From the IMG/VR virus record IMGVR_UViG_3300032782_000001, positions 372,317 through 436,316 of that record: DNA of 64,000 nt. One strand, written 5' to 3'. This document shows positions 1-64,000 of the stretch, piece by piece. The notes beneath the pieces were generated by a model, which made no database searches, had not been told where the DNA came from, and worked only from the letters and a program-made list of their open reading frames with translations. Within the stretch, counting starts at the first letter, position 1. Each line of letters opens with the position of its first letter. A program made the position numbers and the translations under genes.

Positions 1-1043
1 GAACTCGGTTCACGATTCTGAGTAGGCCGAAATGTCGGTCCGGTAGTTAACAGGGCTGCTTCGATATCAAATGCAGTTGGTTTATCAAGCTGGATCAGGA
101 CACGGACCAATTCAGACCAACCATGTAGTCGGTATTGGAAAAATCGAGTGGCTACAGGATACGTAGGTTTTGCTCCAATGTCAAATCGCATAGCACTAGA
201 AATAGCGGAAACCATCTGATCCCGAATCCAAGATGGACTCTGCACTGCCACCAAAGAATCCAAAGATTCGAAGGCCTTCCTCGGATTTTGATCGATAAGA
301 GATAAAATCCTGTCTATAGCCGAATAGTCATCGAATCGAAAAAACTCATTGGCGGAAGCTATGGTAATTGGGCCGCGCACGGACATAGTGCTGAGAGCCC
401 TAATGCAAGTCCGTGGGCATGAGTCCAACATGCGAACAACAATTTTCAAAGCTTCCGGATCAGCTTCCAGAGATTCTTGAGTACAAACTTGATGCAAACG
501 TGCGAGAATTTCTTCGGGAAGAGGTGGGTGTACTGGATATTCCTCTACTCGAGATCGAATAGGAGCTTTGATTTTATGAGGCTCTGTAGTACAGAGAATG
601 ACAGTAAGAAGCCTGTCTTCCATTGCTTTCAATAAAGCGTCTTGAGCTTGCGAAGTGAGCCGCTGCGCCTCATCAATTAAATAAATGCGCCGACTTCCTT
701 CATATTCAGTATCTCGGATCATCTCACGGATTTTATCTACTGTTCCTTGAGAAGCCGCATCAAGTTCCTCAACATCTTGAGATGTCTCTTGTAAGACGGA
801 TATACACGCATCACACTCCCCGCATGGTTCCCCGTCTGAAAGATCAGTACAAAGAATGGCTCTCGCAACAACGCGAGCCAATGATGTTTTTCCGCAGCCT
901 TTTGGGCCGCCAAACATCATAGATTGATCCGTTAGGGTCCCGTCTCGACTTCGAGTAAGAAGAAGTTGTACGATTCCCTGATTTCCGAGGACCTGGCTGA
1001 ATTTCCTTGGCCTATATTTGAGGTCCAGAGGTGTTCCGCTCAC
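1..1043 (-). CDS. dnaX: DNA polymerase III gamma/tau clamp-loader ATPase (3' end runs off the window; absent from the ORF track)
   Basis: Manual translation from GTG 1043: SGTPLDLKYRPRKFSQVLGNQG...GGPKGCGKTSLARVVARAILC...EPCGECDAC...RRIYLIDEAQRLTSQAQDALLKAME. This gives the KYRP motif, Walker A, Zn module and Walker B. No stop codon seen in the parts read near position 1. Confidence 0.93.
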   Translation of the reverse strand, partial: MSGTPLDLKYRPRKFSQVLGNQGIVQLLLTRSRDGTLTDQSMMFGGPKGCGKTSLARVVARAILCTDLSDGEPCGECDACISVLQETSQDVEELDAASQGTVDKIREMIRDTEYEGSRRIYLIDEAQRLTSQAQDALLKAMEDRLLTVILCTTEPHKIKAPIRSRVEEYPVHPPLPEEILARLHQVCTQESLEADPEALKIVVRMLDSCPRTCIRALSTMSVRGPITIASANEFFRFDDYSAIDRILSLIDQNPRKAFESLDSLVAVQSPSWIRDQMVSAISSAMRFDIGAKPTYPVATRFFQYRLHGWSELVRVLIQLDKPTAFDIEAALLTTGPTFRPTQNREPS

Positions 1044-1063
1044 GAAGAATATTACACTAGGAA

Positions 1064-1888
1064 TCAGAGAAGTCGGAATTTGTCTTTAATATCAGATACG
1101 AGAGTTGTGAACTTAGACGTTGCTGTAATACCAGGATGCCATGCTAAGTCCATTGCTGCAAGGTCATACTGAAAACGGATCTTGGATCCCGGGATAGGGG
1201 TTCCTGACCCATCTCGATCACGACCAATCAACCATAACGTATCTGCGATCGCAGATACAGCAGTGATGTCATGAGCCACGACAAAAATCGTGTTGCGTTC
1301 GTCCATTAACGCAACTTGAGAAATGAGATCGCAAGTCTTGTCCTTCATGAGAGGATCGAGACCCGTGAATGGCTCATCCATCACAATGAAATGTTCACTA
1401 CACAATAATTGTTGGATAATAGCGACGCGCTGCCGTTGACCACCTGAGAGTTGAGAAGGATACTCCGAAGCCTTCTCTGTGAGTCCAAACCGTTCCAGCA
1501 TTTCCAAAGACCGATCTCGGGCCTTCCCATCCTGATCATGTTGTGAAGCTGCAACCAAAAGATTCCCTAGAACAGTTCGATGACGGAGAAGCGGATAATT
1601 TTGAGCTACTACCCCAACCAACCCAGCTTCGACAAGAATACTTTTTCCATCACCATTATTGATGGTTACGCTTCCCGATGTGGGAGCTTGAAGACCAGAC
1701 ATGATTCGTGAAAGTTGGGTCTTCCCGATGCCAGAAGGCCCAAGGATGCCTACAATCTGCCCTTGTGTGCAGCCAGGCCGAACGATATCTCGAACTTCGG
1801 CTTTGACATTTTGTAATATCTGCTTATCTCCGAATTTCAAGCAGATATCATTGACGGAGACCAAAACATCTTTGATTTCGTAATCCAT
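1064..1888 (-). CDS. ABC transporter ATP-binding protein (NitT/TauT-like)
   Basis: GPSGIGKT Walker A, LSGGQRQRVA signature, IVMDEPF Walker B, H-loop VAHD. Confidence 0.93.
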   Translation of the reverse strand: MDYEIKDVLVSVNDICLKFGDKQILQNVKAEVRDIVRPGCTQGQIVGILGPSGIGKTQLSRIMSGLQAPTSGSVTINNGDGKSILVEAGLVGVVAQNYPLLRHRTVLGNLLVAASQHDQDGKARDRSLEMLERFGLTEKASEYPSQLSGGQRQRVAIIQQLLCSEHFIVMDEPFTGLDPLMKDKTCDLISQVALMDERNTIFVVAHDITAVSAIADTLWLIGRDRDGSGTPIPGSKIRFQYDLAAMDLAWHPGITATSKFTTLVSDIKDKFRLL

Positions 1889-1900
1889 TTGTATCTCAAT

Positions 1901-2680
1901 TCATTGACGTTCCCACGTCAGTTCAGAATATGGGCAAAGTATTCGTTTGAGCCAAGCAATGCCCCAGTCTTGGAAGATTCCGACAGCCAGCACGGTGAGT
2001 TGGAGAGCAGCAATAGATGCCAGGTGAAAATGCTTATTCTGATTGAGGAGCATGGTTCCGATGCCGCCTTCGGATCTACTAATGCCTTCCACCATCGTTA
2101 GCATCATCCATCCCATTGCCGCATTCTGTCTGAGGACTTCGAGCGAATAATCAGCACGCCCAAGTATCACGACTTCTAGAATCGCCCGCCATTCACCCAT
2201 ACGGAGGGTTCGAGCATGGTCGAATTCTTCTCTCGGAATACTAGCAACGACTTCCGCCATTGAAGTCATGAAGAACGTGCTCATCCCGAAGACGAGCAGA
2301 GACACTTTAAGCCAGTGGCCAGCACCGAACATAAGGGTGAACAGCACAACAAACCCGGTCATCCCGAAGAAACGGGCTTTAGAAAATGCGGCTACGATAG
2401 GCCGCATCGCGGGAAGAACCGTCAGATACGCCATGCCGATGGAGAGAACAGAAGATATGATGAGCGCTTGAAGATTTGTCATGAAGCTCGAGTAAAGCTC
2501 GTAGACGAGACCGTCGTTGCGAAACATCTCCACCCACGCGCTCGCTACTTGAGCCGGCCTCGGGATGAGCTCAGAAGGATAGAAACTCCATACGAGCAAA
2601 GCGAGCCCGACTTGGAATAGAACGATGAACAGAATGACCCGACTCGATACGGGTCTATTTGGGCGGAACGCGTCAATCAT
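1901..2680 (-). CDS. ABC transporter permease (NitT/TauT-like)
   Basis: Several hydrophobic segments; EAA-like loop EEFDHARTLRMGEW; upstream of the ATPase. Confidence 0.88.
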   Translation of the reverse strand: MIDAFRPNRPVSSRVILFIVLFQVGLALLVWSFYPSELIPRPAQVASAWVEMFRNDGLVYELYSSFMTNLQALIISSVLSIGMAYLTVLPAMRPIVAAFSKARFFGMTGFVVLFTLMFGAGHWLKVSLLVFGMSTFFMTSMAEVVASIPREEFDHARTLRMGEWRAILEVVILGRADYSLEVLRQNAAMGWMMLTMVEGISRSEGGIGTMLLNQNKHFHLASIAALQLTVLAVGIFQDWGIAWLKRILCPYSELTWERQ

Positions 2681-4479
2681 CAGTTCGACGTGCCGAGAAC
2701 GATGACCACGCGACGATTCTTCGAACGACCGTCTTCGTTTGCATTGGATGCCACCGGGTCATTCTGACCATGCGGGACAACAGTGAAGCGGGAATCCGGA
2801 AAATTCGTACTGGATTGCTTCTCGAGCCACACCTTGACGGCGTTAGCACGCGCCTGGGAGAGCTTCATATTGTTACCAGGATCTCCGGTGTTGTCAGTGT
2901 GACCATGGATCTCAATAGCGAGCTCGTCGGCCACAAGAAGACCGTTCTTAAGTTGCTGGAGCTGGACCTGAGCACTGGGATCGAATGAAGCAGAGCCCGT
3001 TTGGAAATTGATGCTCCAATTCCTCTTCGACACAACTTTGGTAACGGGACCGCCGGTGAATTTCGGCATGTCTGCCGTGGCAACAGCTGCCGTAGTGGAG
3101 ATCTTTGGCTTAATAGCCTTCACGAACGAGAGATTCAGAATATCATCCACCTTAGGATAGTTCGGAACCAGCTTCGGATATTGCTGAACGACGATATCAC
3201 CAAACACAGTGTACGTCGCTGCAAAAACATTCGCAGACCCCTCTGATAGACCAAAGAGTTCCTCGAGGTCAGCGTAATTGCTGGCATAGGAACCACCAAG
3301 ATTCACCTGGACACCAGTCTTGTCCGCTTCTGTAGCGCCTTTGTAATATTTCTCCCAGTATGCCGCGTCCTTCTCTTTATAGACCTCCGCAGAAATCTTG
3401 GCTGCATGAGAAAGAGCAGCCGGGAAGGACCTGACTTGATCACCACCTTCGCAAATAGCGGCCAGCATACCGATGATTTCATCCTTGTTGGCAGCATCCC
3501 ACTTGCGGATGCCAATGATGGCTGACGGCATTTGACTCCGGTATTCCCTGGTCGAGACAATAGATACGAGTCCACCTTTGTTTTGGGCAACATTCACATC
3601 GCCGGGAGTCCAAGTAACAACGGCATTGACACAAACGTGTTTCTTCTCACCTGTGAGCTTGCCGTTTTGCACGACCTTGCGATCCTCACAGGCCCCAGTA
3701 ATGTACTTCTGACCTGCTTCAATGAAGTCCGTAGCGTTGACCCAATTGAGTGCGTCTGGGTCCCACGTAGTTTCATCCGGGTTATTCTTGATACCGTTGT
3801 CACCAGCCCACTTCATGGCGATATTCCAATCACCATCACGAATAACGCCGGCCACCAAGCCGCCAACTGATACTTTCGGGTGGTCCCTCCAGTCAGCAGG
3901 TCCCATGAATTTATCTTCTCCGCGAGAGTATCCGGTAGATCCAATAATTTCGGCTTGATACTCCTTGCCGATCTTGGAAAGCTCAGCATTGACGCCAGCA
4001 AGGAATGCTGCAGTCCCATCACCCATCAAAACGAGGAAATGAACCCCCTGCGTGGGTTGAGCATTGGATTTAAGTCCATTGGCAAAAGCCATGAGGCTGG
4101 CTGTCATCTTATTCGTATCATCTTCGCGGATAATGGATAAGTTCACCTTGTGCTGATCCATCAGCGAACCTTCGGTAGTGCTGGCACCACCATTGGCGAA
4201 CAACATACCCATTTGCGAGTTCCAAGCCATGACTTGCATGCGGATCTCGGGAGCTGAAGACTTTGCCACCTTGGTGCCGGGCAGTTGGACAGGTGACGAT
4301 GCCACGATCGTATTCGAACTGCCGACCTGAGGAAGGTCGGCAATTTTCGGGACCTCGGATTTAGTAGACGGAGGGCCGATCAGACCGCGGTCTGCCGCGC
4401 ATTTGAACCCGGCCACGAGACCGGCAAAGATGGAAGCTGCGAGGATGACGCGTGGCAGGGTCTTGATCTTGGTGGACAT
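2680..4479 (-). CDS. Substrate-binding protein (NMT1/SsuA-like) fused to a C-terminal OmpA peptidoglycan-binding domain
   Basis: N-terminal membrane anchor. C-terminus HGHTDNTG..NMKLSQARANAVK...GQNDPVASN..GRSKNRRV is a classic OmpA motif. The binding-protein assignment rests on operon context. Confidence 0.8.
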   Translation of the reverse strand: MSTKIKTLPRVILAASIFAGLVAGFKCAADRGLIGPPSTKSEVPKIADLPQVGSSNTIVASSPVQLPGTKVAKSSAPEIRMQVMAWNSQMGMLFANGGASTTEGSLMDQHKVNLSIIREDDTNKMTASLMAFANGLKSNAQPTQGVHFLVLMGDGTAAFLAGVNAELSKIGKEYQAEIIGSTGYSRGEDKFMGPADWRDHPKVSVGGLVAGVIRDGDWNIAMKWAGDNGIKNNPDETTWDPDALNWVNATDFIEAGQKYITGACEDRKVVQNGKLTGEKKHVCVNAVVTWTPGDVNVAQNKGGLVSIVSTREYRSQMPSAIIGIRKWDAANKDEIIGMLAAICEGGDQVRSFPAALSHAAKISAEVYKEKDAAYWEKYYKGATEADKTGVQVNLGGSYASNYADLEELFGLSEGSANVFAATYTVFGDIVVQQYPKLVPNYPKVDDILNLSFVKAIKPKISTTAAVATADMPKFTGGPVTKVVSKRNWSINFQTGSASFDPSAQVQLQQLKNGLLVADELAIEIHGHTDNTGDPGNNMKLSQARANAVKVWLEKQSSTNFPDSRFTVVPHGQNDPVASNANEDGRSKNRRVVIVLGTSN

Positions 4480-4507
4480 ATGGTCTCCGTATTGGTCTCC
4501 GTATTAT

Positions 4508-5548
4508 TTATCGCTTGGATTTCGGGGAGTCAAAGAGATCCGAAAAAGAACTAGCTTCTGCGGACTCAGCTTCAGATTCAGCTTGGATTTCTTGAGGGTC
4601 GGAAGTGGACTGGATACGAACCTTGTTCGAAGACTGTTCGGAAGGAGAGATCAAAAGCTTGTCAGCCTTCTTCTCCCATTCTTCGAACTGATCCAGAGCA
4701 TCTTGCTCATACACTCCGTTCTCGAGATCCATAGTCTTAATGAATCCTTCGGACATATCCATGAAGAGTTCGATCTCTCCAATCTTCATGGCGTAGTCAT
4801 CAGCCAAGTGTTCCATGGCTTGATCAAACATTGCGCGCTGATCACCTTCACCTTGAAGAATTTTCCGTGCTGAAGTGAAGGCCCCGTAACTCGCCTTAAT
4901 GGCCGCACGCTCCTGCGTTTTGACTTCAATCTCACCTTCAATATCCTGAACCGTGAATTGTGAAACCTCATAATATTTCTTCATCGCCTTCGACATAGCT
5001 TGCATCTTATTGTAAAGAGCCTGCAAGGTAATGTTGGACTTCTGAAGCCGTCCAGCTTGCCGTGACTGCAGGATAAAAGCAGGTTTCATATCCGCTTTAT
5101 CATGAGCTTGCTTGGCGATTTGAAGAGAATGAAGTCGATTGGCTTCGTTCTTGTCGATGATCCCCTTGAGTTTAACCATTTGGCCATTGAGACTGGCCAT
5201 AGATTTCCTCATATCGTCAAGGCGCTTGTTAAGATCTTCTGCATATCCCTTTAGGATACCGATAGGATCAATTTCAATGATCAACCCCGTGATGAATCGC
5301 ATCAAAGACTTCCAGCCGTAGGAAGCCAAGGTTCGAATGCGCTTGTCCGATACCAAGAACACCAAAAATGCGATTGCAGCTGCAAGAGCTGCAGCATGCA
5401 GCGTGTTTGTCAACAGGATGACGATGAAAGGAAGAGCGACGTAAAGCCCCCATCCGAGTGCTCCAAGTAAGAGAGCCAAGAAGAGAATACTGGTCTTGCC
5501 TTCGGGGCGTTGGAAGAATGTCTTATTCTCAGGAGTGGTCATGATCAC
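4508..5548 (-). CDS. Membrane protein with two N-terminal TM helices and a long coiled coil (PspA-like architecture)
   Basis: Hydrophobic residues about 20-65 followed by a heptad-rich helical region; overlaps the upstream gene (ATGA). Confidence 0.6.
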   Translation of the reverse strand: MIMTTPENKTFFQRPEGKTSILFLALLLGALGWGLYVALPFIVILLTNTLHAAALAAAIAFLVFLVSDKRIRTLASYGWKSLMRFITGLIIEIDPIGILKGYAEDLNKRLDDMRKSMASLNGQMVKLKGIIDKNEANRLHSLQIAKQAHDKADMKPAFILQSRQAGRLQKSNITLQALYNKMQAMSKAMKKYYEVSQFTVQDIEGEIEVKTQERAAIKASYGAFTSARKILQGEGDQRAMFDQAMEHLADDYAMKIGEIELFMDMSEGFIKTMDLENGVYEQDALDQFEEWEKKADKLLISPSEQSSNKVRIQSTSDPQEIQAESEAESAEASSFSDLFDSPKSKR

Positions 5549-6216
5549 ACCTTCCCGAAGGTGGCAAGTTTGTTCCGCCTATCAGTGAGTTGAGCATGGA
5601 CAACTTGATACGCTGCCACGAATCCTTCCTTCACTGAAGTAATTTTCTGCTCATCAGCAGTCAGCGCGGCCGATTCTGCATCTCGTTGTTCCGACAAGCG
5701 CGAAATATCGGATTGAAGTTGCTGAATTTGCTCGTGTTTGGTTTTAATCTGAGTATCGAGTGACTCTATGGTCGCTTGACGACCACCGACCTTGCGCTTG
5801 AGCTGCGCTTGAGTCTCGTCTTCGAATTCGCGGCCCTTCTGTTCGAGGATGCCGATGCATTTATCAAAATCACCAAGAAGAATTTCGACAGAATGGCCGT
5901 GTTTGGCCGCAAGCTTCATAGCGGCCTTCCAACGCGCCGATTCATCAGGAATCGAGTCTGCAAGAGTAGAAAGAGTGTCTTGAAGTTCCACATATCCGGG
6001 AGGAGCCGAAGACTCGATAGCAGCTTCAAGACGCTTCCGAGCTGCTCCATCATCAACAGAATGAATAATGGCGGGATGGGATTCTACATGTTGAGGCGCA
6101 GGAGTACCTGTCGGCGCTTCCGGATGTCCTTCCGGGACTTCTTCAACGAATGCTCCTTTGACAGAAGCCCAAATACTCTTTTTCTCACCCTTTCCAACAG
6201 GTTGGTCCATGTCCAT
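5545..6216 (-). CDS. Coiled-coil hypothetical protein, first gene of the ABC/OmpA operon
   Basis: 223-aa ORF, C-terminal heptads, GAGG RBS, operon coupling. Confidence 0.6.
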   Translation of the reverse strand: MDMDQPVGKGEKKSIWASVKGAFVEEVPEGHPEAPTGTPAPQHVESHPAIIHSVDDGAARKRLEAAIESSAPPGYVELQDTLSTLADSIPDESARWKAAMKLAAKHGHSVEILLGDFDKCIGILEQKGREFEDETQAQLKRKVGGRQATIESLDTQIKTKHEQIQQLQSDISRLSEQRDAESAALTADEQKITSVKEGFVAAYQVVHAQLTDRRNKLATFGKV

Positions 6217-6467
6217 ATCCTCGATCGAACGTTTGCTCGTCCGAGGGACACATTACACCAACGTTCTCGGCATTTACGTGTGCATAATATTCCGAACCAG
6301 TGATAAATTGCAGTCGTCAATCAGATTGTGAAGTTTTTTGGAATGATTCCATGCCTGGTCAAATGTCTTATGAACAAGAACATACCAAACCCATTGGTCG
6401 CCACAGTTGGGACACGAACAGAGGGTTCTAGTTTGAATAAGAACGAAAAACTCCCACTCGTGGGGTA

Positions 6468-6965
6468 CTATTTTTGAAGGCACTTGGCAATCTCAACCAA
6501 ACCTTCGTTCCACTGACCATTCCTCTCCGCCACTTCTGGGAATTCTTGTACTTCCGGGGGCCGGATACTCCACTTCATTTCTCCCGTCTTTTCGTCTTCT
6601 ACGCCCACACATCGGGTCAAAAGATGATCAATGAGAGCAACCCGTTGATTCGGATTGAGGGGATTCCAAACATCAAGCGCAACTTCGAGAACGAAATCCG
6701 TTTGAACAAGGTGTTCAAACTTGCCGGACATCTTATAGACATTCCCGGCAACAGGATTTCCTCCGCGCTTGGAAGCTTTGCTACGGCAAATATATCGGAA
6801 TCTGGCATGAGCAAGCTCCGGATGGAATTTCGGAATAAGTTTGGAAGCAATCTGTTCTGCTGCTTCTGAATCACCAAACAGAACTTTTTCCGGTACTTTC
6901 CGTTCCCGCTTGGAGCGGACTGCATCATTTTCATTCCCACTGTTCACGCTATTCACATGCGACAT
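6468..6965 (-). CDS. Putative phage metallopeptidase-like protein (degenerate zinc motif)
   Basis: DFVLEVALDVWNPL...RVALIDHLLTRC...IRPPEVQEFPEVAERNGQW resembles the phage metallopeptidase family. Start moved to ATG 6965 after GAGGGA. Confidence 0.6.
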   Translation of the reverse strand: MSHVNSVNSGNENDAVRSKRERKVPEKVLFGDSEAAEQIASKLIPKFHPELAHARFRYICRSKASKRGGNPVAGNVYKMSGKFEHLVQTDFVLEVALDVWNPLNPNQRVALIDHLLTRCVGVEDEKTGEMKWSIRPPEVQEFPEVAERNGQWNEGLVEIAKCLQK

Positions 6966-6972
6966 TTTTCCC

Positions 6973-7779
6973 TCACGCAGCAAGACGGAACCGACGAGCA
7001 AATCCACTGTCTCCGACCTTTTTCCAAAGATCTCCCGGGTCCTTGTCTTTTGGACCAAGACACGGATATTTTACGTCGACCACACTGTCGAAAAACGAAC
7101 CATGGTGTTGAATAAAGTCACGGACACCTTTCCGTCCAGCTGAATCCATGTCTAAGCATAATACGACACGCTTCACGAACCTACGTAAAAAACGTACTTG
7201 AGCGATGCTGGGGGAGCTCGTAGTAATCCCAATCACATTTGGAACTACAAGTCGTTCAATAATGAGATGGTCCCCAGGACCTTCTACGAGCCAAGCTTCT
7301 TTAGAAGACCAAATAGAACTAATACTGGAAGTAATTCCGAAGAAATAACCTTCTGGCCTACGTGAGACCATGAAACTGTCGTAACTCTTCTCCGCGAGAG
7401 ACCGAAGTTGGAAGCCAATGGCTGCTCCCGTGTAACTCGTCAGAGGGAATACAACATGATTCAAAATCCGGCGCCCTACAAACTGTTGCTTGGGAGCCCC
7501 ATCTTCGACAATCTCCCATTTAGATGACCACCGTCGATATCGACAACTATCACACCACGCATGAGAAGAATCTCTATCGGAACAAATGGTTCCATGTCCA
7601 GGATTTTTGGACGGGTCTACATCAAATTCTCCGATGGTATACCCGAGACGATGCCTAGTCCATTGATCAGCACTAATTCCACGACCTCGAAGATACTCTT
7701 GAGCTTCTTCACTTTGAAGAAGTCCTTGGTGGGACCAGTCAAGGAAATCGTCAACGAAGCTCAAGACAAAATAGGACAA
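6973..7779 (-). CDS. DnaG-like primase catalytic core (TOPRIM), no N-terminal zinc-binding domain
   Basis: EYLRGRG, VVFPL, WLVEGPGD and LCLDMDSAG (DxD) TOPRIM motifs, KDPGD. Confidence 0.85.
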   Translation of the reverse strand: MSYFVLSFVDDFLDWSHQGLLQSEEAQEYLRGRGISADQWTRHRLGYTIGEFDVDPSKNPGHGTICSDRDSSHAWCDSCRYRRWSSKWEIVEDGAPKQQFVGRRILNHVVFPLTSYTGAAIGFQLRSLAEKSYDSFMVSRRPEGYFFGITSSISSIWSSKEAWLVEGPGDHLIIERLVVPNVIGITTSSPSIAQVRFLRRFVKRVVLCLDMDSAGRKGVRDFIQHHGSFFDSVVDVKYPCLGPKDKDPGDLWKKVGDSGFARRFRLAA

Positions 7780-8384
7780 AGCCCGATACCGGACTTAACG
7801 TTATGTAATAGGATACTCGTGTTGCCGCCCATGAACTGAGTATACATACCGACCATGTCAGGCCGCGAGAGGAACACGGGAAAACTGACTTTGGAAGAAG
7901 TGATACGGCAACATTTTTTATATTTCAGGGTTGATTCTTTCAAACGAAACCATTTCCGAACAGTTGATTCCGACCAAGAATCAGGGACAAGGCAAACATG
8001 AGGTTGGGACTTCACACCACTCTGCCTCTGAACATAATCAAATGCAGCGGAAGCAGCATCCTTCCCTTGGAAAACATTTGGCCATTTTTCTTCCATGGAC
8101 AATTCTAGAGCTGCCGTCATCATGGGTCCAATAATGTCGTCCAGTCTATCTGGATCGTGTTCAAAAACCCCCGCCACAATCCCACCACCCTGGAGAGGAA
8201 CCAAGTTACCAAATTTTTGACCAGGTTTAGAAATCCAACGAATAGGGATGAATTTACCGCGACTAGTCGAAATAATAGCAGGCAGATGAGACTCTTTAGC
8301 AGGAGTCTCAATTACCGCTGGAATGGCAGAAACCCCTTTACGAGTTCGATGTAGATCGTGCTCGAGAATCTGCAAAAGAATCAC
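7761..8384 (-). CDS. Hypothetical protein
   Basis: 207-aa ORF coupled to both neighbours. Confidence 0.55.
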   Translation of the reverse strand: MILLQILEHDLHRTRKGVSAIPAVIETPAKESHLPAIISTSRGKFIPIRWISKPGQKFGNLVPLQGGGIVAGVFEHDPDRLDDIIGPMMTAALELSMEEKWPNVFQGKDAASAAFDYVQRQSGVKSQPHVCLVPDSWSESTVRKWFRLKESTLKYKKCCRITSSKVSFPVFLSRPDMVGMYTQFMGGNTSILLHNVKSGIGLCPILS

Positions 8385-8962
8385 TAGACCTCGTTATCAT
8401 CCCATAGGTTTTCCGGGAGTTCCGGCACGGGAGGGTCCTTTTCCATGGGAGCCGGACGATTTCGGATCCGAGAGAACCAGAGACTCAAACGTTCCAAAAT
8501 TGTCAAAGGATGGCTAGCAACGCGATCATCAAGAACCCATTGGAGAGCAGCAATATCACGGAAGTTATCATAGACATACTCATCGTCTTCGAGTTTTTCC
8601 ATGAATTGTCGGCGAGCCTCTTCTTCGCCGACTTTGGCTTGGAAGTATTTGCAAGATTTAGCTATATCATCATTATCGCAAATATCGCCACTCCAAGTAG
8701 ATGGATTTTGTGAACCATACATACACAGACGAGTAGGAACCTGATCTTGGAGAACCACGAGCGTTACACTCTTGCGAGGAGAACGCTCATATTCAATTTC
8801 AGGAACTCCGTTCCTTGAGTATTTCAAAGGAGAGAGGTTGGGCTGCTCGTGGTTATAAGTACAGTTACGGTGGCATCTCGCTTGAGATTCCTTTACGTGC
8901 TGCTTTGCATACCTGAGTCGAAGGTTCCGCAGCCGTCGGGAAATGGCTTCTTGAGACTTCAC
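8384..8962 (-). CDS. Cys-rich hypothetical protein
   Basis: 192 aa; C-H-x-x-C and several further Cys; operon coupling. Confidence 0.55.
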   Translation of the reverse strand: MKSQEAISRRLRNLRLRYAKQHVKESQARCHRNCTYNHEQPNLSPLKYSRNGVPEIEYERSPRKSVTLVVLQDQVPTRLCMYGSQNPSTWSGDICDNDDIAKSCKYFQAKVGEEEARRQFMEKLEDDEYVYDNFRDIAALQWVLDDRVASHPLTILERLSLWFSRIRNRPAPMEKDPPVPELPENLWDDNEV

Positions 8963-8968
8963 CGAATC

Positions 8969-9607
8969 TCACCGTACGGTCTGACGCCTGTGAAGACGTA
9001 AACTGTCCTCTTTACGAGCTTCGTAGGAAATGTGTGCGTGGTTGAGAAATTCGTCGTTGTGCGTCACCATAAGAATATTGACGCCCATTTCCTCTGCGAG
9101 TTGTCGCATGAAACTTCCGGCATACGGAACATAATGATTCGCAAGAGCATGCATCGATTCATCAAGGATGAGTAAATTGCCCATCCCAGTACGAGCCATG
9201 ATGGCTAAACGAAGAATGAGAGAAGCCACCAATACAGGGCCCCCACCGAAATTCGTAAGGGGATTGCCTTCTACATTGTCTTTAGTGCTTTCAATCGTAA
9301 ATCTCATAGACAAGCGGTTATGCTTCATCTCTTGGCGAATGCGGAAGACAAGAGATTGATCATAAATCACGTGTGAAAGACCCGTCGTCACAAGTTGTGA
9401 CATGGAGTCTACATTCTTACGAAGGGAATCTTCAAGCCACGATTTGAATACTTCCGAGCACTTCTGATCTAACTCAGCTTTATATTTGAGATTATCAATT
9501 TCAGCTTCTTCATTTGAAATTTGAGTACGCAGAAGTTCTCTGTAAACAGAAAGTTTTTGAATTCCTTCCTTTACTTTCGCCATTCGTTCGATATCTGCGG
9601 AATTCAT
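8969..9607 (-). CDS. SbcC/Rad50-like ABC ATPase, C-terminal half only
   Basis: Short coiled coil, FGGG signature, LLILDES Walker B, MVTH H-loop; no Walker A. Confidence 0.82.
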   Translation of the reverse strand: MNSADIERMAKVKEGIQKLSVYRELLRTQISNEEAEIDNLKYKAELDQKCSEVFKSWLEDSLRKNVDSMSQLVTTGLSHVIYDQSLVFRIRQEMKHNRLSMRFTIESTKDNVEGNPLTNFGGGPVLVASLILRLAIMARTGMGNLLILDESMHALANHYVPYAGSFMRQLAEEMGVNILMVTHNDEFLNHAHISYEARKEDSLRLHRRQTVR

Positions 9608-10749
9608 TTACGTTCTTTCATACCTTGGAGGTAGTGATAAGCCCGCACCGGATCCCGATCCGGATGTTGAGAAAGTTCGAGAATAGTTGGGGCATCTGGG
9701 TGTCCATATCGAATGGCGACTTCACCGCCCCCGATATATCTAATAATTGATGCCAAGAATCGAGCCGGAAAATCTCCCTGAATACCGTCCCCTTCAATTA
9801 TGGAGATAGGGATCTTGGAAAGCTCTTGATTCCCTGCTTGGAGTTCCAAATTGCCTTCTTTGCCGTCAACAGTGGATCGAGTAGTTCTAACGCTAACCCT
9901 CTGGGTGCCTTCCAGAGCCAGTAGAGCCCATTCTAAACTTTGGGCTAGCTTCTCTTGATCTGCAACCACCAATGTGCGAAATTTAGATCTATCAGTAACG
10001 GATAAAGGAGGCCGATTTCCGTTTACTTTGCTTAAAGCGAGGACCGATCCTGTACGCGGATCTTCCAAATAGAGACGCGCAGAATCCTGAAAAATAGACA
10101 CAGAATCACTACCACATTTCGCCAGGAATCCTTTGACGATTGGAACGTCATTACTTACCAGAGAAATATCGGATCGGAAAGTCGGTAGGAATGCAATTGA
10201 ACCATAATAACGAGCGTTAGATATGGCGCATCCTTGATCCTTGTAAAAGTGGACCTGGTTTATGCGCATGTCCTCTTCAGTTTTGGTCTCACGGACCATA
10301 GCTGAGCATGAAACTTGTTTGAGTAGTAGATCAAAATCGGAAACACTAACTGATAAGCTATCACCGGCTACAGGCCGTGGAGGAATTGGTGGCCTGCGAG
10401 AACTAGTGGAACGCTTCTTCAAAGTGGCTTGACGAATTTGCTCTGAATTGTGAGTATGAATGGATAGAGACTTATCATTCACATTAATCGTCACGGAGTC
10501 CAAATCGGAATCGAAAAGAGCAGTCCGATCAACAGTGATGTAGAAATCATCCGAAATGTATCCGTCCGGAATCTTATCCAGAGGATCTGCAAAAGTTTCC
10601 GCCCTAACAAACCTTCGTTTGTCAGCAGAAAATAAAATGAGTCGGTTGCTTGCGAACCTCAAACACAAGTCGTTTGTTTGAGGCTTCACGATTTTGGCAA
10701 TCGCGAAACAACGACGTAAATCTTCTGGCGCAAACTTGAACTTCGGCAC
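9604..10749 (-). CDS. dnaN: DNA sliding clamp, beta-subunit-like
   Basis: 381 aa, the size of a beta clamp. C-terminal GDFPARFLASIIRYIGGGEVAIRY..PDAPTIL resembles beta domain III. Clamp-loader genes are in the same block. Confidence 0.65.
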   Translation of the reverse strand: MPKFKFAPEDLRRCFAIAKIVKPQTNDLCLRFASNRLILFSADKRRFVRAETFADPLDKIPDGYISDDFYITVDRTALFDSDLDSVTINVNDKSLSIHTHNSEQIRQATLKKRSTSSRRPPIPPRPVAGDSLSVSVSDFDLLLKQVSCSAMVRETKTEEDMRINQVHFYKDQGCAISNARYYGSIAFLPTFRSDISLVSNDVPIVKGFLAKCGSDSVSIFQDSARLYLEDPRTGSVLALSKVNGNRPPLSVTDRSKFRTLVVADQEKLAQSLEWALLALEGTQRVSVRTTRSTVDGKEGNLELQAGNQELSKIPISIIEGDGIQGDFPARFLASIIRYIGGGEVAIRYGHPDAPTILELSQHPDRDPVRAYHYLQGMKERK

Positions 10750-10750
10750 T

Positions 10751-11059
10751 TCAAGCCTTCTGAATTTCAGCCAGCATGGGTCGAATAATCTTCTCGGCGG
10801 CTTCCAGCTCGGATCTATAGATCGTAAGCTTGGTACCGATCACTTCACTCATATGTCGGATGTCATCTTGGAGCTTGTCAGGTTCGAACCCCTCTTCCCG
10901 AGCCTGCTCCATATATGACTTGAGTGTTTGCTTACGCTCGGCTAACCGAGCTTCAATTTTATTCTTGTCTCGCTCGAGGCTGGTGCCTTTATCGGTAAGA
11001 GTCTTGTACAAGGCTTCGAGCTCGTCGATGCTCAACTCGGAGGGTGGACGTGTGTTCAT
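10751..11059 (-). CDS. Small coiled-coil protein
   Basis: 102 aa, heptad pattern. Confidence 0.6.
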   Translation of the reverse strand: MNTRPPSELSIDELEALYKTLTDKGTSLERDKNKIEARLAERKQTLKSYMEQAREEGFEPDKLQDDIRHMSEVIGTKLTIYRSELEAAEKIIRPMLAEIQKA

Positions 11060-11085
11060 ATGGCTAGAAGGATAGCATACACCCG

Positions 11086-11946
11086 TTACACCGGATCGAG
11101 ATCGAAAATGGAACTTTCGATCCTGCTCCCACTTTCAACTTTCCGAGCTGCTACATGTTTACGCCCTTCTTCGCATCGATTCTGATAATCACATCTTGAA
11201 CATTCAGGACCAGTCTTTGGATCAAAAATTTTTAATTTGATCTTATTTGCTACTTCAAATGTCGTGTCGACATTTGCACGCATAGCATCAGCATCATACA
11301 ATATCCATTGAATGGGTTCATCTGGGAATTTATAATGGAGGAATCCAAGCTTATCAGGTGCGACCCCGTATTTAATATAATAAAGTACAGAGTACCAAAT
11401 CAGCTGCTCAGGGTCCACATACTTCTCTCTGTGTTTACTGCCTTTCCCGTCAATGATGGAAATGGGATTTTTAGTCCCATGGATGAAATCAGCTTTCCCA
11501 CCGAGTTTCAATGTAGACCCGTGTTTCGGGCTAGTGTAGATCAGTGTGAGGTCAACTTCGGATCTACTAGAATCGGTTAACAGCTTATGCTTCCTAATAA
11601 CATCTAAGATTCTCGGTACCAGATTCCGCACTTCATCGACGGTTTTCAGGAATAGGTCCTTATACTCAGAAGTGTCAGCTTTTTCTTCCACGAAAATAGC
11701 TCGAGTAGCTGATTCAACGGAAGCAAGCGTCGTAGCTAGAACGTCTGGAGACATCCAAAACTGTCGGTTGTAAAACCATTCAAAGACTTTCCCCATAGAC
11801 TTCCCAAACACAGTATCGTGAAGATTCCACTGCTGAGGGAGTCTCTGAATATATGAAAACATGTATTTACGTGGGCATGTCAAGTAGCACTTGCGACCTG
11901 AATAGCTCAGGTAAATATCATAATGGGGCCCGTTAGCCATGATCAA
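11086..11946 (-). CDS. PD-(D/E)XK (RecB/Cas4-like) nuclease
   Basis: YLSYS..K.YLTCPRKY, GKADF..IIDGK, QL.WY, C-terminal CSRCDYQNRC. Confidence 0.85.
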   Translation of the reverse strand: MIMANGPHYDIYLSYSGRKCYLTCPRKYMFSYIQRLPQQWNLHDTVFGKSMGKVFEWFYNRQFWMSPDVLATTLASVESATRAIFVEEKADTSEYKDLFLKTVDEVRNLVPRILDVIRKHKLLTDSSRSEVDLTLIYTSPKHGSTLKLGGKADFIHGTKNPISIIDGKGSKHREKYVDPEQLIWYSVLYYIKYGVAPDKLGFLHYKFPDEPIQWILYDADAMRANVDTTFEVANKIKLKIFDPKTGPECSRCDYQNRCEEGRKHVAARKVESGSRIESSIFDLDPV

Positions 11947-11948
11947 CG

Positions 11949-12947
11949 CTACTCGTCGAGAGTCCCGGCCTCGGCGGCTTCGAGGATTTCTTCTATCCTA
12001 ACTTTGACATCATCAGCCATGTTCGAATTCTTCAAATCTTCCAATCGGTTCCGGATACCGCCATCTTCAGGAGCTGAAGCTCCTGCTCGAAGCTGAACCA
12101 AGAAATCATTCAAAGACCTTCGCTCCGCATCCAATTGTTTCTTTTTCTCTAGGTCGAACACATTTAAAGCGTCCGCGTGCGGAATGATGTGCTCTTCCAC
12201 GTGGACTCCTCTGGAATCGCATTTAATAAGTGAAACTTTGGGTTTCCTCTCCATATTTTCAAAAGTCAGAGCGCCACGAGATACTGCACCCAAATTCACG
12301 AATTTAATTCCAAGGTGTTCTTGAACGCCTTGATCTTTGTGATAATGGCCAAAGATATAAACATCAGGGCAACCATCGAATACCAAATCTCGATAATCAA
12401 AGATGTGCTCATGGAAGAAAGATTGGATCCGCTCTTCTGGAGCATAAGCAGCAAGAGCGTGGACGAATGCGATGGTGTAATCAGAGCCATCTTTCTTGCG
12501 GACAGAATCATGGAGGTGAGCTTCCTCCATACCGACCGTATATTCCACACCCACTACACGAACGCGAAGAGTGCCGGATTCAAAAGTTTCGTCTCGAAGT
12601 TGAGAGACAGCTCGAGACCGGAACAGGACGCCAAGAGGCTGCCTGGGGAGAGAATCCGGGTCATTACGGCTCATGTCATGGTTGCCCGCCACAGCAAAAG
12701 TGGGACACGAGCCTCCAGCATGAATTTTTGCAACGTGGCCTAACGTTGCCATTGTAGTCTTGTTTGCTTCTTTAACGTGGAAGAGATCCCCTCCACGTAG
12801 AACAGCATTGGCTTGGAAACGCCTGGCCATATCGGCTTGCCAAGCCAGCTTATCAAGGATTGCAGACCGATAATCGTCTTTCCGGAATCCCGGAGATAAA
12901 TCGGCCAGATGTTCATCTGAGGAAGTGAGGAACCGGATTTCTGACAA
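11949..12947 (-). CDS. SbcD/Mre11-like metallophosphoesterase
   Basis: SDEH, GDLFH, GNHD, GHYH motifs; TTG start after GGAGG. Confidence 0.87.
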   Translation of the reverse strand: MSEIRFLTSSDEHLADLSPGFRKDDYRSAILDKLAWQADMARRFQANAVLRGGDLFHVKEANKTTMATLGHVAKIHAGGSCPTFAVAGNHDMSRNDPDSLPRQPLGVLFRSRAVSQLRDETFESGTLRVRVVGVEYTVGMEEAHLHDSVRKKDGSDYTIAFVHALAAYAPEERIQSFFHEHIFDYRDLVFDGCPDVYIFGHYHKDQGVQEHLGIKFVNLGAVSRGALTFENMERKPKVSLIKCDSRGVHVEEHIIPHADALNVFDLEKKKQLDAERRSLNDFLVQLRAGASAPEDGGIRNRLEDLKNSNMADDVKVRIEEILEAAEAGTLDE

Positions 12948-12966
12948 GATGACCTCCAGTAGGAGG

Positions 12967-13206
12967 TTACACCTCCATGATAAGGCGGACGTCAACGAGA
13001 TCAGCTATTTCAGAACTGATCGGGACGCAGTCAGCCATGACACTCTTACACTTGTTGCAGACAAGCTCCCATCCGGAATGATACTCTTTCATCCATTCCA
13101 TGGATGCACCTAGTCCGCATATGCAAGTCCCGTTTACGATGATTCTGCCGTCTAAGAATCGATGAACGGAAGAATACGAACGAGGGAGTGCATTAAGCCG
13201 CGTCAT
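12967..13206 (-). CDS. Small zinc-ribbon protein
   Basis: CICG and CNKC pairs; start placed at ATG 13206, overlapping the helicase 3' end. Confidence 0.5.
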   Translation of the reverse strand: MTRLNALPRSYSSVHRFLDGRIIVNGTCICGLGASMEWMKEYHSGWELVCNKCKSVMADCVPISSEIADLVDVRLIMEV

Positions 13207-15427
13207 CACTCTTCGATTGAAGCTTTTGAAGTTCTTCAGAGATGAATGAGGAAAGCGCAGAATTCCGAACAGTTTCTCTATCATTCGTGGTGGCAAACCT
13301 AAAAGCTCCCGGATCTCCGAAGATGAATACTTTCTTCTTCGCACGGGTAATCGCGGTGTAGATAAGATTTCGGTACAGCATTACACCGTACTTCATTGTC
13401 ATGGGTAGAACAATATAGTCAAATTCCTGCCCTTGACACTTGTGCGCAGTACAGGCATATGCCACACGTAGAACATGACGAGCTTCTTCCACTTTAAAAG
13501 TGAAGATTTTGTCTACATATTTCGGAACGGTTGACTCAGAGTCAAACCAATCAAAAATTTTGACTTCAATTTCGTCATTCTTAAGAGAAATTCGCTGGAC
13601 CTTTCCAACATCTCCATTGAAGACCATTCTATCATAATCATTCTTGATAATCATGACACGGTCTCCTTCATAGAGATCGGTCTCGCCATGACGAATCTTC
13701 GTAGTCTTGTCATATCCAGGGTTGAGGACTTCACGAAGTTCTAGATTCAGATTATTAACTCCTAAGATCCCGTCGTAGGTTGGAGCAATTACTTGGAAAT
13801 TGGCATTCTTGGCCTTCATGTTGGAAGCCATGTCACAAATTTCCTCCATTACCCTGTCTTTATGATAGTGGAGGAATACAAATTCCGAATTTTGCTTGAA
13901 AGTCGTGTCCACGGGCTCACCACGAAGAATAGAATGAGCTACGGAGATAATGTCTGACTGCTTTTCTTGCCTGTAGATACGAGTTAATGACACGTGGGGG
14001 ACAGATTCACAAGACATGAGATTGTTGAGAACATATCCAGGCCCAACAGATGGAAGTTGAGCTGAATCTCCAACCATGATGACAATCGTGGAGGGAGATA
14101 AAGCAGATACTAGATGGAAGAAGGTAGCACCATCTACCATGCTCATTTCATCTACAATGACAGCATCTACGATGAACTTATTGCTGGAATCGAATTCCCA
14201 TCCACCATCGCGCTTGAATCCCAACGCACGGTGAATGGTATATGCGGGTTTCCCAGTAACTTGGGAGAGTCGCTTAGCCGCGATTCCAGTTGGAGACAAT
14301 AAAGAATAGTTCAAATGAGCCTTCTCAAAAAGGTTGACGAAAGCCGAGATCAGAAGAGTTTTTCCTGTACCAGGATAACCGGAAACTACGCAAAGACGCG
14401 AATCAGAAAGCAGCATGAAAGCCTGCCGCTGCTCTTCTGAGAGAACCAAGCCGCGACCCTTCTCGAAGGAAGAAAGGGTGTCTGCCAAATCTTTGAAAGG
14501 AAAAGGCTTCTGACTGGCAAATTCAGCCATACACTGGGCTGCAACCGATTCATGGTGCCAATTCCAAAATGGGTAAATGCGATCATTGTCGCAAATTACG
14601 GCCTTGGACTCACGAAGTTGAGCTAAAGCCGTGTAGAATTCCGATTCAGATATATATTCACCATGAGAAAATGGCTGAAGTCCATTGCGTCGGAACATTC
14701 GACGCGCGTGGTCAAGAATTTGGTCTGAACTTGCATACATGTGACCTTCTGATTGAGAAAGTTCGATCAGAGAATGTTGAACGAATGCCTTAATACGCCG
14801 GGAATCATCTACCCCGATTCCAAGCTTGCGAGCAGCGATGTCGGCAGTTAAAAATCCGATTCCGGCGCAATCCGCGAGTCGATACGGGTCTGACCGAGTA
14901 ATATTCCTCGTATCAGTCCCGAATTTGGTATATACGGACTTAATTTGGGATGCAGTCAGTCCGAGTTCCGCCAAGAAAATAGCCACAGTCCGGGTCTCGG
15001 AAGATTCTTTCCACTCCCGGATGATGGAATCAGCTTGAGGCTTCGTAAGAAAATCAAGAGATTGAATCGAATCAGCGTTAGTTTCGAGGACATGGAGAAG
15101 GTTGTCCCCATAAACTCCATAAAGTCGATTGGCTGTAACAGGACCAATCGTACGGACGTTGTTCATCAAGTAACTGACAATTCCAGCTTTCCCTTTTTCG
15201 GGAATGACTTCACATGAGGTGGCATTGAGCTGCCGACCATAAGTCGCATGCTCTTCGTATTTCCCAATAAATTTGGCCTTCAGACCAACACTAAATGAGA
15301 AACCTGGGAAATTTCCTCGGACGGTTACTTCTGATTTCTTACCCTCCGGAATAGTCTTGAGGACATAATACCCATTCTCGCGCTTAGCGAAGAGGATACC
15401 ACTGATCTTGCAGGTCAGTTCTTCCAT
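13193..15427 (-). CDS. recD2: RecD2-like SF1B helicase
   Basis: N-terminal OB and HhH repeats, GYPGTGKT, IVDEMSM, GDSAQLPSV, YACTAHKCQG, YTAITRAK. Confidence 0.93.
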   Translation of the reverse strand: MEELTCKISGILFAKRENGYYVLKTIPEGKKSEVTVRGNFPGFSFSVGLKAKFIGKYEEHATYGRQLNATSCEVIPEKGKAGIVSYLMNNVRTIGPVTANRLYGVYGDNLLHVLETNADSIQSLDFLTKPQADSIIREWKESSETRTVAIFLAELGLTASQIKSVYTKFGTDTRNITRSDPYRLADCAGIGFLTADIAARKLGIGVDDSRRIKAFVQHSLIELSQSEGHMYASSDQILDHARRMFRRNGLQPFSHGEYISESEFYTALAQLRESKAVICDNDRIYPFWNWHHESVAAQCMAEFASQKPFPFKDLADTLSSFEKGRGLVLSEEQRQAFMLLSDSRLCVVSGYPGTGKTLLISAFVNLFEKAHLNYSLLSPTGIAAKRLSQVTGKPAYTIHRALGFKRDGGWEFDSSNKFIVDAVIVDEMSMVDGATFFHLVSALSPSTIVIMVGDSAQLPSVGPGYVLNNLMSCESVPHVSLTRIYRQEKQSDIISVAHSILRGEPVDTTFKQNSEFVFLHYHKDRVMEEICDMASNMKAKNANFQVIAPTYDGILGVNNLNLELREVLNPGYDKTTKIRHGETDLYEGDRVMIIKNDYDRMVFNGDVGKVQRISLKNDEIEVKIFDWFDSESTVPKYVDKIFTFKVEEARHVLRVAYACTAHKCQGQEFDYIVLPMTMKYGVMLYRNLIYTAITRAKKKVFIFGDPGAFRFATTNDRETVRNSALSSFISEELQKLQSKSDDAA

Positions 15428-15486
15428 CTGTTACTGCCACGATCAATAGTACATCAAAAGCCCGCGAAATACAAGAAGGAAAGCTT

Positions 15487-16284
15487 TTACGAAATCCGAA
15501 TCATATCATAGAATTCAGATTCGGTAATAATAGAAACCCCATATTTTTTGGCCTTCTGCATTTTGGAAGAGGTAAAGGATTGGTCCTCATTAGTAATGAG
15601 GTAAGTCAATCCAGATCCGACGGATTCTTTAACCGTCCCTCCAGCATTTAAAATATCTTTTTGTACTGCCTTACGTGGTTTAGACGTGGCTCCCGTAATA
15701 CAGAAAGATTTTCCGCTAAGAGGCCCGGAAATAGGTCGTTTCAAGTCTAGGACGGAAGCAAGGTCCAGAATTGCTTCTCTCCGTTCCTGGATTCCGGAGT
15801 ATATTTGGCGAGCTGTTACTTCTCCTACGTTAGGGACTCGGAGCAAATCTTCAATCGAAGCTGAGAGGATCTTTTCTACAGTGTCCAACCCGGCCTGAAC
15901 CATGTCAGTGGAAGTGGCGATACCCAAATTCTGAATATTGAGACCGGCCAACATGAGTTCAAGAGGAATAGACTTAGCCCGATGAAGAACTTCCCAACAC
16001 TTCTGGGCTACTTTAACCCCAGAACAACATTCAGCCATGTCTTCAACATCCAGTCTGTACAGATCTGCAATGGAAGCGATGCGGGGATTATCCGGATCGG
16101 TCAAAGTATCAATGAAGGAATCTCCCCAGTGAAGTAAACCGAGTCGATTCACCCAAGCCTTGACCGAACCAGACAACCTGGACGGGCATCCTTTGGATCG
16201 ACAATAGAGGAATTCTCCCTCTATCGTGGTTGGCCCAGCACAAGAAGGACAGGCATCAGGAATCTTGAAGAGCTCGGGCTCCAT
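15487..16284 (-). CDS. ligA (C-part): NAD-dependent DNA ligase, C-terminal part (Zn finger, HhH repeats, BRCT)
   Basis: CPSCAG..YCRSKGCP, ADLYRL, VPNVGEVTA, LSGKSFCITG, SSKMQKAKKYGVSII. Confidence 0.9.
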   Translation of the reverse strand: MEPELFKIPDACPSCAGPTTIEGEFLYCRSKGCPSRLSGSVKAWVNRLGLLHWGDSFIDTLTDPDNPRIASIADLYRLDVEDMAECCSGVKVAQKCWEVLHRAKSIPLELMLAGLNIQNLGIATSTDMVQAGLDTVEKILSASIEDLLRVPNVGEVTARQIYSGIQERREAILDLASVLDLKRPISGPLSGKSFCITGATSKPRKAVQKDILNAGGTVKESVGSGLTYLITNEDQSFTSSKMQKAKKYGVSIITESEFYDMIRIS

Positions 16285-16307
16285 GCCCGAGGTTACACGT
16301 AACAGAT

Positions 16308-16769
16308 TTAAGCCTGTTCTTGTTGCTCTTCAGCAGCCGGGGCAGGGGTCTCTTCTTCCACTTCAACGGGAACTTCGTAGACCTCTTCGGGCGCCGGGGG
16401 CGCCGGGGGTGCCCCGTGCTGCGGAGGACCGCCTTGAGGCGAACCATAGGCCATGTCGGATTCGGCCATCTGAAGCTTGCCGTCGTAGAATGCCTTAGAG
16501 AATTTCGAGAGTTCTTCGCCCAACGCCAGAACCTCTTCAGAAATCTTCTCGAGCTCTGAAAGCTCTCCACCAATGAAATCGCCCTGGAGGCGAGCCAGCT
16601 TGGCGTAAAGGACGTGAGTGTCCTTCAAGACGTCAGCAATGTAGGAGTTGACCCGTTGCCATTCAGCATCCCTATCCGTGGCTGCGGACCTAACGAGGTG
16701 CAGATTCCTGCGATCACGAAGCTCTTGGGCCACGCGATACGCCACAGTCGCAAAATTGGAAGCAGGCAT
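16308..16769 (-). CDS. Hypothetical acidic protein lying between the two ligase halves
   Basis: ATG 16769 after AAGAGGA; helical N-terminus, Pro/Glu-rich tail. Confidence 0.6.
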   Translation of the reverse strand: MPASNFATVAYRVAQELRDRRNLHLVRSAATDRDAEWQRVNSYIADVLKDTHVLYAKLARLQGDFIGGELSELEKISEEVLALGEELSKFSKAFYDGKLQMAESDMAYGSPQGGPPQHGAPPAPPAPEEVYEVPVEVEEETPAPAAEEQQEQA

Positions 16770-16837
16770 GCAGGTCCTCTTAGGAAGAGGCGCCACCAAA
16801 GGGCTATTTAGATATCGAACTAGTGTACCATAGGGGT

Positions 16838-17965
16838 ATGGACCGCAAAGAAGAATTGAAGAAACTAATCCAAGAAGCGCAAGAAGCTTACTACAATTTG
16901 GAACCCAAAGTATCGGACCAAGTTTATGACGCATGGGTTGATGAACTGACTCAGTTAGACCCCATTGCAACAGAAGTTACGGTCGTCGGGGCTCCGGTTC
17001 CACAGTTATCGGTCTGGGAGAAAGTTGCTCACGAGATCCCAATGGGGTCTCTCAATAAAGTTAATTCATTCGAAGAGTTCAAAGAGTGGGCTCAGAAAAC
17101 CGGGGCGTCCACTTTGTTCATGACTCACAAAGTTGACGGGTCATCGATGGAATTAGTTTATAAGTCCGGCAAGCTTATCAGGTGCGTGACTAGAGGTGAC
17201 GGCATCATCGGCGAAGATGTGACCGCCAATGTCATTCAAATCCCATCAGTGCCCAAACAATTAGAGGAACCGGTGGACGTCACTGTGCGCGGTGAAATTG
17301 TCATGTTCAAAAGCGTTTTCGAGAAAAAATATGCGGGAGTCTACGCCAACCCGCGCAATACCGCAGCAGCCAAGGTCCGCGAGAAGAAAGGAGGAGGAGA
17401 AACATGCCGAGATCTGGAATTTATAGCTTATTGGATGCAACTTGGAGACAATGCATTTCAACCGAAGACCGTGGTCTTCATGATCGATTGGCTCGAAAGG
17501 CGGAAATTTAACATCCCAGAGTGCTCGGTCACAATCATCACCGAAATGGACCATATGTATCGACTTTATGAGTCCACTAAGAAAAATCGAGATTCAATCC
17601 CTTACGAAATCGATGGAATGGTGGTGTCTGTTAACAACCTCGATAGATTCGAAGAACTCGGGGAACTCAACATGCGTCCAAGAGGACAAATTGCGTGGAA
17701 ATTTGACTCAGCGATGGGGATATCAAGGGTCATTGACATTAAATGGCAAGTTGGACTCACGGGACGAATTACTCCCGTCGCAAGCATTGAGCCTGTGAAT
17801 ATCGGTGGTGTAACAATTACAAGCGTCTCTCTCCATAACCTGACGTTATTCCGAGATCTTCGTCTCTCCCCCGGATCTCAAGTTCTCGTCTCCAGAAGAA
17901 ATGACGTTATCCCATACATCGAAGCTAGGTTGGACGACAACAAAGCTGATGAGCTCAAGCAATGA
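16838..17965 (+). CDS. ligA (N-part): NAD-dependent DNA ligase, N-terminal part (Ia, adenylation and OB domains)
   Basis: YYNLEP.VSDQVYD, HEIPMGSLNK, KVDG (KxDG), TRGDG..GEDVT, VRGE, NPRN, EIDGMVV, WQVGLTGRITPVA, SLHN; ends after DVIPYI. Confidence 0.92.
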   Translation: MDRKEELKKLIQEAQEAYYNLEPKVSDQVYDAWVDELTQLDPIATEVTVVGAPVPQLSVWEKVAHEIPMGSLNKVNSFEEFKEWAQKTGASTLFMTHKVDGSSMELVYKSGKLIRCVTRGDGIIGEDVTANVIQIPSVPKQLEEPVDVTVRGEIVMFKSVFEKKYAGVYANPRNTAAAKVREKKGGGETCRDLEFIAYWMQLGDNAFQPKTVVFMIDWLERRKFNIPECSVTIITEMDHMYRLYESTKKNRDSIPYEIDGMVVSVNNLDRFEELGELNMRPRGQIAWKFDSAMGISRVIDIKWQVGLTGRITPVASIEPVNIGGVTITSVSLHNLTLFRDLRLSPGSQVLVSRRNDVIPYIEARLDDNKADELKQ

Positions 17966-18183
17966 CACGACCTCGACATGAAGCAGCTAAGACTCGACTC
18001 AATCTGCAGATTCCAGACGGCTTCCGGGAAACACTAGAAAATGTTCGAAAGAAAACCGACGCGGCCTCCATAACAGAGGTAATCATTAAAGCAGTTCGGG
18101 TATATGAAGCAATAAGTAAGTCCAACGCCAGGTTGATACTGAGGTATCCTGACGGAATGGAAAAAGAAGTTTGGGTGATCTAA
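17962..18183 (+). CDS. Ribbon-helix-helix (CopG-like) DNA-binding protein
   Basis: RLNLQIP...LENVRKKT...SITEVIIKAV pattern. Confidence 0.7.
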   Translation: MTRPRHEAAKTRLNLQIPDGFRETLENVRKKTDAASITEVIIKAVRVYEAISKSNARLILRYPDGMEKEVWVI

Positions 18184-18698
18184 AGTTCGTAAATACCAAT
18201 ATACGGTAAATTTCGATATCTCTCATCGAAATCCAATCCATACCCAACAACAAAATGATCTTCAATAGTGAATCCGAGATAATCGATCGGAACCTCAACC
18301 TTCTTACGAGAAGGTTTGTGTAAGAGTGCGCAAACTGCAATGCTGGACGGATTCCTTGCTTGAAGCACTGATAAAAGATAATGAATCGTAAGTCCAGTAT
18401 CGATAATATCTTCTACCAACAAAATGTGCCTGCCTTCTATCGGTTTCACCAAATCGGCAGTGATCCGGACTTCTCCGGAAGATGAGAGAGAATTTCCGTA
18501 TGAACTGGCTGCTAGAAAATCGATGGTCATGCTGGGAGAATCGATGGCTCGGACCAAATCAGCCAGAAAGATGAAAGAACCTTTCAAGACACCAATTACA
18601 GTCAAAAGTTGGCCGTCATAACGTTTCCGGATTTCTTCCCCAAGAGTGGAGACTCGGAGAGAAATATCGCTAGCAGAGAGAAGTTCCTGCATAGTCAA
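18180..18698 (-). CDS. hpt: Hypoxanthine phosphoribosyltransferase
   Basis: VLKGSFIFLADL, SSYG, LLVEDIIDTGLT PRPP loop, FVVGYGLD...YRNLPYI. Confidence 0.96.
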   Translation of the reverse strand: MTMQELLSASDISLRVSTLGEEIRKRYDGQLLTVIGVLKGSFIFLADLVRAIDSPSMTIDFLAASSYGNSLSSSGEVRITADLVKPIEGRHILLVEDIIDTGLTIHYLLSVLQARNPSSIAVCALLHKPSRKKVEVPIDYLGFTIEDHFVVGYGLDFDERYRNLPYIGIYEL

Positions 18699-18955
18699 CT
18701 CACTTTATTTCCTTGAGCGGCGGCCGTCATCTCTTCAATAGTTTGAAGAGATTCAAACGAAATCATTGTAATTCGAACTTTCTTACCAAGCAATGTGGCT
18801 AGCGCCGCTTGTGGATCGAATCCTATGCCATCATCGTCCACTAATACCAAATGACCAGTTTTACCATCAAGGGTAACCGTTCCATCACGGAGTACCCCCG
18901 CATCAAAGCCGTGTTGGAACCTGTCACCATCATTATCGTAATCGATTTCGGCCAT
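18695..18955 (-). CDS. Hypothetical protein
   Basis: 86-aa ORF coupled to hpt. Confidence 0.55.
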   Translation of the reverse strand: MAEIDYDNDGDRFQHGFDAGVLRDGTVTLDGKTGHLVLVDDDGIGFDPQAALATLLGKKVRITMISFESLQTIEEMTAAAQGNKVS

Positions 18956-19002
18956 ATGTAACGGTACGCAGAAAATTCGGGAAGACGAATGTATTAAGGG
19001 GA

Positions 19003-19452
19003 ATGAGCAAGGCCGCCGATCGAATCCCCTATCACCTTCGTCCCCAAGTCACCAGGCCGAGTGTTCTCGTCCTGCACGAGAAGCATGGAAAACAATATTT
19101 CTATGTGCCTGATGAAGAAGCTTTGTTCAAAGCGGCACTAGAAGTCTTGAAAGCAAGAAATTGCGCTCATTATTATTACAAGCCAGAACATCCTAAAGAC
19201 CCGGGCATTACGAAAGAACAAGTCGAAGCTTTGCCAGAAGTGATGAAGGCCGAAGGCAAGAAGAAGCTTTCCACATACGATCAGGAAATTCGGCAATATG
19301 AGGACTGCTTGAGAATGTATGAAACGATCCAAAAGACAATCGAGGAGGGAGATGGGAGGGCAGCTTGGCGTATTCTCCGAGATCGAAACGACGGGGAGTA
19401 TGAGCGGGTTTCCCTCGAACCTGTACTCCAACCCGGTGATTACAAACGGTAA
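19003..19452 (+). CDS. Hypothetical protein
   Basis: 149-aa ORF with AAGGGG RBS. Confidence 0.6.
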   Translation: MSKAADRIPYHLRPQVTRPSVLVLHEKHGKQYFYVPDEEALFKAALEVLKARNCAHYYYKPEHPKDPGITKEQVEALPEVMKAEGKKKLSTYDQEIRQYEDCLRMYETIQKTIEEGDGRAAWRILRDRNDGEYERVSLEPVLQPGDYKR

Positions 19453-19767
19453 TCAAACGGTTGTGTAATTACCGGGAATATATATTCCACTCACATGATC
19501 TCGCATGGCTTCAGCATGCTTGCGCCCTTCTTCAAGAACTTCCATCATGTCGGCATGGAAAGCTGCTTCGTCGAAGGCAACGTTATGCTCTCGCCAATGA
19601 CGATTGCACATAGATCTGAACATGTCTTTCTCCGCATCCCCTGATGGGTTGCAAATAGGACAATGGTCAGATGGAGGCTCGAATGGCAATTCGAGCTGCA
19701 CGGGAAGCGTGTCGTATCGCTTCATGAGCATCCAGATGAAGATCCGCATTGCATGCACAAATAACAA
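19453..19767 (-). CDS. Hypothetical protein (CxxC)
   Basis: CPIC and C..H motifs; start uncertain. Confidence 0.45.
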   Translation of the reverse strand: MLFVHAMRIFIWMLMKRYDTLPVQLELPFEPPSDHCPICNPSGDAEKDMFRSMCNRHWREHNVAFDEAAFHADMMEVLEEGRKHAEAMRDHVSGIYIPGNYTTV

Positions 19768-22526
19768 GTCCCGTTACGCCTTGTCATGGCTCCGCAAGAA
19801 CCACACGGCGGTGCATCCAGATCCATAAGAGAAGGCCTGGAAACAGATTCCGGAGAACTATCGGGAGGAGATGACGATGGAGAATCTGCTCCATTCATCA
19901 ATTTATGATCCAATCCGGAGTTAGATCCACCGAAGTAACGCACGTCCAAAAGTTTGAACAAATAGTCATAGAGACTATCCGCGAACCTGATGTTAGGATT
20001 GCTAGTGAATCCGGCAGGTTCGAATTTCGTGTGCACAAAGCTGCGAATGAGCTTTTCGAGAGGAACTCCGTATTGGAGTGCAATACTCATGAGTTGGGTG
20101 AATCCATCGATGAGTCCACCCATTGTCGAACCGTTCTTGCCGAGTTTGAGAAACACTTCACCTAGAGTCCCATCAGGGTACTCACCCATAATGATATAAC
20201 CCTTGTGACCACTGATCTCAAATCGATGCCTGTGAGCAGTAATATCCTCCGGCATATGCTTGCGACGCGCGATAGACGCATCTGATTGAATAGCCTTGTT
20301 CTCATCCTTCTTGGTCGCGAGTGGTTGAGAAAGCTTGCATCCGTCGCGATACAAGGCAACGCATTTCAGTCCGAGCTTCCAGCTCTCAAGATAAATGTCA
20401 GCGATCTCCTGGGTTGTAACACTCCTCGGAAGATTAACTGTCTTACTTTGAGCGCAAGTGATGAGTGGCTGGATGGCAGCCATCATCTTAATGTGCGCCA
20501 TCGGTGACAAATACCTCCCCGATGGTCCCGACGGCATTGCGCAGTCAAAGACTGGAAGATCCCTATCTTTCAGATGAGGAGCTCCTTCAATATGTCCCTT
20601 CTCTTCGAGATGAGCGCAGATGGATTCCACTTGATCGTCCGTATATCCGAGCCTGACTAATGCTTCGGGGACTACTTCGTTGACGAGCTTCATGAAACCG
20701 CCGCCCACGAGAGATTTGTAAGAGATAAGAGAGAATGCCGGTTCAATACCAGTCGTGTCCATCCCCATAAGGAAGGAAATGGTGCCGAGAGGGGCTTGCA
20801 GGGTGGCCTGTGAAACGTAGAAGCCGTATTTCGAACCGAGATCCATGACGTCGTTCCAAGCCTTGTGACTGTGCGCAACCACTTCGGCCCCCAGAGGGTC
20901 AGAACGAAGACTCGGCCGACGCAAAATATCGGCATTTGCCACATTATGCATTGCCATGACATGCATCATAGAATCTCGGTTCTTCTCGAATTCTTCAAAC
21001 GGACCAACACGAGCAGCCAACTGAGCTGCCGTCTTGTAGACAACAGCAGTCATGAGACTAGCAAGACGAGCCGCTACAGCTCGGCCTTCGTCGGAATCGT
21101 ACGAATATCCGAGCTTCATGAGAAGAGCTCCGAGGTTCCCATAATTCGTACCGATAGGTCGAAGCTTGAGAGAATTCTGACGGATCTTCTCAGTCGGATA
21201 ATCGGCCTTATCCACAATCGCCATCTGAGCGGTGCTGAAGACTCGAACAGCTTGTTCGAACCTATTGTAGTTGAAAGCCAATATCCCCCGATCTTGATCG
21301 AAGAATTTCGTCAGATTGATTGCACATAGATTGCAGGCAGTATCATCCACATGCAAGAATTCTGAGCATGGGTTGGAGGAATTGATCCGACCAGATTCCG
21401 GAGTGGTGTGCCATCGGTTGATATGATCAGTGAATTGAACGCCCGGATCCCCACAAGTCCAAGCTGCTTCAGCAATTTCATTCCAGAGATCACGAGCCCG
21501 ATAGGATTTGACAATGCGACCGGTTAGACGCTCGTGAGTGTCCCACATTCCATCCATTACGACGGCCCGCATGAACTCGTCAGGAATTGATACGGAATGA
21601 TTGGCATTCTGATATGACACCCATTTATAAGCCGAATTGGGATCATCGTAAGCAGCGCTATAGCCGCATTTCTCGATGAGATCGTGAGCCCTGCGCTCCT
21701 CGATGGCTTTGCAGCGGATGAAACCAGGTCGGCCATCTTGAGTTTCAAGAATATCCGGGTGGTTCATATCGAGAACCACCATCTTAGCTGCATTGCGGGT
21801 GGAACCACCAGACTTCATTGCCTTAGCACCCTTGTCGTGCTCTTCCATCCAGCCAAGCGGTCCACAAACGTAAGCCCCCGAAGAGAGCTTCTCATAAGAG
21901 GAACGGATCTTAGACAGGTTGGCTCCTGAACCGGAACCGCCAGCAAAAATGACCTTTTCTGATTGAGAAAAGGCATTGATCGATTCGAGGGTATCTTCAA
22001 CCCCCGAGATGAAACATGCGGATGCCGCTTGCCGACGCCCAGGAACCCCTAAGTTAAACCAGACAGGAGAATTGAACGCACCGTATTGATGCAATAGGGA
22101 ATAAAGCAGTTCTTCTTCAAAGACTACTGCGTCTTGATCTGAATTGAAGAATCCTTGGTCATCCGCCCAAAGACGAAGAGTAGAAGCAACACGACTGAAA
22201 AGTTGTTTGACGGAGTTTTCTTTTACCCCATCAATGTAGCGGAAATACTTGCTGGCAACCACGTCGATAGTGTTCTGGTTCCACCAATCGGGTACTTCCA
22301 CGTCTCGTTGTTGGAATTTGATATCTCCATTCGGTCCGCGAATTTCGGCGGTGGCAGTCTTCCATTGAATCTCTTCAAACGGATGAATACCTTCGCTAGT
22401 GAATACCCTTTCCCACTTTCCGGAGGCCAAAGCATCAGCGTTTTTCGGATCTCGGGCGAGTGCAATGACGTTGCTCCTGTATGGAGTCTCAATCGCCAGG
22501 GTTCCGTTAGCGGCGACGCTTACCAT
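19722..22526 (-). CDS. nrdJ: Class II (adenosylcobalamin-dependent) ribonucleotide reductase with C-terminal TSCPD and Zn-ribbon domains
   Basis: FNSPVWFN, SACFI, NPCSEF (NxCxE), CNL, C-terminal CGSC..CMQCG..SGCS; ATG 22526 after GAGGAGG; no intein seen. Confidence 0.93.
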   Translation of the reverse strand: MVSVAANGTLAIETPYRSNVIALARDPKNADALASGKWERVFTSEGIHPFEEIQWKTATAEIRGPNGDIKFQQRDVEVPDWWNQNTIDVVASKYFRYIDGVKENSVKQLFSRVASTLRLWADDQGFFNSDQDAVVFEEELLYSLLHQYGAFNSPVWFNLGVPGRRQAASACFISGVEDTLESINAFSQSEKVIFAGGSGSGANLSKIRSSYEKLSSGAYVCGPLGWMEEHDKGAKAMKSGGSTRNAAKMVVLDMNHPDILETQDGRPGFIRCKAIEERRAHDLIEKCGYSAAYDDPNSAYKWVSYQNANHSVSIPDEFMRAVVMDGMWDTHERLTGRIVKSYRARDLWNEIAEAAWTCGDPGVQFTDHINRWHTTPESGRINSSNPCSEFLHVDDTACNLCAINLTKFFDQDRGILAFNYNRFEQAVRVFSTAQMAIVDKADYPTEKIRQNSLKLRPIGTNYGNLGALLMKLGYSYDSDEGRAVAARLASLMTAVVYKTAAQLAARVGPFEEFEKNRDSMMHVMAMHNVANADILRRPSLRSDPLGAEVVAHSHKAWNDVMDLGSKYGFYVSQATLQAPLGTISFLMGMDTTGIEPAFSLISYKSLVGGGFMKLVNEVVPEALVRLGYTDDQVESICAHLEEKGHIEGAPHLKDRDLPVFDCAMPSGPSGRYLSPMAHIKMMAAIQPLITCAQSKTVNLPRSVTTQEIADIYLESWKLGLKCVALYRDGCKLSQPLATKKDENKAIQSDASIARRKHMPEDITAHRHRFEISGHKGYIIMGEYPDGTLGEVFLKLGKNGSTMGGLIDGFTQLMSIALQYGVPLEKLIRSFVHTKFEPAGFTSNPNIRFADSLYDYLFKLLDVRYFGGSNSGLDHKLMNGADSPSSSPPDSSPESVSRPSLMDLDAPPCGSCGAMTRRNGTCYLCMQCGSSSGCS

Positions 22527-23421
22527 TCTGTGCCTCCTCACTCAAACGAACGATTTCAGATTCCAACCCGTATCGCGCAAGCGTGTTCCCACGTTTGTGC
22601 ATGATGTCCAAATCACACAAAGTGTTAAGGCTGGACATCAAAGACGCAGAAGCCCATAAACCGAGTCGCGGGAGCACCATTTTCTTATATAGGAAAGGGT
22701 GGATGCCAAGACGCTCGGCGACGTCGGGAACCTTCCCGTCGACTAAAGTCTGCAATCTGATCTGTTGCACTACGTGACGCTGCATGTAGGCCAGAATCCA
22801 TCCAGTTTCGTCCCCGTTCTCTTGGAGCTTGTCGTGGAATGCCAGAGCCCGGATGGTTTGACCTTCGCATATGGCGTCAATGATCTGCTTGGGGGTTAAC
22901 TCGGCGGAGAAGCACATCACGAGACGTGCCTTCTCAGGCAGAACCGTGCCACCCTTAGGGGTTATTACCGAAAGTTTCCTGATCTCCGATGAGATCTTTC
23001 GCAGACCGTTTCCGCAATTCACAAAAAGCGCACCCGCTACCCGGCTTAGATCTATGTTGAGAGCCTCTCCTTCCTTCAAAATCCACTTGATGACATCATT
23101 ATTATCATCGAATGTCTTAAGTTTTGGAAAATTGTGAACTCGGCGTGCACGCGAATCAGATAAAATCTTCTTTCCAGCAGAAACAGCAATGACAACATCA
23201 TTACCAGTGGGTATGTAAGGAATTTCTGAGACATCCCATAAAATGAAGGAGCGCGTTCCTCCATCTACCGTGGTCATTTGTACCTCTTCGAGGTACTCGT
23301 TAAGTCCTTTCGGGAGAGTATACTCAGCGGTGTGAGATGTCAGAGAAGCATGAGCTTCTTCTCTGGCTGCGCGTTCTTTTAAAAACTCTTCCTCACCATT
23401 AATTAGGATCAACGACGCCAC
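22507..23421 (-). CDS. holA: DNA polymerase III delta subunit-like
   Basis: LILINGEEEFLKERA N-terminus; EIRKL; C-terminal CDLDIMHKRG...LESEIVRL; about 300 aa. Confidence 0.8.
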   Translation of the reverse strand: MASLILINGEEEFLKERAAREEAHASLTSHTAEYTLPKGLNEYLEEVQMTTVDGGTRSFILWDVSEIPYIPTGNDVVIAVSAGKKILSDSRARRVHNFPKLKTFDDNNDVIKWILKEGEALNIDLSRVAGALFVNCGNGLRKISSEIRKLSVITPKGGTVLPEKARLVMCFSAELTPKQIIDAICEGQTIRALAFHDKLQENGDETGWILAYMQRHVVQQIRLQTLVDGKVPDVAERLGIHPFLYKKMVLPRLGLWASASLMSSLNTLCDLDIMHKRGNTLARYGLESEIVRLSEEAQNGKRRR

Positions 23422-23442
23422 GGGAAAATGACATTACACCTA

Positions 23443-24270
23443 TCAGTGGTGTCGATTCAGACAGGCTCTATACCAATGAATTTCTGCATTCAAAGAAGGA
23501 TTTTTAAACAAATCAGAGGCCAAGCGGAGGAAATTTCGCATCATTGAAACAACGCCAGAATTGGAACGAAGTTCCGAGACTGCAACGGAAATAGTATGAC
23601 AAATAGCATCTCGCTCTACGGAGCGACCACTCTTAAGAGATGAAATCAACTCGGGAACAGGAATTTGTACTGGGTCCACCTGACCTAGCATAATTTGCAC
23701 ACACAACTTGCAGAAACTATGATATCGTTGATCATTCAAAAATAAACCGTAGAAACCCGGGCGACCTCTCGACATCATAATTGCGTTATCATCTAGCCTA
23801 TGCACAGTAGACGCATATTCATGCATCTCGGACTCGCTCAAGGGAGTCCATCTAATGATGTTTTCCAATCGATTCTGAAGCGCTGGTAATAAACATCCTT
23901 CATCTTCAAGGACCAAGAACACTCGACAATGAGCTGGAGGTTCTTCTAATAGTTTTAATAGTGCATCTTGCGCAGGTTCTGTTAGGAAATCTGCGTTATC
24001 TACCAAGACCGCTTTGAAAGGACTAAATAGAGGACCAGATTGTAGAAATTCTCTGGCTTCCCGGATTCCATCTACAGTAGTTTCTGCAACTGACAAATCG
24101 GTTTCAGAAACCGCGTCAGAGAGCAACCGTGATAAGTAGAGGTATTTACCTACGTGTGATGGTCCGGAAAGGACGACGACCCTAGCCGGAGTCCGATGAT
24201 TTACCAGGAGGGAGACTTCGTGCCTCGCTAGGGAATTGCCGTAAATCTCTGTCTTTTCCTGATCCTCCAC
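23443..24270 (-). CDS. holB: DNA polymerase III delta-prime subunit-like
   Basis: LSGPSHVGK, VDGIRE, VDNADFLTEPAQDALLKLLEEPP, LLPALQNR. Confidence 0.85.
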   Translation of the reverse strand: MEDQEKTEIYGNSLARHEVSLLVNHRTPARVVVLSGPSHVGKYLYLSRLLSDAVSETDLSVAETTVDGIREAREFLQSGPLFSPFKAVLVDNADFLTEPAQDALLKLLEEPPAHCRVFLVLEDEGCLLPALQNRLENIIRWTPLSESEMHEYASTVHRLDDNAIMMSRGRPGFYGLFLNDQRYHSFCKLCVQIMLGQVDPVQIPVPELISSLKSGRSVERDAICHTISVAVSELRSNSGVVSMMRNFLRLASDLFKNPSLNAEIHWYRACLNRHH

Positions 24271-24391
24271 GGAAAACCTCTCGAATTACCACTGTTACTT
24301 CGAAGATACATTTGCAGGGAAGACAGGTCATACGATTGACCTGACCTGTGGAATCCAAGGGACCACCACAATGAGGGCAAAAGAATATCAC
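24182..24391 (-). CDS. Small zinc-ribbon protein
   Basis: CPHC...CLPC; overlaps the holB start. Confidence 0.45.
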   Translation of the reverse strand: MIFFCPHCGGPLDSTGQVNRMTCLPCKCIFEVTVVIREVFRGGSGKDRDLRQFPSEARSLPPGKSSDSG

Positions 24392-24392
24392 A

Positions 24393-24614
24393 TCAGCAAG
24401 CAGTAAAAGCTCCCCCTACAGGGACATTCCAACTGAATCCGCATTTGACGCATTTGTACATGACGTTATGTGCGCCGTCTTGACTCAATTTGTAAACATT
24501 CCGACTATCACAGGCCTGACCGCGAGTGAGTTGATCAGTTCCTCGCTTGCATGCCACAAGGACGATAGGATGTTCTTCGTTTTGGTCATTCATTGGGAAT
24601 ACCCCTTCCAGCAA
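24393..24614 (-). CDS. Small zinc-ribbon protein
   Basis: C...C...YKCVKCGFSW. Confidence 0.55.
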   Translation of the reverse strand: MLEGVFPMNDQNEEHPIVLVACKRGTDQLTRGQACDSRNVYKLSQDGAHNVMYKCVKCGFSWNVPVGGAFTAC

Positions 24615-24933
24615 ACTCTACTGCAACACGTGCTCGAATGCGCGTTTCAGCTTGCATCAGAGTTTCTGAAGGAAACATTCTGAGCGTAGAAGTCTGAGCG
24701 ATTTGTTTAATAATGTCAAAGTCCGACTTGACGATCGTCAGGGGTTCCTTCTTAAGTGGGGGAACCCATAGTTTTACAATTTCAGGCCCAGAAGCAGGAG
24801 AAGTTACCAGAACTTGAAGTTTCCCTAACATCAGGGAAATTATTACCGACGGGAAAGTTGTAACTGCAAATTCTTGGGTAGCAGGACGGATTCGGCGCCC
24901 AGCCGCAAAGCGGTCGCCAATAATCCCATCCAT
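24586..24933 (-). CDS. Hypothetical protein
   Basis: 115-aa ORF in an operon run. Confidence 0.5.
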   Translation of the reverse strand: MDGIIGDRFAAGRRIRPATQEFAVTTFPSVIISLMLGKLQVLVTSPASGPEIVKLWVPPLKKEPLTIVKSDFDIIKQIAQTSTLRMFPSETLMQAETRIRARVAVEFAGRGIPNE

Positions 24934-24934
24934 A

Positions 24935-26206
24935 TCAGATCCAAGCGCGGAAGACTGAATCAGCGATCTTATGAATCACTGAAGCCGTTTGGCCCTGACC
25001 ATCAGCCTCCTCAGCCCCGGCTCCACCACCCTTTTCTTCCTTGGCAAGCTCAGCTTCGAGGGTCTTACCCTCTTTCTTAAGCTCACCTTCAAGTTTCTTG
25101 ATGAGATTTTGGATCCTCGGCTCCCCGTCTTTCTTGTCCTTGCGAGCCTTGAGAATCGTGCGATAATCGCGACCGCGTTGATAGTCAATACCCTTTTGGG
25201 CCTTCGCCTTCTCGATTCCTCGAACCTCCTTCGGAGTGGTTCCAGAGAAGAACTCCTCCTTGAGAGCTTCGTAGTCACCTGGCGTCATATTGGTGTCGAT
25301 GAATTTCCAGATTTCATTTAGAAGCTTCTTGCGAAGATCACCGAGATAAGCCGCCCACTTGAGGTTGACTTTGCCTTGAATCTTTTTCTCGTCTAGTCCA
25401 GGATTCTTCTTCTTAATCTCCGGGCCCCATTTGGCGTAGAAGTCATTCCAAACTTCAGGATAGTTCTCCCGAAGAAAAGACGACTGGTTCATATTCTCTT
25501 TGATATCAGAACCGAACCCGCCAACGTTGTGCTCGAAAACCATATCGAACACAGCGCCGGTATCTTTGGACAACGAGGCTTTAAGATCAGGGAGATAGTC
25601 GTCGATGAGGTCGTAAAACTCCTTGAGCGCGGCCTGATCATCAAGGGCCTTTCCGAGCATCGTCTCATCGGATGTCGGCATGCGGGCCTCACCACCTTCG
25701 GCGCCGCCTCCTCCCTCAGGACGAGTCCCGAAGGCGTCATCAACCGACTTTTCTTTCTTCTTACGACGCTGAGTATCGATGGATTTCGAGATTGATTTCG
25801 TACGTAAATTGGAATAGATCGCATCAAGTGCGTCTTGCCAATTATCGAAATCCTTGCTGAAGTCCCAAGGCTTCGCCCCATGCTCCTTGCCGCGTGGAAC
25901 CCTGACTTTTTCTCCGGTCTCTTCGTCGACCTCGTCAACGAACTTGGTGCCGGTGGTCAGATAACTCAGGAAATCCTGAATCGTGTCCATCGCCCGTTGA
26001 TCGTCGTTCTGGTTTTGACGGCGAGAGATGGCCATCATCTTGTGGCCGATTGACGCCGGCTGTACGTCAATATTCTGACCCGGGAATTGGTTTTTCAGGA
26101 GGTTAATGATCGCCCTCCCGAAGCCAGTCTCGACATCAGCATAGAGCTGGAACATAGCCAGGATCAGCCTGATCGAAGGCGCGACTCGAGATACAAAGGG
26201 TCCCAT
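24935..26206 (-). CDS. Hypothetical protein with sigma-70 region 2-like features
   Basis: AMDTIQDFLSYL and KSIDTQRRKKKEKSVDD resemble sigma region 2.2-2.4 and 3 patterns; weak. Confidence 0.4.
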   Translation of the reverse strand: MGPFVSRVAPSIRLILAMFQLYADVETGFGRAIINLLKNQFPGQNIDVQPASIGHKMMAISRRQNQNDDQRAMDTIQDFLSYLTTGTKFVDEVDEETGEKVRVPRGKEHGAKPWDFSKDFDNWQDALDAIYSNLRTKSISKSIDTQRRKKKEKSVDDAFGTRPEGGGGAEGGEARMPTSDETMLGKALDDQAALKEFYDLIDDYLPDLKASLSKDTGAVFDMVFEHNVGGFGSDIKENMNQSSFLRENYPEVWNDFYAKWGPEIKKKNPGLDEKKIQGKVNLKWAAYLGDLRKKLLNEIWKFIDTNMTPGDYEALKEEFFSGTTPKEVRGIEKAKAQKGIDYQRGRDYRTILKARKDKKDGEPRIQNLIKKLEGELKKEGKTLEAELAKEEKGGGAGAEEADGQGQTASVIHKIADSVFRAWI

Positions 26207-26232
26207 CGTGCCTTCGATCAGGCACTAAAGGG

Positions 26233-27876
26233 CTAGGTCGAGGAGCCGCCGCCTTGTCGGATGTCACGGATAACGCGCCGGTTGATGGCCGCGTTCACCC
26301 TTTCCAAAGAGACCCCCAACTTCAGGCTGATCTCGTCGGCTTCCATGCCTGCATCGTACATGAAACACACAAGGTCGGTCCTTGCAGCAACACACGGACC
26401 AAAAGTTTCGTCACCAATGATTTGCTCTGGCGTACATCCGTGCTTGTCACAAACATCACGCATGGCCTGGTCGACGTCCACAAGAGCAAGACGCCTGGTG
26501 ATCTCGTCCCTGTGAGCACGGAGTTTGGCCATTGCAGAAGCCCGTAAGCGATTCACCTTCTGCAATGGCTTACCGCTGATCCCTGCATAGTCCTTGGCAC
26601 TCATCTCTCCGAGGTCGAGAGACCGAATGACGGCTTCCTCGTCAGGCGTCAATCCAGCAGACGCCATGACTGCTGCCAGATCCTTACGGATCTCGACCTG
26701 ACTGAATTGATTTTGCGAACCGGGATCACGAAACACCCGTTGACGACCCGTAGGGTCGTCAACATCTTCAGATTCCCAAGCAACAGTCTCAGAGTCTCCA
26801 ATTTCCGGAGAGAGACCGTTATTGAAAACCATAGTGGGCATATCGTCGCCACGCGAGATACGCTTGAAACTGTTGACGACTTCATGATCGATGATCAGTT
26901 CTGCGTACTTGAGAAGACCTGCATCGATACCCGGTGCCACCCCATTCGGACCAGGAGGTCGCATGATGTGAAGAGGAGTGAATGCCGCATCCCCGGTTGA
27001 CCGGAGCATATTGGTCTTTTTCCAGCCACGAAGCATGGGCTTCAGCTGCCGGTCATTCCATCGAAGCCTCGCGACTTTATCACGAATGGAAGGATGATTC
27101 CAGCCTCCGGGCTTGCTCCTATCCAAAGCGAGAGAAATGCCACGATCCTTGAGAAGTTTCAGTCCGTGTTCACAAGCCGGACATGCAACGATCACGTGGT
27201 TATTGTAATGGCTAGCACAATAACCACGGCTGAAATGACGCCGAGGACAAGCGTTGCCAGCAGCATCAACATATGAACACACCGGCCCGTGGGGCTTGGG
27301 GTCCTCCACAACCTTGATACATTCATGCTCAGTGAGCTCAGCAGGCTTCAACCGACCCTGCCTATACATGGATTCAAGGATCCCGTAGGAACCGGCGGGA
27401 TATCCAAGGAGCCTGAGGACATCATCACTGCTGATCGTGTGTCCTTGAATGGAATAGTAATAACGGGCGTAGTCGAATTTGGCAAAATCCAAAATATCAG
27501 ACACACGCCAAAGTGAATCCGGACAAGACCGGACGCACGTCTTGGCCTTCATGCAGTGCTTGTTCTGGCACAGCGTAGGGCCAACGTTGACAGGCAACAA
27601 CGAACCAATGAAGACAATCGAAGCTCCGCCAAGCATGCGTTGAGCTTGAGACCGATCCACGATCTCATGGCGAAGATGCTTGAAAAACCACCGACCAATG
27701 AAGTCTTTGGTCAGGAGGCGAACCCGCACGTCCTGCGCGGCATCGGGGATCCTCTCCTTATCACGCTTGAACTTGCGCGAGACCTTCGAGAGGATCCACG
27801 CATGCCACTGACTCAGAAATGACTGGTTCGTCGGGATCGCGACAGTCTGATATTGCATGTAGCCTCCACGCGGCAA
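26233..27876 (-). CDS. Sigma-70-like factor (sigma2, large Zn-containing insert, sigma4) with a DnaA domain IV-like HTH tail
   Basis: N-term DAAQDVRVRL (sigma2-like); LTPDEEAVI...EMSAKDYA..SG..LQKVNRLRASAMAKLR (sigma4); tail VCDKHGCTPEQIIG...VAARTDL...EISLKLG..LERVNAAI. Confidence 0.6.
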   Translation of the reverse strand: MPRGGYMQYQTVAIPTNQSFLSQWHAWILSKVSRKFKRDKERIPDAAQDVRVRLLTKDFIGRWFFKHLRHEIVDRSQAQRMLGGASIVFIGSLLPVNVGPTLCQNKHCMKAKTCVRSCPDSLWRVSDILDFAKFDYARYYYSIQGHTISSDDVLRLLGYPAGSYGILESMYRQGRLKPAELTEHECIKVVEDPKPHGPVCSYVDAAGNACPRRHFSRGYCASHYNNHVIVACPACEHGLKLLKDRGISLALDRSKPGGWNHPSIRDKVARLRWNDRQLKPMLRGWKKTNMLRSTGDAAFTPLHIMRPPGPNGVAPGIDAGLLKYAELIIDHEVVNSFKRISRGDDMPTMVFNNGLSPEIGDSETVAWESEDVDDPTGRQRVFRDPGSQNQFSQVEIRKDLAAVMASAGLTPDEEAVIRSLDLGEMSAKDYAGISGKPLQKVNRLRASAMAKLRAHRDEITRRLALVDVDQAMRDVCDKHGCTPEQIIGDETFGPCVAARTDLVCFMYDAGMEADEISLKLGVSLERVNAAINRRVIRDIRQGGGSST

Positions 27877-27985
27877 TTGCCTTGCCTATCGGAGTAACTG
27901 CGGGATGTCCACATCGCCTGCGGACGAAGGAACCACTTTAACATGCCTTATTCTCTAAGTCAACTATTTCGTGATCGGCGATGGT

Positions 27986-28816
27986 TTAGCTGGAAGAGCC
28001 GACCACCGGGAGAAAAGCCGACGGATTGGGAAGGATTGGTGGAGCCGGCGCGAGCAGCTGCATGACTACGGCATCGGAAAACGGAACGGGGTGATCGGTG
28101 AGCCATGTGACGGCTTTCTCTACGCGAACCTTGGATGAATTTCGGCCTTCAAGACAATTGCCCGCGGTATAAGCCGACAATCTCTCAAGGACCGGTAGAT
28201 TCCGGCACACGGTGAAAGAGCTCGAAGCCATCCGAAGTCCGGCGCGGAAGCAGTTGCGCCTATCCGAAATCAGATCTTCTCCACTCCACCCCCGACTCGT
28301 GTCCTTAGTGAACTCGTACCCCTCCTTCGTGAGGGCAATACGCAAGTCAGTTTTGCCAGTTGCGGGGTTTGGTTTTCCGAGCTGAACTTGAACCATGCAC
28401 CAAGAACGGCCTCCGTCCCCTCGAGCTTGAGGACCGAGGTTCAAATCTACGTCCTTGCGATAACCACTTTCGAACAGAGCGATAGATGCCAAGAGAGCCG
28501 CGGTGCGGGCTCGACCAAATTTTCCAGGAAAAAGAGGTTTCTCCTGGGGATCATAAGCCACAGCAATGATGGATTCCGCAATTTCTCCGTAACGAACGAT
28601 TCCTTCGTCGTGAGTTTCTTTCGCGCCTGCAATGAAACTACGACCTGGCGGTGACCAAGACGCCATGCGATCCACCATCCACTGGCGAAGATCGGAAATG
28701 TCAGGTGAAGCACTTGCGGGTCGGCTAAAAAGCATCGCCACAAGAGCCAAGAAGCCGGCAAAAAGCCGCGCGCGATTCTTCTGCATTGCAATCTCCTGTC
28801 GCTGCGAAAAAGTCAA
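27986..28816 (-). CDS. Secreted lytic-transglycosylase/lysozyme-like protein
   Basis: Signal peptide (LAGFLALVAMLFSRPASA); IALFESGY catalytic-Glu-like motif; GDGGRSWCMVQV. Confidence 0.55.
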   Translation of the reverse strand: MTFSQRQEIAMQKNRARLFAGFLALVAMLFSRPASASPDISDLRQWMVDRMASWSPPGRSFIAGAKETHDEGIVRYGEIAESIIAVAYDPQEKPLFPGKFGRARTAALLASIALFESGYRKDVDLNLGPQARGDGGRSWCMVQVQLGKPNPATGKTDLRIALTKEGYEFTKDTSRGWSGEDLISDRRNCFRAGLRMASSSFTVCRNLPVLERLSAYTAGNCLEGRNSSKVRVEKAVTWLTDHPVPFSDAVVMQLLAPAPPILPNPSAFLPVVGSSS

Positions 28817-28954
28817 CTACGAGTCGACTTCCAATGGACGACGCCCACTCGAGGAGATGGAGAGACGCCGCTCGAATCCTATACTTGTAAGTATAGGATC
28901 CTGTTGAGAAGTCATGCTTAAAGCATGATCAAGCTGCTTTGTCAACCGAACTAT

Positions 28955-29377
28955 TTACACATCACGTGTTGAACGTCGGGTTTTTCCTGACGGTTCTGGT
29001 GAACTTCGATGGTCCTCTACGGGACTTAATTCAAGATATTGAGAGAATCCCATTATTGATGATTTCTGAGTGGAATAAATGCACTTCCTCCTCAAAACTT
29101 TGTAGGGCCCATCTATGGTCCGAACACGCTTCGGATCTTTGGGATTCCGAAGAGCCATTCTGAATTCGATTTCGGTACCTTCTGGGATCAGAGGCATGTC
29201 AGCTCTGAACTCAAAATGCACCGGAACATCGAGGAACACCAGAAAAGTTCTTACGAGACCTGATCCACACGCTTCTTCTAATGCCATTGCACTTTCTGAA
29301 TCCGACTCCGCCGTTTCCACTGCTTGCTCCGCTGCTGGATGCTCACTACTTGTCGAAAGAACGAAGAAAAGGATCAA
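28955..29377 (-). CDS. Hypothetical protein (start uncertain)
   Basis: Protein-like C-terminal 90 aa. Confidence 0.4.
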   Translation of the reverse strand: MILFFVLSTSSEHPAAEQAVETAESDSESAMALEEACGSGLVRTFLVFLDVPVHFEFRADMPLIPEGTEIEFRMALRNPKDPKRVRTIDGPYKVLRRKCIYSTQKSSIMGFSQYLELSPVEDHRSSPEPSGKTRRSTRDV

Positions 29378-29674
29378 AAAGATCAGGAGAAAAGATGGAG
29401 GCTACGAGCTCAAGTCCCGGCTGCCATCTAAACAGCATTGGGTCTCTTCAAGCCGAGAGTCCCAAGGCCAAATTCCAGATCTGATCTTCAGGTAAAAACC
29501 TCCGTCCGAAGAACGAGAAGAAGCTGGGTGGATCCGAAGATCCGGCTCTGAACCCAAACCGCCTCACGTAGGGAGATTCCATGGCAGTGTATCGTCATGT
29601 AATGCTCCCTCGGTCCTTCCATCGCGAAGCCCACCCTACAGTAGCCACGCCTCTTGTGATTCCGAAAGCATGAC

Positions 29675-30469
29675 GTGACTGCAAAGAATTCGAAAGCAAA
29701 AAGAACCGTTAGCGTAGCAGAGCGCGAGGAAGCGCTCAAGAAAGCCTTGGATGAGGCTACTCAACGCATGGCCACAGGCAAGAAGGAACGGGAGTATTTT
29801 CGACCCCTCTTGGAAGAATTGGTTCGCAATAATGCAATTCCTGTGGAGCTATTGCAGTTTGTTCCGGTTCGAGCCTCGGAAGCTGGTAAAACAAGGTTTG
29901 ACCAGCTTTATGACGCGGCCATGTTGTTGGCATTCCCGGGGTATAGGAAGGAAACTCTTCAAAGGCTTTTAGCTCCTGGTGAATCTGTAAAAACTGGCAC
30001 GAAGATTTGGAGAGTGACATTTCCTGAGAAATTTGGTCTATCGCATGTGCTGATTCGAGCAGAATCTTTCCAAGAAGCTTTTGCTCTCGGCTGCGATTAT
30101 GCTTGTCGAGTTTCATTACGAATGAACAAACGAATACCAGTCGATTTGACAGTCCGTGTCATGATTGTGACGGAAAGGGCTCTGCGCCGGAAACTCGATA
30201 TGAGATGGGCGAATCGGGTACAAAGGCGTAAGCAACTTCAGCTCGAAGCTCGTATATATACTCCAAAAGAACTTGCTGGAGCCAGAATGGCTGCCATCGG
30301 ACATCCGAAAGATCCGAAGAGAAGCTTGGCTAGATATGTAGAAGCAAAAGATCTGCAGAGTATTTTGAAATCAAAAGGACTCACCAAGGTTTCGGCTGTT
30401 GAGGCAGAAATCCCGAAGAAAGAACTCGTCATTGATACCGGTCCAGGGATTCCAAAGATTCGTGGGTAA
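29675..30469 (+). CDS. Hypothetical basic protein
   Basis: 264-aa ORF directly upstream of the PurZ-like gene. Confidence 0.6.
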   Translation: MTAKNSKAKRTVSVAEREEALKKALDEATQRMATGKKEREYFRPLLEELVRNNAIPVELLQFVPVRASEAGKTRFDQLYDAAMLLAFPGYRKETLQRLLAPGESVKTGTKIWRVTFPEKFGLSHVLIRAESFQEAFALGCDYACRVSLRMNKRIPVDLTVRVMIVTERALRRKLDMRWANRVQRRKQLQLEARIYTPKELAGARMAAIGHPKDPKRSLARYVEAKDLQSILKSKGLTKVSAVEAEIPKKELVIDTGPGIPKIRG

Positions 30470-30513
30470 CTGGCTCTTGTAATGTTCGTCCAGTCTGGAG
30501 GCGGAAGAGAAAA

Positions 30514-31701
30514 ATGCAAGATGGGAAGCTCAATATTCTGCTGGATTGCTTCTGGGGTTCTAGCGGAAAGGGCAAAACGTCCGCCTTCTTGGCGGATAGA
30601 TTCAACGTCACTCACGTCTCCAGCTCCAACTTCCCGAATGCTGGTCACACCGCTCTGTTTGAAGACGGAACGAAGTTCGTTGCAAAAGCCATCCCGACGG
30701 CTGCCATCCTCAAGAAAGTGAAAGGAATGGGGATGGAATGCTGGATTACTCCTGGTTCTGGATTCTCATGGGGCCAACTTTGTAAGGAATGGAAAGAAGC
30801 TGGATATCCCGAAATTCGAATCCATGAGCGTGCGAGCATCGTTACAGACGATCACGCTAAGCGGGAACGTGAAGGTGCGGATTCAACCATGCATATTGCA
30901 TCCACAATGCAAGGTTCGGCCGCAGCCATCGTAGATAAAATCCTTCGACGAGCTGACTGCAAACTCGCTTGGAATGATCATGAAGAAATGAAGAGGCAGT
31001 TTAGTCATCTCTTCGAAAGCAAGACAGCACGATCCTCAGATTCAATTTCTGTGATCCGGGCGGACGAATTCCGCAAGTGCGTCCAGGAAACTGTGATGAC
31101 AAGGGGCCACATGTGGCTCCACGAGGGATCGCAAGGTTATGCTCTCTCTATCGATCACGGATCGCACTATCCACAATGCACTTCACGTAATTGCACTGTG
31201 CAAGCGGCGCTCGATCACCTCGCAATGCCGCCACGATCTCTGGGAGATGTTTACCTCAATTTGAGGACGTTCCCCATTCGAGTTGGAAACGTTATGGGAG
31301 ATGACGGGCAACAGAAGGGGTACTCCGGTGACTTCTATCCGGACTGTGAAGAAATGACTTGGGAACAGGTCGCTTCTGAATCTGGAATGCCTGCCGAAGA
31401 AGCCAAAGCGCTTGCTGAAAGAGAACGTACGACTGTGACCAAGCGTATCCGTCGCGTTTGTACTTTTTCGTTCATCGGACTCCGAGACGCAGTCGTGACC
31501 AATGGAGCCACGAAGCTCGTTCTCAATTTCGTCCAATATCTAGATTGGAATGATCATGGATTGCGCGGCGGAAAAGAAGCCTTCGAGAAGCTCTCCAAGA
31601 AGAGCAGGAAATTCATCGATAAAATCGAAGCCACCACCAATGTTCCTGTAGTCCTCATCGGAACCGGTGCGGCACACGAAGACATGATCAGTCTGTTATA
31701 A
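30514..31701 (+). CDS. purZ: PurA-family synthetase with PurZ-type signature (putative 2-amino-deoxyadenylosuccinate synthase)
   Basis: DCFWGSSGKG (Ser at the PurA catalytic Asp13 position), PNAGHT, EGSQG..L.IDHG.HYP.CTSR, FPIRVG, TTVTKRIRR, LNFVQY. Family assignment is very confident; substrate is inferred. Confidence 0.72.
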   Translation: MQDGKLNILLDCFWGSSGKGKTSAFLADRFNVTHVSSSNFPNAGHTALFEDGTKFVAKAIPTAAILKKVKGMGMECWITPGSGFSWGQLCKEWKEAGYPEIRIHERASIVTDDHAKREREGADSTMHIASTMQGSAAAIVDKILRRADCKLAWNDHEEMKRQFSHLFESKTARSSDSISVIRADEFRKCVQETVMTRGHMWLHEGSQGYALSIDHGSHYPQCTSRNCTVQAALDHLAMPPRSLGDVYLNLRTFPIRVGNVMGDDGQQKGYSGDFYPDCEEMTWEQVASESGMPAEEAKALAERERTTVTKRIRRVCTFSFIGLRDAVVTNGATKLVLNFVQYLDWNDHGLRGGKEAFEKLSKKSRKFIDKIEATTNVPVVLIGTGAAHEDMISLL

Positions 31702-31707
31702 TCTTTT

Positions 31708-31953
31708 GTGGTTGAAAATACGTCAGCGCTTGCGCACGTTCTGTGCGGAACTTGCGTCGGAGAATTCGAACGCCACTGCGGTTATTTCGAATCTTCCAAG
31801 AGAAGAAGTTCAGTCCAGTCTCTCCAAAAATTCGAGACCGGGACCAGAGCATTCTGTTGTAATTGCGGACAGGATGACTGGGTAATGGCAGTTTGCCGTT
31901 TAAAAACCAATAACGACATTTGTGATGGAAATCACATTGAAGTGGATTTGTGA
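31708..31953 (+). CDS. Small Cys-rich protein
   Basis: CGTC..HC, CCNC motifs. Confidence 0.5.
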   Translation: MVENTSALAHVLCGTCVGEFERHCGYFESSKRRSSVQSLQKFETGTRAFCCNCGQDDWVMAVCRLKTNNDICDGNHIEVDL

Positions 31954-32207
31954 TTATGGAAGATAAACCTCGAATTTTCGGTGCAGGAGTTTTCACCGCA
32001 GCTGTAAGTATGAGAGGGATGACTCTTTATGTTGGAACACAAGAAATCCAGTTCGTTAAATCAATGAATTTGGAAGGAGACGCTGAGTCCGGCGTCATGA
32101 AACTGGAGATTTCATTCCCTCTGAGTCATGAACCGAAAGTAATGGAAGAAATTGAGCTGAATATGCGAGCAGCTCGGAAGCTTCCTTGGGTTGTAGTTAA
32201 ACAATGA
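31950..32207 (+). CDS. Hypothetical protein
   Basis: 85 aa, coupled to the upstream gene. Confidence 0.55.
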   Translation: MIMEDKPRIFGAGVFTAAVSMRGMTLYVGTQEIQFVKSMNLEGDAESGVMKLEISFPLSHEPKVMEEIELNMRAARKLPWVVVKQ

Positions 32208-32783
32208 TTAATTTGCCGATCGAGGCTCTTCTTTTCGCTTACGCTTCAAGTGTATACCGATTTGATCTGGATTGGAAATCATATATTCATAACATGATTT
32301 GAAATATCCCTGGACAGGATGTGCTGCATCCTTGCGCATCAAGGCTTCCAAGACCAACATTCCGGATTTAGTGTCAGACCAAATCCAGTCTTCGTCAATA
32401 GGTACGCCCGGAGATTGTTGGCTCCATACGTTCCCATAAGGAAACATGAGTAAGATGTATTCCATTTTGCTCAAATGAGGCCGGGGAAGCGGAACATAGC
32501 TTTCCTGACGTTTGATTGATAAGAATATCCCAGGAGGCAACACCAGACCGTTTGGAGTATTGGAAACCCACCTTTTGATGCTCATCCATTTGACTTCAGG
32601 AGTCTTAATGTGCATCCGCTTCCGGCATGTCAGTGAACAATTGTAAAGCGCTGATGGAGACAGGCCACATAGCCAAGGGCGAAAATCTGCGGGCACGCCC
32701 GTAAATGAGTGCAAGGATTTAATAGAAGGAATCTGGATAGTCGAAATCCGCCGTTGTACAATCGTTTTCACGTTCGAATCCAT
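32208..32783 (-). CDS. Hypothetical protein
   Basis: 191-aa ORF divergent from thyX. Confidence 0.5.
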   Translation of the reverse strand: MDSNVKTIVQRRISTIQIPSIKSLHSFTGVPADFRPWLCGLSPSALYNCSLTCRKRMHIKTPEVKWMSIKRWVSNTPNGLVLPPGIFLSIKRQESYVPLPRPHLSKMEYILLMFPYGNVWSQQSPGVPIDEDWIWSDTKSGMLVLEALMRKDAAHPVQGYFKSCYEYMISNPDQIGIHLKRKRKEEPRSAN

Positions 32784-32798
32784 AGATGAGGCTCCCTA

Positions 32799-34136
32799 AT
32801 GTCCGAACAACAGACCGAGATCTTCTGCCTTACGGACCATACGGGTGCTCCATTGAGCCCCGCGAAACAAGCGACTGTACTTGCGAAATATTCACGGTCT
32901 CCGGAGTCTGCCAAAGAACTCTTGGCCAAACTTTCGGCCGAAGAAGCGGATAAATTCCAGGAAAAGTGGGTTGTGAGTTATGGCCATAAGAGTGTGGCAG
33001 AACTCGCTACCGCGCCTGTATGCCTCGAGCGAATTTCTATCGTGGCATCCAAATTCTTCGAATCTTGGCAAAGGCCTGGATACTCGGAAAAGAGTACAAG
33101 GTACCAGGCTTTCTCTCGAGATTCCTTCGTCACGCCGCCTGGTGGCCCTGAGACCATGGCAAAATTCGCCGCCAGGTTCTACGATGCATACGATCGTCTC
33201 AATGAGAGAATGACGGCACGATGCGCCAAACTCATGAATCTGCCAGAGTCCGACAGGACTGTGAAGGCTAGAGCGTTTGATAACCTCAGGTACCTGTTGC
33301 CTGCTGGAACTGGAACGAACGTCGCTATTGTCGCCAACATGTGCGACTTGCGAGAAATGATCGTCAGGGCTCGGGGCCACAACAATTCTGAATTCCGTCT
33401 CATCGGGGACAAAATCCACGATGCAGTAGGAGAAGTTGCCCCCACTTTAGTAAAACATACTGAACCGGATGCTTTCGAACCAGTCGTAAAAGGACTCGGG
33501 AACATTAGCCCGAAATTCAGTTTTGAAGCTCCGGATTGGTACGTGGACCTCCACAAGCCATTCTTGCTGCCCGATCCTGCGTTGACTCAAAAGTCATTTG
33601 AATCGACAATCGCAGATCGGCACGGAATGAGTTGGTCAGCGTTCTGCAAGCACATGGACTCTCGCCCAGAACACCGACACGTACCCAAAGTCTTCCGATC
33701 CATTCGGATCGCTTTTGACATTATGATGGACTACGGCGCATACCGAGATCTACAAAGGCATCGGCGTTGTGAGCAATATGCAGAGCCATTGTCTATTCAC
33801 TACGGGTATTTAGTGCCAGATGACATTCTCGGATCCGATCTTGAGAATGAATATCGAGAAGCTATGGAGGCTATTTGGGCATATGACGACGATTCTGTCG
33901 TTCACGACGCAGACTTTATGCAGTATATGATTCCCCTTGGCTATCTGCATAGGTCCGTATTTGATATGGACCTGGAGCAACTCTACTATATTTCAGAACT
34001 CCGAACCAAGCCGCAAGGCCATATTTCGTATAGGCGAGTAGCTTACGAAATGTATCGGCTCGGTAAAGAGAGGTTCCCGCAAGCCATGCAGTGGTGTCGA
34101 GCTATTTTACCGGCTTCAATCGGGAAGCATACTTGA
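32799..34136 (+). CDS. thyX: Flavin-dependent thymidylate synthase, tandem two-domain type
   Basis: YGHKSVAEL, SEKSTRYQ, RYLLP; second domain DYGAYRDLQRHR, ELRTKPQGH.SYR. Confidence 0.9.
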   Translation: MSEQQTEIFCLTDHTGAPLSPAKQATVLAKYSRSPESAKELLAKLSAEEADKFQEKWVVSYGHKSVAELATAPVCLERISIVASKFFESWQRPGYSEKSTRYQAFSRDSFVTPPGGPETMAKFAARFYDAYDRLNERMTARCAKLMNLPESDRTVKARAFDNLRYLLPAGTGTNVAIVANMCDLREMIVRARGHNNSEFRLIGDKIHDAVGEVAPTLVKHTEPDAFEPVVKGLGNISPKFSFEAPDWYVDLHKPFLLPDPALTQKSFESTIADRHGMSWSAFCKHMDSRPEHRHVPKVFRSIRIAFDIMMDYGAYRDLQRHRRCEQYAEPLSIHYGYLVPDDILGSDLENEYREAMEAIWAYDDDSVVHDADFMQYMIPLGYLHRSVFDMDLEQLYYISELRTKPQGHISYRRVAYEMYRLGKERFPQAMQWCRAILPASIGKHT

Positions 34137-34453
34137 GTCTTGAGGCCGTATCGTTTGGTATGAAAGAGTTCCAAGCTCAACTTGCTAATACTGGCAAGGA
34201 TATGGAAGAAGTCGTACAATTGATTATCGAGCTTTACGATCGATATGATCAGGTAAGATTCCCGTTCCAATTCAAGAGTAGAGAACCCCAAGCAGAGTTG
34301 GAACAAGTTGGCGGATACAGGACGCCACCTCGGAGGGTACCTCTACCTAGACCCACTTTTATGGAACGTGCTCGCAAAGAAATAGTCATTACTGCTAATA
34401 GAATCACAGTTTTTATTTTGAATATTATGACACTTTGGATGTTTCAGCGGTGA
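34091..34453 (+). CDS. Hypothetical protein (start uncertain)
   Basis: ORF downstream of thyX. Confidence 0.4.
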   Translation: MVSSYFTGFNREAYLSLEAVSFGMKEFQAQLANTGKDMEEVVQLIIELYDRYDQVRFPFQFKSREPQAELEQVGGYRTPPRRVPLPRPTFMERARKEIVITANRITVFILNIMTLWMFQR

Positions 34454-34785
34454 GATTTGGGATAAACCATGTCTTGATGGAAAGTCGTGGTTTCCCGTTC
34501 GTGCAGAATTGGCTGATGAAAAATCTTCGTGACTTTCCGATAAAGAGACCCTGAATCGGGATCGATAACGGGGACTTCCGCGATAGTGATGCAAGGTCCA
34601 TCTTTTTCGGCCCTTTCGGCCGATTCGACGGACAGTTTGATCTTATCGACAGGAACCCGTCCGTAACCACCGATTACGGAACACAAAACTTTTTTGCCGC
34701 TACGCAGCGTAAGCGGACTTGCCCCTCGCTCCGGGCAGTTTACGGCTACGCGACATTTAGTACATTCGAGTTGTAGGACGTTCAT
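34444..34785 (-). CDS. Cys-containing hypothetical protein
   Basis: CTKC..C; 113 aa. Confidence 0.55.
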   Translation of the reverse strand: MNVLQLECTKCRVAVNCPERGASPLTLRSGKKVLCSVIGGYGRVPVDKIKLSVESAERAEKDGPCITIAEVPVIDPDSGSLYRKVTKIFHQPILHERETTTFHQDMVYPKSHR

Positions 34786-34827
34786 TTACTAGACGTTACC
34801 GCGCTGAAACGTTTTTGAACGGGTTCT

Positions 34828-35712
34828 GTGAACATGAGCATCAGGCAATTCGTACCCCCGAAGTCTCTTAGTTCAATGAGGGAAATCGGGAGGTCCATGA
34901 GTGATAAGGGATTCTTTGAAATTGACCTCGTGGAGGCCAATATTACATGGACGAATGCGTTCACACTGCAAAAATTGGGATTGACTTCTGAACAGGTCAG
35001 AAGCATGACAATGTTTGATATCGTCCCTGTGGATCTCCATGATCCGATTCGGGACCATCTAGAAGATCACGCTTCAGGAAAACCAAAAAAATTCGCTATT
35101 TGGCCAGTTAAAACTTCCACTGGGAAAATTTCGTGGTGGTACATCTTTGACTCCAAAGTGGAATTTCCAATAAGCTGGTCATGTGCTGAATTCGTCCAGG
35201 AAACTGACGTGGATGGACCAGCTTATACTTTCATGCGCATCACTATGATGAACGCAAATAGTTATGGAACACTCCATAATCGCGTTCAAGAGTTGGATTC
35301 TTGGATCCATGATCAAGTTTCGCGTCTAGATGAAAAAGACGCTGATCACGACAAAGCTCTCTCGGAACTAAGTGAGAGAATGAAACATGTTGTGAATGCT
35401 GCCACTCGTGCAGCTTCGACATCTCTCGAAGCTGCGTCAGCTGTTAAGGACTTAAAAGAGTCTCTGAAAGAGCAACTAGAAAAACATGAAGAAGAAATCC
35501 TTAAATTAATTAGCACGGACGTTCATCACGACAGAAGGATGGAAGCGTTCGAGAAACACGTTAAAACTACTACAGACGTTGCAATCAAGTCTATTACAAC
35601 TCAAGCGGATAAAGCCGGAAAAGGACTTTCTCGGAAAGTCACGATTCCCGTATCCACAATTGCAGCGATTGCCACTATTATTCAGTGGCTGATTCAGCAT
35701 TTCCTGAAATAG
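34828..35712 (+). CDS. PAS-like domain, coiled coil and C-terminal TM helix
   Basis: ITWTNAF..QKLGLTSEQV.SMTMFDIVP is a PAS N-terminal motif; heptads; hydrophobic C-terminus. Confidence 0.65.
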   Translation: MNMSIRQFVPPKSLSSMREIGRSMSDKGFFEIDLVEANITWTNAFTLQKLGLTSEQVRSMTMFDIVPVDLHDPIRDHLEDHASGKPKKFAIWPVKTSTGKISWWYIFDSKVEFPISWSCAEFVQETDVDGPAYTFMRITMMNANSYGTLHNRVQELDSWIHDQVSRLDEKDADHDKALSELSERMKHVVNAATRAASTSLEAASAVKDLKESLKEQLEKHEEEILKLISTDVHHDRRMEAFEKHVKTTTDVAIKSITTQADKAGKGLSRKVTIPVSTIAAIATIIQWLIQHFLK

Positions 35713-35737
35713 TTCAATATCTTGCGTATCGCAAGAT

Positions 35738-36364
35738 ATGATCTACACTATCGGTCACAGCGTCCTTCCTAAAGAAGAATTCCTCCGACTCATCCGAGGA
35801 AAAGTGGATACTGTCATCGATGTTCGGTCTCATCCGAACTCCAAATGGCCACACTTTCGGAAGGAATCGTTGGAGAAATGGCTGCCTGAAGCAGGCATTG
35901 GATATGAATGGTGGCCTGAACTCGGTGGTTGGGACGCCAGGCACCTGCCTCTGGTTGAAACGTTTCCCGATGTGGACCTTGCTGCCTATGCCAAGGGCAA
36001 ATTCCCGAAGCAACGTATTGCAAAAAACGCCGAGCCGCCAGCAGAGCAGCTTGCATTACTAAAGCCGCAATGGACTAATATCGGCCTACGTGATTACGCT
36101 TCTTTCACCAGCTTGGATGAATTTCTCGAAGGCGCAGACAGATTAATGGCGCGAGGAGAATCCGGTTCCGTTGGAATCATGTGTTGTGAGGTTCTGCCCT
36201 GGAAATGTCACAGGTCAATGATTTCGGACTATCTGGCATTTCGACAAGTGGACTCTGTTCACATGCAACCGAAGCCCAAGGCACATTCCCAAATGCTTGG
36301 GAATAGATTGGAACGCTATTCAGTCTCCATTTTGGAGGCTTGGAAAGCTTGGAAAGGCATTTAG
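35738..36364 (+). CDS. DUF488 family protein
   Basis: IYTIGHS, DVRSHPNS..PHF, ELGG, MCCE..PWKCHRSMI. Confidence 0.88.
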   Translation: MIYTIGHSVLPKEEFLRLIRGKVDTVIDVRSHPNSKWPHFRKESLEKWLPEAGIGYEWWPELGGWDARHLPLVETFPDVDLAAYAKGKFPKQRIAKNAEPPAEQLALLKPQWTNIGLRDYASFTSLDEFLEGADRLMARGESGSVGIMCCEVLPWKCHRSMISDYLAFRQVDSVHMQPKPKAHSQMLGNRLERYSVSILEAWKAWKGI

Positions 36365-36387
36365 TGTAACGTCGGAGCGGAGGCTCC

Positions 36388-36999
36388 ATGGACGTTTATC
36401 TCGTTAGTTCTCGAAGGCTCGATTGTGCACACCAGAATGTCTACGAGACGAAAGTCGTCTGTGGGAATTTGGAATCAGCCCGTCGGGCTGCTAAGAGTCT
36501 GTGTAGCGATCTCGACGGGTTATTCAACGAAACAGTTAAGAACGTCGAGTGGGAATATGACGTTGGAGGTGATCATCCGGTCAGAGTAACCAAGACGATG
36601 CTTAACGGTCATTGTGATCTCGGTATTGAAGAACTTTGCGCAATTTCTTCTCAGATCGCTTTGGAGCATGGGTGGAAGAATGATTTCCCCACTCAGTCAC
36701 TTTTAACTGTAACTGAAATTGCAGAAGCTGTTGAGGAATTCCGTGATCATCGGGGACTGAACGAGATCTGGTACAGCCACACCGTCAAGTCCAATAACGG
36801 AAAGACGAAGACTATTTCGGAAGTCTCGGCGGATACACCAGGAGCAAAACCCGAAGGTATCCCTGTAGAACTTGGAGATGCCATTATTCGGATTTGTGAT
36901 TGGTGTGGACAAAACGCCATTGATCTCCTGACTGCAATTCGCATCAAGGTCGAGTATAATCGGACCCGACCTTTCAGGCACGGGGGTAAGGCCATTTAG
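36388..36999 (+). CDS. MazG-like NTP pyrophosphohydrolase with an N-terminal extension
   Basis: TEIAEAVEE...ELGDAIIRICD...IDL..AI..KVEYNRTRPFRHGGK. Confidence 0.85.
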   Translation: MDVYLVSSRRLDCAHQNVYETKVVCGNLESARRAAKSLCSDLDGLFNETVKNVEWEYDVGGDHPVRVTKTMLNGHCDLGIEELCAISSQIALEHGWKNDFPTQSLLTVTEIAEAVEEFRDHRGLNEIWYSHTVKSNNGKTKTISEVSADTPGAKPEGIPVELGDAIIRICDWCGQNAIDLLTAIRIKVEYNRTRPFRHGGKAI

Positions 37000-37184
37000 T
37001 GAGTCTAACATTTTCTTCGTTAGAGGCGGAAATTCTCCATAGCTTGATCATGGGGATCAAGCGAATGGAGCGCCACAGCCCTGCAACCATTGGTGGCAGC
37101 GGATGGTGTACTCTTGAAATCGGATTCCGTGAAACTCGGATAAGAGCCCCGCAAGGGAATGATGACTCAAGAAAAAACTACTAA
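36999..37184 (+). CDS. Small hypothetical protein
   Basis: Coupled to the MazG-like gene. Confidence 0.4.
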   Translation: MSLTFSSLEAEILHSLIMGIKRMERHSPATIGGSGWCTLEIGFRETRIRAPQGNDDSRKNY

Positions 37185-37192
37185 ATCAAGGT

Positions 37193-37450
37193 GTGGATTG
37201 GTGGAGGATGGAAGTCATCTGGGGAAATGACGAGAATCACACCCTTCTCGGGATTATGGATCTTAGACGGACCCGTTACGAAGCGGGAGAACTGGACTCA
37301 ATAATTCAAAAAATAAGTGCTTTGATGCGTGCGGAAGAGTTGAAAGAGATGGAACGAGTAGTTTCGCGACTCGTCCGTATGAAAGTCTCTGATGATGATA
37401 TCAGAAGAACACTAAACGAAGCACTCGTTCGTGATGTAATGGACACATGA
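37193..37450 (+). CDS. Hypothetical protein ending DVMDT
   Basis: 85 aa; carries the C-terminal VMES-type tag. Confidence 0.65.
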   Translation: MDWWRMEVIWGNDENHTLLGIMDLRRTRYEAGELDSIIQKISALMRAEELKEMERVVSRLVRMKVSDDDIRRTLNEALVRDVMDT

Positions 37451-38238
37451 CACTCCCGTTGAAATATCCGGAGTCCATGGTGGATGAAAAGGAAAAATTC
37501 CTGTTTGCCATCCGATTTTCTCTGGAATTTCTGATGCGGGGATATTTAGCAAAAGTAGTCGTTGGGGAACCTGGAAAGGTTATTGAAGCTGTCCAGAAGA
37601 TGGAACTTAATGATATCTGCAATTTGGCTCAGTTCTGCAAAGAAGCCCAATCTAATTCCGAAATAATGAAGGTCATCCAAAAACGCATCCTGGAATCCAA
37701 AGATGGTTTCCACATTCGTAGGCTCGCCATCGTTCCGGGTGTGAATGTGGAGTATCTTCAGTCCGTCGATTTAGATAACTGGGATGATAAATCGGGACGT
37801 TACAATTATTCAAACGTAGATTTTATTGTCAGTGCTTGGACTTACATCAGAGGACATAATTCTAAGAAACTCACAGAGTTCGTAGTTAAGCATGGCTATC
37901 CGAACACCATGTTCAATTTGTGCAGGGATGATCCGCAGGTAAATCGAATGGATGCCGCAAGATTCGTTGTGGCTAAGAAAGATCTTTACATTCTCCTTAA
38001 AATGGTCCAGGCGAGTATGATCAGTCTTCAAGAAGCAGAAGACCTAGTTGCTGAATCAGAAGACCCTGGTATTTGGTATTCCTTTGCCAAAAATTTTGAA
38101 GGGATAAACATTCCTCGACTAGAAAAATTAATGTTCGAGAAGGGACGAGATCCCTACAAATCTTGGTTCCGAGATTATATCCCGGGAGCCAATCTCATTC
38201 GAGACTGGCAAATTGTAGCAGAAGTGATGGAATCGTGA
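37447..38238 (+). CDS. Helical-repeat hypothetical protein ending EVMES
   Basis: 263 aa; ATGA overlap; carries the tag. Confidence 0.7.
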   Translation: MTLPLKYPESMVDEKEKFLFAIRFSLEFLMRGYLAKVVVGEPGKVIEAVQKMELNDICNLAQFCKEAQSNSEIMKVIQKRILESKDGFHIRRLAIVPGVNVEYLQSVDLDNWDDKSGRYNYSNVDFIVSAWTYIRGHNSKKLTEFVVKHGYPNTMFNLCRDDPQVNRMDAARFVVAKKDLYILLKMVQASMISLQEAEDLVAESEDPGIWYSFAKNFEGINIPRLEKLMFEKGRDPYKSWFRDYIPGANLIRDWQIVAEVMES

Positions 38239-38520
38239 TTATTTACAAGTCGTCTCTAACTCACCACACGACTTGATCGACACCCAACAACTCGGCTTAA
38301 TGGACAAGCCGTTATTTTGAACGTATTCACAATCTTTGCGACACGAATCAGGATCGCTGGGTGTTGATCCTTTTGCCTCAGGGCAACCAAGAACTTTCAG
38401 GTGATCGCAAGCTTCACCACAAGAAGCCGTGTCAGTGGGCTGTACGGGAACAAGGGGTGCTTCCGGAGCTGGACACCCATTGCAGCCCATAACAAGCAAA
38501 AGTAGTAGGAATCGCTTCAT
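38239..38520 (-). CDS. Cys-rich lipoprotein
   Basis: MKRFLLLLLVMGC lipobox-like; C..ACDHLKVLGC and further Cys. Confidence 0.7.
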   Translation of the reverse strand: MKRFLLLLLVMGCNGCPAPEAPLVPVQPTDTASCGEACDHLKVLGCPEAKGSTPSDPDSCRKDCEYVQNNGLSIKPSCWVSIKSCGELETTCK

Positions 38521-39398
38521 GATGCCAAGTCTCCTTGGAAGACAAGTCCGTTGGTCGGAACCCATGGGTCGTTCGCAAATCCGGACACAAACCATCCGGG
38601 GTCGAGGAGAGCATAACCACCGTCACCCCAATCTGTACCCCAAGAATTACGAATCTTAATGTTGTTCCCAATTTTGCCCATTGCCATGATACAATGTTGG
38701 CCAATGACTTTCTCTGTGATGTTCCAAGGTTCTCCTTGAGGCGGAGGAATAACCTGGTTCCCTGAAGCTTTGTAGAAAGCTTCAGTCACTGGAATACCGA
38801 AACAGACCGGATGGCGACCGCCGATTGCACTTTGAATATCGGACAGCATTCCATCCGCAATGGAATCAATACGATAATATGAATGGAGCTTATTGTTCAA
38901 AGCATACCAGGTAGCTTTGATATCAGGACGAACGTTGACTTTGTCAGGCGTATACGGCCACAAACTTTCAGGACAAATTCCAAATACGTTCATGGCTTGG
39001 AAAGCCGCCTTGACTGACATTCCCTTGTCAAGGTTTGTGAGATTGTGGATCCCGTCCACCGTCATTATGGAACGACCATTGTAATAAATTTGATTCCTGG
39101 AAATTTGAACTTGTGTCAATCCATCCAGTCCATTGCAAAGCTCAATTGCGTCGGCTGACGCGTTAGCCACGCAAGAACTTTCCCACAATTGGTTGGAAAC
39201 CTCCGTGCACCACTGTTGGAGATCTACATCACCAGCCGTAACGCTCAAAACTGGTAAAAGGTCTTTGGAAAAGATCTTATCACCGTCTGTGACGACGCTT
39301 GGCATGAATCCACCAATTTCGGTCCTTAAAATCATATCGGAATTCTCGATAAAAGCTTTTGACTGTGAAGATTCGAAACGTTTATGCTGATATGACAT
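38517..39398 (-). CDS. Papain-like (C1) cysteine peptidase
   Basis: NQ..ESSCVANA (catalytic Cys), GQHCI (His), IRNSWGTDWGDGGY. Confidence 0.9.
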   Translation of the reverse strand: MSYQHKRFESSQSKAFIENSDMILRTEIGGFMPSVVTDGDKIFSKDLLPVLSVTAGDVDLQQWCTEVSNQLWESSCVANASADAIELCNGLDGLTQVQISRNQIYYNGRSIMTVDGIHNLTNLDKGMSVKAAFQAMNVFGICPESLWPYTPDKVNVRPDIKATWYALNNKLHSYYRIDSIADGMLSDIQSAIGGRHPVCFGIPVTEAFYKASGNQVIPPPQGEPWNITEKVIGQHCIMAMGKIGNNIKIRNSWGTDWGDGGYALLDPGWFVSGFANDPWVPTNGLVFQGDLAS

Positions 39399-39737
39399 GT
39401 GAGGATCGTGAAGATCGCTGCCGGATTAGCCGGCGTGAGCTACGGTGTTCTTTCAGCTTACGCTGATAGAACCGACTCACAGAATGAATTCTTGCACCAG
39501 AAGCTTCAAAAGGAGCTAGAAGGACTCGGCTATTCTCCAGTGGAATCCATCGGAGAATGGGAAGGAGTACCGGAAAAATGCTGGGTCGTACCAAACATTA
39601 ATATTTCTGAATTTGTGGAATTGGCTCGAAGATATGAACAAGAAGCCGTTATTGTGTGCGCCCGAGGAGGAAGGCCGAGAATTTTGAAAGTCGGAGGGGT
39701 ACCGAAGCCTCCTGTTTCACGTCCTATGAGCGAATGA
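39399..39737 (+). CDS. Hypothetical protein (DUF3293-like)
   Basis: LQKELEGLGY....GEWEG.PEKCWVV...LARRYEQEAV. Confidence 0.5.
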   Translation: MRIVKIAAGLAGVSYGVLSAYADRTDSQNEFLHQKLQKELEGLGYSPVESIGEWEGVPEKCWVVPNINISEFVELARRYEQEAVIVCARGGRPRILKVGGVPKPPVSRPMSE

Positions 39738-39747
39738 AGATTGAGTC

Positions 39748-40416
39748 ATGGGTTATTACTACCGCATGCGAGCCAGGGATGTAGACAGCGCCTCTATCTT
39801 GTACAGGAGTTGGGTAGTACCCAATATGCCGGATTTCCAAGCCACTCTCTACACGGGACCCAAATCTGGCGGCAGCCCATTGGCGGATGTCACCGTAGCT
39901 GCAAAATGGAAGTCAGGAATCCCGGATAACCAAATTGCAAACTTCAGTCTTGTTGATTTTCTGTTCACCAATAGCGTGCCTTCGAATGGATCTGGTAATT
40001 TCACTGTAGGAAGTAAATTTACTCCCATCAGATCTTGTAAAGCTATCGGGGTTCGGTTTTATTGGGGAGCGGCCAATAAGGCATTGAAAATTTCAATTTG
40101 GGATGTCGGAGCTGCGTCAAGAATGACTTTTGATGGGTTCGTAACGGGAGTGGCAGGAGTCTATAGAGTCCCGTTCACCAGTATTCAAACTTTGACTCCG
40201 TTCAAGTCATACGCTGTCACTGTGTATCAAACAGATGGTGCTAATTACACTAATCAAACTAGTGTTGCCGCGGAGCCAGGATCTGAAACGACAATTGCGA
40301 GTCCATTATTTTTCTACACCAATTTCAAGTCCTTTATCGCTGGAGACGGGAACCCAACGAGCACAGCTGGCTCAGAGAGATACCCTGTAGAACCCTTACT
40401 GGTAGGAACTGGATGA
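39748..40416 (+). CDS. DUF4082-like beta-sandwich protein, paralog 1
   Basis: VGSKFTP....IGVRFYW...LKISIWD. Confidence 0.65.
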   Translation: MGYYYRMRARDVDSASILYRSWVVPNMPDFQATLYTGPKSGGSPLADVTVAAKWKSGIPDNQIANFSLVDFLFTNSVPSNGSGNFTVGSKFTPIRSCKAIGVRFYWGAANKALKISIWDVGAASRMTFDGFVTGVAGVYRVPFTSIQTLTPFKSYAVTVYQTDGANYTNQTSVAAEPGSETTIASPLFFYTNFKSFIAGDGNPTSTAGSERYPVEPLLVGTG

Positions 40417-41093
40417 CCATTTATTACAAAATGAGAGGTCGGGATGTGGATGCGCCATCCCTTACTTTCCGGTCATGGGTAGTCGCCAATATACCTGACT
40501 TGACTGGAGCACAGTATACAGGACCCAAGTCTGGCGGAAGTGCACTTGCGGATGTGTATATATCGAGCGTCAGAGACGATGGGGGTATTCAGACAGACAC
40601 TGTCCCTGACTTTAGTCCCGTGAACTTCATGATGGCAAACAGTAACCCTGTTTCCAACTCATCATTAAATCAAGGAAGCGGCACTGCCTTCCGAGTCACT
40701 AGAGCTTGTAGCTTGCTCGGTATTCGATTCTACTGGGCAGTTTCTTCTAAAACTGTCAAGCTTTCTCTTTGGAATTTGAACACAAGTGCCCGTGTAAATT
40801 CTATCACGGTGTTCGTTCCAACCGCGGGTCTATACTCCTTCTATTTCTCTTCCCCCATAAGCCTCACCCCATTTGTCCAATACTCAACCGTAGCGTGGGA
40901 GACTGACTCTGGCGCTTTCTACACAACGCAGACCAGCCTTCCAACTGTTCCGTCAGTTCCATTTTTCTCAGGTCCATACCTTATTTGGACCAATTTCAAA
41001 ATCTATGGGACTAATGATACGGTTCCGAATACAACAGCTGGCTCTGAAAATTATCCAACAGAGCCGATCATTATAGGGAACACTCAGCCATAG
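40413..41093 (+). CDS. DUF4082-like beta-sandwich protein, paralog 2
   Basis: GTAFRV....LGIRFYW...VKLSLWN; shares its N-terminus with paralog 1. Confidence 0.65.
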   Translation: MTIYYKMRGRDVDAPSLTFRSWVVANIPDLTGAQYTGPKSGGSALADVYISSVRDDGGIQTDTVPDFSPVNFMMANSNPVSNSSLNQGSGTAFRVTRACSLLGIRFYWAVSSKTVKLSLWNLNTSARVNSITVFVPTAGLYSFYFSSPISLTPFVQYSTVAWETDSGAFYTTQTSLPTVPSVPFFSGPYLIWTNFKIYGTNDTVPNTTAGSENYPTEPIIIGNTQP

Positions 41094-41660
41094 TCATCGG
41101 TGGAAACCGAATAAATCCACGATTTCATCCCATCCGACTACTCGACGAAGATGGGATTCTCGGCGATTATATGGAGTGTCCCAAAGCAATGCGTGGCCGT
41201 TAGGATGATGTAAACCCCATTTCTCCACGTTGTCCGGTTTATCATCGACTAGTCCATGGCCTGCGACCGCATATTTCCGGAAACAGTGAATGATTTCGTC
41301 CTGACGAGCATTAAAATGATGAGATAACCATTCATTGCGTTCCTGCATCCATGTTTTACTAATATGGTGTGGAGTAGTAACAAATAATATCTCCACATCT
41401 GGAATAGAGCGGAGCTTTTCTACGGCTTTTTGAGCCTCAGGAAAAGGCTTCAAAGAAGAAGCGAATCCGGGCTCCGCAATCCCGTTATTACAAGCGGCCT
41501 TCATTTCGGCAGTGGGAAGAACATCAGTCACATCCCAGGTAGTGAATGCACTCATTTCCAATCGGATTCCAAAGAGATCATTGATGAGATCTCGGGCTGC
41601 CTCGTGGAAGTCACCTAAAACTCCATCGACATCCAACAAGAGACGCCTATGTAAACTCAT
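41094..41660 (-). CDS. 5'(3')-deoxyribonucleotidase (NT5C, HAD family)
   Basis: LLDVDGVLGDF (DxDxV), VTTP, LVDDKPDN, LWDTPYNR. Confidence 0.88.
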   Translation of the reverse strand: MSLHRRLLLDVDGVLGDFHEAARDLINDLFGIRLEMSAFTTWDVTDVLPTAEMKAACNNGIAEPGFASSLKPFPEAQKAVEKLRSIPDVEILFVTTPHHISKTWMQERNEWLSHHFNARQDEIIHCFRKYAVAGHGLVDDKPDNVEKWGLHHPNGHALLWDTPYNRRESHLRRVVGWDEIVDLFGFHR

Positions 41661-42175
41661 GACGACATTACGACTTCGACGCAGCAAGAGCGCCATAGTT
41701 CAACAAGATCTTCCAATTCCATGTCTTTGGCTGGACCAATCAGTGCGGTTCTGATCATTTCTACCCCTCTAGCATGCTCTTCAGATCGACGCCTGGTTGC
41801 CCGTTTCTCGATGAGGACCATGGCTTTCCCATAAAGCCCATTGGTGGGTGCTTCTTGGATCGCTTTGTCAGAGCGTTCTCTGATTTCCGCCAGAAGCTTA
41901 TCCATGGCGGCTCTCACGGATTTGGGTTTCAGGACAAAACGTTTGAATCGAGGATTGTACTGATGAATGATCTTCAGTTCAAGCTCCCTATCTGAATAGG
42001 AACAAGATACCCATTTCATTTTCGGGAGTCCGACGTCCAAAAGAACGGATGTGTGATAGAATTGGGAAAGATCTTGATTCGCTTGAATGTTGTTCGGAGG
42101 AACAAAGCGTACGCGTGCTAAAATAATCTTCGTTTGGGATAGCTTCTGAATCAGGAATTCGGCAGTTTTTGCCAT
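41657..42175 (-). CDS. Hypothetical protein ending VVMSS
   Basis: 172 aa; carries the tag. Confidence 0.65.
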   Translation of the reverse strand: MAKTAEFLIQKLSQTKIILARVRFVPPNNIQANQDLSQFYHTSVLLDVGLPKMKWVSCSYSDRELELKIIHQYNPRFKRFVLKPKSVRAAMDKLLAEIRERSDKAIQEAPTNGLYGKAMVLIEKRATRRRSEEHARGVEMIRTALIGPAKDMELEDLVELWRSCCVEVVMSS

Positions 42176-42211
42176 CTCAGATCAATACATTCCTGGTACC
42201 GTGGAGATACG

Positions 42212-43324
42212 ATGATCACGATTCTGGACATAGGCTGGGGAACGTATAAACAATATGAAGGGCCCTTTTTCAGGGGGGTCATTCCTTATTCTCTCGGGGC
42301 CACATATACGGAAGATCAACGGACGATGGCAGTTATCACCGCCACGGAAGGTGGACATTACGATGCCATTAACATGTATGATAGATGCATTCTTTCCTCT
42401 GGTCTGATTCAATGGTGTGAAGCTGGTCAATTTTCAGTTTCGGATATGCTTGGAGCCGTGGCAGAAATGGATTCTTCTGCATTGGCTCCTTTGACTCAGT
42501 ATTTGACGAGTATTGGCTTGAGCTTCAAGAAGAATGACAAAGGCAGGTGGCGATTCTTCTTCCCCGACGCACGAGGGGAAGTAGACAGGCTGGATGAACA
42601 ACAACAACTCTTCCTGTTCAAGTCCAATGGACAGCAGGGGACTTGGGACGATTCTTCTAAAGAATATGCTAAAGGTTGGGCTGCTGCCGTCGCCAGCGTA
42701 TTCCAAAGTACGATCGCTCAGCAAGCTCAAATCCGGTATACGATCCCAAGGCTCATGGGATTTGTCTTGCCTCAAGCAATGACTACGCTATGGGGAACCG
42801 AATCTGGTACTCCTACTGGCCCAGGGGACTGGAGAGCTGCCGCTAGAGCCGCATATTTGTCGTTTGCTGCAAATAACCCGACTTATGCAAACCAATCATT
42901 GCAGTCATACGTATCGGAAGCTGGAGCGGCGCAATGGAATTCAGATTGGGTTGTAGGTATGTTACAAGCTCTGACCTTTGATCCTGGAGTCATCATTTAT
43001 CCCGCCAGATATGATGCCATCAGGCCCGTGATCGAGAAGCTCTACGGCGTAGATCTTCCTGATTTTGATCAAGAATTGAAGGATTGGCATGATGGCAATG
43101 CCAATCGTGTTCCCGGTTATCCTCCGTCAGGAATGCATACGACGAAAGAAATTCAGCAAGCTCTCATCAAGCTCGGATTTGATATTGGTCCAACGGGGGC
43201 TGACGGTCAGTATGGTCCAAAAACTAAGGATGCCGTTATGGTGTTTCAGAAACTCCACGGACTCAAGGCCGACGGTATTGTTGGGGTAAATACCTGCGCG
43301 GCCCTGTTCGCATTGTCGTCATGA
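42212..43324 (+). CDS. Putative endolysin (lysozyme-like N-terminus, PG_binding_1 C-terminus)
   Basis: C-term IQQALIKLGF..G..GADGQYGPKTKDAVMVFQKLHGLKADGIVG.NT; N-term TEGG.YDAIN.YD...SSGLIQW. Confidence 0.8.
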   Translation: MITILDIGWGTYKQYEGPFFRGVIPYSLGATYTEDQRTMAVITATEGGHYDAINMYDRCILSSGLIQWCEAGQFSVSDMLGAVAEMDSSALAPLTQYLTSIGLSFKKNDKGRWRFFFPDARGEVDRLDEQQQLFLFKSNGQQGTWDDSSKEYAKGWAAAVASVFQSTIAQQAQIRYTIPRLMGFVLPQAMTTLWGTESGTPTGPGDWRAAARAAYLSFAANNPTYANQSLQSYVSEAGAAQWNSDWVVGMLQALTFDPGVIIYPARYDAIRPVIEKLYGVDLPDFDQELKDWHDGNANRVPGYPPSGMHTTKEIQQALIKLGFDIGPTGADGQYGPKTKDAVMVFQKLHGLKADGIVGVNTCAALFALSS

Positions 43325-43521
43325 GCAATTCACTGGATTCCAAGACCGTAAAAGAAATTCTGGAAGGACCAGACGACGAGCTTCTGCATGTGGTTCTAAT
43401 CCTGTCCAAAGAGTCTCGGAAGCGAATGAACGCCAAAATGGCGGACCCGGAATACAGATCCAAACTCAGTGATGGTATGCAGAAGATTTTCGCTTCTAGA
43501 AATCCAGCTCCAAAGCTTTAA
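43321..43521 (+). CDS. Small hypothetical protein
   Basis: ATGA-coupled to the endolysin. Confidence 0.5.
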   Translation: MSNSLDSKTVKEILEGPDDELLHVVLILSKESRKRMNAKMADPEYRSKLSDGMQKIFASRNPAPKL

Positions 43522-44020
43522 CGGGAGCAGTACGCTCAAATTCCTCTACGATTCTCTGTTCCAATATAGGACGCATAAAATTAGCAGCCTGATCCCATGC
43601 TTCAATAGTCTGTTGGAGACGGTCGGGTGATACTCCGTCCCAGTTTTCAAGCAATGCTTTTGTAGCTTCTAGCACATCGCGGAGAGTATCTGCCACATCC
43701 GGTGGCGGGATTCGTTCCCACTTCGGAGCGAGAAGCTCAAATCGGACCCAGTTCTTTTTCTCTGAACCGTCGTAAGGCTCATGCCAGTATTGGAGATTGG
43801 CTTCTGCCGGTTCCCCATTTTGTTTCAACGTAGGATTGATGCGGACCAATCCAGAAATACGAACAAAATCACCGATTTTGAGTTTGGATCCGGGTTCAAT
43901 CTCAAAGTTGTATGCTTGATTAAGCATAGCACATTCGACCGTAACCACCCATCGGGTCTGGCCTTCCGTCAGGAACCGTACTCGACCTTCACGGGGGGCT
44001 ACACTGAATGTTTCAAGCAT
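43496..44020 (-). CDS. Hypothetical protein
   Basis: 174-aa ORF. Confidence 0.55.
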   Translation of the reverse strand: MLETFSVAPREGRVRFLTEGQTRWVVTVECAMLNQAYNFEIEPGSKLKIGDFVRISGLVRINPTLKQNGEPAEANLQYWHEPYDGSEKKNWVRFELLAPKWERIPPPDVADTLRDVLEATKALLENWDGVSPDRLQQTIEAWDQAANFMRPILEQRIVEEFERTAPVKALELDF

Positions 44021-44132
44021 GTGTCAAGAATACATCGGAGTCATATTAGATCCAGCCCAAATCGGGTCCGCCTTAATAATACAAAGATCTCATGACCAAA
44101 TCTGGTCGCATTCTATTGTCGAATATTATTAG

Positions 44133-44372
44133 ATGGAATGCCATATTTTGTGGAGTCCGGAGCCAGGAGTCTGCAGCTCATGCGGACGCAGGTCATCCCA
44201 AGTCCGTAGGTTCACTACTGGGACCACACATGAAATGTATTGCTTTCCTTGTTGGAACGGGGCACAAGAATCGTGTCTCGTGAGTAGTCTGGATTGGGAA
44301 GAAAACGAGAACGTGATCTTCCGAATCGGAGGAATAGAGCGTGGAACCGCACAAGGAGCTGTCTGCCATTGA
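44133..44372 (+). CDS. Small Cys-rich protein
   Basis: CSSC..YCFPC. Confidence 0.45.
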   Translation: MECHILWSPEPGVCSSCGRRSSQVRRFTTGTTHEMYCFPCWNGAQESCLVSSLDWEENENVIFRIGGIERGTAQGAVCH

Positions 44373-45039
44373 GAAGTTCCGACCGGATCTGAAAAGCGGT
44401 CCACACGCTTATTTTTCCAAAGCTTTAGAATTCGCTCGAGCGAATTATTCTGAACAGATGGAGGAAATTGCCTCCGTCCAATTCCAAAAAGTTTCTCAGG
44501 AATATTTCTTCAGAGAGTATATCTGGGTAGTCCACGCAACAGGATTCTCGGCTAAGGCTGTCGGCAAATTCATGCCCAAGCTAATTCAAGCATACGGTCC
44601 ATGGAATTGTCTTCCAGATCTTCCGTTCCCCCAAGCCTTCGAACGAGTGAAGATTGTCTGCAATAATCCACAGAAATCTAAGGCTATTTATGCAATGGCC
44701 AAACTCATGTGCGACGAAATGTTCCGTAAAGATGGAACCGCAGTTCCATGGGAGGAATTCCGAAGAAACCGGCTTTCTTCACCTGAATTATTGGCGAAAC
44801 TTCCCTATGTGGGGAAAGTGACATGTTTCCACCTCGGCAGGAACATCGGGTTATTGGAATGTGTGAAGCCTGATCTTCATCTCATTCGAATGGCAGAATA
44901 TTGGGGCTTCAAGAATTGTGAAGAGATGTGTCGCGCGGTCAGGCCAGAAGGAATGCCACTCGGGATCGTGGACCTTGTTTTTTGGTACGCAGCGTCTACG
45001 TTTGGAACTTTGGAAGTAAGGAAGGATGGCCAGCGCTAA
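44341..45039 (+). CDS. HhH-GPD-like DNA glycosylase
   Basis: LAKLPYVGKVTCFHL (HhH) followed by VKPDLHLIRMA (conserved Asp). Confidence 0.7.
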   Translation: MEPHKELSAIEKFRPDLKSGPHAYFSKALEFARANYSEQMEEIASVQFQKVSQEYFFREYIWVVHATGFSAKAVGKFMPKLIQAYGPWNCLPDLPFPQAFERVKIVCNNPQKSKAIYAMAKLMCDEMFRKDGTAVPWEEFRRNRLSSPELLAKLPYVGKVTCFHLGRNIGLLECVKPDLHLIRMAEYWGFKNCEEMCRAVRPEGMPLGIVDLVFWYAASTFGTLEVRKDGQR

Positions 45040-45467
45040 CTATCCATGACTTCATAGATAGGCCACAGATTAATAATTAAATCTGCCGCATCTTCAGAGC
45101 TGATATCCCTGAAATTCGGATACTCTATCCGGAAATTTGGTTGAGCTTTGTCATAAATTTGGGTTTTAATTTGCTCTGGCTTCCCGATAGGATCGGGAAG
45201 CGATAGGTGAATCCCCCAAATTTGCTTCCATTCTAAATGACAGATTTCGAATTCAAATGTGAGTTCGAGCCCGCCTAGAAGACAAATGGCTTCGTCATTA
45301 TTATTTTTCTCTCCTTTAAGAAAAACTCTGGATGAAATCCAATCCCACCGTTCCTTCACAATCTTGCCAGCCAAAAGTCGGATTTCAGGGTCCAATTCGC
45401 TAATATCGATCACTGGTTCTCCATTATTCAGGACTCCATCACTTCCCAGATAATATTCATCGGACAT
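45036..45467 (-). CDS. Hypothetical protein ending EVMDS
   Basis: 143 aa; carries the tag. Confidence 0.65.
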   Translation of the reverse strand: MSDEYYLGSDGVLNNGEPVIDISELDPEIRLLAGKIVKERWDWISSRVFLKGEKNNNDEAICLLGGLELTFEFEICHLEWKQIWGIHLSLPDPIGKPEQIKTQIYDKAQPNFRIEYPNFRDISSEDAADLIINLWPIYEVMDS

Positions 45468-45670
45468 TCTTCAGGCTCATCCCCCACCGGAACAGTGGAG
45501 TCACACCATTCACAATGACCCAAACCGTTAGCTTGACGTAAAACACGATGGCCTTTCCCAAAAGCAATCTCATCCAATTTCTTGAAAATAAGTTCGTCTT
45601 CAGCCGATTTAATTTGTTCTCGCGCAGATATAACTGCCGCAGAATGTATAGGCAAAGGTTGACGTGCCAT
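45428..45670 (-). CDS. Small Zn-binding protein ending EVMES
   Basis: H..HCEWC...C; carries the tag. Confidence 0.6.
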   Translation of the reverse strand: MARQPLPIHSAAVISAREQIKSAEDELIFKKLDEIAFGKGHRVLRQANGLGHCEWCDSTVPVGDEPEECPMNIIWEVMES

Positions 45671-46641
45671 GCGAGACTGTACGGTCGGTCGTGCGTCACC
45701 ACATCTTCTGTTTCAGTGGGTACTCGGGCGTCGGCAAAGATGAATGCGCCGGGCATCTCGTTCGAACGAGACAGGCAATTCACACTGGGCTTGCAGACCC
45801 TGCCAAACGCCATATGGCAGATCTCTACGGATTCACCAAAGAACAGCTCTTCGGACCGAGTCATTTTCGCAATGCAGGCGATCCGAGATATCCGAAGAAT
45901 GTTATTCGAAATCTCGGATTCCAATACTTTGATGGTCAAGTAGAGTTGCGAGATGTTGTAGGAGAACTTCGTGATGGCAAACGCTATATCATCGTAGAAA
46001 CAAGAAATCTCCCTGGAACAGAACCAGTTCCAGGGAAGCCAGGTTGGCCGGCTGTTCCGCGGCAACCTCTCCAACTCGGGAAAGCTCGATACTTCATCGA
46101 AAACGATCATCCGAATTTCTTCTTGTCGCCTCGTGAGGCGCTGCAACTCTACTGCAATCTCATGAACGATCTCTATCTCGATTCATGGATTCGCAAGGGT
46201 ATTGAAGTTCATCAACAACTTGCCGAAATCCATCAGCAAGATGGAAAGGAAGTCTTCATGCGTCATAGTTACGATCGCATGATGGGCGTAATCGTGAATG
46301 ACGTGCGGGAAGGTACCAATTGGAAAACGTCAGATGGGAACTTCTTTACATGCTTTTCTGATTTCCGCCACCGACACGAAATCTCCCTCGTCAGAGCGTT
46401 CAAAGCTGAGTATACTCCAGTCGTGATTCGCGTGAAGCACCCGAAGATTACAATGCCCCCATACGATCATCGTTCAGAGACGGAACAAGCTAGTATTCCG
46501 GATTCTGCATTCGACTTCGTCATCGATAATGACGGGAGTCTCCAAGAGCTCTACACAAAGGTCGAGAAGATCGTAGAAACGGTCATTGCATCTGACGGTT
46601 GGAGGCTTCGAGGGCGGAGCTTATATGAGGAGGCCTCGTGA
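45664..46641 (+). CDS. Deoxynucleoside monophosphate kinase (T4 gp1-like) with an internal insertion
   Basis: FSGYSGVGKD P-loop, ADPAK, SPREALQ, WIR, SDFRHRHE, H.SE, DFVIDNDGSLQEL. Confidence 0.85.
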   Translation: MPCETVRSVVRHHIFCFSGYSGVGKDECAGHLVRTRQAIHTGLADPAKRHMADLYGFTKEQLFGPSHFRNAGDPRYPKNVIRNLGFQYFDGQVELRDVVGELRDGKRYIIVETRNLPGTEPVPGKPGWPAVPRQPLQLGKARYFIENDHPNFFLSPREALQLYCNLMNDLYLDSWIRKGIEVHQQLAEIHQQDGKEVFMRHSYDRMMGVIVNDVREGTNWKTSDGNFFTCFSDFRHRHEISLVRAFKAEYTPVVIRVKHPKITMPPYDHRSETEQASIPDSAFDFVIDNDGSLQELYTKVEKIVETVIASDGWRLRGRSLYEEAS

Positions 46642-47684
46642 CGATTGATATTGAGAAACTCAAGGCAGTCACCGACATTTATTGCCATGCATCATGCCCG
46701 GACGGCCTATCATCGGCAATGCTTTGTGCAGCAGCATTTTCAATGCTCGGGAGCAAGCCGAAGATTTGGTTCATCCAGTATGGAACCGAGAAGATGCTGA
46801 AGATGGAGGCCAGACCAAACCAGCTCTTCGTCGACATCACGCCTCCTCTCGAGCGATGGGAAGAATGGAAGGAACACTCACCCATTGTTCTTGACCATCA
46901 CAAGACTGCTCGGAAGGCCACGGAAGGACTCGGAGGCATTTACGGGACCGAGACCCAATCCGGAGCTTCACTGGCTTACGAACATGTCTTTGAACCATTG
47001 TTCAAAGACGACTTTAGTGAGAGTGAGTACGCTGATTGGAAAAACCTCGCCGAGCTCGCACCCATTCGGGATACCTGGCAAGATTCACATGAGCGCTGGG
47101 TTGAAGCTACTGGAATGGCTCACGCGCTCATGCAGAATAACCCTTATGAACTCGTGGATGCGGCCCGTGAAGGGAAAGTAGACTTCCAAGAGCTCTTCAA
47201 GCAGGCGAAGCGCGAAGGAGATCGGATTGATTTCAAGGCCAGAAAATTGGCCGAAAACGCTTATTTCGATCAGATCCAGTGTCTCGGAGTGAATTACCTT
47301 CTCGGGGTATTTAATTGCACTGAGAAGCTCATCTCGGATGCTGCGAACACGCTCCTAAGGCATGGGTGCGACATCGCTGTTGCCTATTTCATGCTTTGTG
47401 AAGACGGAGGTCCGAAGATTTCAATCTCCATCCGAACCAATGGAGAGATTTCAGCAGAAATCTTAGCCGCTCATAACAAGGGCGGAGGACATGACAAAGC
47501 TGCGGGCTTCAGGATTGACGATGGTCTGAATGCCTCAGTCAAGTCAATTGTTCAAGTCATCAAGCAGTCTGTCTGGAATACTAAAACCCAAAGTGTGAAG
47601 CCTGATGACGGACGAGAGCGTAAAACCAAAGACATGGTTTTGCAATCTTTGCAAGAGGCTAAGCCAGGTAAGAAACGGAGCTAA
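46638..47684 (+). CDS. DHH/DHHA1 phosphoesterase
   Basis: YCH..CPDG, FVDIT, VLDHH, GGGHDKAAGF. Confidence 0.88.
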   Translation: MTIDIEKLKAVTDIYCHASCPDGLSSAMLCAAAFSMLGSKPKIWFIQYGTEKMLKMEARPNQLFVDITPPLERWEEWKEHSPIVLDHHKTARKATEGLGGIYGTETQSGASLAYEHVFEPLFKDDFSESEYADWKNLAELAPIRDTWQDSHERWVEATGMAHALMQNNPYELVDAAREGKVDFQELFKQAKREGDRIDFKARKLAENAYFDQIQCLGVNYLLGVFNCTEKLISDAANTLLRHGCDIAVAYFMLCEDGGPKISISIRTNGEISAEILAAHNKGGGHDKAAGFRIDDGLNASVKSIVQVIKQSVWNTKTQSVKPDDGRERKTKDMVLQSLQEAKPGKKRS

Positions 47685-47707
47685 GCCTCTTGTCGCCCGG
47701 TTAGGCG

Positions 47708-48619
47708 ATGCGCCGCCATACGAGTGCCGTAGTCACGCCTGACGACATTCGACAGTATGTCAAAGGTAAGAATAAGAGCATCCGTGTAACGGATGATAAG
47801 GATGGGGCTGTCAACGTCGAGTCAGCTCAATTCGATTTTAGTTTCAAACCCAAAAATTTCAAATGGCACGTCCGAATCGAAGCAACGGACGATCCTTCTG
47901 ACGCAGACGAAAAAGTCACGCCCGATCCGGTGAAATTCATCGCCGGGTTCCTTGGGGCTGGTGTTCCAGGCGGTGAACATTTCGAGAAAATGTCTGCGGG
48001 TCCAGATGAATTTTCCGGACTCCTCAGGCATCTAGCCTCTCGGGTGGAATCTGGTTCTCTTGGGCCCAGGAAGCTTAGCGCCATGCTAAGGCGTGCCGCT
48101 GTCATCCCTAATATCAACCTTCTCCGTCGCATCGTGGCAGCTGTAGCCAGGACAGCGGCCGGTCAAGAGACTTCTCTTGCGGAAGTCAAAAAGTTACAAG
48201 AGGAGATGAAAAATAAGGGTTGGAAAGTCAAAGAGACTGAGACTGACGCTGGACTGCCTGAACTTACTGTCGATGTCTCCGGAATCTACGAGGCCAAAAT
48301 CCGAGCTGAAAGCATCTCTTACGCCTATGAGATGAAGACTCTTGGATTCCCCGAATTCGACGAAAAGGGCGACACGGAAGACCCTATTTCAACGATTCGA
48401 GCATATGCCAAGAGGGACGATATAAGTACGGCTTTGGACGAAAAGAAAAAGAGAGAAGAACTGGAAACCGGAAGGACCGAACCTGCCCCCGGCACCGTTC
48501 CCTCCCACGGTCTACCAGCTCTCCAACCTCAGAAAACGATCAAGGACGAAGAGCTAGGAGACACCGCCCGTCCTGAACCAATCCGGACCGACAAGACCGC
48601 CCCCGCTAAGCGTAAGTGA
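47708..48619 (+). CDS. Hypothetical protein with an internal repeat
   Basis: 303 aa; the segments around D..G.T.DP occur twice (DEKVTPDPVKFI, DEKGDTEDPISTI). Confidence 0.6.
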   Translation: MRRHTSAVVTPDDIRQYVKGKNKSIRVTDDKDGAVNVESAQFDFSFKPKNFKWHVRIEATDDPSDADEKVTPDPVKFIAGFLGAGVPGGEHFEKMSAGPDEFSGLLRHLASRVESGSLGPRKLSAMLRRAAVIPNINLLRRIVAAVARTAAGQETSLAEVKKLQEEMKNKGWKVKETETDAGLPELTVDVSGIYEAKIRAESISYAYEMKTLGFPEFDEKGDTEDPISTIRAYAKRDDISTALDEKKKREELETGRTEPAPGTVPSHGLPALQPQKTIKDEELGDTARPEPIRTDKTAPAKRK

Positions 48620-48644
48620 TTCCTACCATCACGTACATGATTAT

Positions 48645-49031
48645 ATGAACTGGGAAAACCAGGCAAGGTCCCATGTCGAGTCCGGACTACTTGAAATCCA
48701 TCTCAAGCCCGAAGAATCTTACGAGCTTTGCCAGGTTATTCAGACCCGGATCCGTCAAATCTCCCATCGTGATATTCCGCAGGAAATCGATTTCCGATTG
48801 GTTTCCACACTTGCACGATTCGGTTGCAGTTTGACTAGGTCCAATTCTTTGCAGGATTTGTCCTACGAAGATGTTACTGAGTTACTCAAACTGTTTTGGA
48901 GCCCCAAAATTCGGGAAGTAGAAAAAGAACTCCAATTCGCCCTTGCGGTATTTGTTTTGAGGCAAACCGGTCCTATTGACCCCGTATGGCAAGATCAGAT
49001 TTCGAAAGAAATGATTGACATTCTCGGTTAG
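48645..49031 (+). CDS. Hypothetical protein
   Basis: 128-aa ORF. Confidence 0.55.
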   Translation: MNWENQARSHVESGLLEIHLKPEESYELCQVIQTRIRQISHRDIPQEIDFRLVSTLARFGCSLTRSNSLQDLSYEDVTELLKLFWSPKIREVEKELQFALAVFVLRQTGPIDPVWQDQISKEMIDILG

Positions 49032-49312
49032 CTTTCCATCACATCCACAATGATCACCATCTCTGGAATGAGAGAATCCAGAGGAAACCAATATTTTTCC
49101 CAGCCGATGGCAAACGATGAGTGAATTTTGAGGAGAACGAAACTCGGATCGGTCTCCGTTATTTCCCAAGAGAAATGTTCGATTTGAAGCAATAACTTCA
49201 TCTCATACAGAGTTCTCTCAATAAGTTGGCCTGTCAGTGGATTCTTCCACCCTCCTAGCCCGCCAACATTTGCACTAGCGAGTGATTTGAAAAGGGCGGT
49301 TTCAGTGCTCAT
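49028..49312 (-). CDS. Hypothetical protein ending DVMES
   Basis: 94 aa; carries the tag. Confidence 0.65.
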   Translation of the reverse strand: MSTETALFKSLASANVGGLGGWKNPLTGQLIERTLYEMKLLLQIEHFSWEITETDPSFVLLKIHSSFAIGWEKYWFPLDSLIPEMVIIVDVMES

Positions 49313-49590
49313 GATTCCATGACTTCAATTACGGGAATCATGTGAGGACGAAGTTCAGCCAAACCGAACTTCCCCGTTTCGGTAGTGGACTCCGCAAAAC
49401 CCCACGTCCAGTGGATTTCCACATAGCCTTCGCCTGCCAGCTCACTAACATTCTTCCAACTGGTTATGGTATTGACTGACTTCATGACAGTCAAAATAGT
49501 TGTCACACGTTCTACGGCATCGCGCCAAGGAGAAGATCCAACATCACATCGAGCAAGATGGATCTTCATTTGGATGGATGTCACAATCAA
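49309..49590 (-). CDS. Hypothetical protein ending EVMES
   Basis: 93 aa; carries the tag. Confidence 0.65.
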   Translation of the reverse strand: MIVTSIQMKIHLARCDVGSSPWRDAVERVTTILTVMKSVNTITSWKNVSELAGEGYVEIHWTWGFAESTTETGKFGLAELRPHMIPVIEVMES

Positions 49591-49621
49591 GACAATACAC
49601 CCATTAAACTGACGAATCAGG

Positions 49622-50020
49622 CTATTTCGCCAATATTCTAACTATCGTCCCAAATAGTGTTTCGAAATTAATGGGCTTTGCGAGCCGCTCATCTGGAAGT
49701 ATTGGAGTTAGATTGCGAGCAGAAGACGAAATTTTGATGGTTTTCTCATTGGCTGCCGTCATTAAAATGATCGGAATATTGCACATTTCTGACTGACGGA
49801 TTCCAGCCAAAAAGGCCATTCCATCCATTCTTGGCATCATTACGTCAAGAAGAATAAGGTCCGGCTTCGGACCGGGTGCATAAAGAAGATTAAATGCTTC
49901 AATTCCATCCGCCGCTTCAGATGTCACATAGCTATGCTCGTTCAAAGCCATGCAAATAGTTTCCCTCAGATCCGTGTCATCTTCCACTACAAGGATCCGG
50001 ATTTTTTCCATTTGGTCCAT
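49622..50020 (-). CDS. Stand-alone response regulator receiver (CheY-like)
   Basis: ILVVEDD, DLILLDVMMPRMDG, IILMTA, AKPI. Confidence 0.93.
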   Translation of the reverse strand: MDQMEKIRILVVEDDTDLRETICMALNEHSYVTSEAADGIEAFNLLYAPGPKPDLILLDVMMPRMDGMAFLAGIRQSEMCNIPIILMTAANEKTIKISSSARNLTPILPDERLAKPINFETLFGTIVRILAK

Positions 50021-50110
50021 CCCATGTTGAATTACACAAATGCAAAATTTTTACAAATAACTTGAAACTGTGACTATGTCTAGGACGCTGAGTGTGTGAA
50101 CAAGTAATCG

Positions 50111-50923
50111 TTATACCTGTCGACAAAAAACGTCGGCGAATGCTACGAAATTAGGGGATCCGGCAGGTGGCACAGCAAAAGTAACATGCGTGAATGCTTG
50201 CCGGAATCCCGGCTCAGAAAGAATGTCCCGGAAAATGCCTGCAACGACTTCCGGATCATTACCGAAAACACCGCACCCCCAGGCGCCGAGAACCGCTACG
50301 CCTGATTGAAGTGCCATCGCTGTCAAGACATGACGTGCTCGTTTACGGAAGACTTTCACTACTTGTGTACAGGCAGACGGCGGAAGTGCACTTGCATTAG
50401 GCGCAGGACATGTGACGACCGACAGAAAATACGGACGGTCAACCGTCTGATAGTCAGACGTACGGAAGAACGGAACAGACGGAGAAACCGCCAGCGCGTC
50501 CGAATAAAGAGGACTATTCGTCGCCCGATGTGACTCGTAAAGCTGTGGCACCGTTTCAAGACAAGAGAAAAGAACGGACTGACGACAAAGATCTTCTTCC
50601 TGCGCCTTGGCACCTCGGAGGAAACCACCACCCGGATGCTTTCCTGAAGCAAAATTCAGAAGACACGGCTCTTCACCGAGATGAGAAAGCCTAAAACCGG
50701 CGTCTGAAGAAGTTTCCGACGTCACCTCGACGAAAAGCCTGGAACAACGAACCGGAATCTCTTGAGTAGAAAGAGTATCCGGAAAATGAACAATAGTGCC
50801 CTGGATCGCTTGTCGAACTTCCGCCTCAATGAGAACGGGGCCGCGCGGTCCGAGATATCGACCAGACGTGGCAACTTCGACGTTCTCTTGGGCAATCTTG
50901 ATGTAATTCACCCAGCACCCCAA
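50111..50923 (-). CDS. TIGR02452-family microbial PARG-like ADP-ribosylhydrolase
   Basis: LNFAS..HPGGGFL.GA.AQEEDLCRQS (GGG-X6-QEE), VLGAWGCGVFGNDP. Confidence 0.9.
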   Translation of the reverse strand: MGCWVNYIKIAQENVEVATSGRYLGPRGPVLIEAEVRQAIQGTIVHFPDTLSTQEIPVRCSRLFVEVTSETSSDAGFRLSHLGEEPCLLNFASGKHPGGGFLRGAKAQEEDLCRQSVLFSCLETVPQLYESHRATNSPLYSDALAVSPSVPFFRTSDYQTVDRPYFLSVVTCPAPNASALPPSACTQVVKVFRKRARHVLTAMALQSGVAVLGAWGCGVFGNDPEVVAGIFRDILSEPGFRQAFTHVTFAVPPAGSPNFVAFADVFCRQV

Positions 50924-51324
50924 TTCTTACACGGCCATTGCTCTGAATTCACGAACCAAGGAGCGAAATCATTCCACTCCAAAACCAAATCAATGGCCGC
51001 AATAGCCTCCCGAAACTTGGTCAAACGTTGCTGTTGCTCCGGCGTCATTTCATTCCAAGAAGGAGCGTGGGGAAACTGAGAAAGGTCAAGATGAGCCGGA
51101 GCCGTTTGAACATCCTGGTGCGAGCCGGCGCTTTCGCCTTTCACGCTCCCGGTTCCTACGTTGTTCCATTGACTCTTCGGTGTGAGTTGTGCCGAGGGTG
51201 GGCGGGCAACGGTGACAACGACGTACCGAACTTTCCTTGTTCGGCGACTGACGCTCCACCTCATGGCCGCACTCAAGTACGTCGTAAAACCGCCCGTCCT
51301 TCTCGACATTGCCTTTGACCTCAC
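50908..51324 (-). CDS. Hypothetical protein
   Basis: 138-aa ORF; competes with the overlapping 51086..51370 ORF. Confidence 0.4.
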   Translation of the reverse strand: MRSKAMSRRTGGFTTYLSAAMRWSVSRRTRKVRYVVVTVARPPSAQLTPKSQWNNVGTGSVKGESAGSHQDVQTAPAHLDLSQFPHAPSWNEMTPEQQQRLTKFREAIAAIDLVLEWNDFAPWFVNSEQWPCKNWGAG

Positions 51325-51402
51325 GACTTGGAGCCCTCCATCCGCCGGTATGGACAGGACTTCTTGACATGGAAAAAATGATACATCAAGGGTGCCGCAA
51401 AA

Positions 51403-51786
51403 TTATGACATCATGACCCGCCAAACCGTCAAAAGACTTTCCCCCTCCGGATACCCACGAATTCGAGCCTCCAAAATTTCCCGAAGCCTGCCCGCTTCAA
51501 CTTCAAACTCATCGACGGAAAGATGACGCGAAGCGACGCTCATGCCGGGCTCGTGGAACGGGAAAATAAAAGGCGTTCCGGCCGTCTCAATGGCCCGCGG
51601 GAGTGCCGCCATCATTTCCAAATCTTCCAAGACGTAGAAATAGTAAAGAAGATGGCCCTCTGCTTCCGCACGCTGGCGTAGCTCCCGAAACGGAACGACG
51701 AGCGCTGAAATTAATTTCTTCCTGCCCTCATCTGTCGCCATGCTGTGACGAATTAGCGCCTCCTTGGCCGACCTCTCCAACCTCAT
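51403..51786 (-). CDS. Hypothetical protein ending RVMMS
   Basis: 127 aa; carries a variant of the tag. Confidence 0.6.
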   Translation of the reverse strand: MRLERSAKEALIRHSMATDEGRKKLISALVVPFRELRQRAEAEGHLLYYFYVLEDLEMMAALPRAIETAGTPFIFPFHEPGMSVASRHLSVDEFEVEAGRLREILEARIRGYPEGESLLTVWRVMMS

Positions 51787-52028
51787 GGCTTCGCCTGATT
51801 TCGAGGATCAGCCTCACAAAGATGCGCCGCCTTCGTCCCACAAACCGCACAGGTGACATCTACCTGGCAACGCTTGTGGTGGCCCTCCCAAAACCACGTG
51901 AAGACGAGCCAGGCTAAAATTAGGAGGTCCGCCACCAACGCCAAAACGGCGACCAACAACGTAGGTTCCATTCCAAATTCTACGCCGAAGGACCCAAGGA
52001 ACCGAGAAAAATCGCTTCCCCGTCCCAA
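51783..52028 (-). CDS. Small membrane protein with C-terminal CxxC
   Basis: Hydrophobic residues about 20-45; CAVC. Confidence 0.55.
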   Translation of the reverse strand: MGRGSDFSRFLGSFGVEFGMEPTLLVAVLALVADLLILAWLVFTWFWEGHHKRCQVDVTCAVCGTKAAHLCEADPRNQAKP

Positions 52029-52034
52029 AAAGAT

Positions 52035-52583
52035 TTAATCGAATGCCTTCTGGACCGCCGGATCCAATACCCGCGCTCCCCAAACATCGGCCAACACGAT
52101 CTTGGCCCTGATCGATAACCCTAATAAAACGGAACAATCTTCACACGGCAGACAATCATTGTCATCCCGGTGCGACGCCGCCCGATGTTCTCGATAAGCC
52201 CTGTCCGCCACCTCATACCAAGCAAACACACCCGCTGACAACCGCTCCACTATCCGAATATGACCGGAACCACCCTCGCAAACAGACACCCTCTGAGGAT
52301 CTCGATTCGCCAAATGCTCCCACGCCGCCGCCAATCCATCTTCTACTGCATCACATTCGACCGATACACCCCCGACAGGCGACGACACATAGACCCCGAA
52401 CCACATATCAGCCCCAACATCAGCATCCGCCTGAAAATCGAACGCCAACGAAAGAACAATAGCCGTCGTTAAATCCTCCATCACCTTCAACCCCATCCGA
52501 CGAAATATCCGAAGCCGGCGCTCCTCCGCCTCCCGAACACCATCCACCCGACAAGTGCAAACCATTGGAAGACTTTCTGACAT
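52035..52583 (-). CDS. Hypothetical protein
   Basis: 182 aa; strongly G/T-biased coding strand. Confidence 0.55.
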   Translation of the reverse strand: MSESLPMVCTCRVDGVREAEERRLRIFRRMGLKVMEDLTTAIVLSLAFDFQADADVGADMWFGVYVSSPVGGVSVECDAVEDGLAAAWEHLANRDPQRVSVCEGGSGHIRIVERLSAGVFAWYEVADRAYREHRAASHRDDNDCLPCEDCSVLLGLSIRAKIVLADVWGARVLDPAVQKAFD

Positions 52584-52873
52584 AAGCTAACCTGAAAACC
52601 CACGAGCACGGAAATCGCAATCCCCGATGTGGTCCTTCTCCCGACAACATTTGTAAAACCCGCGAGTCTTGGGACACTCGCGAGCTTTAGAATCCTCTTG
52701 ATACGGCCAAGGATCAAAAGTTATCGAATGCCAAAACTTTCCCCAAAAACTCATGTGGAATATTACAATCTGAATTTCTTGAGAAACGATTATCGGAACG
52801 CCACGTTCTCCACAGCATATCTAAAGGACCCGGAAAACTCCAGTAAATTGATTCCTCTCCCCAAAGGAAGGCT

Positions 52874-53176
52874 TTAGAGAGGAGTTCTCTCGAGCTTCAT
52901 GCAGGCAGAATCATCCACTAACTGGACCTTCATGCCTGCAGGAGCTATCGCAACCCAACCCGGATAAACGTGCTCAGAAATGAGCACATCCGCTCCCCAC
53001 AAAGTCCCGCGAATACCCAAGTCCAAATGCTCCTTGTGCGTGGTCCGGTCAAATTGGTCTGGGGGAAGATTATCAATATCTGATTGATGCATGAACAAAG
53101 TCCCCACCCTCAATCGCTGAGATTCCATCCACGCAAATTTGTCCGCCAACAAATGAAGTAGGTCGGTTCCAGTCAT
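52874..53176 (-). CDS. Hypothetical protein
   Basis: 100-aa ORF. Confidence 0.55.
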   Translation of the reverse strand: MTGTDLLHLLADKFAWMESQRLRVGTLFMHQSDIDNLPPDQFDRTTHKEHLDLGIRGTLWGADVLISEHVYPGWVAIAPAGMKVQLVDDSACMKLERTPL

Positions 53177-53195
53177 GGAACTACTTTACCTATAT

Positions 53196-54611
53196 CTAAA
53201 GCCTATCTTCTGCAAAAACGTATCCACGCTCTCCGAATTTCACTCGCATGACTTCCATGATCCATGCTTTCCGGAAATTCCGGAAAGAAGCAAACTCTCG
53301 AAGTCTCCTAAATTCAGTCATAAGTACGTTATCTGCGATCCTGTGAACTTCCACCAAATGCCCATCAATGTAAGAGACGGTCCTTTCTGAAGTGGGGAAT
53401 ACAAAAGAACAATTCGCACAGATGCGATCACCAGATCGCATCACCAGACCGCAACTTGGACACATCTTCGTAGACGCAGATGCAATGAGACCGCGTCCAA
53501 CGAACAAATCATAAGATCTGACATGATCGGGTAAACCATGACGCAGAGCATTTCCGGAGTGATCGAGGATCACAGGAGGAGCCGGAATGCTGGCTGAAAC
53601 ATACTCCGGACGCATGCATCGACATGCCTGCTGCATATAGAGAGTTCGGGACAAAGTCGGTCGAGCTAAGATTACACATTTCAATTCCGGACAATCCCAT
53701 CCTTCGGAGAGCACCAAACAATTGGAAAGAACTTTGATATCACCTCTCAAGAACGATTCGAAGAATTTCCGCCTGGTCTCATCAGGAGTATCACTGTCAA
53801 TATGTTCTGCAGTGACATCCGCACCTCGAAACGCTCGGACGATAGACTTGGAGTGTTCGACCCCCACCGCGAAACAGATGGTTGGACGACCGAAAGCGTG
53901 AGTTCGATAATGAGATATAATGTCTCCAACCAAATCAATGTCGTTCATGATCGCGTTTAACTGTGTCTCATCATAGTCCCCTCGAACGACTTTCAACCTG
54001 GCAAGGGCGGAGAGATTAGCGTATGGACGCGTAAACACACGCGGCCTCACTAAGTATCCATATTGAATTAATCTGGTAACTTCCTCACCGACAATGATTT
54101 CATCGAAGTCATTCCCGAGACCTTGTCCATCATAACGCCATGGAGTCCCCGTGAGTCCGAGAATTTTGGCTTCCGGATAAGCCGAGATGACTCGACGAGT
54201 GGATGCGTTGGGAGCTCGATGAGCCTCATCGACAATGATAATGTCGAAATGAGCGAATGCTTCATCCTCCATTTGGTTCAAAAAAGTATGGAGGGAACTA
54301 ACCTGGATGGGTGCTCCGGGCTTGTTGGAAAAGGCTTTGTCGTCGCCAGAAGGGTTGGCCATAACGAGCCCGATGTCGTTCGGATCGATCCCCTCTTGGA
54401 CGAATTTCTGTAATGCTTGCCTTACGAGCTCCCGCCGATGAGCCAAAAATAAAATACGGAGACCAGCCGCAGCTGCGCGCTGCGAAACCAAAATAGCTAC
54501 AAACGTCTTGCCGGCTCCCATATGCAAGACATACAGGATGCGCCGCACTCGCGTCCAAGCATCAAAGATCCGACGGACAGATGAGTCCTGATAATATCGG
54601 GCCTTATTCAT
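53196..54611 (-). CDS. SF2 DEAD/DEAH helicase (type III Res/YejH-like)
   Basis: YQD Q-motif, MGAGKT, AHRREL, IIVDEAH, GLTGTP, LSEGWDCPEL, QQACRCMR, C-terminal CPSC..CANC. Confidence 0.9.
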   Translation of the reverse strand: MNKARYYQDSSVRRIFDAWTRVRRILYVLHMGAGKTFVAILVSQRAAAAGLRILFLAHRRELVRQALQKFVQEGIDPNDIGLVMANPSGDDKAFSNKPGAPIQVSSLHTFLNQMEDEAFAHFDIIIVDEAHRAPNASTRRVISAYPEAKILGLTGTPWRYDGQGLGNDFDEIIVGEEVTRLIQYGYLVRPRVFTRPYANLSALARLKVVRGDYDETQLNAIMNDIDLVGDIISHYRTHAFGRPTICFAVGVEHSKSIVRAFRGADVTAEHIDSDTPDETRRKFFESFLRGDIKVLSNCLVLSEGWDCPELKCVILARPTLSRTLYMQQACRCMRPEYVSASIPAPPVILDHSGNALRHGLPDHVRSYDLFVGRGLIASASTKMCPSCGLVMRSGDRICANCSFVFPTSERTVSYIDGHLVEVHRIADNVLMTEFRRLREFASFRNFRKAWIMEVMRVKFGERGYVFAEDRL

Positions 54612-56139
54612 CGCCAACCCATGGGCAAACGTACGTCCGATTGCCTTCGATCTTCCAACCTGGGAGAGGATTGATTTTGAAGTGGAAGAACTGAGAAGCG
54701 CTAATCTTCTTCCATGAATTTGACTTCGCGTGTTTCCCGCATGTGGGAATATAGAGGCGAGCTTTGGACCAAAACATTGTCGCATGATTGGAACACTTGA
54801 CGCATTTCCAAATGACGACAGTGACTTCCTTGTCATTGGACTCTTGGACTACAGCCTTTCGTCCTTTGTGGTTACCGGCTAAGACCAATACGATATCACC
54901 AGGTTCCAAAGCAAATTGCGGAAAGCTGCTGTACGCTTCTCGCATGATCGCAGATGACTTTTCGTAGTCATTGCGTTTAATCAATGATTCCAGAGACGAA
55001 CGACGCTGCTTCGCCAGCTTCGCGACAGCCCGATGGATCAGTTTAATGTCGCGAACATGCTCGGCGAGTTTCTTGCGATTGACCGCCATTTCTTCATGGC
55101 GCCGTTTCGCTTCTTGTTCCCGTCGTTCCCGTTTCTCTTGAAGAGCCCGATTTCGCTTATCCTTCCGAAGTTTTTCTGCTTCCAGCTTCTCCTGATGTTT
55201 CTTAGTTGCTTCTTCAGCCCTTTGCCGGCCGGAATTGTGCCAATCTTCCCAGGCTTCTTGGAGACCTTTTTCGAAGTCGCTAATGAATAGCTCGGGTCGA
55301 TGCCCCCAATTTGGGATCCGACCGCCCGGGATGGAGGCGTACAAATTCAACAGTCTATTTTTCTTGGAGGAATTGCGAATGAATTGGAGGCTATACACTA
55401 AATGTTGACGTACGCGTTCTGCAGATCCTCCTTCACCTTGAGTGGCTTCAGACTTAATCGGCGGACATTTATTCAACGACCGCCCAGCCTCCGCGTATGT
55501 CATCGGCTCTCCGAAGAACCCGAAACATGCGAGCAGGCAATACCACTGCCGTGTAGTAAGAAGCTTCAAGACGCCGCGAATAGTGTTAATGGTGCGGAGA
55601 ACATCTTTCGGGTGAACATCTAGAGAATGTTCATTTCCGCAATCTACTACACGGCAATGATATGACAAATTATCGTGAACGAATGGAAGCTTCTTGTTGG
55701 CAATTTCTGGCCAAATTTCTTCCGGGATTTGACCGAGACCTTCAGCAAGCCGCTTGGCGGAGGCCTTCCAATCACCTCGCTTGTCATCCCATGGACTTTC
55801 ACGACCGTGTTCATAAGAAGAGATAACGTCGTTCGGTAGTTCGGTTAGTCGAGAGACGGATGTGATACTGTCGTGCCCTAAACTATTGCGCAATTGGAAA
55901 ATGCGATTGCGTTTATGAGATGACTTGGAAGGCGGTTCTCCTCGGATTTTGAGAGGATGGATAGCAACCGATGTGTCCATCCCCGATTCCACTCGACGTA
56001 CGAACCTGTCGGCTGACACTCCGAAGATGAATTCGACGTCTTCGGCCGTCATCTTCTCGCCAAACACTTCCCAATTGCGAGTGTTAAGCGTTCGATCGCA
56101 GCCGATTGGCTCTTCGGACGGCTTGTCCTCGGAGTTCAT
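54604..56139 (-). CDS. Multidomain regulator: HTH, sigma-70 region 4-like, coiled coil, KOW and Zn ribbon
   Basis: LTTRQWYCL...FGFFGEPMTYAEAG...SAERVRQ (sigma4); LEPGDIVLVLAGNHKGRKAVV (KOW). Confidence 0.6.
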   Translation of the reverse strand: MNSEDKPSEEPIGCDRTLNTRNWEVFGEKMTAEDVEFIFGVSADRFVRRVESGMDTSVAIHPLKIRGEPPSKSSHKRNRIFQLRNSLGHDSITSVSRLTELPNDVISSYEHGRESPWDDKRGDWKASAKRLAEGLGQIPEEIWPEIANKKLPFVHDNLSYHCRVVDCGNEHSLDVHPKDVLRTINTIRGVLKLLTTRQWYCLLACFGFFGEPMTYAEAGRSLNKCPPIKSEATQGEGGSAERVRQHLVYSLQFIRNSSKKNRLLNLYASIPGGRIPNWGHRPELFISDFEKGLQEAWEDWHNSGRQRAEEATKKHQEKLEAEKLRKDKRNRALQEKRERREQEAKRRHEEMAVNRKKLAEHVRDIKLIHRAVAKLAKQRRSSLESLIKRNDYEKSSAIMREAYSSFPQFALEPGDIVLVLAGNHKGRKAVVQESNDKEVTVVIWKCVKCSNHATMFWSKARLYIPTCGKHAKSNSWKKISASQFFHFKINPLPGWKIEGNRTYVCPWVGDE

Positions 56140-56239
56140 TCAACCAAGTACACCCCCGATTGGAGAATTTAGGACTCCATGACAGATCGCACGCGCATAA
56201 ACTACGAACCGGAAGCCTTCATCGGCTGTACCTTGCCAC

Positions 56240-56959
56240 ATGGAAACCTTCCGAGGTCGCCCATTGACCGAGACTGAAATTCAATGGCGAACCGAAGGCC
56301 GATGCATTGGATGCGGAGCTCCCGCCCGGAAAGTCAAAATGAAAGACGGGACCATTCGCCCTGATATGGAATGCAAAGATTGCTACGGATCCAGGAATTC
56401 ATACCCTTCCGGAGGCAATTCATTCCGTGAGTTCGGTGCTTCTCGAGCATCTGTTGGACATGAATATCGATCCCGGCTTGGTTACTCTTCCCGAGCCGGC
56501 GGAGCCCCACGACAACCCGGAGAAGAAACTGCCACCCAGAAAACCGAAGTTTGGTTGTCTACCCCGGAGCCCAAACTCCTTCCCTCACCAGAACCGCCCT
56601 TCCAAATCACCCCCTCCAGGGTAAAAATCGTGCATATGCGGTGGTCTGGAATGTCTATCGCCGACATCGCACATGAACTTCGTCTATGGGTGCCAAACGT
56701 CCGACATGTTCTTCAGAAACTTCGAGCCTCTAAAAGTACCATCCCAGACTGGGCCCAAGACTGGTTAAGGCAGGAAGTTTATAGCCGAGATCAACCCGAC
56801 CATCTGACCCGCAAACATGAAGAAACCCTTCAACACACCATCTCCCAACTTCTCAGCCGCGGCATCCCAAAAGTAGTCATCCTGGAAACCCTCGGACTCC
56901 ATTCGGAACGCGACGCGTCCCTCATGGAACCCTGCGGTTGCTTCTCCGACCAAACATAA
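56240..56959 (+). CDS. Hypothetical protein with N-terminal CxxC...CxxC and an HTH
   Basis: CIGC...CKDC; WSGMSIADIAHELRLWVPNVRHVL. Confidence 0.55.
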   Translation: METFRGRPLTETEIQWRTEGRCIGCGAPARKVKMKDGTIRPDMECKDCYGSRNSYPSGGNSFREFGASRASVGHEYRSRLGYSSRAGGAPRQPGEETATQKTEVWLSTPEPKLLPSPEPPFQITPSRVKIVHMRWSGMSIADIAHELRLWVPNVRHVLQKLRASKSTIPDWAQDWLRQEVYSRDQPDHLTRKHEETLQHTISQLLSRGIPKVVILETLGLHSERDASLMEPCGCFSDQT

Positions 56960-57111
56960 GATCGTTCAATTACCCCGAACGACGTTCCGAACCAGGCACT
57001 ACCCCCTAGAAAAGGGATCGTCCACGCAAAAATCGAACGAATACTTTGAAGCGCTCAGGGACCCAATTTTCCCTGTGCATGAACTTCCCCATCCAAAAAG
57101 ATTTACCTCGT

Positions 57112-57186
57112 CACTCCCTCCCCCTCTCCCCTATCCCATACCCTCCCACCCCCATACTACTCCCCCTATCCCTATTTATCCCTACT
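57112..57186 (-). repeat. G-rich low-complexity tract (10 runs of 3 or more G on the minus strand)
   Basis: Plus strand cactccctcccccTCTCCCCTATCCCATACCCTCCCACCCCCATACTACTCCCCCTATCCCTATTTATCCCTACT. Confidence 0.85.
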
Positions 57187-57526
57187 GGGTGGCCATGGGG
57201 GCGAGGGCCCGCATCTCCGGGATGTCGTAGTAGCAGACCGGCCCGTAGCAGTTCGGGGGCGTCGGCGCGGGGCGCCAGCTCCGGGCCGCGGCGGGCCTTT
57301 CCGCGCGCTTGGCGGTCGTCGGGCGGGTCTCGGGCCGCGGGAAGATCGGAGACGCTCCCGGGGCCACGTAGACGGCCGGAGCGACCGGTTCGGGCTTCGG
57401 CGCTTCCTGGACGGGGGTCGGATCGGGCTGGCGCGTCCCGTAGATGCGCAGTTCGCCTTGGAAGAGCGAGGGGCCGAAGGCGTAGGCGGCGAGGCCGAGG
57501 ACCAGCAGGACGAGGAACGTCTTCAT
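57182..57526 (-). CDS. Membrane-anchored Pro/Ala-rich small protein
   Basis: N-terminal TM, QEAPKPEPVAP linker, CYGPVCYY; own promoter cassette. Confidence 0.7.
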   Translation of the reverse strand: MKTFLVLLVLGLAAYAFGPSLFQGELRIYGTRQPDPTPVQEAPKPEPVAPAVYVAPGASPIFPRPETRPTTAKRAERPAAARSWRPAPTPPNCYGPVCYYDIPEMRALAPMATQ

Positions 57527-57578
57527 ATCTCCGGATACGGCGGACGGGGCCGGACTTGTCGCCCGGCCCCGCGGCCCG

Positions 57579-57839
57579 TCACTCGGGCAGAACGGCCAGG
57601 GCGGCGCGGAAGAGGGCCGGGCGGCCGGTCATGAAGACCCAGGGCGCCCCGTCTTCCTCGTCGCCTTGACGGAACAGGGCGACGCAGGAGTTGCCCCGGG
57701 CGACGAGGCCAACCGCGTTCCCCTTGAGGTCAGGGCCGGCGTGCCCCTGGTTGACGTTGATCTTGGGGTCACCCGAGACCTTCACTTGGTACTCGCGACC
57801 CGAGAACACGAACGAACCCTCGAAGGACCATTTGCTCAT
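57579..57839 (-). CDS. Small hypothetical protein, probably leaderless
   Basis: ATG 7 nt after CGTATT; no RBS. Confidence 0.6.
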   Translation of the reverse strand: MSKWSFEGSFVFSGREYQVKVSGDPKINVNQGHAGPDLKGNAVGLVARGNSCVALFRQGDEEDGAPWVFMTGRPALFRAALAVLPE

Positions 57840-57891
57840 GGGTTGCAATACGGCGAGGGCCGCCAGGTTTCCCCAGCGGCCCTCGGTCCGT

Positions 57892-58119
57892 CTAGCAGCG
57901 CTCCATGCGGCGCGCCCACCGCTCGTAGTCCTCGACCTGCTCCTCCGTCATCTTGGGGACGAGAGGAGTCCGGGAGCCAGACTCGTCCTCGTACTCGAGC
58001 GTGTCGCCGTGCGAGGCCATGTTCGGGCTGACGCATTGCCCGATGGGTGCGTGCTTGACGAGCCGGGTCAGGGGCTTGGCCGTGCGGTCTGCGTCGAGAC
58101 GTGCCTTCTTCGTGTCCAT
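57892..58119 (-). CDS. Small protein, paralog of 60123..60311
   Basis: MDTKKARLDADRTAKPLTRLVKHAPIGQC; cassette promoter and RBS. Confidence 0.7.
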   Translation of the reverse strand: MDTKKARLDADRTAKPLTRLVKHAPIGQCVSPNMASHGDTLEYEDESGSRTPLVPKMTEEQVEDYERWARRMERC

Positions 58120-58190
58120 CGTCGTCACCTCCGACCTGGAATACGACAAGAGGGACCGGACTTGCGCCCGGTCCCCTGGGTCCTGGTGGG

Positions 58191-58409
58191 CTATTCGCCC
58201 TTGGCCGCTTTCCTTCCTGCTTCGGTGACCCTGATGTTGCCTTCCGCGTCCTCTTCGAGCATGCCGCGGCGCAGCAATGCTTCGTGCGTCACGATGTTCT
58301 GGTGGTGCGTCGGGCGTCGCATGCCGATCTTGGTCTTTTGACCCTTGTTGCTGTCTTCGACCCCGACGCACCATTTGAGATCTTCGAGCATCCGCTGGCT
58401 GAGCTTCAT
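58191..58409 (-). CDS. Small winged-helix-like protein
   Basis: EALLRRGML......IRVTEAGRKA wing motif; cassette promoter and RBS. Confidence 0.65.
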   Translation of the reverse strand: MKLSQRMLEDLKWCVGVEDSNKGQKTKIGMRRPTHHQNIVTHEALLRRGMLEEDAEGNIRVTEAGRKAAKGE

Positions 58410-58458
58410 CCCGTCACCTCCGGGGCAGAATACGCCCCGGAGCGCGGAATTTGCGGCT

Positions 58459-58695
58459 TTAGGGCACTTCCATCCGGACGGTGATTTGGTCGTCCTTCCC
58501 TTCCCATCCGTCCGGGTGCGCGTCGTAGAAGCCATCCCGGACTTCGAGGTTGCCCACGAGGACGCCCGACTCGTCCTGCTCGGTGTGGAATTCCCCGACC
58601 GCCGTATGCCACGCCACGATGTTCTTAGCGCGTCGGATCGCTTCGTCCGACGTCATGGTGTCCGGCTTCTCGATCCCGATGAAGACCATTTCCAT
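58459..58695 (-). CDS. Small hypothetical protein
   Basis: Cassette promoter and RBS. Confidence 0.7.
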   Translation of the reverse strand: MEMVFIGIEKPDTMTSDEAIRRAKNIVAWHTAVGEFHTEQDESGVLVGNLEVRDGFYDAHPDGWEGKDDQITVRMEVP

Positions 58696-58746
58696 CTCGT
58701 CACCTCCAGCCAGGAATACGGCCGGAGGTGCGAGATTTACAGGCCT

Positions 58747-58962
58747 TCAGGCTGCGAACCGGGTTGCTTCCTCGGCGAAGACCGAGAGAACGTCGGCCGC
58801 TTCCTCGAGTTCGGTCTCGAGGAAATCGACCTGTGCCTGGTTGTATTCCAAGTCCTCGTAGTCGGTGTAGCCCTCCGCGTCCGTGGACGCTGCGTGAGCC
58901 GCCTCGTACGCATCCCCGATGGCCATTCCGAGCAGCGAATCCCTGGCGATCACCTTCTCCAT
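58747..58962 (-). CDS. Small acidic protein
   Basis: Cassette promoter and RBS; MEKVIARDSLLGMAIGDAY. Confidence 0.7.
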   Translation of the reverse strand: MEKVIARDSLLGMAIGDAYEAAHAASTDAEGYTDYEDLEYNQAQVDFLETELEEAADVLSVFAEEATRFAA

Positions 58963-59048
58963 TGTCGTCACCTCCGACCAGGAATACGACGGAGAACGCA
59001 GGATTTACAAGTCTGAAGCGGCGCGCGGCGGATTTCTGCTCTGCCCGG

Positions 59049-59120
59049 AGGATCCGGCGGGATTCGAACCCGCGACCATGGGGTTAAAAGCCCCTAGCTC
59101 TACCCCTGAGCTACGGATCC
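59049..59120 (-). tRNA. trnK: tRNA-Lys (anticodon UUU), CCA not encoded
   Basis: GGATCCG/CGGATCC acceptor; GCTC-AGGGGTA-GAGC D-arm; GGGG-CTTTTAA-CCCC anticodon arm; GCGGG-TTCGAAT-CCCGC T-arm. Confidence 0.92.
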
Positions 59121-59141
59121 AATGTTTCACGTGAAAACATC

Positions 59142-59171
59142 GGGACGGCGGGTGTAGTGACCCGCCGTCCC
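59142..59171 (-). terminator. Intrinsic terminator after the 59183..59368 gene
   Basis: 12-bp stem gggacggcgggt/acccgccgtccc followed by GATGTTTT on the minus strand. Confidence 0.65.
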
Positions 59172-59182
59172 TTGGGGTTGTG

Positions 59183-59368
59183 TCAGCCCACGCCGTAGAC
59201 CGCCATGTGCTCGATCCACGGATGGACGCGGACCCCACGCTTGGTCGGGGGCGGCGGTTCCGTGGCCCATGCCGCGTACGCCTTGCAGTCTTCGCACTCC
59301 CCGCAAGGCTCCGGCTCGCCCGTGCAGACCTTGGAATCCTCGACCGGCGCATTGAACCTCGTGTTCAT
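59183..59368 (-). CDS. Small protein with C-x5-CxxCxxC
   Basis: Cassette promoter and RBS; CTGEPEPCGECEDC. Confidence 0.7.
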   Translation of the reverse strand: MNTRFNAPVEDSKVCTGEPEPCGECEDCKAYAAWATEPPPPTKRGVRVHPWIEHMAVYGVG

Positions 59369-59410
59369 CGTCATCACCTCCGACCATGAATACGGCCGGA
59401 GGCGACGGAT

Positions 59411-59683
59411 TTACACCTCGCGGATTTGGTCTCGCGCCTCGCGCTTGTGGAACTGGCGACGCACCTTGCCCACCAGCTGCTTGACGCGGTGCGTCGACCG
59501 ACCACCAGTAGCGGCAGTGCTGTAGCGGTCGAGGTGGCCGTCGCGGAAGGTCGCGCAGATCTCCGAGCCGAAGTGGCCGGCTTGGAAGCGTTGACCGATC
59601 GTCATCTTCGGATGGTTGCGCGACGGCTCCGAGAGCCACTTCGTGTACCGCATCGTGGGAACCTTGCGCGTCGTCCTTGCCAT
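59411..59683 (-). CDS. Small basic protein
   Basis: Cassette promoter and RBS; MARTTRKVPTMRY. Confidence 0.7.
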   Translation of the reverse strand: MARTTRKVPTMRYTKWLSEPSRNHPKMTIGQRFQAGHFGSEICATFRDGHLDRYSTAATGGRSTHRVKQLVGKVRRQFHKREARDQIREV

Positions 59684-59688
59684 CTCGA

Positions 59689-59877
59689 TCACCTCCGTTT
59701 CTGAGTACGCGACCGAGAGTTGGACTTGCAACTCCAAAACACCGTCAAGTACGGGCCGACGTACGAGCGGTCTGACTTCAGGAGCTTGTTGCCCATCTTC
59801 TCGAGAAAGGCGTCAATCTCCTCGTCCGAGTCGAAGCGCTTGCTGTGCTCGTAGTCCACCCCATCCAACATTGGCAT
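59689..59877 (-). CDS. Small hypothetical protein
   Basis: Cassette promoter and RBS; MPMLDGVDYEH. Confidence 0.6.
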   Translation of the reverse strand: MPMLDGVDYEHSKRFDSDEEIDAFLEKMGNKLLKSDRSYVGPYLTVFWSCKSNSRSRTQKRR

Positions 59878-60122
59878 GTTGTCACCTCCAATTTGGAATA
59901 CGACGGAGAAGGCCGGACTTGCGCCCGGCCCTTGCCCGATCAGCCCACAGGCCCGCGCACCTCGCAGGCGAGCCAGACCAGACCGTGCCAGACCCCCTGG
60001 CGCCGGAAGTACGCGATCCAGCCCCCGAACTCCTCCGAAACGAGCCGCGGCAACCGCACGAGACGAGAAACCATGTCCGCCACCTCCGGCCGAGGATACG
60101 ACCGGAGGTGGCGGATTTGCGG

Positions 60123-60311
60123 TCAGGTGAGCTTGGTGCGGAGCCCGTCCTCGTCCTCGTACTCGAGGTCCGTGAGGTGCGTGTGCGGTCCGACGCACTG
60201 GCCGACGGGCACGTGCTTGACGATTCGCGTCTTCGGCTTGGCGGTCTTGTCCGCGTCGAGACGGGCCTTCTGGCAGAGCGTGTCGTAGTCGTCCAAGAGC
60301 TTCGTGTTCAT
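60123..60311 (-). CDS. Small protein, paralog of 57892..58119
   Basis: KARLDADKTAKPKTRIVKHVPVGQCVGP...LEYEDEDG. Confidence 0.7.
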   Translation of the reverse strand: MNTKLLDDYDTLCQKARLDADKTAKPKTRIVKHVPVGQCVGPHTHLTDLEYEDEDGLRTKLT

Positions 60312-60373
60312 CGAATCACCTCCGACTGAGAGTACGGCGGAGAGGGCCGGACTTGCGCCCGGCCCCCGGCCCT

Positions 60374-60613
60374 TCAGGGCGCCTCGACCATCAGGTCCAG
60401 AAACGCCTGGCCATCCGGCGTAAGCGCTTCGGCGTCCACGAAGCCCACAGCCGTCTGCCGGGTCCGCAAGTCGGCCGTCTGTCCCTCGGCCGTCTCGCCC
60501 ACGGTGAGGCGGTCCGAGAAGAGGCCGGCCTGCGTCCCATCCGCCCAACAGACCGCGATCGTCAGGCCCAGGCCCAGGCTGTCCGCGAACACCGCCTTGT
60601 TCGTCAATTTCAT
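60374..60613 (-). CDS. Small hypothetical protein
   Basis: Cassette promoter and RBS. Confidence 0.7.
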   Translation of the reverse strand: MKLTNKAVFADSLGLGLTIAVCWADGTQAGLFSDRLTVGETAEGQTADLRTRQTAVGFVDAEALTPDGQAFLDLMVEAP

Positions 60614-60708
60614 CGTCGTCACCTCCGACCAGGAATACGGCAGGACGGGCGGGATTTACACGACGCGGGCCGGGTTGTAAATCCCCCGGCCCGCGTCGTA
60701 TTCGGATC

Positions 60709-61059
60709 TCAGTGGCAGCGGAGCGTAACCGTCCGGCTGCCCCACGCGCCCTGGCCGCTGCCGGGCTTCGCGTTCCAGAGCGCACCGACCTCTCGGGTCT
60801 CGCCGTCGTTGCAGGGGGCCGCTTGCACGTGGACCGCCTTGGGCGCGGGGCGCGGCTTGGACGCCACGATCGTGATCGGGATCTCGAGGGGCGCGGGCTC
60901 GTCGTGGGCCTTCTCGGGCGCCGGTGCGGGCTTGGGCGCCTCCTGCGTGGCCACGGGCGCCGCCTTGGCCGTGGGCTCCACGAACGTGCTTCCGAGCCAG
61001 ACGCTCGCGGCCGCCGCCAGGATCCACGCGCCGATCGTCGCCATCGTCTTCTTCGTCAT
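60709..61059 (-). CDS. Membrane-anchored Pro/Ala-rich small protein
   Basis: N-terminal TM, QEAPKPAPAP linker, two Cys in the C-terminal part; cassette promoter and RBS. Confidence 0.7.
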   Translation of the reverse strand: MTKKTMATIGAWILAAAASVWLGSTFVEPTAKAAPVATQEAPKPAPAPEKAHDEPAPLEIPITIVASKPRPAPKAVHVQAAPCNDGETREVGALWNAKPGSGQGAWGSRTVTLRCH

Positions 61060-61239
61060 GATCATCACCTCCATCCCCCGATACGACGACGAGCCGCAGA
61101 CTTCCGAACCCGGCAGGCCTATGCAAATTGTTGCAAGTTGGAAGTATTGGAGGACGGAGGGGGCTTGCGTGTCTCGTTCCAATTGCAAGACATGACGATG
61201 CCCAGACTCCGTAAATTGGAGCCCGGGCATCGTATGCGT

Positions 61240-61422
61240 TCAGCGGCAGCCGCGTGCGTTGAACCGCGGGTCTCGCTCGTGGTTCTTCTGCCACGTGGTG
61301 GGCCGCTTGGCTCCTGCGTCGCGCGGCGCGCTGGCGAGGAGCCTTTCGTAGAAGCCGGGCTCCTTGTCGTGGCAGCCTTCGGGCGGCGAGCATCGCAACG
61401 TGTCGGGTTCTTGGTCGTCCAT
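61240..61422 (-). CDS. Small hypothetical protein
   Basis: Cassette promoter and RBS; MDDQEPDTLRC. Confidence 0.55.
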   Translation of the reverse strand: MDDQEPDTLRCSPPEGCHDKEPGFYERLLASAPRDAGAKRPTTWQKNHERDPRFNARGCR

Positions 61423-61530
61423 CGCGTCACCTCCGCCCACGCATACGACGACGAGCCGCAGACTTCCGAACCCGGCAGCGGGCCGCAAATTGTGCTGTGG
61501 GTGCCGTATCACTGGTTGGAGGTGACGACA

Positions 61531-62058
61531 ATGAACCAGGACATCGACACGCAGGTTTCGGATTCTCTCTTCGGCGCGGCTCTCGTTCAGGCGGTTCTCG
61601 CGGAGCCCGAGACCACGGAGCCCTGCCCCGCGACGGCCCGCTCGGCCAAGCCCGCGGAAATCCAGCCCGCCACGGCGTACTCCAAGTCGGAGGTGACGAC
61701 GATGAACCAGAACAGCTACCCGTTCCGCAGCAAGGCCCAGATCGCAGCAGCTCTCGCCGAAAGCGCGCCCTTCCGCCTCGAGTGCCTCGGCATCCTGTTC
61801 GATCGCCAGACGGCGTACGAACAGAGCTCCGAGACCACGCTCAACCGCAACCGCCAGGGCTTCATGAGCTCGCACGCCGTCCACGGCTGCCGCATCGCCA
61901 AGAAGATGCGGGCCGGCGAGGAGCTCACCGCCGAGGATCTCGATCGCGTCGCGACGATCGTGCCGCGCTACACCCGCCAGCTCGCCGAGCACTTCCGCCA
62001 CGAGGCGGTTGCGGCGAACCCGGCCCTCAAGGCGGCGGCCGCAGTCTTCGGGGTCTGA
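61531..62058 (+). CDS. Hypothetical protein with a second in-frame start at 61702
   Basis: Two cassette promoters with RBS, at 61485 and 61656; the C-terminal 118 aa look protein-like. Confidence 0.65.
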   Translation: MNQDIDTQVSDSLFGAALVQAVLAEPETTEPCPATARSAKPAEIQPATAYSKSEVTTMNQNSYPFRSKAQIAAALAESAPFRLECLGILFDRQTAYEQSSETTLNRNRQGFMSSHAVHGCRIAKKMRAGEELTAEDLDRVATIVPRYTRQLAEHFRHEAVAANPALKAAAAVFGV

Positions 62059-62104
62059 GATCGGACCAGGGGGGCGCGTAACCGGAAGGCCGGTACGCGC
62101 CCGG

Positions 62105-62154
62105 CCAACAGCCAAAGCACGATTCCAATATTGGAATCGTGCTTTGGCTGTTGG
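62105..62154. repeat. Perfect 50-bp palindrome with no loop
   Basis: ccaacagccaaagcacgattccaat|attggaatcgtgctttggctgttgg. Confidence 0.95.
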
Positions 62155-62226
62155 ATTTCTGTCTCTTCGGTTTTCGTCGTCTCGTAGATCCGTCGGTCCG
62201 CGGCGTATCCCAGATCGGAGGTGACG

Positions 62227-62499
62227 ATGACGACGATCGAAAGCGCCGTTTACAAGCCGTTGGAGCAGGACGAGCAGCCGGGCATGCCGACCTTCCGCGT
62301 GAAGGGTGTGTACGATGGGGCTCCGTTCGAAGGGGAACTGTCCGTCGAGGTCGACGGACGGGACATCGAGTGGAAGGGAACGCCTGACCCGGACGGCCCG
62401 GATTGGAACTCCGGGATGTGTGCTGCCATCATCGAGGAGCTCTGGAGTCTTCCCGCTTGGGAAGACGCCCGGTCGGAGCACGGCGAGTACATGGGCTGA
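62227..62499 (+). CDS. Small acidic protein
   Basis: Cassette promoter at 62184 and GGAGGT RBS. Confidence 0.7.
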   Translation: MTTIESAVYKPLEQDEQPGMPTFRVKGVYDGAPFEGELSVEVDGRDIEWKGTPDPDGPDWNSGMCAAIIEELWSLPAWEDARSEHGEYMG

Positions 62500-62544
62500 A
62501 CAGACATGCCGGAGGGATCTGAATGATCCCTCCGGCATGTCTGT
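62500..62544. terminator. 20-bp-arm hairpin immediately after the stop codon
   Basis: acagacatgccggagggatc-tgaat-gatccctccggcatgtctgt. Confidence 0.6.
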
Positions 62545-62667
62545 ATTGGGGGATCTGTAAGTTTCTCCATACCTACGTGTATATTTACACGTTGCCTCCG
62601 GCCGTGGACGCACGGGTGACGAGTGGCGGAGCTGCCTGAAGCCGGATAAAGGGGACAGCCGCTCTTT

Positions 62668-62704
62668 ATCTATGGCAGGGATCACGGCGATCCCTGCCAT
62701 AGAT
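62668..62704. repeat. 16-bp-arm inverted repeat
   Basis: atctatggcagggatc-acggc-gatccctgccatagat. Confidence 0.9.
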
Positions 62705-62725
62705 CTTTGGTAAAATCCTTAGGTC

Positions 62726-63052
62726 ATGACGCCGAGCCAGGTTGCCCAGTCCCTCCGCCACATCGCTTCCAAGATCGACAACTCCAAGTTGCCCGACCGG
62801 ACTTTGGTCGCGCGCGACCTGCGCGGTTTGCTCACGCAGATTGCGCAGGAGCAAGAGGAGTGCGGCATGGGTGGGGTTGCCCAACAGCAGCAGGGTCAGC
62901 AGGAGCAGCAGGCTCTTCCGAAGTCCGGCGTCGGCCAGCAGATGCTCATGGAGGCCATCAGCGAGCTTCAGGACGCTGCGAAGTCCGGCGACCACAGCAA
63001 GTTCGAGAAGGCTCTCGCCAAGGTCAACGGCGCCAAGGCGAAGGCTGGCTGA
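62726..63052 (+). CDS. Helical Gln-rich hypothetical protein (no cassette promoter)
   Basis: 108-aa ORF with high-GC codon usage. Confidence 0.65.
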   Translation: MTPSQVAQSLRHIASKIDNSKLPDRTLVARDLRGLLTQIAQEQEECGMGGVAQQQQGQQEQQALPKSGVGQQMLMEAISELQDAAKSGDHSKFEKALAKVNGAKAKAG

Positions 63053-63057
63053 AATAT

Positions 63058-63086
63058 CTGGCAGGGATGAAAGAAAACCCTGCCGG
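63058..63086. terminator. Candidate bidirectional terminator between convergent genes
   Basis: ggcaggg-N11-ccctgcc stem with an A-rich loop. Confidence 0.4.
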
Positions 63087-63104
63087 ATACTCGGGCGTCG
63101 CGGT

Positions 63105-63215
63105 TTACGATCCGTAGTACCAGAGCGGGATGCGCTTGTAGACGCCAGGTCCCTGGATGACGTACCAGGGCTTGTTGTTGATGATCTGCACTTCCCCATT
63201 GATCTTGTTCGGCAT
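63105..63215 (-). CDS. 36-aa mini-protein (below the ORF-track cutoff)
   Basis: MPNKINGEVQIINNKPWYVIQGPGVYKRIPLWYYGS; cassette promoter and GGAGGT RBS. Confidence 0.6.
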   Translation of the reverse strand: MPNKINGEVQIINNKPWYVIQGPGVYKRIPLWYYGS

Positions 63216-63363
63216 CGCGTCACCTCCACTGTTCGGGTACGCGGCGAATCCGTCGATCTATGGCAGTATTCAGTTTGATCTATGCCAGATAGTCGTCAAG
63301 CCGGCCAGGAACCCATTCCCAGTCGGCTTGACGGTGGCGACGACGCCAACTCTTTTAACGATT

Positions 63364-63442
63364 GCTGATAGGCGGGAGTCGAACCCGCCGCCGCGTACCA
63401 CCTGACCGGTTTCTCGCCGACGAAAGCGTTACTCCCTGTCAG
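63364..63442 (-). ncRNA. Degenerate tRNA-like element
   Basis: T-arm GCGGG-TTCGACT-CCCGC and 6/7-bp acceptor CTGACAG/CTATCAG; D and anticodon arms are non-canonical. Confidence 0.35.
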
Positions 63443-63602
63443 GTTCGTCAGTTACGCGACCCGAAGCCCCGGATCGTGCTATTGCGCGCGGTAGTGGTCC
63501 AGACTGCGGCCTCTTGGGTTGTCTTCCCTTGGTGAGGCGCCGCGTGTCTCTTGCACTGCCGCGCTAAGTTTTTACGTCGACTAGAGGAAGATCTCGCGGA
63601 GC

Positions 63603-63752
63603 TCAGACAAGACCTTCTTGCGATCCTTCGACGAGAGCTCCTTCCGCGTACCTGTTGTTCTCTTCGTAGACTTCGACCACGGACTTGTCGTTCCTGTCCG
63701 GGTAGTCGTCGTTCTGGTTGTACCACTCCGTGCGGTTGAGAGTCTTGGTCAC
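63603..63752 (-). CDS. 49-aa acidic mini-protein (GTG start)
   Basis: MTKTLNRTEWYNQNDDYPDR...; cassette promoter and RBS. Confidence 0.6.
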   Translation of the reverse strand: MTKTLNRTEWYNQNDDYPDRNDKSVVEVYEENNRYAEGALVEGSQEGLV

Positions 63753-63756
63753 GTCG

Positions 63757-63990
63757 TCACCTCCGTCGATCAGTACGACGGAGGTGCGCAGACTTGCGGT
63801 ATTGCGTGACTGTCACCCGGAAAAACTGGCCGTTGACTCGGAGGAGGACCTGATTCGGATTAAGCTCGGAAACCAACACCTTGAAACCTTCTCCGAGCTC
63901 CGTCCCTCCGTCTTCGGCCATCGCGCTCATCGCATCCGCAACGGCGTCCGCAACTTCGAAATTTTGCAAACGTCCAGCAGATCGGCCCAT
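63757..63990 (-). CDS. Small hypothetical protein
   Basis: Preceded by GGCGACGACCATG, likely another cassette cut by the window edge. Confidence 0.55.
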   Translation of the reverse strand: MGRSAGRLQNFEVADAVADAMSAMAEDGGTELGEGFKVLVSELNPNQVLLRVNGQFFRVTVTQYRKSAHLRRTDRRR

Positions 63991-64000
63991 GGTCGTCGCC

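Follow-up and report, generated by a model that had tools for sequence, protein, structure and literature searches.

A C-terminal octapeptide on many small, mostly unrelated proteins of one huge-phage clade: a candidate address or docking tag

The DNA analyzed here (the window) makes up the final 64 kb of the 436-kb IMG/VR contig 3300032782_000001. Eight ORFs between positions 37193 and 51786 end in closely similar peptides of the VMES type (Table 1), and a ninth lies beyond that span. The eight had been described in an earlier note, and the ORFs, their ends, their tails and the size span of 80-263 aa were all confirmed. The codon usage given for them also holds, with Val as GTA, GTG or GTC, Ser as TCG, TCA, TCC, AGT or AGC, and all three stop codons. 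None of the eight proteins matched Pfam or PHROGs. The product of 37447..38238 is an ORFan; a word-index search of 5.8 billion proteins returned only the protein itself, and it has no relative in the PDB. That the proteins are unrelated is nearly correct: BLASTP found no similarity among the eight outside the tail, but 45428-45670 and the ninth ORF, 6274-6483, encode one small zinc-ribbon family, with CxxC ... C at -12 in the product of 45428-45670. At 37193..37450(+) the stop codon and the start codon of the following tagged gene share an ATGA. The same overlap with the next tagged gene is seen at 49309..49590(-), which has receiver-domain and PARG genes upstream. A 4-nt overlap connects 41657..42175(-) with the start of an NT5C nucleotidase gene, and the two are therefore likely co-transcribed. 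Of the convergent ends, those already known at 45036 and 49028 were found again, 45036..45467(-) meeting 44341-45039(+) with a 4-nt overlap and 49028..49312(-) meeting 48645-49031(+). An additional one is present at 38238, where 37447..38238(+) faces lipoprotein and peptidase genes.

Table 1. Tagged ORFs of the window and untagged or doubtful ORFs that bear on the tail
Coordinates	Strand	Feature	C-terminal residues	Tag codons	Remarks
6274..6483	-	Ninth tagged ORF, 69 aa	LVRNIMHT		Zinc-ribbon family; beyond 37193-51786
37193..37450	+	Tagged ORF, 85 aa	LVRDVMDT	37424-37447	No Pfam/PHROG match
37447..38238	+	Tagged ORF, 263 aa	IVAEVMES	38212-38235	
41657..42175	-	Tagged ORF, 172 aa	CVEVVMSS	41660-41683	
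45036..45467	-	Tagged ORF, 143 aa	PIYEVMDS	45039-45062	
45428..45670	-	Tagged ORF, 80 aa	IIWEVMES	45431-45454	Small zinc-ribbon family
46269..46403	-	44-aa ORF antisense to dNMP-kinase gene	TITPIMRS		Matches the tail pattern; probably not a real gene
46638..47684	+	DHH/DHHA1 phosphoesterase, untagged here			Orthologue in 274-kb genome has a variant tag
48645..49031	+	Untagged family member	EMIDILG		Relative in 240-kb genome tagged (..DDIMTS)
49028..49312	-	Tagged ORF, 94 aa	IIVDVMES	49031-49054	
49309..49590	-	Tagged ORF, 93 aa	PVIEVMES	49312-49335	
51403..51786	-	Tagged ORF, 127 aa	TVWRVMMS	51406-51429	

Nine of the 99 crude genes of the window end in [VI]xx[VI]Mx[ST]. The earlier note had proposed a comparison with shuffled C-termini, and shuffling the residues within each protein gave an expectation of 0.0035 per window (Poisson P = 2e-28), so the enrichment is confirmed. 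Among the other six-frame ORFs 1 of 418 matches the pattern. The scale reported previously, eight proteins, was too low: about 100 tagged ORFs are present within the 173 kb of this genome that were read, and hundreds across environmental contigs. In one 41-kb stretch 49 tagged ORFs are present, and tagged genes cover 43% of the bases. Our collection contains 378 non-redundant tagged ORFs from dozens of environmental contigs with a GC content of 0.36-0.70, and these form 293 BLAST clusters when the tail is removed. The tagged proteins are nearly all ORFans of 60-260 aa, and two of the 212 scanned matched Pfam. Their genes share operons with nucleotide-metabolism and ligase genes. A cellular control (596 Gb, 185,579 genomes) yielded 34 scattered single matches, none clustered, and no protein family with this tail. 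Six relaxed matches were found in 1.25 Mb of other viral loci, and the DNA pattern with CAR replacing ATG had four matches across all of IMG/VR. In these data sets the motif is restricted to one clade of uncultivated huge phages. The genome pieces read contain neither a capsid nor a terminase gene, and their assignment to a virus therefore depends on IMG/VR and on a gene content of phage type. The earlier note knew of no description of this tag, and none was found here either.

The tail has the eight-residue consensus phi-[V/I]-x-x-[V/I]-M-[E]-[S>A,T]-COOH. Position -7 is Val in 80% and Ile in 13%, position -4 Val in 80% and Ile in 18%, position -2 Glu in 69%, and the last residue is Ser in 88%, Ala in 6% and Thr in 5%. 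Met at -3 is invariant (100%) in the collected ORFs, but the collecting search required Met there, and relatives of tagged ORFs occasionally have His, Gln or Leu at this position. Only about half of the copies have an acidic residue at -5. Positions beyond -8 are nearly random, although Cys is weakly preferred at -12 or -9 and an acidic residue at -11 and -10. Placement is strictly terminal, as 104 motifs stand at the exact C-terminus and 3 are internal, with 3.4 internal ones expected by chance. In the larger tagged set every Val codon occurs, Ser is TCN or AGY, and all three stop codons are used. TGA makes up 74% of the stops, and TCA-TGA, which gives ATGA overlaps with the next gene, ends 51% of the genes. 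Many tagged genes lie in tight same-strand arrays. A closely coupled downstream gene is missing for 46 of 109 tagged genes, 27 of which have convergent ends and 19 of which stand before gaps >30 nt; in some convergent pairs both genes are tagged. The sequence 3' of the stop codon is not conserved. The codons show selection at the level of the peptide.

Orthologues that are 28-60% identical keep the tail. A sister genome of 274 kb is syntenic; its PurZ is 66% identical, and ThyX, DHH and lysin-like genes are shared. Within the 79 kb of this sister genome that were read there is no VMES tail. Eleven of its ORFs have variant tails, eight of the form V-D-x-[VI]-H-[DAE]-L and three looser, and these include a member of the zinc-ribbon family. 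CAC takes the place of ATG in the variant, and both Val positions are kept. A 180-aa ORF, 9478-10020(-), ends in VVDEVHDL and adjoins the NT5C and lysin-like genes of the 274-kb genome; it has no detectable sequence similarity to the product of 41657..42175. Multiple matches to the variant pattern occur in the contig of this genome only. The shift from VMES to VDxVHDL suggests that the tail co-evolves with a reader particular to each lineage, and the wholesale switch inside the clade is easier to reconcile with a phage-encoded partner. Orthologues of the untagged DHH/DHHA1 protein end in ..LLVEEVHAL in the 274-kb genome, a variant tag, and in ..AILDVMKE in a 393-kb genome. The relative of the untagged 48645..49031 product in the 393-kb genome ends in ..DWTMRS, and this family illustrates how the tag decays or is lost.

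AlphaFold2 modeled the product of 45428..45670 at a low mean pLDDT of 61, with the tail predicted to be helical at residues 70-79 and a pLDDT below 50 there. A widespread domain family with 1654 homologues has the terminal helix in its closest members only, and these end in VMES, VMEA, VQES, VLET, VLGD or VHAQ. With such mixed endings, a few substitutions in a helix that is already there can create the tag. The AlphaFold2 model of the same family has a pLDDT of 90 and places the tag within the terminal helix (residues 131-143 of 144), which could in this one family pack on its own domain and not be free.

The earlier note proposed a free C-terminal peptide that is read by another component. 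Five lines of evidence strongly support a recognized peptide, namely strict terminality, free synonymous codons, convergent ends, the spread over about 290 unrelated families with retention in orthologues, and the concerted switch in the sister genome; the receptor was not found. Two candidates were examined, an AAA+ ATPase and a C1 peptidase, and neither is specific to tagged genomes. The Cdc48-like AAA+ ATPase, which is 62% identical in the 436-kb and 240-kb genomes, adjoins tag arrays in both; among solved structures, VAT/p97 D2 come closest to it (1e-48). The same gene is present in six loci without tags within 10 kb on either side and, at 56% identity, in the VHDL genome. No partner protease gene was seen beside it. 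The papain-like (C1) peptidase is widespread beyond tagged genomes. As to co-occurrence with a TPR gene, also raised previously, no TPR gene was seen in the pieces read.

On balance, we think it rather probable that the tail serves as an address or docking peptide, encoded in the genome at the C-terminus of small, mostly unrelated phage proteins and read in trans by a common receptor. The tail would fold into two turns of an amphipathic helix whose hydrophobic residues are at -8, -7, -4 and -3. After the helix would come a polar residue, in most cases Glu, and then a small last residue, Ser or more rarely Ala or Thr, with its free carboxylate. Several hundred accessory proteins of one huge-phage clade, small, soluble and mostly without relation to each other, would have acquired the tail by selection, and one common receptor would recognize it in trans. 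We infer such a receptor, most probably encoded by the phage, which would co-evolve with the tag as VMES in most lineages and as VHDL in one sister lineage. The favoured destination would be a common phage-built assembly, with the proteins either loaded into the virion for co-injection or brought to a scaffold or compartment inside the cell, in a manner resembling the T4 capsid targeting sequence and the encapsulin cargo-loading peptides. The destination is the most speculative part of our proposal, in which an addressing function is ranked ahead of timed destruction. The operons with nucleotide-metabolism and ligase genes suggest early or middle expression, which fits virion loading less well, and we know of no precedent for virion loading of >100 different cargo proteins per genome. 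A phage sorting system, in which a co-evolving phage-encoded receptor addresses at least 100 fast-evolving effectors per genome to one destination with VMES and VHDL among at least two naturally orthogonal labels, is possible and is put forward tentatively. The label would then be the counterpart in phages of a secretion signal.

Other functions of the tail have to be weighed. As a C-terminal degron it would allow a phage-encoded or host AAA+ unfoldase/protease to make small takeover proteins short-lived or timed, or to co-degrade host targets. The strictly terminal motif and the small last residue are as in ssrA-type signals, the tagged genes are co-oriented with early/middle-type genes, and the AAA+ ATPase beside the tag arrays of the 436-kb and 240-kb genomes is classical and highly conserved. 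However, known bacterial C-degrons end in non-polar residues, unlike the acidic -2 of the tail, and the AAA+ gene occurs also in the six untagged loci and in the VHDL genome, with no protease gene adjoining. The helical tag also comes directly after folded elements such as the zinc knuckle and would be a poor site for the initiation of unfolding; a degron seems unlikely to us. Docking by a short linear motif on one conserved hub of the host (RNA polymerase, ribosome, sliding clamp or chaperone, for instance) appears quite unlikely. Clamp-binding and PIP-box tails place one terminal docking peptide on many unrelated proteins, and the same VMES tail at GC 0.36-0.70 would be compatible with a docking site conserved in all hosts, but the tail matches no known hub-binding consensus. 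Mimicry of a host tail is opposed by the cellular control, in which no family ends in this way, and the wholesale VDxVHDL switch is easier under a phage-encoded partner.

A role in cis or between copies, as a helix cap, stabilizer or self-association element with no dedicated receptor, is more doubtful still. The tail is predicted to be helical and continuous with the preceding structure, and the weak Cys and acidic preferences upstream suggest domain coupling in some families. A generic folding aid, however, needs no invariant Met, fixed distance from the end or fixed last residue across about 290 folds, and would neither be limited to one phage clade nor undergo a concerted change to His/Leu in the sister genome. 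Finally, the tail might be an imprint of nucleic acid or translation, that is a re-initiation or SD signal, a cassette-end recombination site or a nascent-peptide termination effect. GAGGTGATG resembles an extended SD, and the frequent TGA and TCA-TGA ends with their ATGA overlaps in tight arrays are in keeping with such a signal. The free third codon positions, Ser as both TCN and AGY, the 46 uncoupled genes, the variant with CAC for ATG and retained Val positions, and the lack of conservation 3' of the stop codon make this very improbable.

The address or docking peptide that we favour has parallels in known systems. The likeness to ssrA, PDZ ligands and EEVD drawn in the earlier note is an analogy only, and the tail departs from the sequence rules of each. 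The ssrA degron needs a free alpha-carboxylate, has a small last residue and acts on any carrier. It differs from the tail in its non-polar LAA end, the tripeptide type of ClpX C-motif-1, and in its addition by tmRNA, whereas the tail is gene-encoded and ends in M-[E 69%]-[S 88%], with an acidic -2 and a Met at -3 that is invariant in the Met-requiring set. ARAGORN found no tmRNA in the window. PDZ domains and tail-specific proteases take a hydrophobic last residue, whereas the VMES type ends in Ser, Ala or Thr; the VHDL variant, unlike the VMES type, ends in Leu. The acidic E-E-V-D-COOH end of ligands of the TPR carboxylate clamp is not matched by V-M-E-S. Peroxisomal PTS1 (SKL-COOH) and proteasomal HbYX are strictly C-terminal peptides of unrelated proteins that present a free carboxylate to one receptor pocket, and clamp-binding tails (PIP box, T4 gp45 binders) are often C-terminal with no need of the carboxylate. 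These differ from the tail in sequence and organism, their readers are a TPR domain, an alpha-ring pocket and a clamp cleft, and none of their patterns fits phi-V-x-x-V-M-E-S. The tail lacks the conserved Gln and aromatic pair of sliding-clamp motifs (QL[SD]LF / QLxLF, or Q-x-x-[LIM]-x-x-[FY][FY]), and integron-like or cassette repeats, which are conserved as nucleotides at cassette 3' ends, do not agree with variable synonymous positions and nothing conserved after the stop.

Another parallel is the T4 capsid targeting sequence (CTS), a short peptide that is the only feature common to the diverse, fast-evolving small anti-defence proteins IPI, IPII, IPIII and Alt. It guides all of these to a single structure of the phage, the scaffolding core, and foreign proteins can be carried there as well (PMC3012670). 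The tail is likewise the sole common feature of diverse small phage proteins. The CTS, however, is N-terminal, about 10 residues long, cut by the prohead protease at its L/I-x-E end and present on a handful of proteins per genome, whereas the tail stands at the exact C-terminus of about 100 or more and has another sequence. Encapsulins have an HK97-fold shell that is akin to phage capsids, and a short peptide at the C-terminus is enough for unrelated cargo to be loaded into it (PMC8229669). In encapsulins and in microcompartments, the likeness lies in the short C-terminal loading peptide, and peptide and shell co-vary between systems. Encapsulin peptides have a Gly/Ser/Leu-rich consensus and are bound extended. 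They serve one to a few cargos encoded beside the shell gene, whereas the phi-V-x-x-V-M-E-S arrays lie among nucleotide-metabolism genes, with no shell or capsid-like gene in the neighbourhoods read. The closest parallel in scale and in kind of protein is found in the effectors of type IV secretion (for example Dot/Icm), of which hundreds in one genome, unrelated and mostly ORFan, use a C-terminal translocation signal and one machine. Their signals are a loose bias over 20-30 residues and need a secretion apparatus, whereas the tail is a fixed octapeptide and no apparatus was seen.

The tag is the first common testable property for several hundred unannotated 'dark matter' proteins of huge phages, and marks them as one functional class using one pathway. 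It is also a simple marker of this phage clade in metagenomes and offers a route to the start-of-infection or accessory gene arrays in these genomes. The VMES and VHDL versions suggest tag-receptor pairs that could be used as orthogonal loading or recruiting tools. If the receptor is found, it would represent a new protein-addressing route in phage biology with about 100 or more clients per genome, a scale that to our knowledge is known so far only in bacterial effector secretion.

Nine of the 99 crude genes of the window end in [VI]xx[VI]Mx[ST], whereas shuffling the residues within each protein gave 0.0035 matches per window, so that the excess has P ~2e-28. Eight of these ORFs had been described in the earlier note as unrelated proteins with a common C-terminal peptide, and their ends and tails were all as reported there; one further tagged ORF was found (Table). 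An all-against-all BLASTP of the window proteins revealed only the tail in common between the tagged ones, which agrees with the claimed unrelatedness and argues against paralogy. The tagged window proteins have no match in Pfam or PHROGs, and the recognisable enzymes (RNR, helicase, PurZ, ThyX, NT5C, kinase and PARG) are untagged. Opposite the dNMP-kinase gene, an antisense ORF of 44 aa also ends in a match to the regex of the tag; non-gene ORFs are expected to give only 0.015 such matches, and this one is either a coincidence or comes from an overlooked overlapping gene.

The information in the tag lies in the last eight residues. In the collected tagged ORFs, counting from the chain end, -7 is V (80%) or I (13%), -4 is V (80%) or I (18%), -3 is M (100%), -2 is E (69%) and -1 is S (88%), A (6%) or T (5%). 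Position -8 is mostly I, L or V and -5 is often acidic; beyond -8 there is nearly no information, with a weak Cys preference at -12. A few tail copies have His instead of Met. The motif occurred at the exact chain end 104 times and internally 3 times, compared with chance expectations of 0.01 terminal and 3.4 internal copies, which makes the chain end a part of the signal. The hydrophobic spacing of -8, -7, -4 and -3 corresponds to one face of an alpha-helix. The tail would be helical, and both cases tried with AlphaFold2 agree with this spacing. The model of a widespread family (42 sequences; pLDDT 90, pTM 0.83) has a terminal helix at residues 131–143 of 144, and the low-confidence model of the 80-aa zinc-ribbon protein of the window has one at residues 70–79.

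The tail could also be thought of as a DNA repeat or as an imprint of a ribosome-binding site or translational coupling. GAG-GTG-ATG resembles an extended Shine-Dalgarno sequence, and in half of the tails the last codon and the stop read TCA-TGA, giving an ATGA overlap with the gene that follows. Codon variation and convergent gene ends led to the rejection of both explanations. Both Val positions use all four Val codons, Ser is encoded by TCN or AGY, and no conservation was found downstream of the stop codon; within the window, as previously claimed, Val is encoded by three codons and Ser by codons of both families, and each of the three stop codons is used. Twenty-seven tagged genes are convergent at the 3' end, 19 lie before gaps of more than 30 nt, and some convergent pairs carry the tag on both genes, which removes the Shine-Dalgarno or coupling explanation. 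In the window, the ends at 45036 and 49028 do face opposite-strand genes as the earlier note held, and so does that at 38238; its argument that a downstream ribosome-binding site or coupling cannot explain the tail was upheld. On the evidence of these sequences, the octapeptide is strictly terminal and under strong selection at the peptide level.

A scan of IMG/VR with a degenerate DNA pattern encoding V-x-x-V-M-E-S-TGA found 118 stretches, with more than 25 matches in the 436-kb genome itself and several each in the 427-kb, 393-kb, 193-kb and 240-kb contigs. In 173 kb examined of the 436-kb genome, the regex found about 100 tagged ORFs. The densest array, a continuous 41.2 kb, holds 49, which cover 43% of the bases, and 46 of them lie on one strand. 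Counts from a sigma-70 promoter and terminator scan of this array were at shuffle level and thus gave no timing information. In JGI and other metagenomes the same pattern found 116 stretches, 54 with at least two tagged ORFs and a GC of 0.36–0.70; one of these lay on a 531-kb contig. The collection comprises 378 non-redundant tagged ORFs, whose median length is 101 aa.

Control searches indicate that the tail is specific. In 77 other viral loci (1.25 Mb), retrieved by a peptidase query, there were six relaxed matches among all six-frame ORFs. The stricter pattern V-x-E-V-M-E-S-TGA had 34 scattered single hits, none clustered, across 596 Gb of genomes from bacteria and archaea, whereas 163 kb of this phage gave 11. 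With CAR instead of ATG, this pattern had four hits in the whole of IMG/VR; with so few in the entire collection, V-Q-E-S was rejected as a third tag type. These controls imply that the tail copies no widespread cellular protein end, and by these searches the tag is confined to one huge-phage clade.

With the tail removed, the 378 ORFs fell into 293 BLAST clusters, of which 248 were singletons, and paralogy was rejected here as in the window. A Pfam match was present in 2 of 212 tagged ORFs scanned and a PHROG match in 6 of 112. The tagged proteins are soluble, with a TM-like segment in 4%. The tail is thus carried by hundreds of predicted small proteins that are unrelated to each other. The earlier note had named free loss of the tag in homologues as evidence against a tagging system; in the families that could be followed from genome to genome, the tail is kept at 28–60% body identity, and decay is occasional. 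For example, the window ORF 48645-49031 ends in EMIDILG and its 240-kb relative in DDIMTS. A word-index homology search with three proteins recovered the queries alone and was uninformative on tag retention.

One carrier family offers a view of how a tag can arise. A profile of four tagged members of this family, which is that of L032:144-575, found 1654 homologues among 1.8 billion representatives, and most of them end before the last helix or run into another domain. The terminal helix is present only in the closest homologues, with the ends VMES, VMES, VMEA, VQES, VQEA, VLET, VLGD and VHAQ, so a few substitutions on an existing helix can create the tag. In tag-rich phages, as far as the predicted proteins tell, the tag is fixed as VMES. 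The domain itself is widespread in environmental sequences but unannotated, beta-rich, about 130 aa long (pLDDT 90, model m8e1d74f141d7) and has no Pfam family; a Foldseek search of the PDB with the model gave nothing significant (best E 0.026, TM 0.27). Tagged enzymes outside the window are rare: a dehydrogenase-like ORF, and a GIY-YIG homing endonuclease with NUMOD3-like repeats on a 362-kb contig. The C-terminal 73-residue module of the latter ends in ..ARQVMES and has a homologue that stands alone as a tagged zinc-ribbon protein. Either two genes were fused here, or an inserted gene for the homing endonuclease reads through into a tagged gene.

Synteny with the window was seen in contig 3300037851_001277 (274 kb, GC 0.65), whose PurZ has 66% identity to that of the window; ThyX, DHH, kinase, NT5C and the proteins of 232 aa and 303 aa are also common to both. 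The lysin-like tree places this contig with the tagged 393-kb and 240-kb genomes (support 100/99). No VMES tail was present in the 79 kb examined of this genome. A variant tail was found on 11 of its ORFs, all of high GC3. Eight fit V-D-x-[VI]-H-[DAE]-L (VVDAVHAL, VVDEVHDL, RVDRIHDL, VVDQVHDL, IVDEVHEL, NVDRVHDL, LVDAVHDL and TVDEVHDL) and three are looser (LVEEVHAL, LVDVVHDD and VVGAVHDH). A scan with the variant pattern gave multiple hits in this contig alone; each of the remaining 72 stretches was a single hit on a different contig from this one. The carriers include a member of the zinc-ribbon family of the window, a DHH phosphoesterase and a 180-aa protein whose gene adjoins the NT5C and lysin-like genes, like the 172-aa tagged gene of the window; sequence similarity between the 180-aa and 172-aa proteins was not detectable. 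The variant keeps the two hydrophobic Val positions, and many genes that are not linked have altered -3, -2 and -1 jointly. To judge from the predicted C-termini, a concerted tag variant exists in this sister lineage. A tag–receptor pair would produce such a switch, and the receptor would therefore be lineage-specific and so probably phage-encoded.

Two candidates for such a reader were considered. A classical Cdc48/VAT-like AAA+ ATPase (501 aa, single AAA domain) adjoins tag arrays; its closest solved relatives are VAT/p97 D2 (E 1e-48), and its N-terminal region of 220 residues is unique. It is among the best-conserved proteins of the phage group (55–62% identity across genomes of GC 0.39–0.66), the copies in the 436-kb and 240-kb genomes sharing 62% identity compared with 37% for the lysin-like protein, and genes for PTH2 peptidyl-tRNA hydrolase and a nucleoside hydrolase are nearby. 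Relatives at 55–61% identity occur at six loci without tags within 10 kb on either side, including the 274-kb genome. A role as a tag-specific reader is thus unsupported, because the ATPase is also present in loci and genomes without VMES tails. The papain-like C1 peptidase of the window has the signature Gln, Cys, His and Asn-Ser-Trp; it was rejected as a tag-specific processing enzyme, as its 163 relatives are spread over many viral contigs that lack tags. Neither candidate is specific, and either may yet be a reader. The earlier note had proposed testing whether tagged genes co-occur with a TPR/PDZ/ClpX-adaptor-like gene; no TPR, PDZ or ClpP-type gene, nor any other that looked like a receptor, was present in the further parts surveyed along the contig.

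Table. Coordinates of features in the window and in related sequences.
Feature	Coordinates	Strand	Remarks
Ninth tagged ORF	6274-6483	-	tail ..LVRNIMHT
PurZ-type adenylosuccinate synthetase	30514-31701	+	PHROG 1211, E 5e-54
Grouped with PurZ	32799-34136, 35738-36364, 36388-36999
Short lipoprotein ORF	38239-38520	-	lipobox L-V-M-G-C, o-spanin-like
Papain-like C1 peptidase	38517-39398	-
Tandem paralogues	39748-40416, 40413-41093	+, +	222 and 226 aa
PG-binding lysin-like gene	42212-43324
44-aa ORF	46269-46403	-	tail TITPIMRS
Receiver domain and PARG genes	49622-50923	-	132 and 270 aa
High-GC block	56000-64000		contig end
50–60 nt element copies	58120-61468, 61484-63423, 63752-63798	both
tRNA-Lys(ttt)	59047-59120	-
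Densest tag array	record 31,374-72,596		436-kb genome
AAA+ ATPase	L024:5018-6520	-	record 251-272 kb, 436-kb genome; relatives in L141-L151
180-aa variant carrier	9478-10020	-	274-kb genome
GIY-YIG endonuclease	L146:8188-9489	+	362-kb contig 3300037608_000209

The gene content of the window is phage-type, with replication and nucleotide metabolism: PurZ (2-aminoadenine pathway), ThyX, ribonucleotide reductase, an exonuclease V/Dda-like helicase, NT5C, dNMP kinase, DHH phosphoesterase, PARG, a receiver domain, the papain-like peptidase and a PG-binding lysin-like protein. Exact-protein look-ups further along the contig found PP2C, RtcB, NT5C, PLD and PTH2 genes. No capsid or terminase gene was seen in the genome parts examined, so phage status rests on IMG/VR and gene content. 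The window forms the final 64 kb of JGI contig Ga0335082_10000001 (IMG/VR UViG 3300032782_000001, 436,316 bp), and an ENA assembly holds a near-identical 337-kb contig. Among 50,697 phage records, megablast and tblastn found no cultured relative except for matches to the PG-binding domain. The neighbours of PurZ are ThyX, a DUF488 protein and a 203-aa ORF without Pfam or PHROG match, and the related 193-kb genome (L136) has adenylosuccinate lyase; adenine is probably replaced by 2-aminoadenine in this phage. The C1 peptidase, with intact catalytic motifs and without signal peptide, is followed by the lipoprotein ORF, and both are near the lysin-like gene. The three may form a lysis cluster, in which a C1 peptidase would be unusual. 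The tandem paralogues are 43% identical and have a weak DUF4082 match. The stand-alone response-regulator receiver domain and the microbial-type poly(ADP-ribose) glycohydrolase lie in one strand block with three tagged genes, and the latter suggests defence against ADP-ribosylating host systems. At the contig end GC rises to 0.60–0.67, and at least 16 copies of a 50–60 nt element occur at a spacing of 200–500 nt. In gene sense, a conserved upstream box is followed by a strong Shine-Dalgarno sequence (GGAGGTGA) and ATG, so the element resembles a promoter or 5' leader that is repeated ahead of many short genes; the VMES tail is absent from all of these genes. The 393-kb genome encodes a relative of one ORF of the block, which is therefore probably phage rather than host DNA.

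We infer that one co-evolving receptor reads the tail in trans, and the reading we favour, by analogy, is that the tail would direct its carriers to a shared assembly built by the phage. Its nearest counterparts in function are the T4 capsid-targeting sequence and encapsulin cargo-loading peptides. T4 internal proteins are diverse, counter defence and have the targeting peptide as their sole common feature (PMC3012670), and encapsulin cargo-loading peptides act on HK97-type shells (PMC8229669). Type IV secretion effectors, with their C-terminal signals, offer a parallel in scale. Genes for nucleotide metabolism, ligase and similar functions lie interspersed among the tagged genes and in the same orientation, which suggests early or middle expression and counts against virion loading. 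This context leaves full room for a timed-degradation signal (degron) or an intracellular recruitment signal.

The likeness to ssrA, PDZ and EEVD signals proposed earlier is one of analogy only: the tail does not follow the sequence rules of CTS, encapsulin CLP, ssrA, PDZ/Tsp, EEVD, PIP/clamp, PTS1 or HbYX. In the literature searched, which included a jumbo-phage review of 2026 and an overview of comparative genomics from 2021, no description of the tail was found; the earlier note knew of none either. We file the tail with terminal address peptides, and in our assessment the scale of this tagging is unprecedented in phages.
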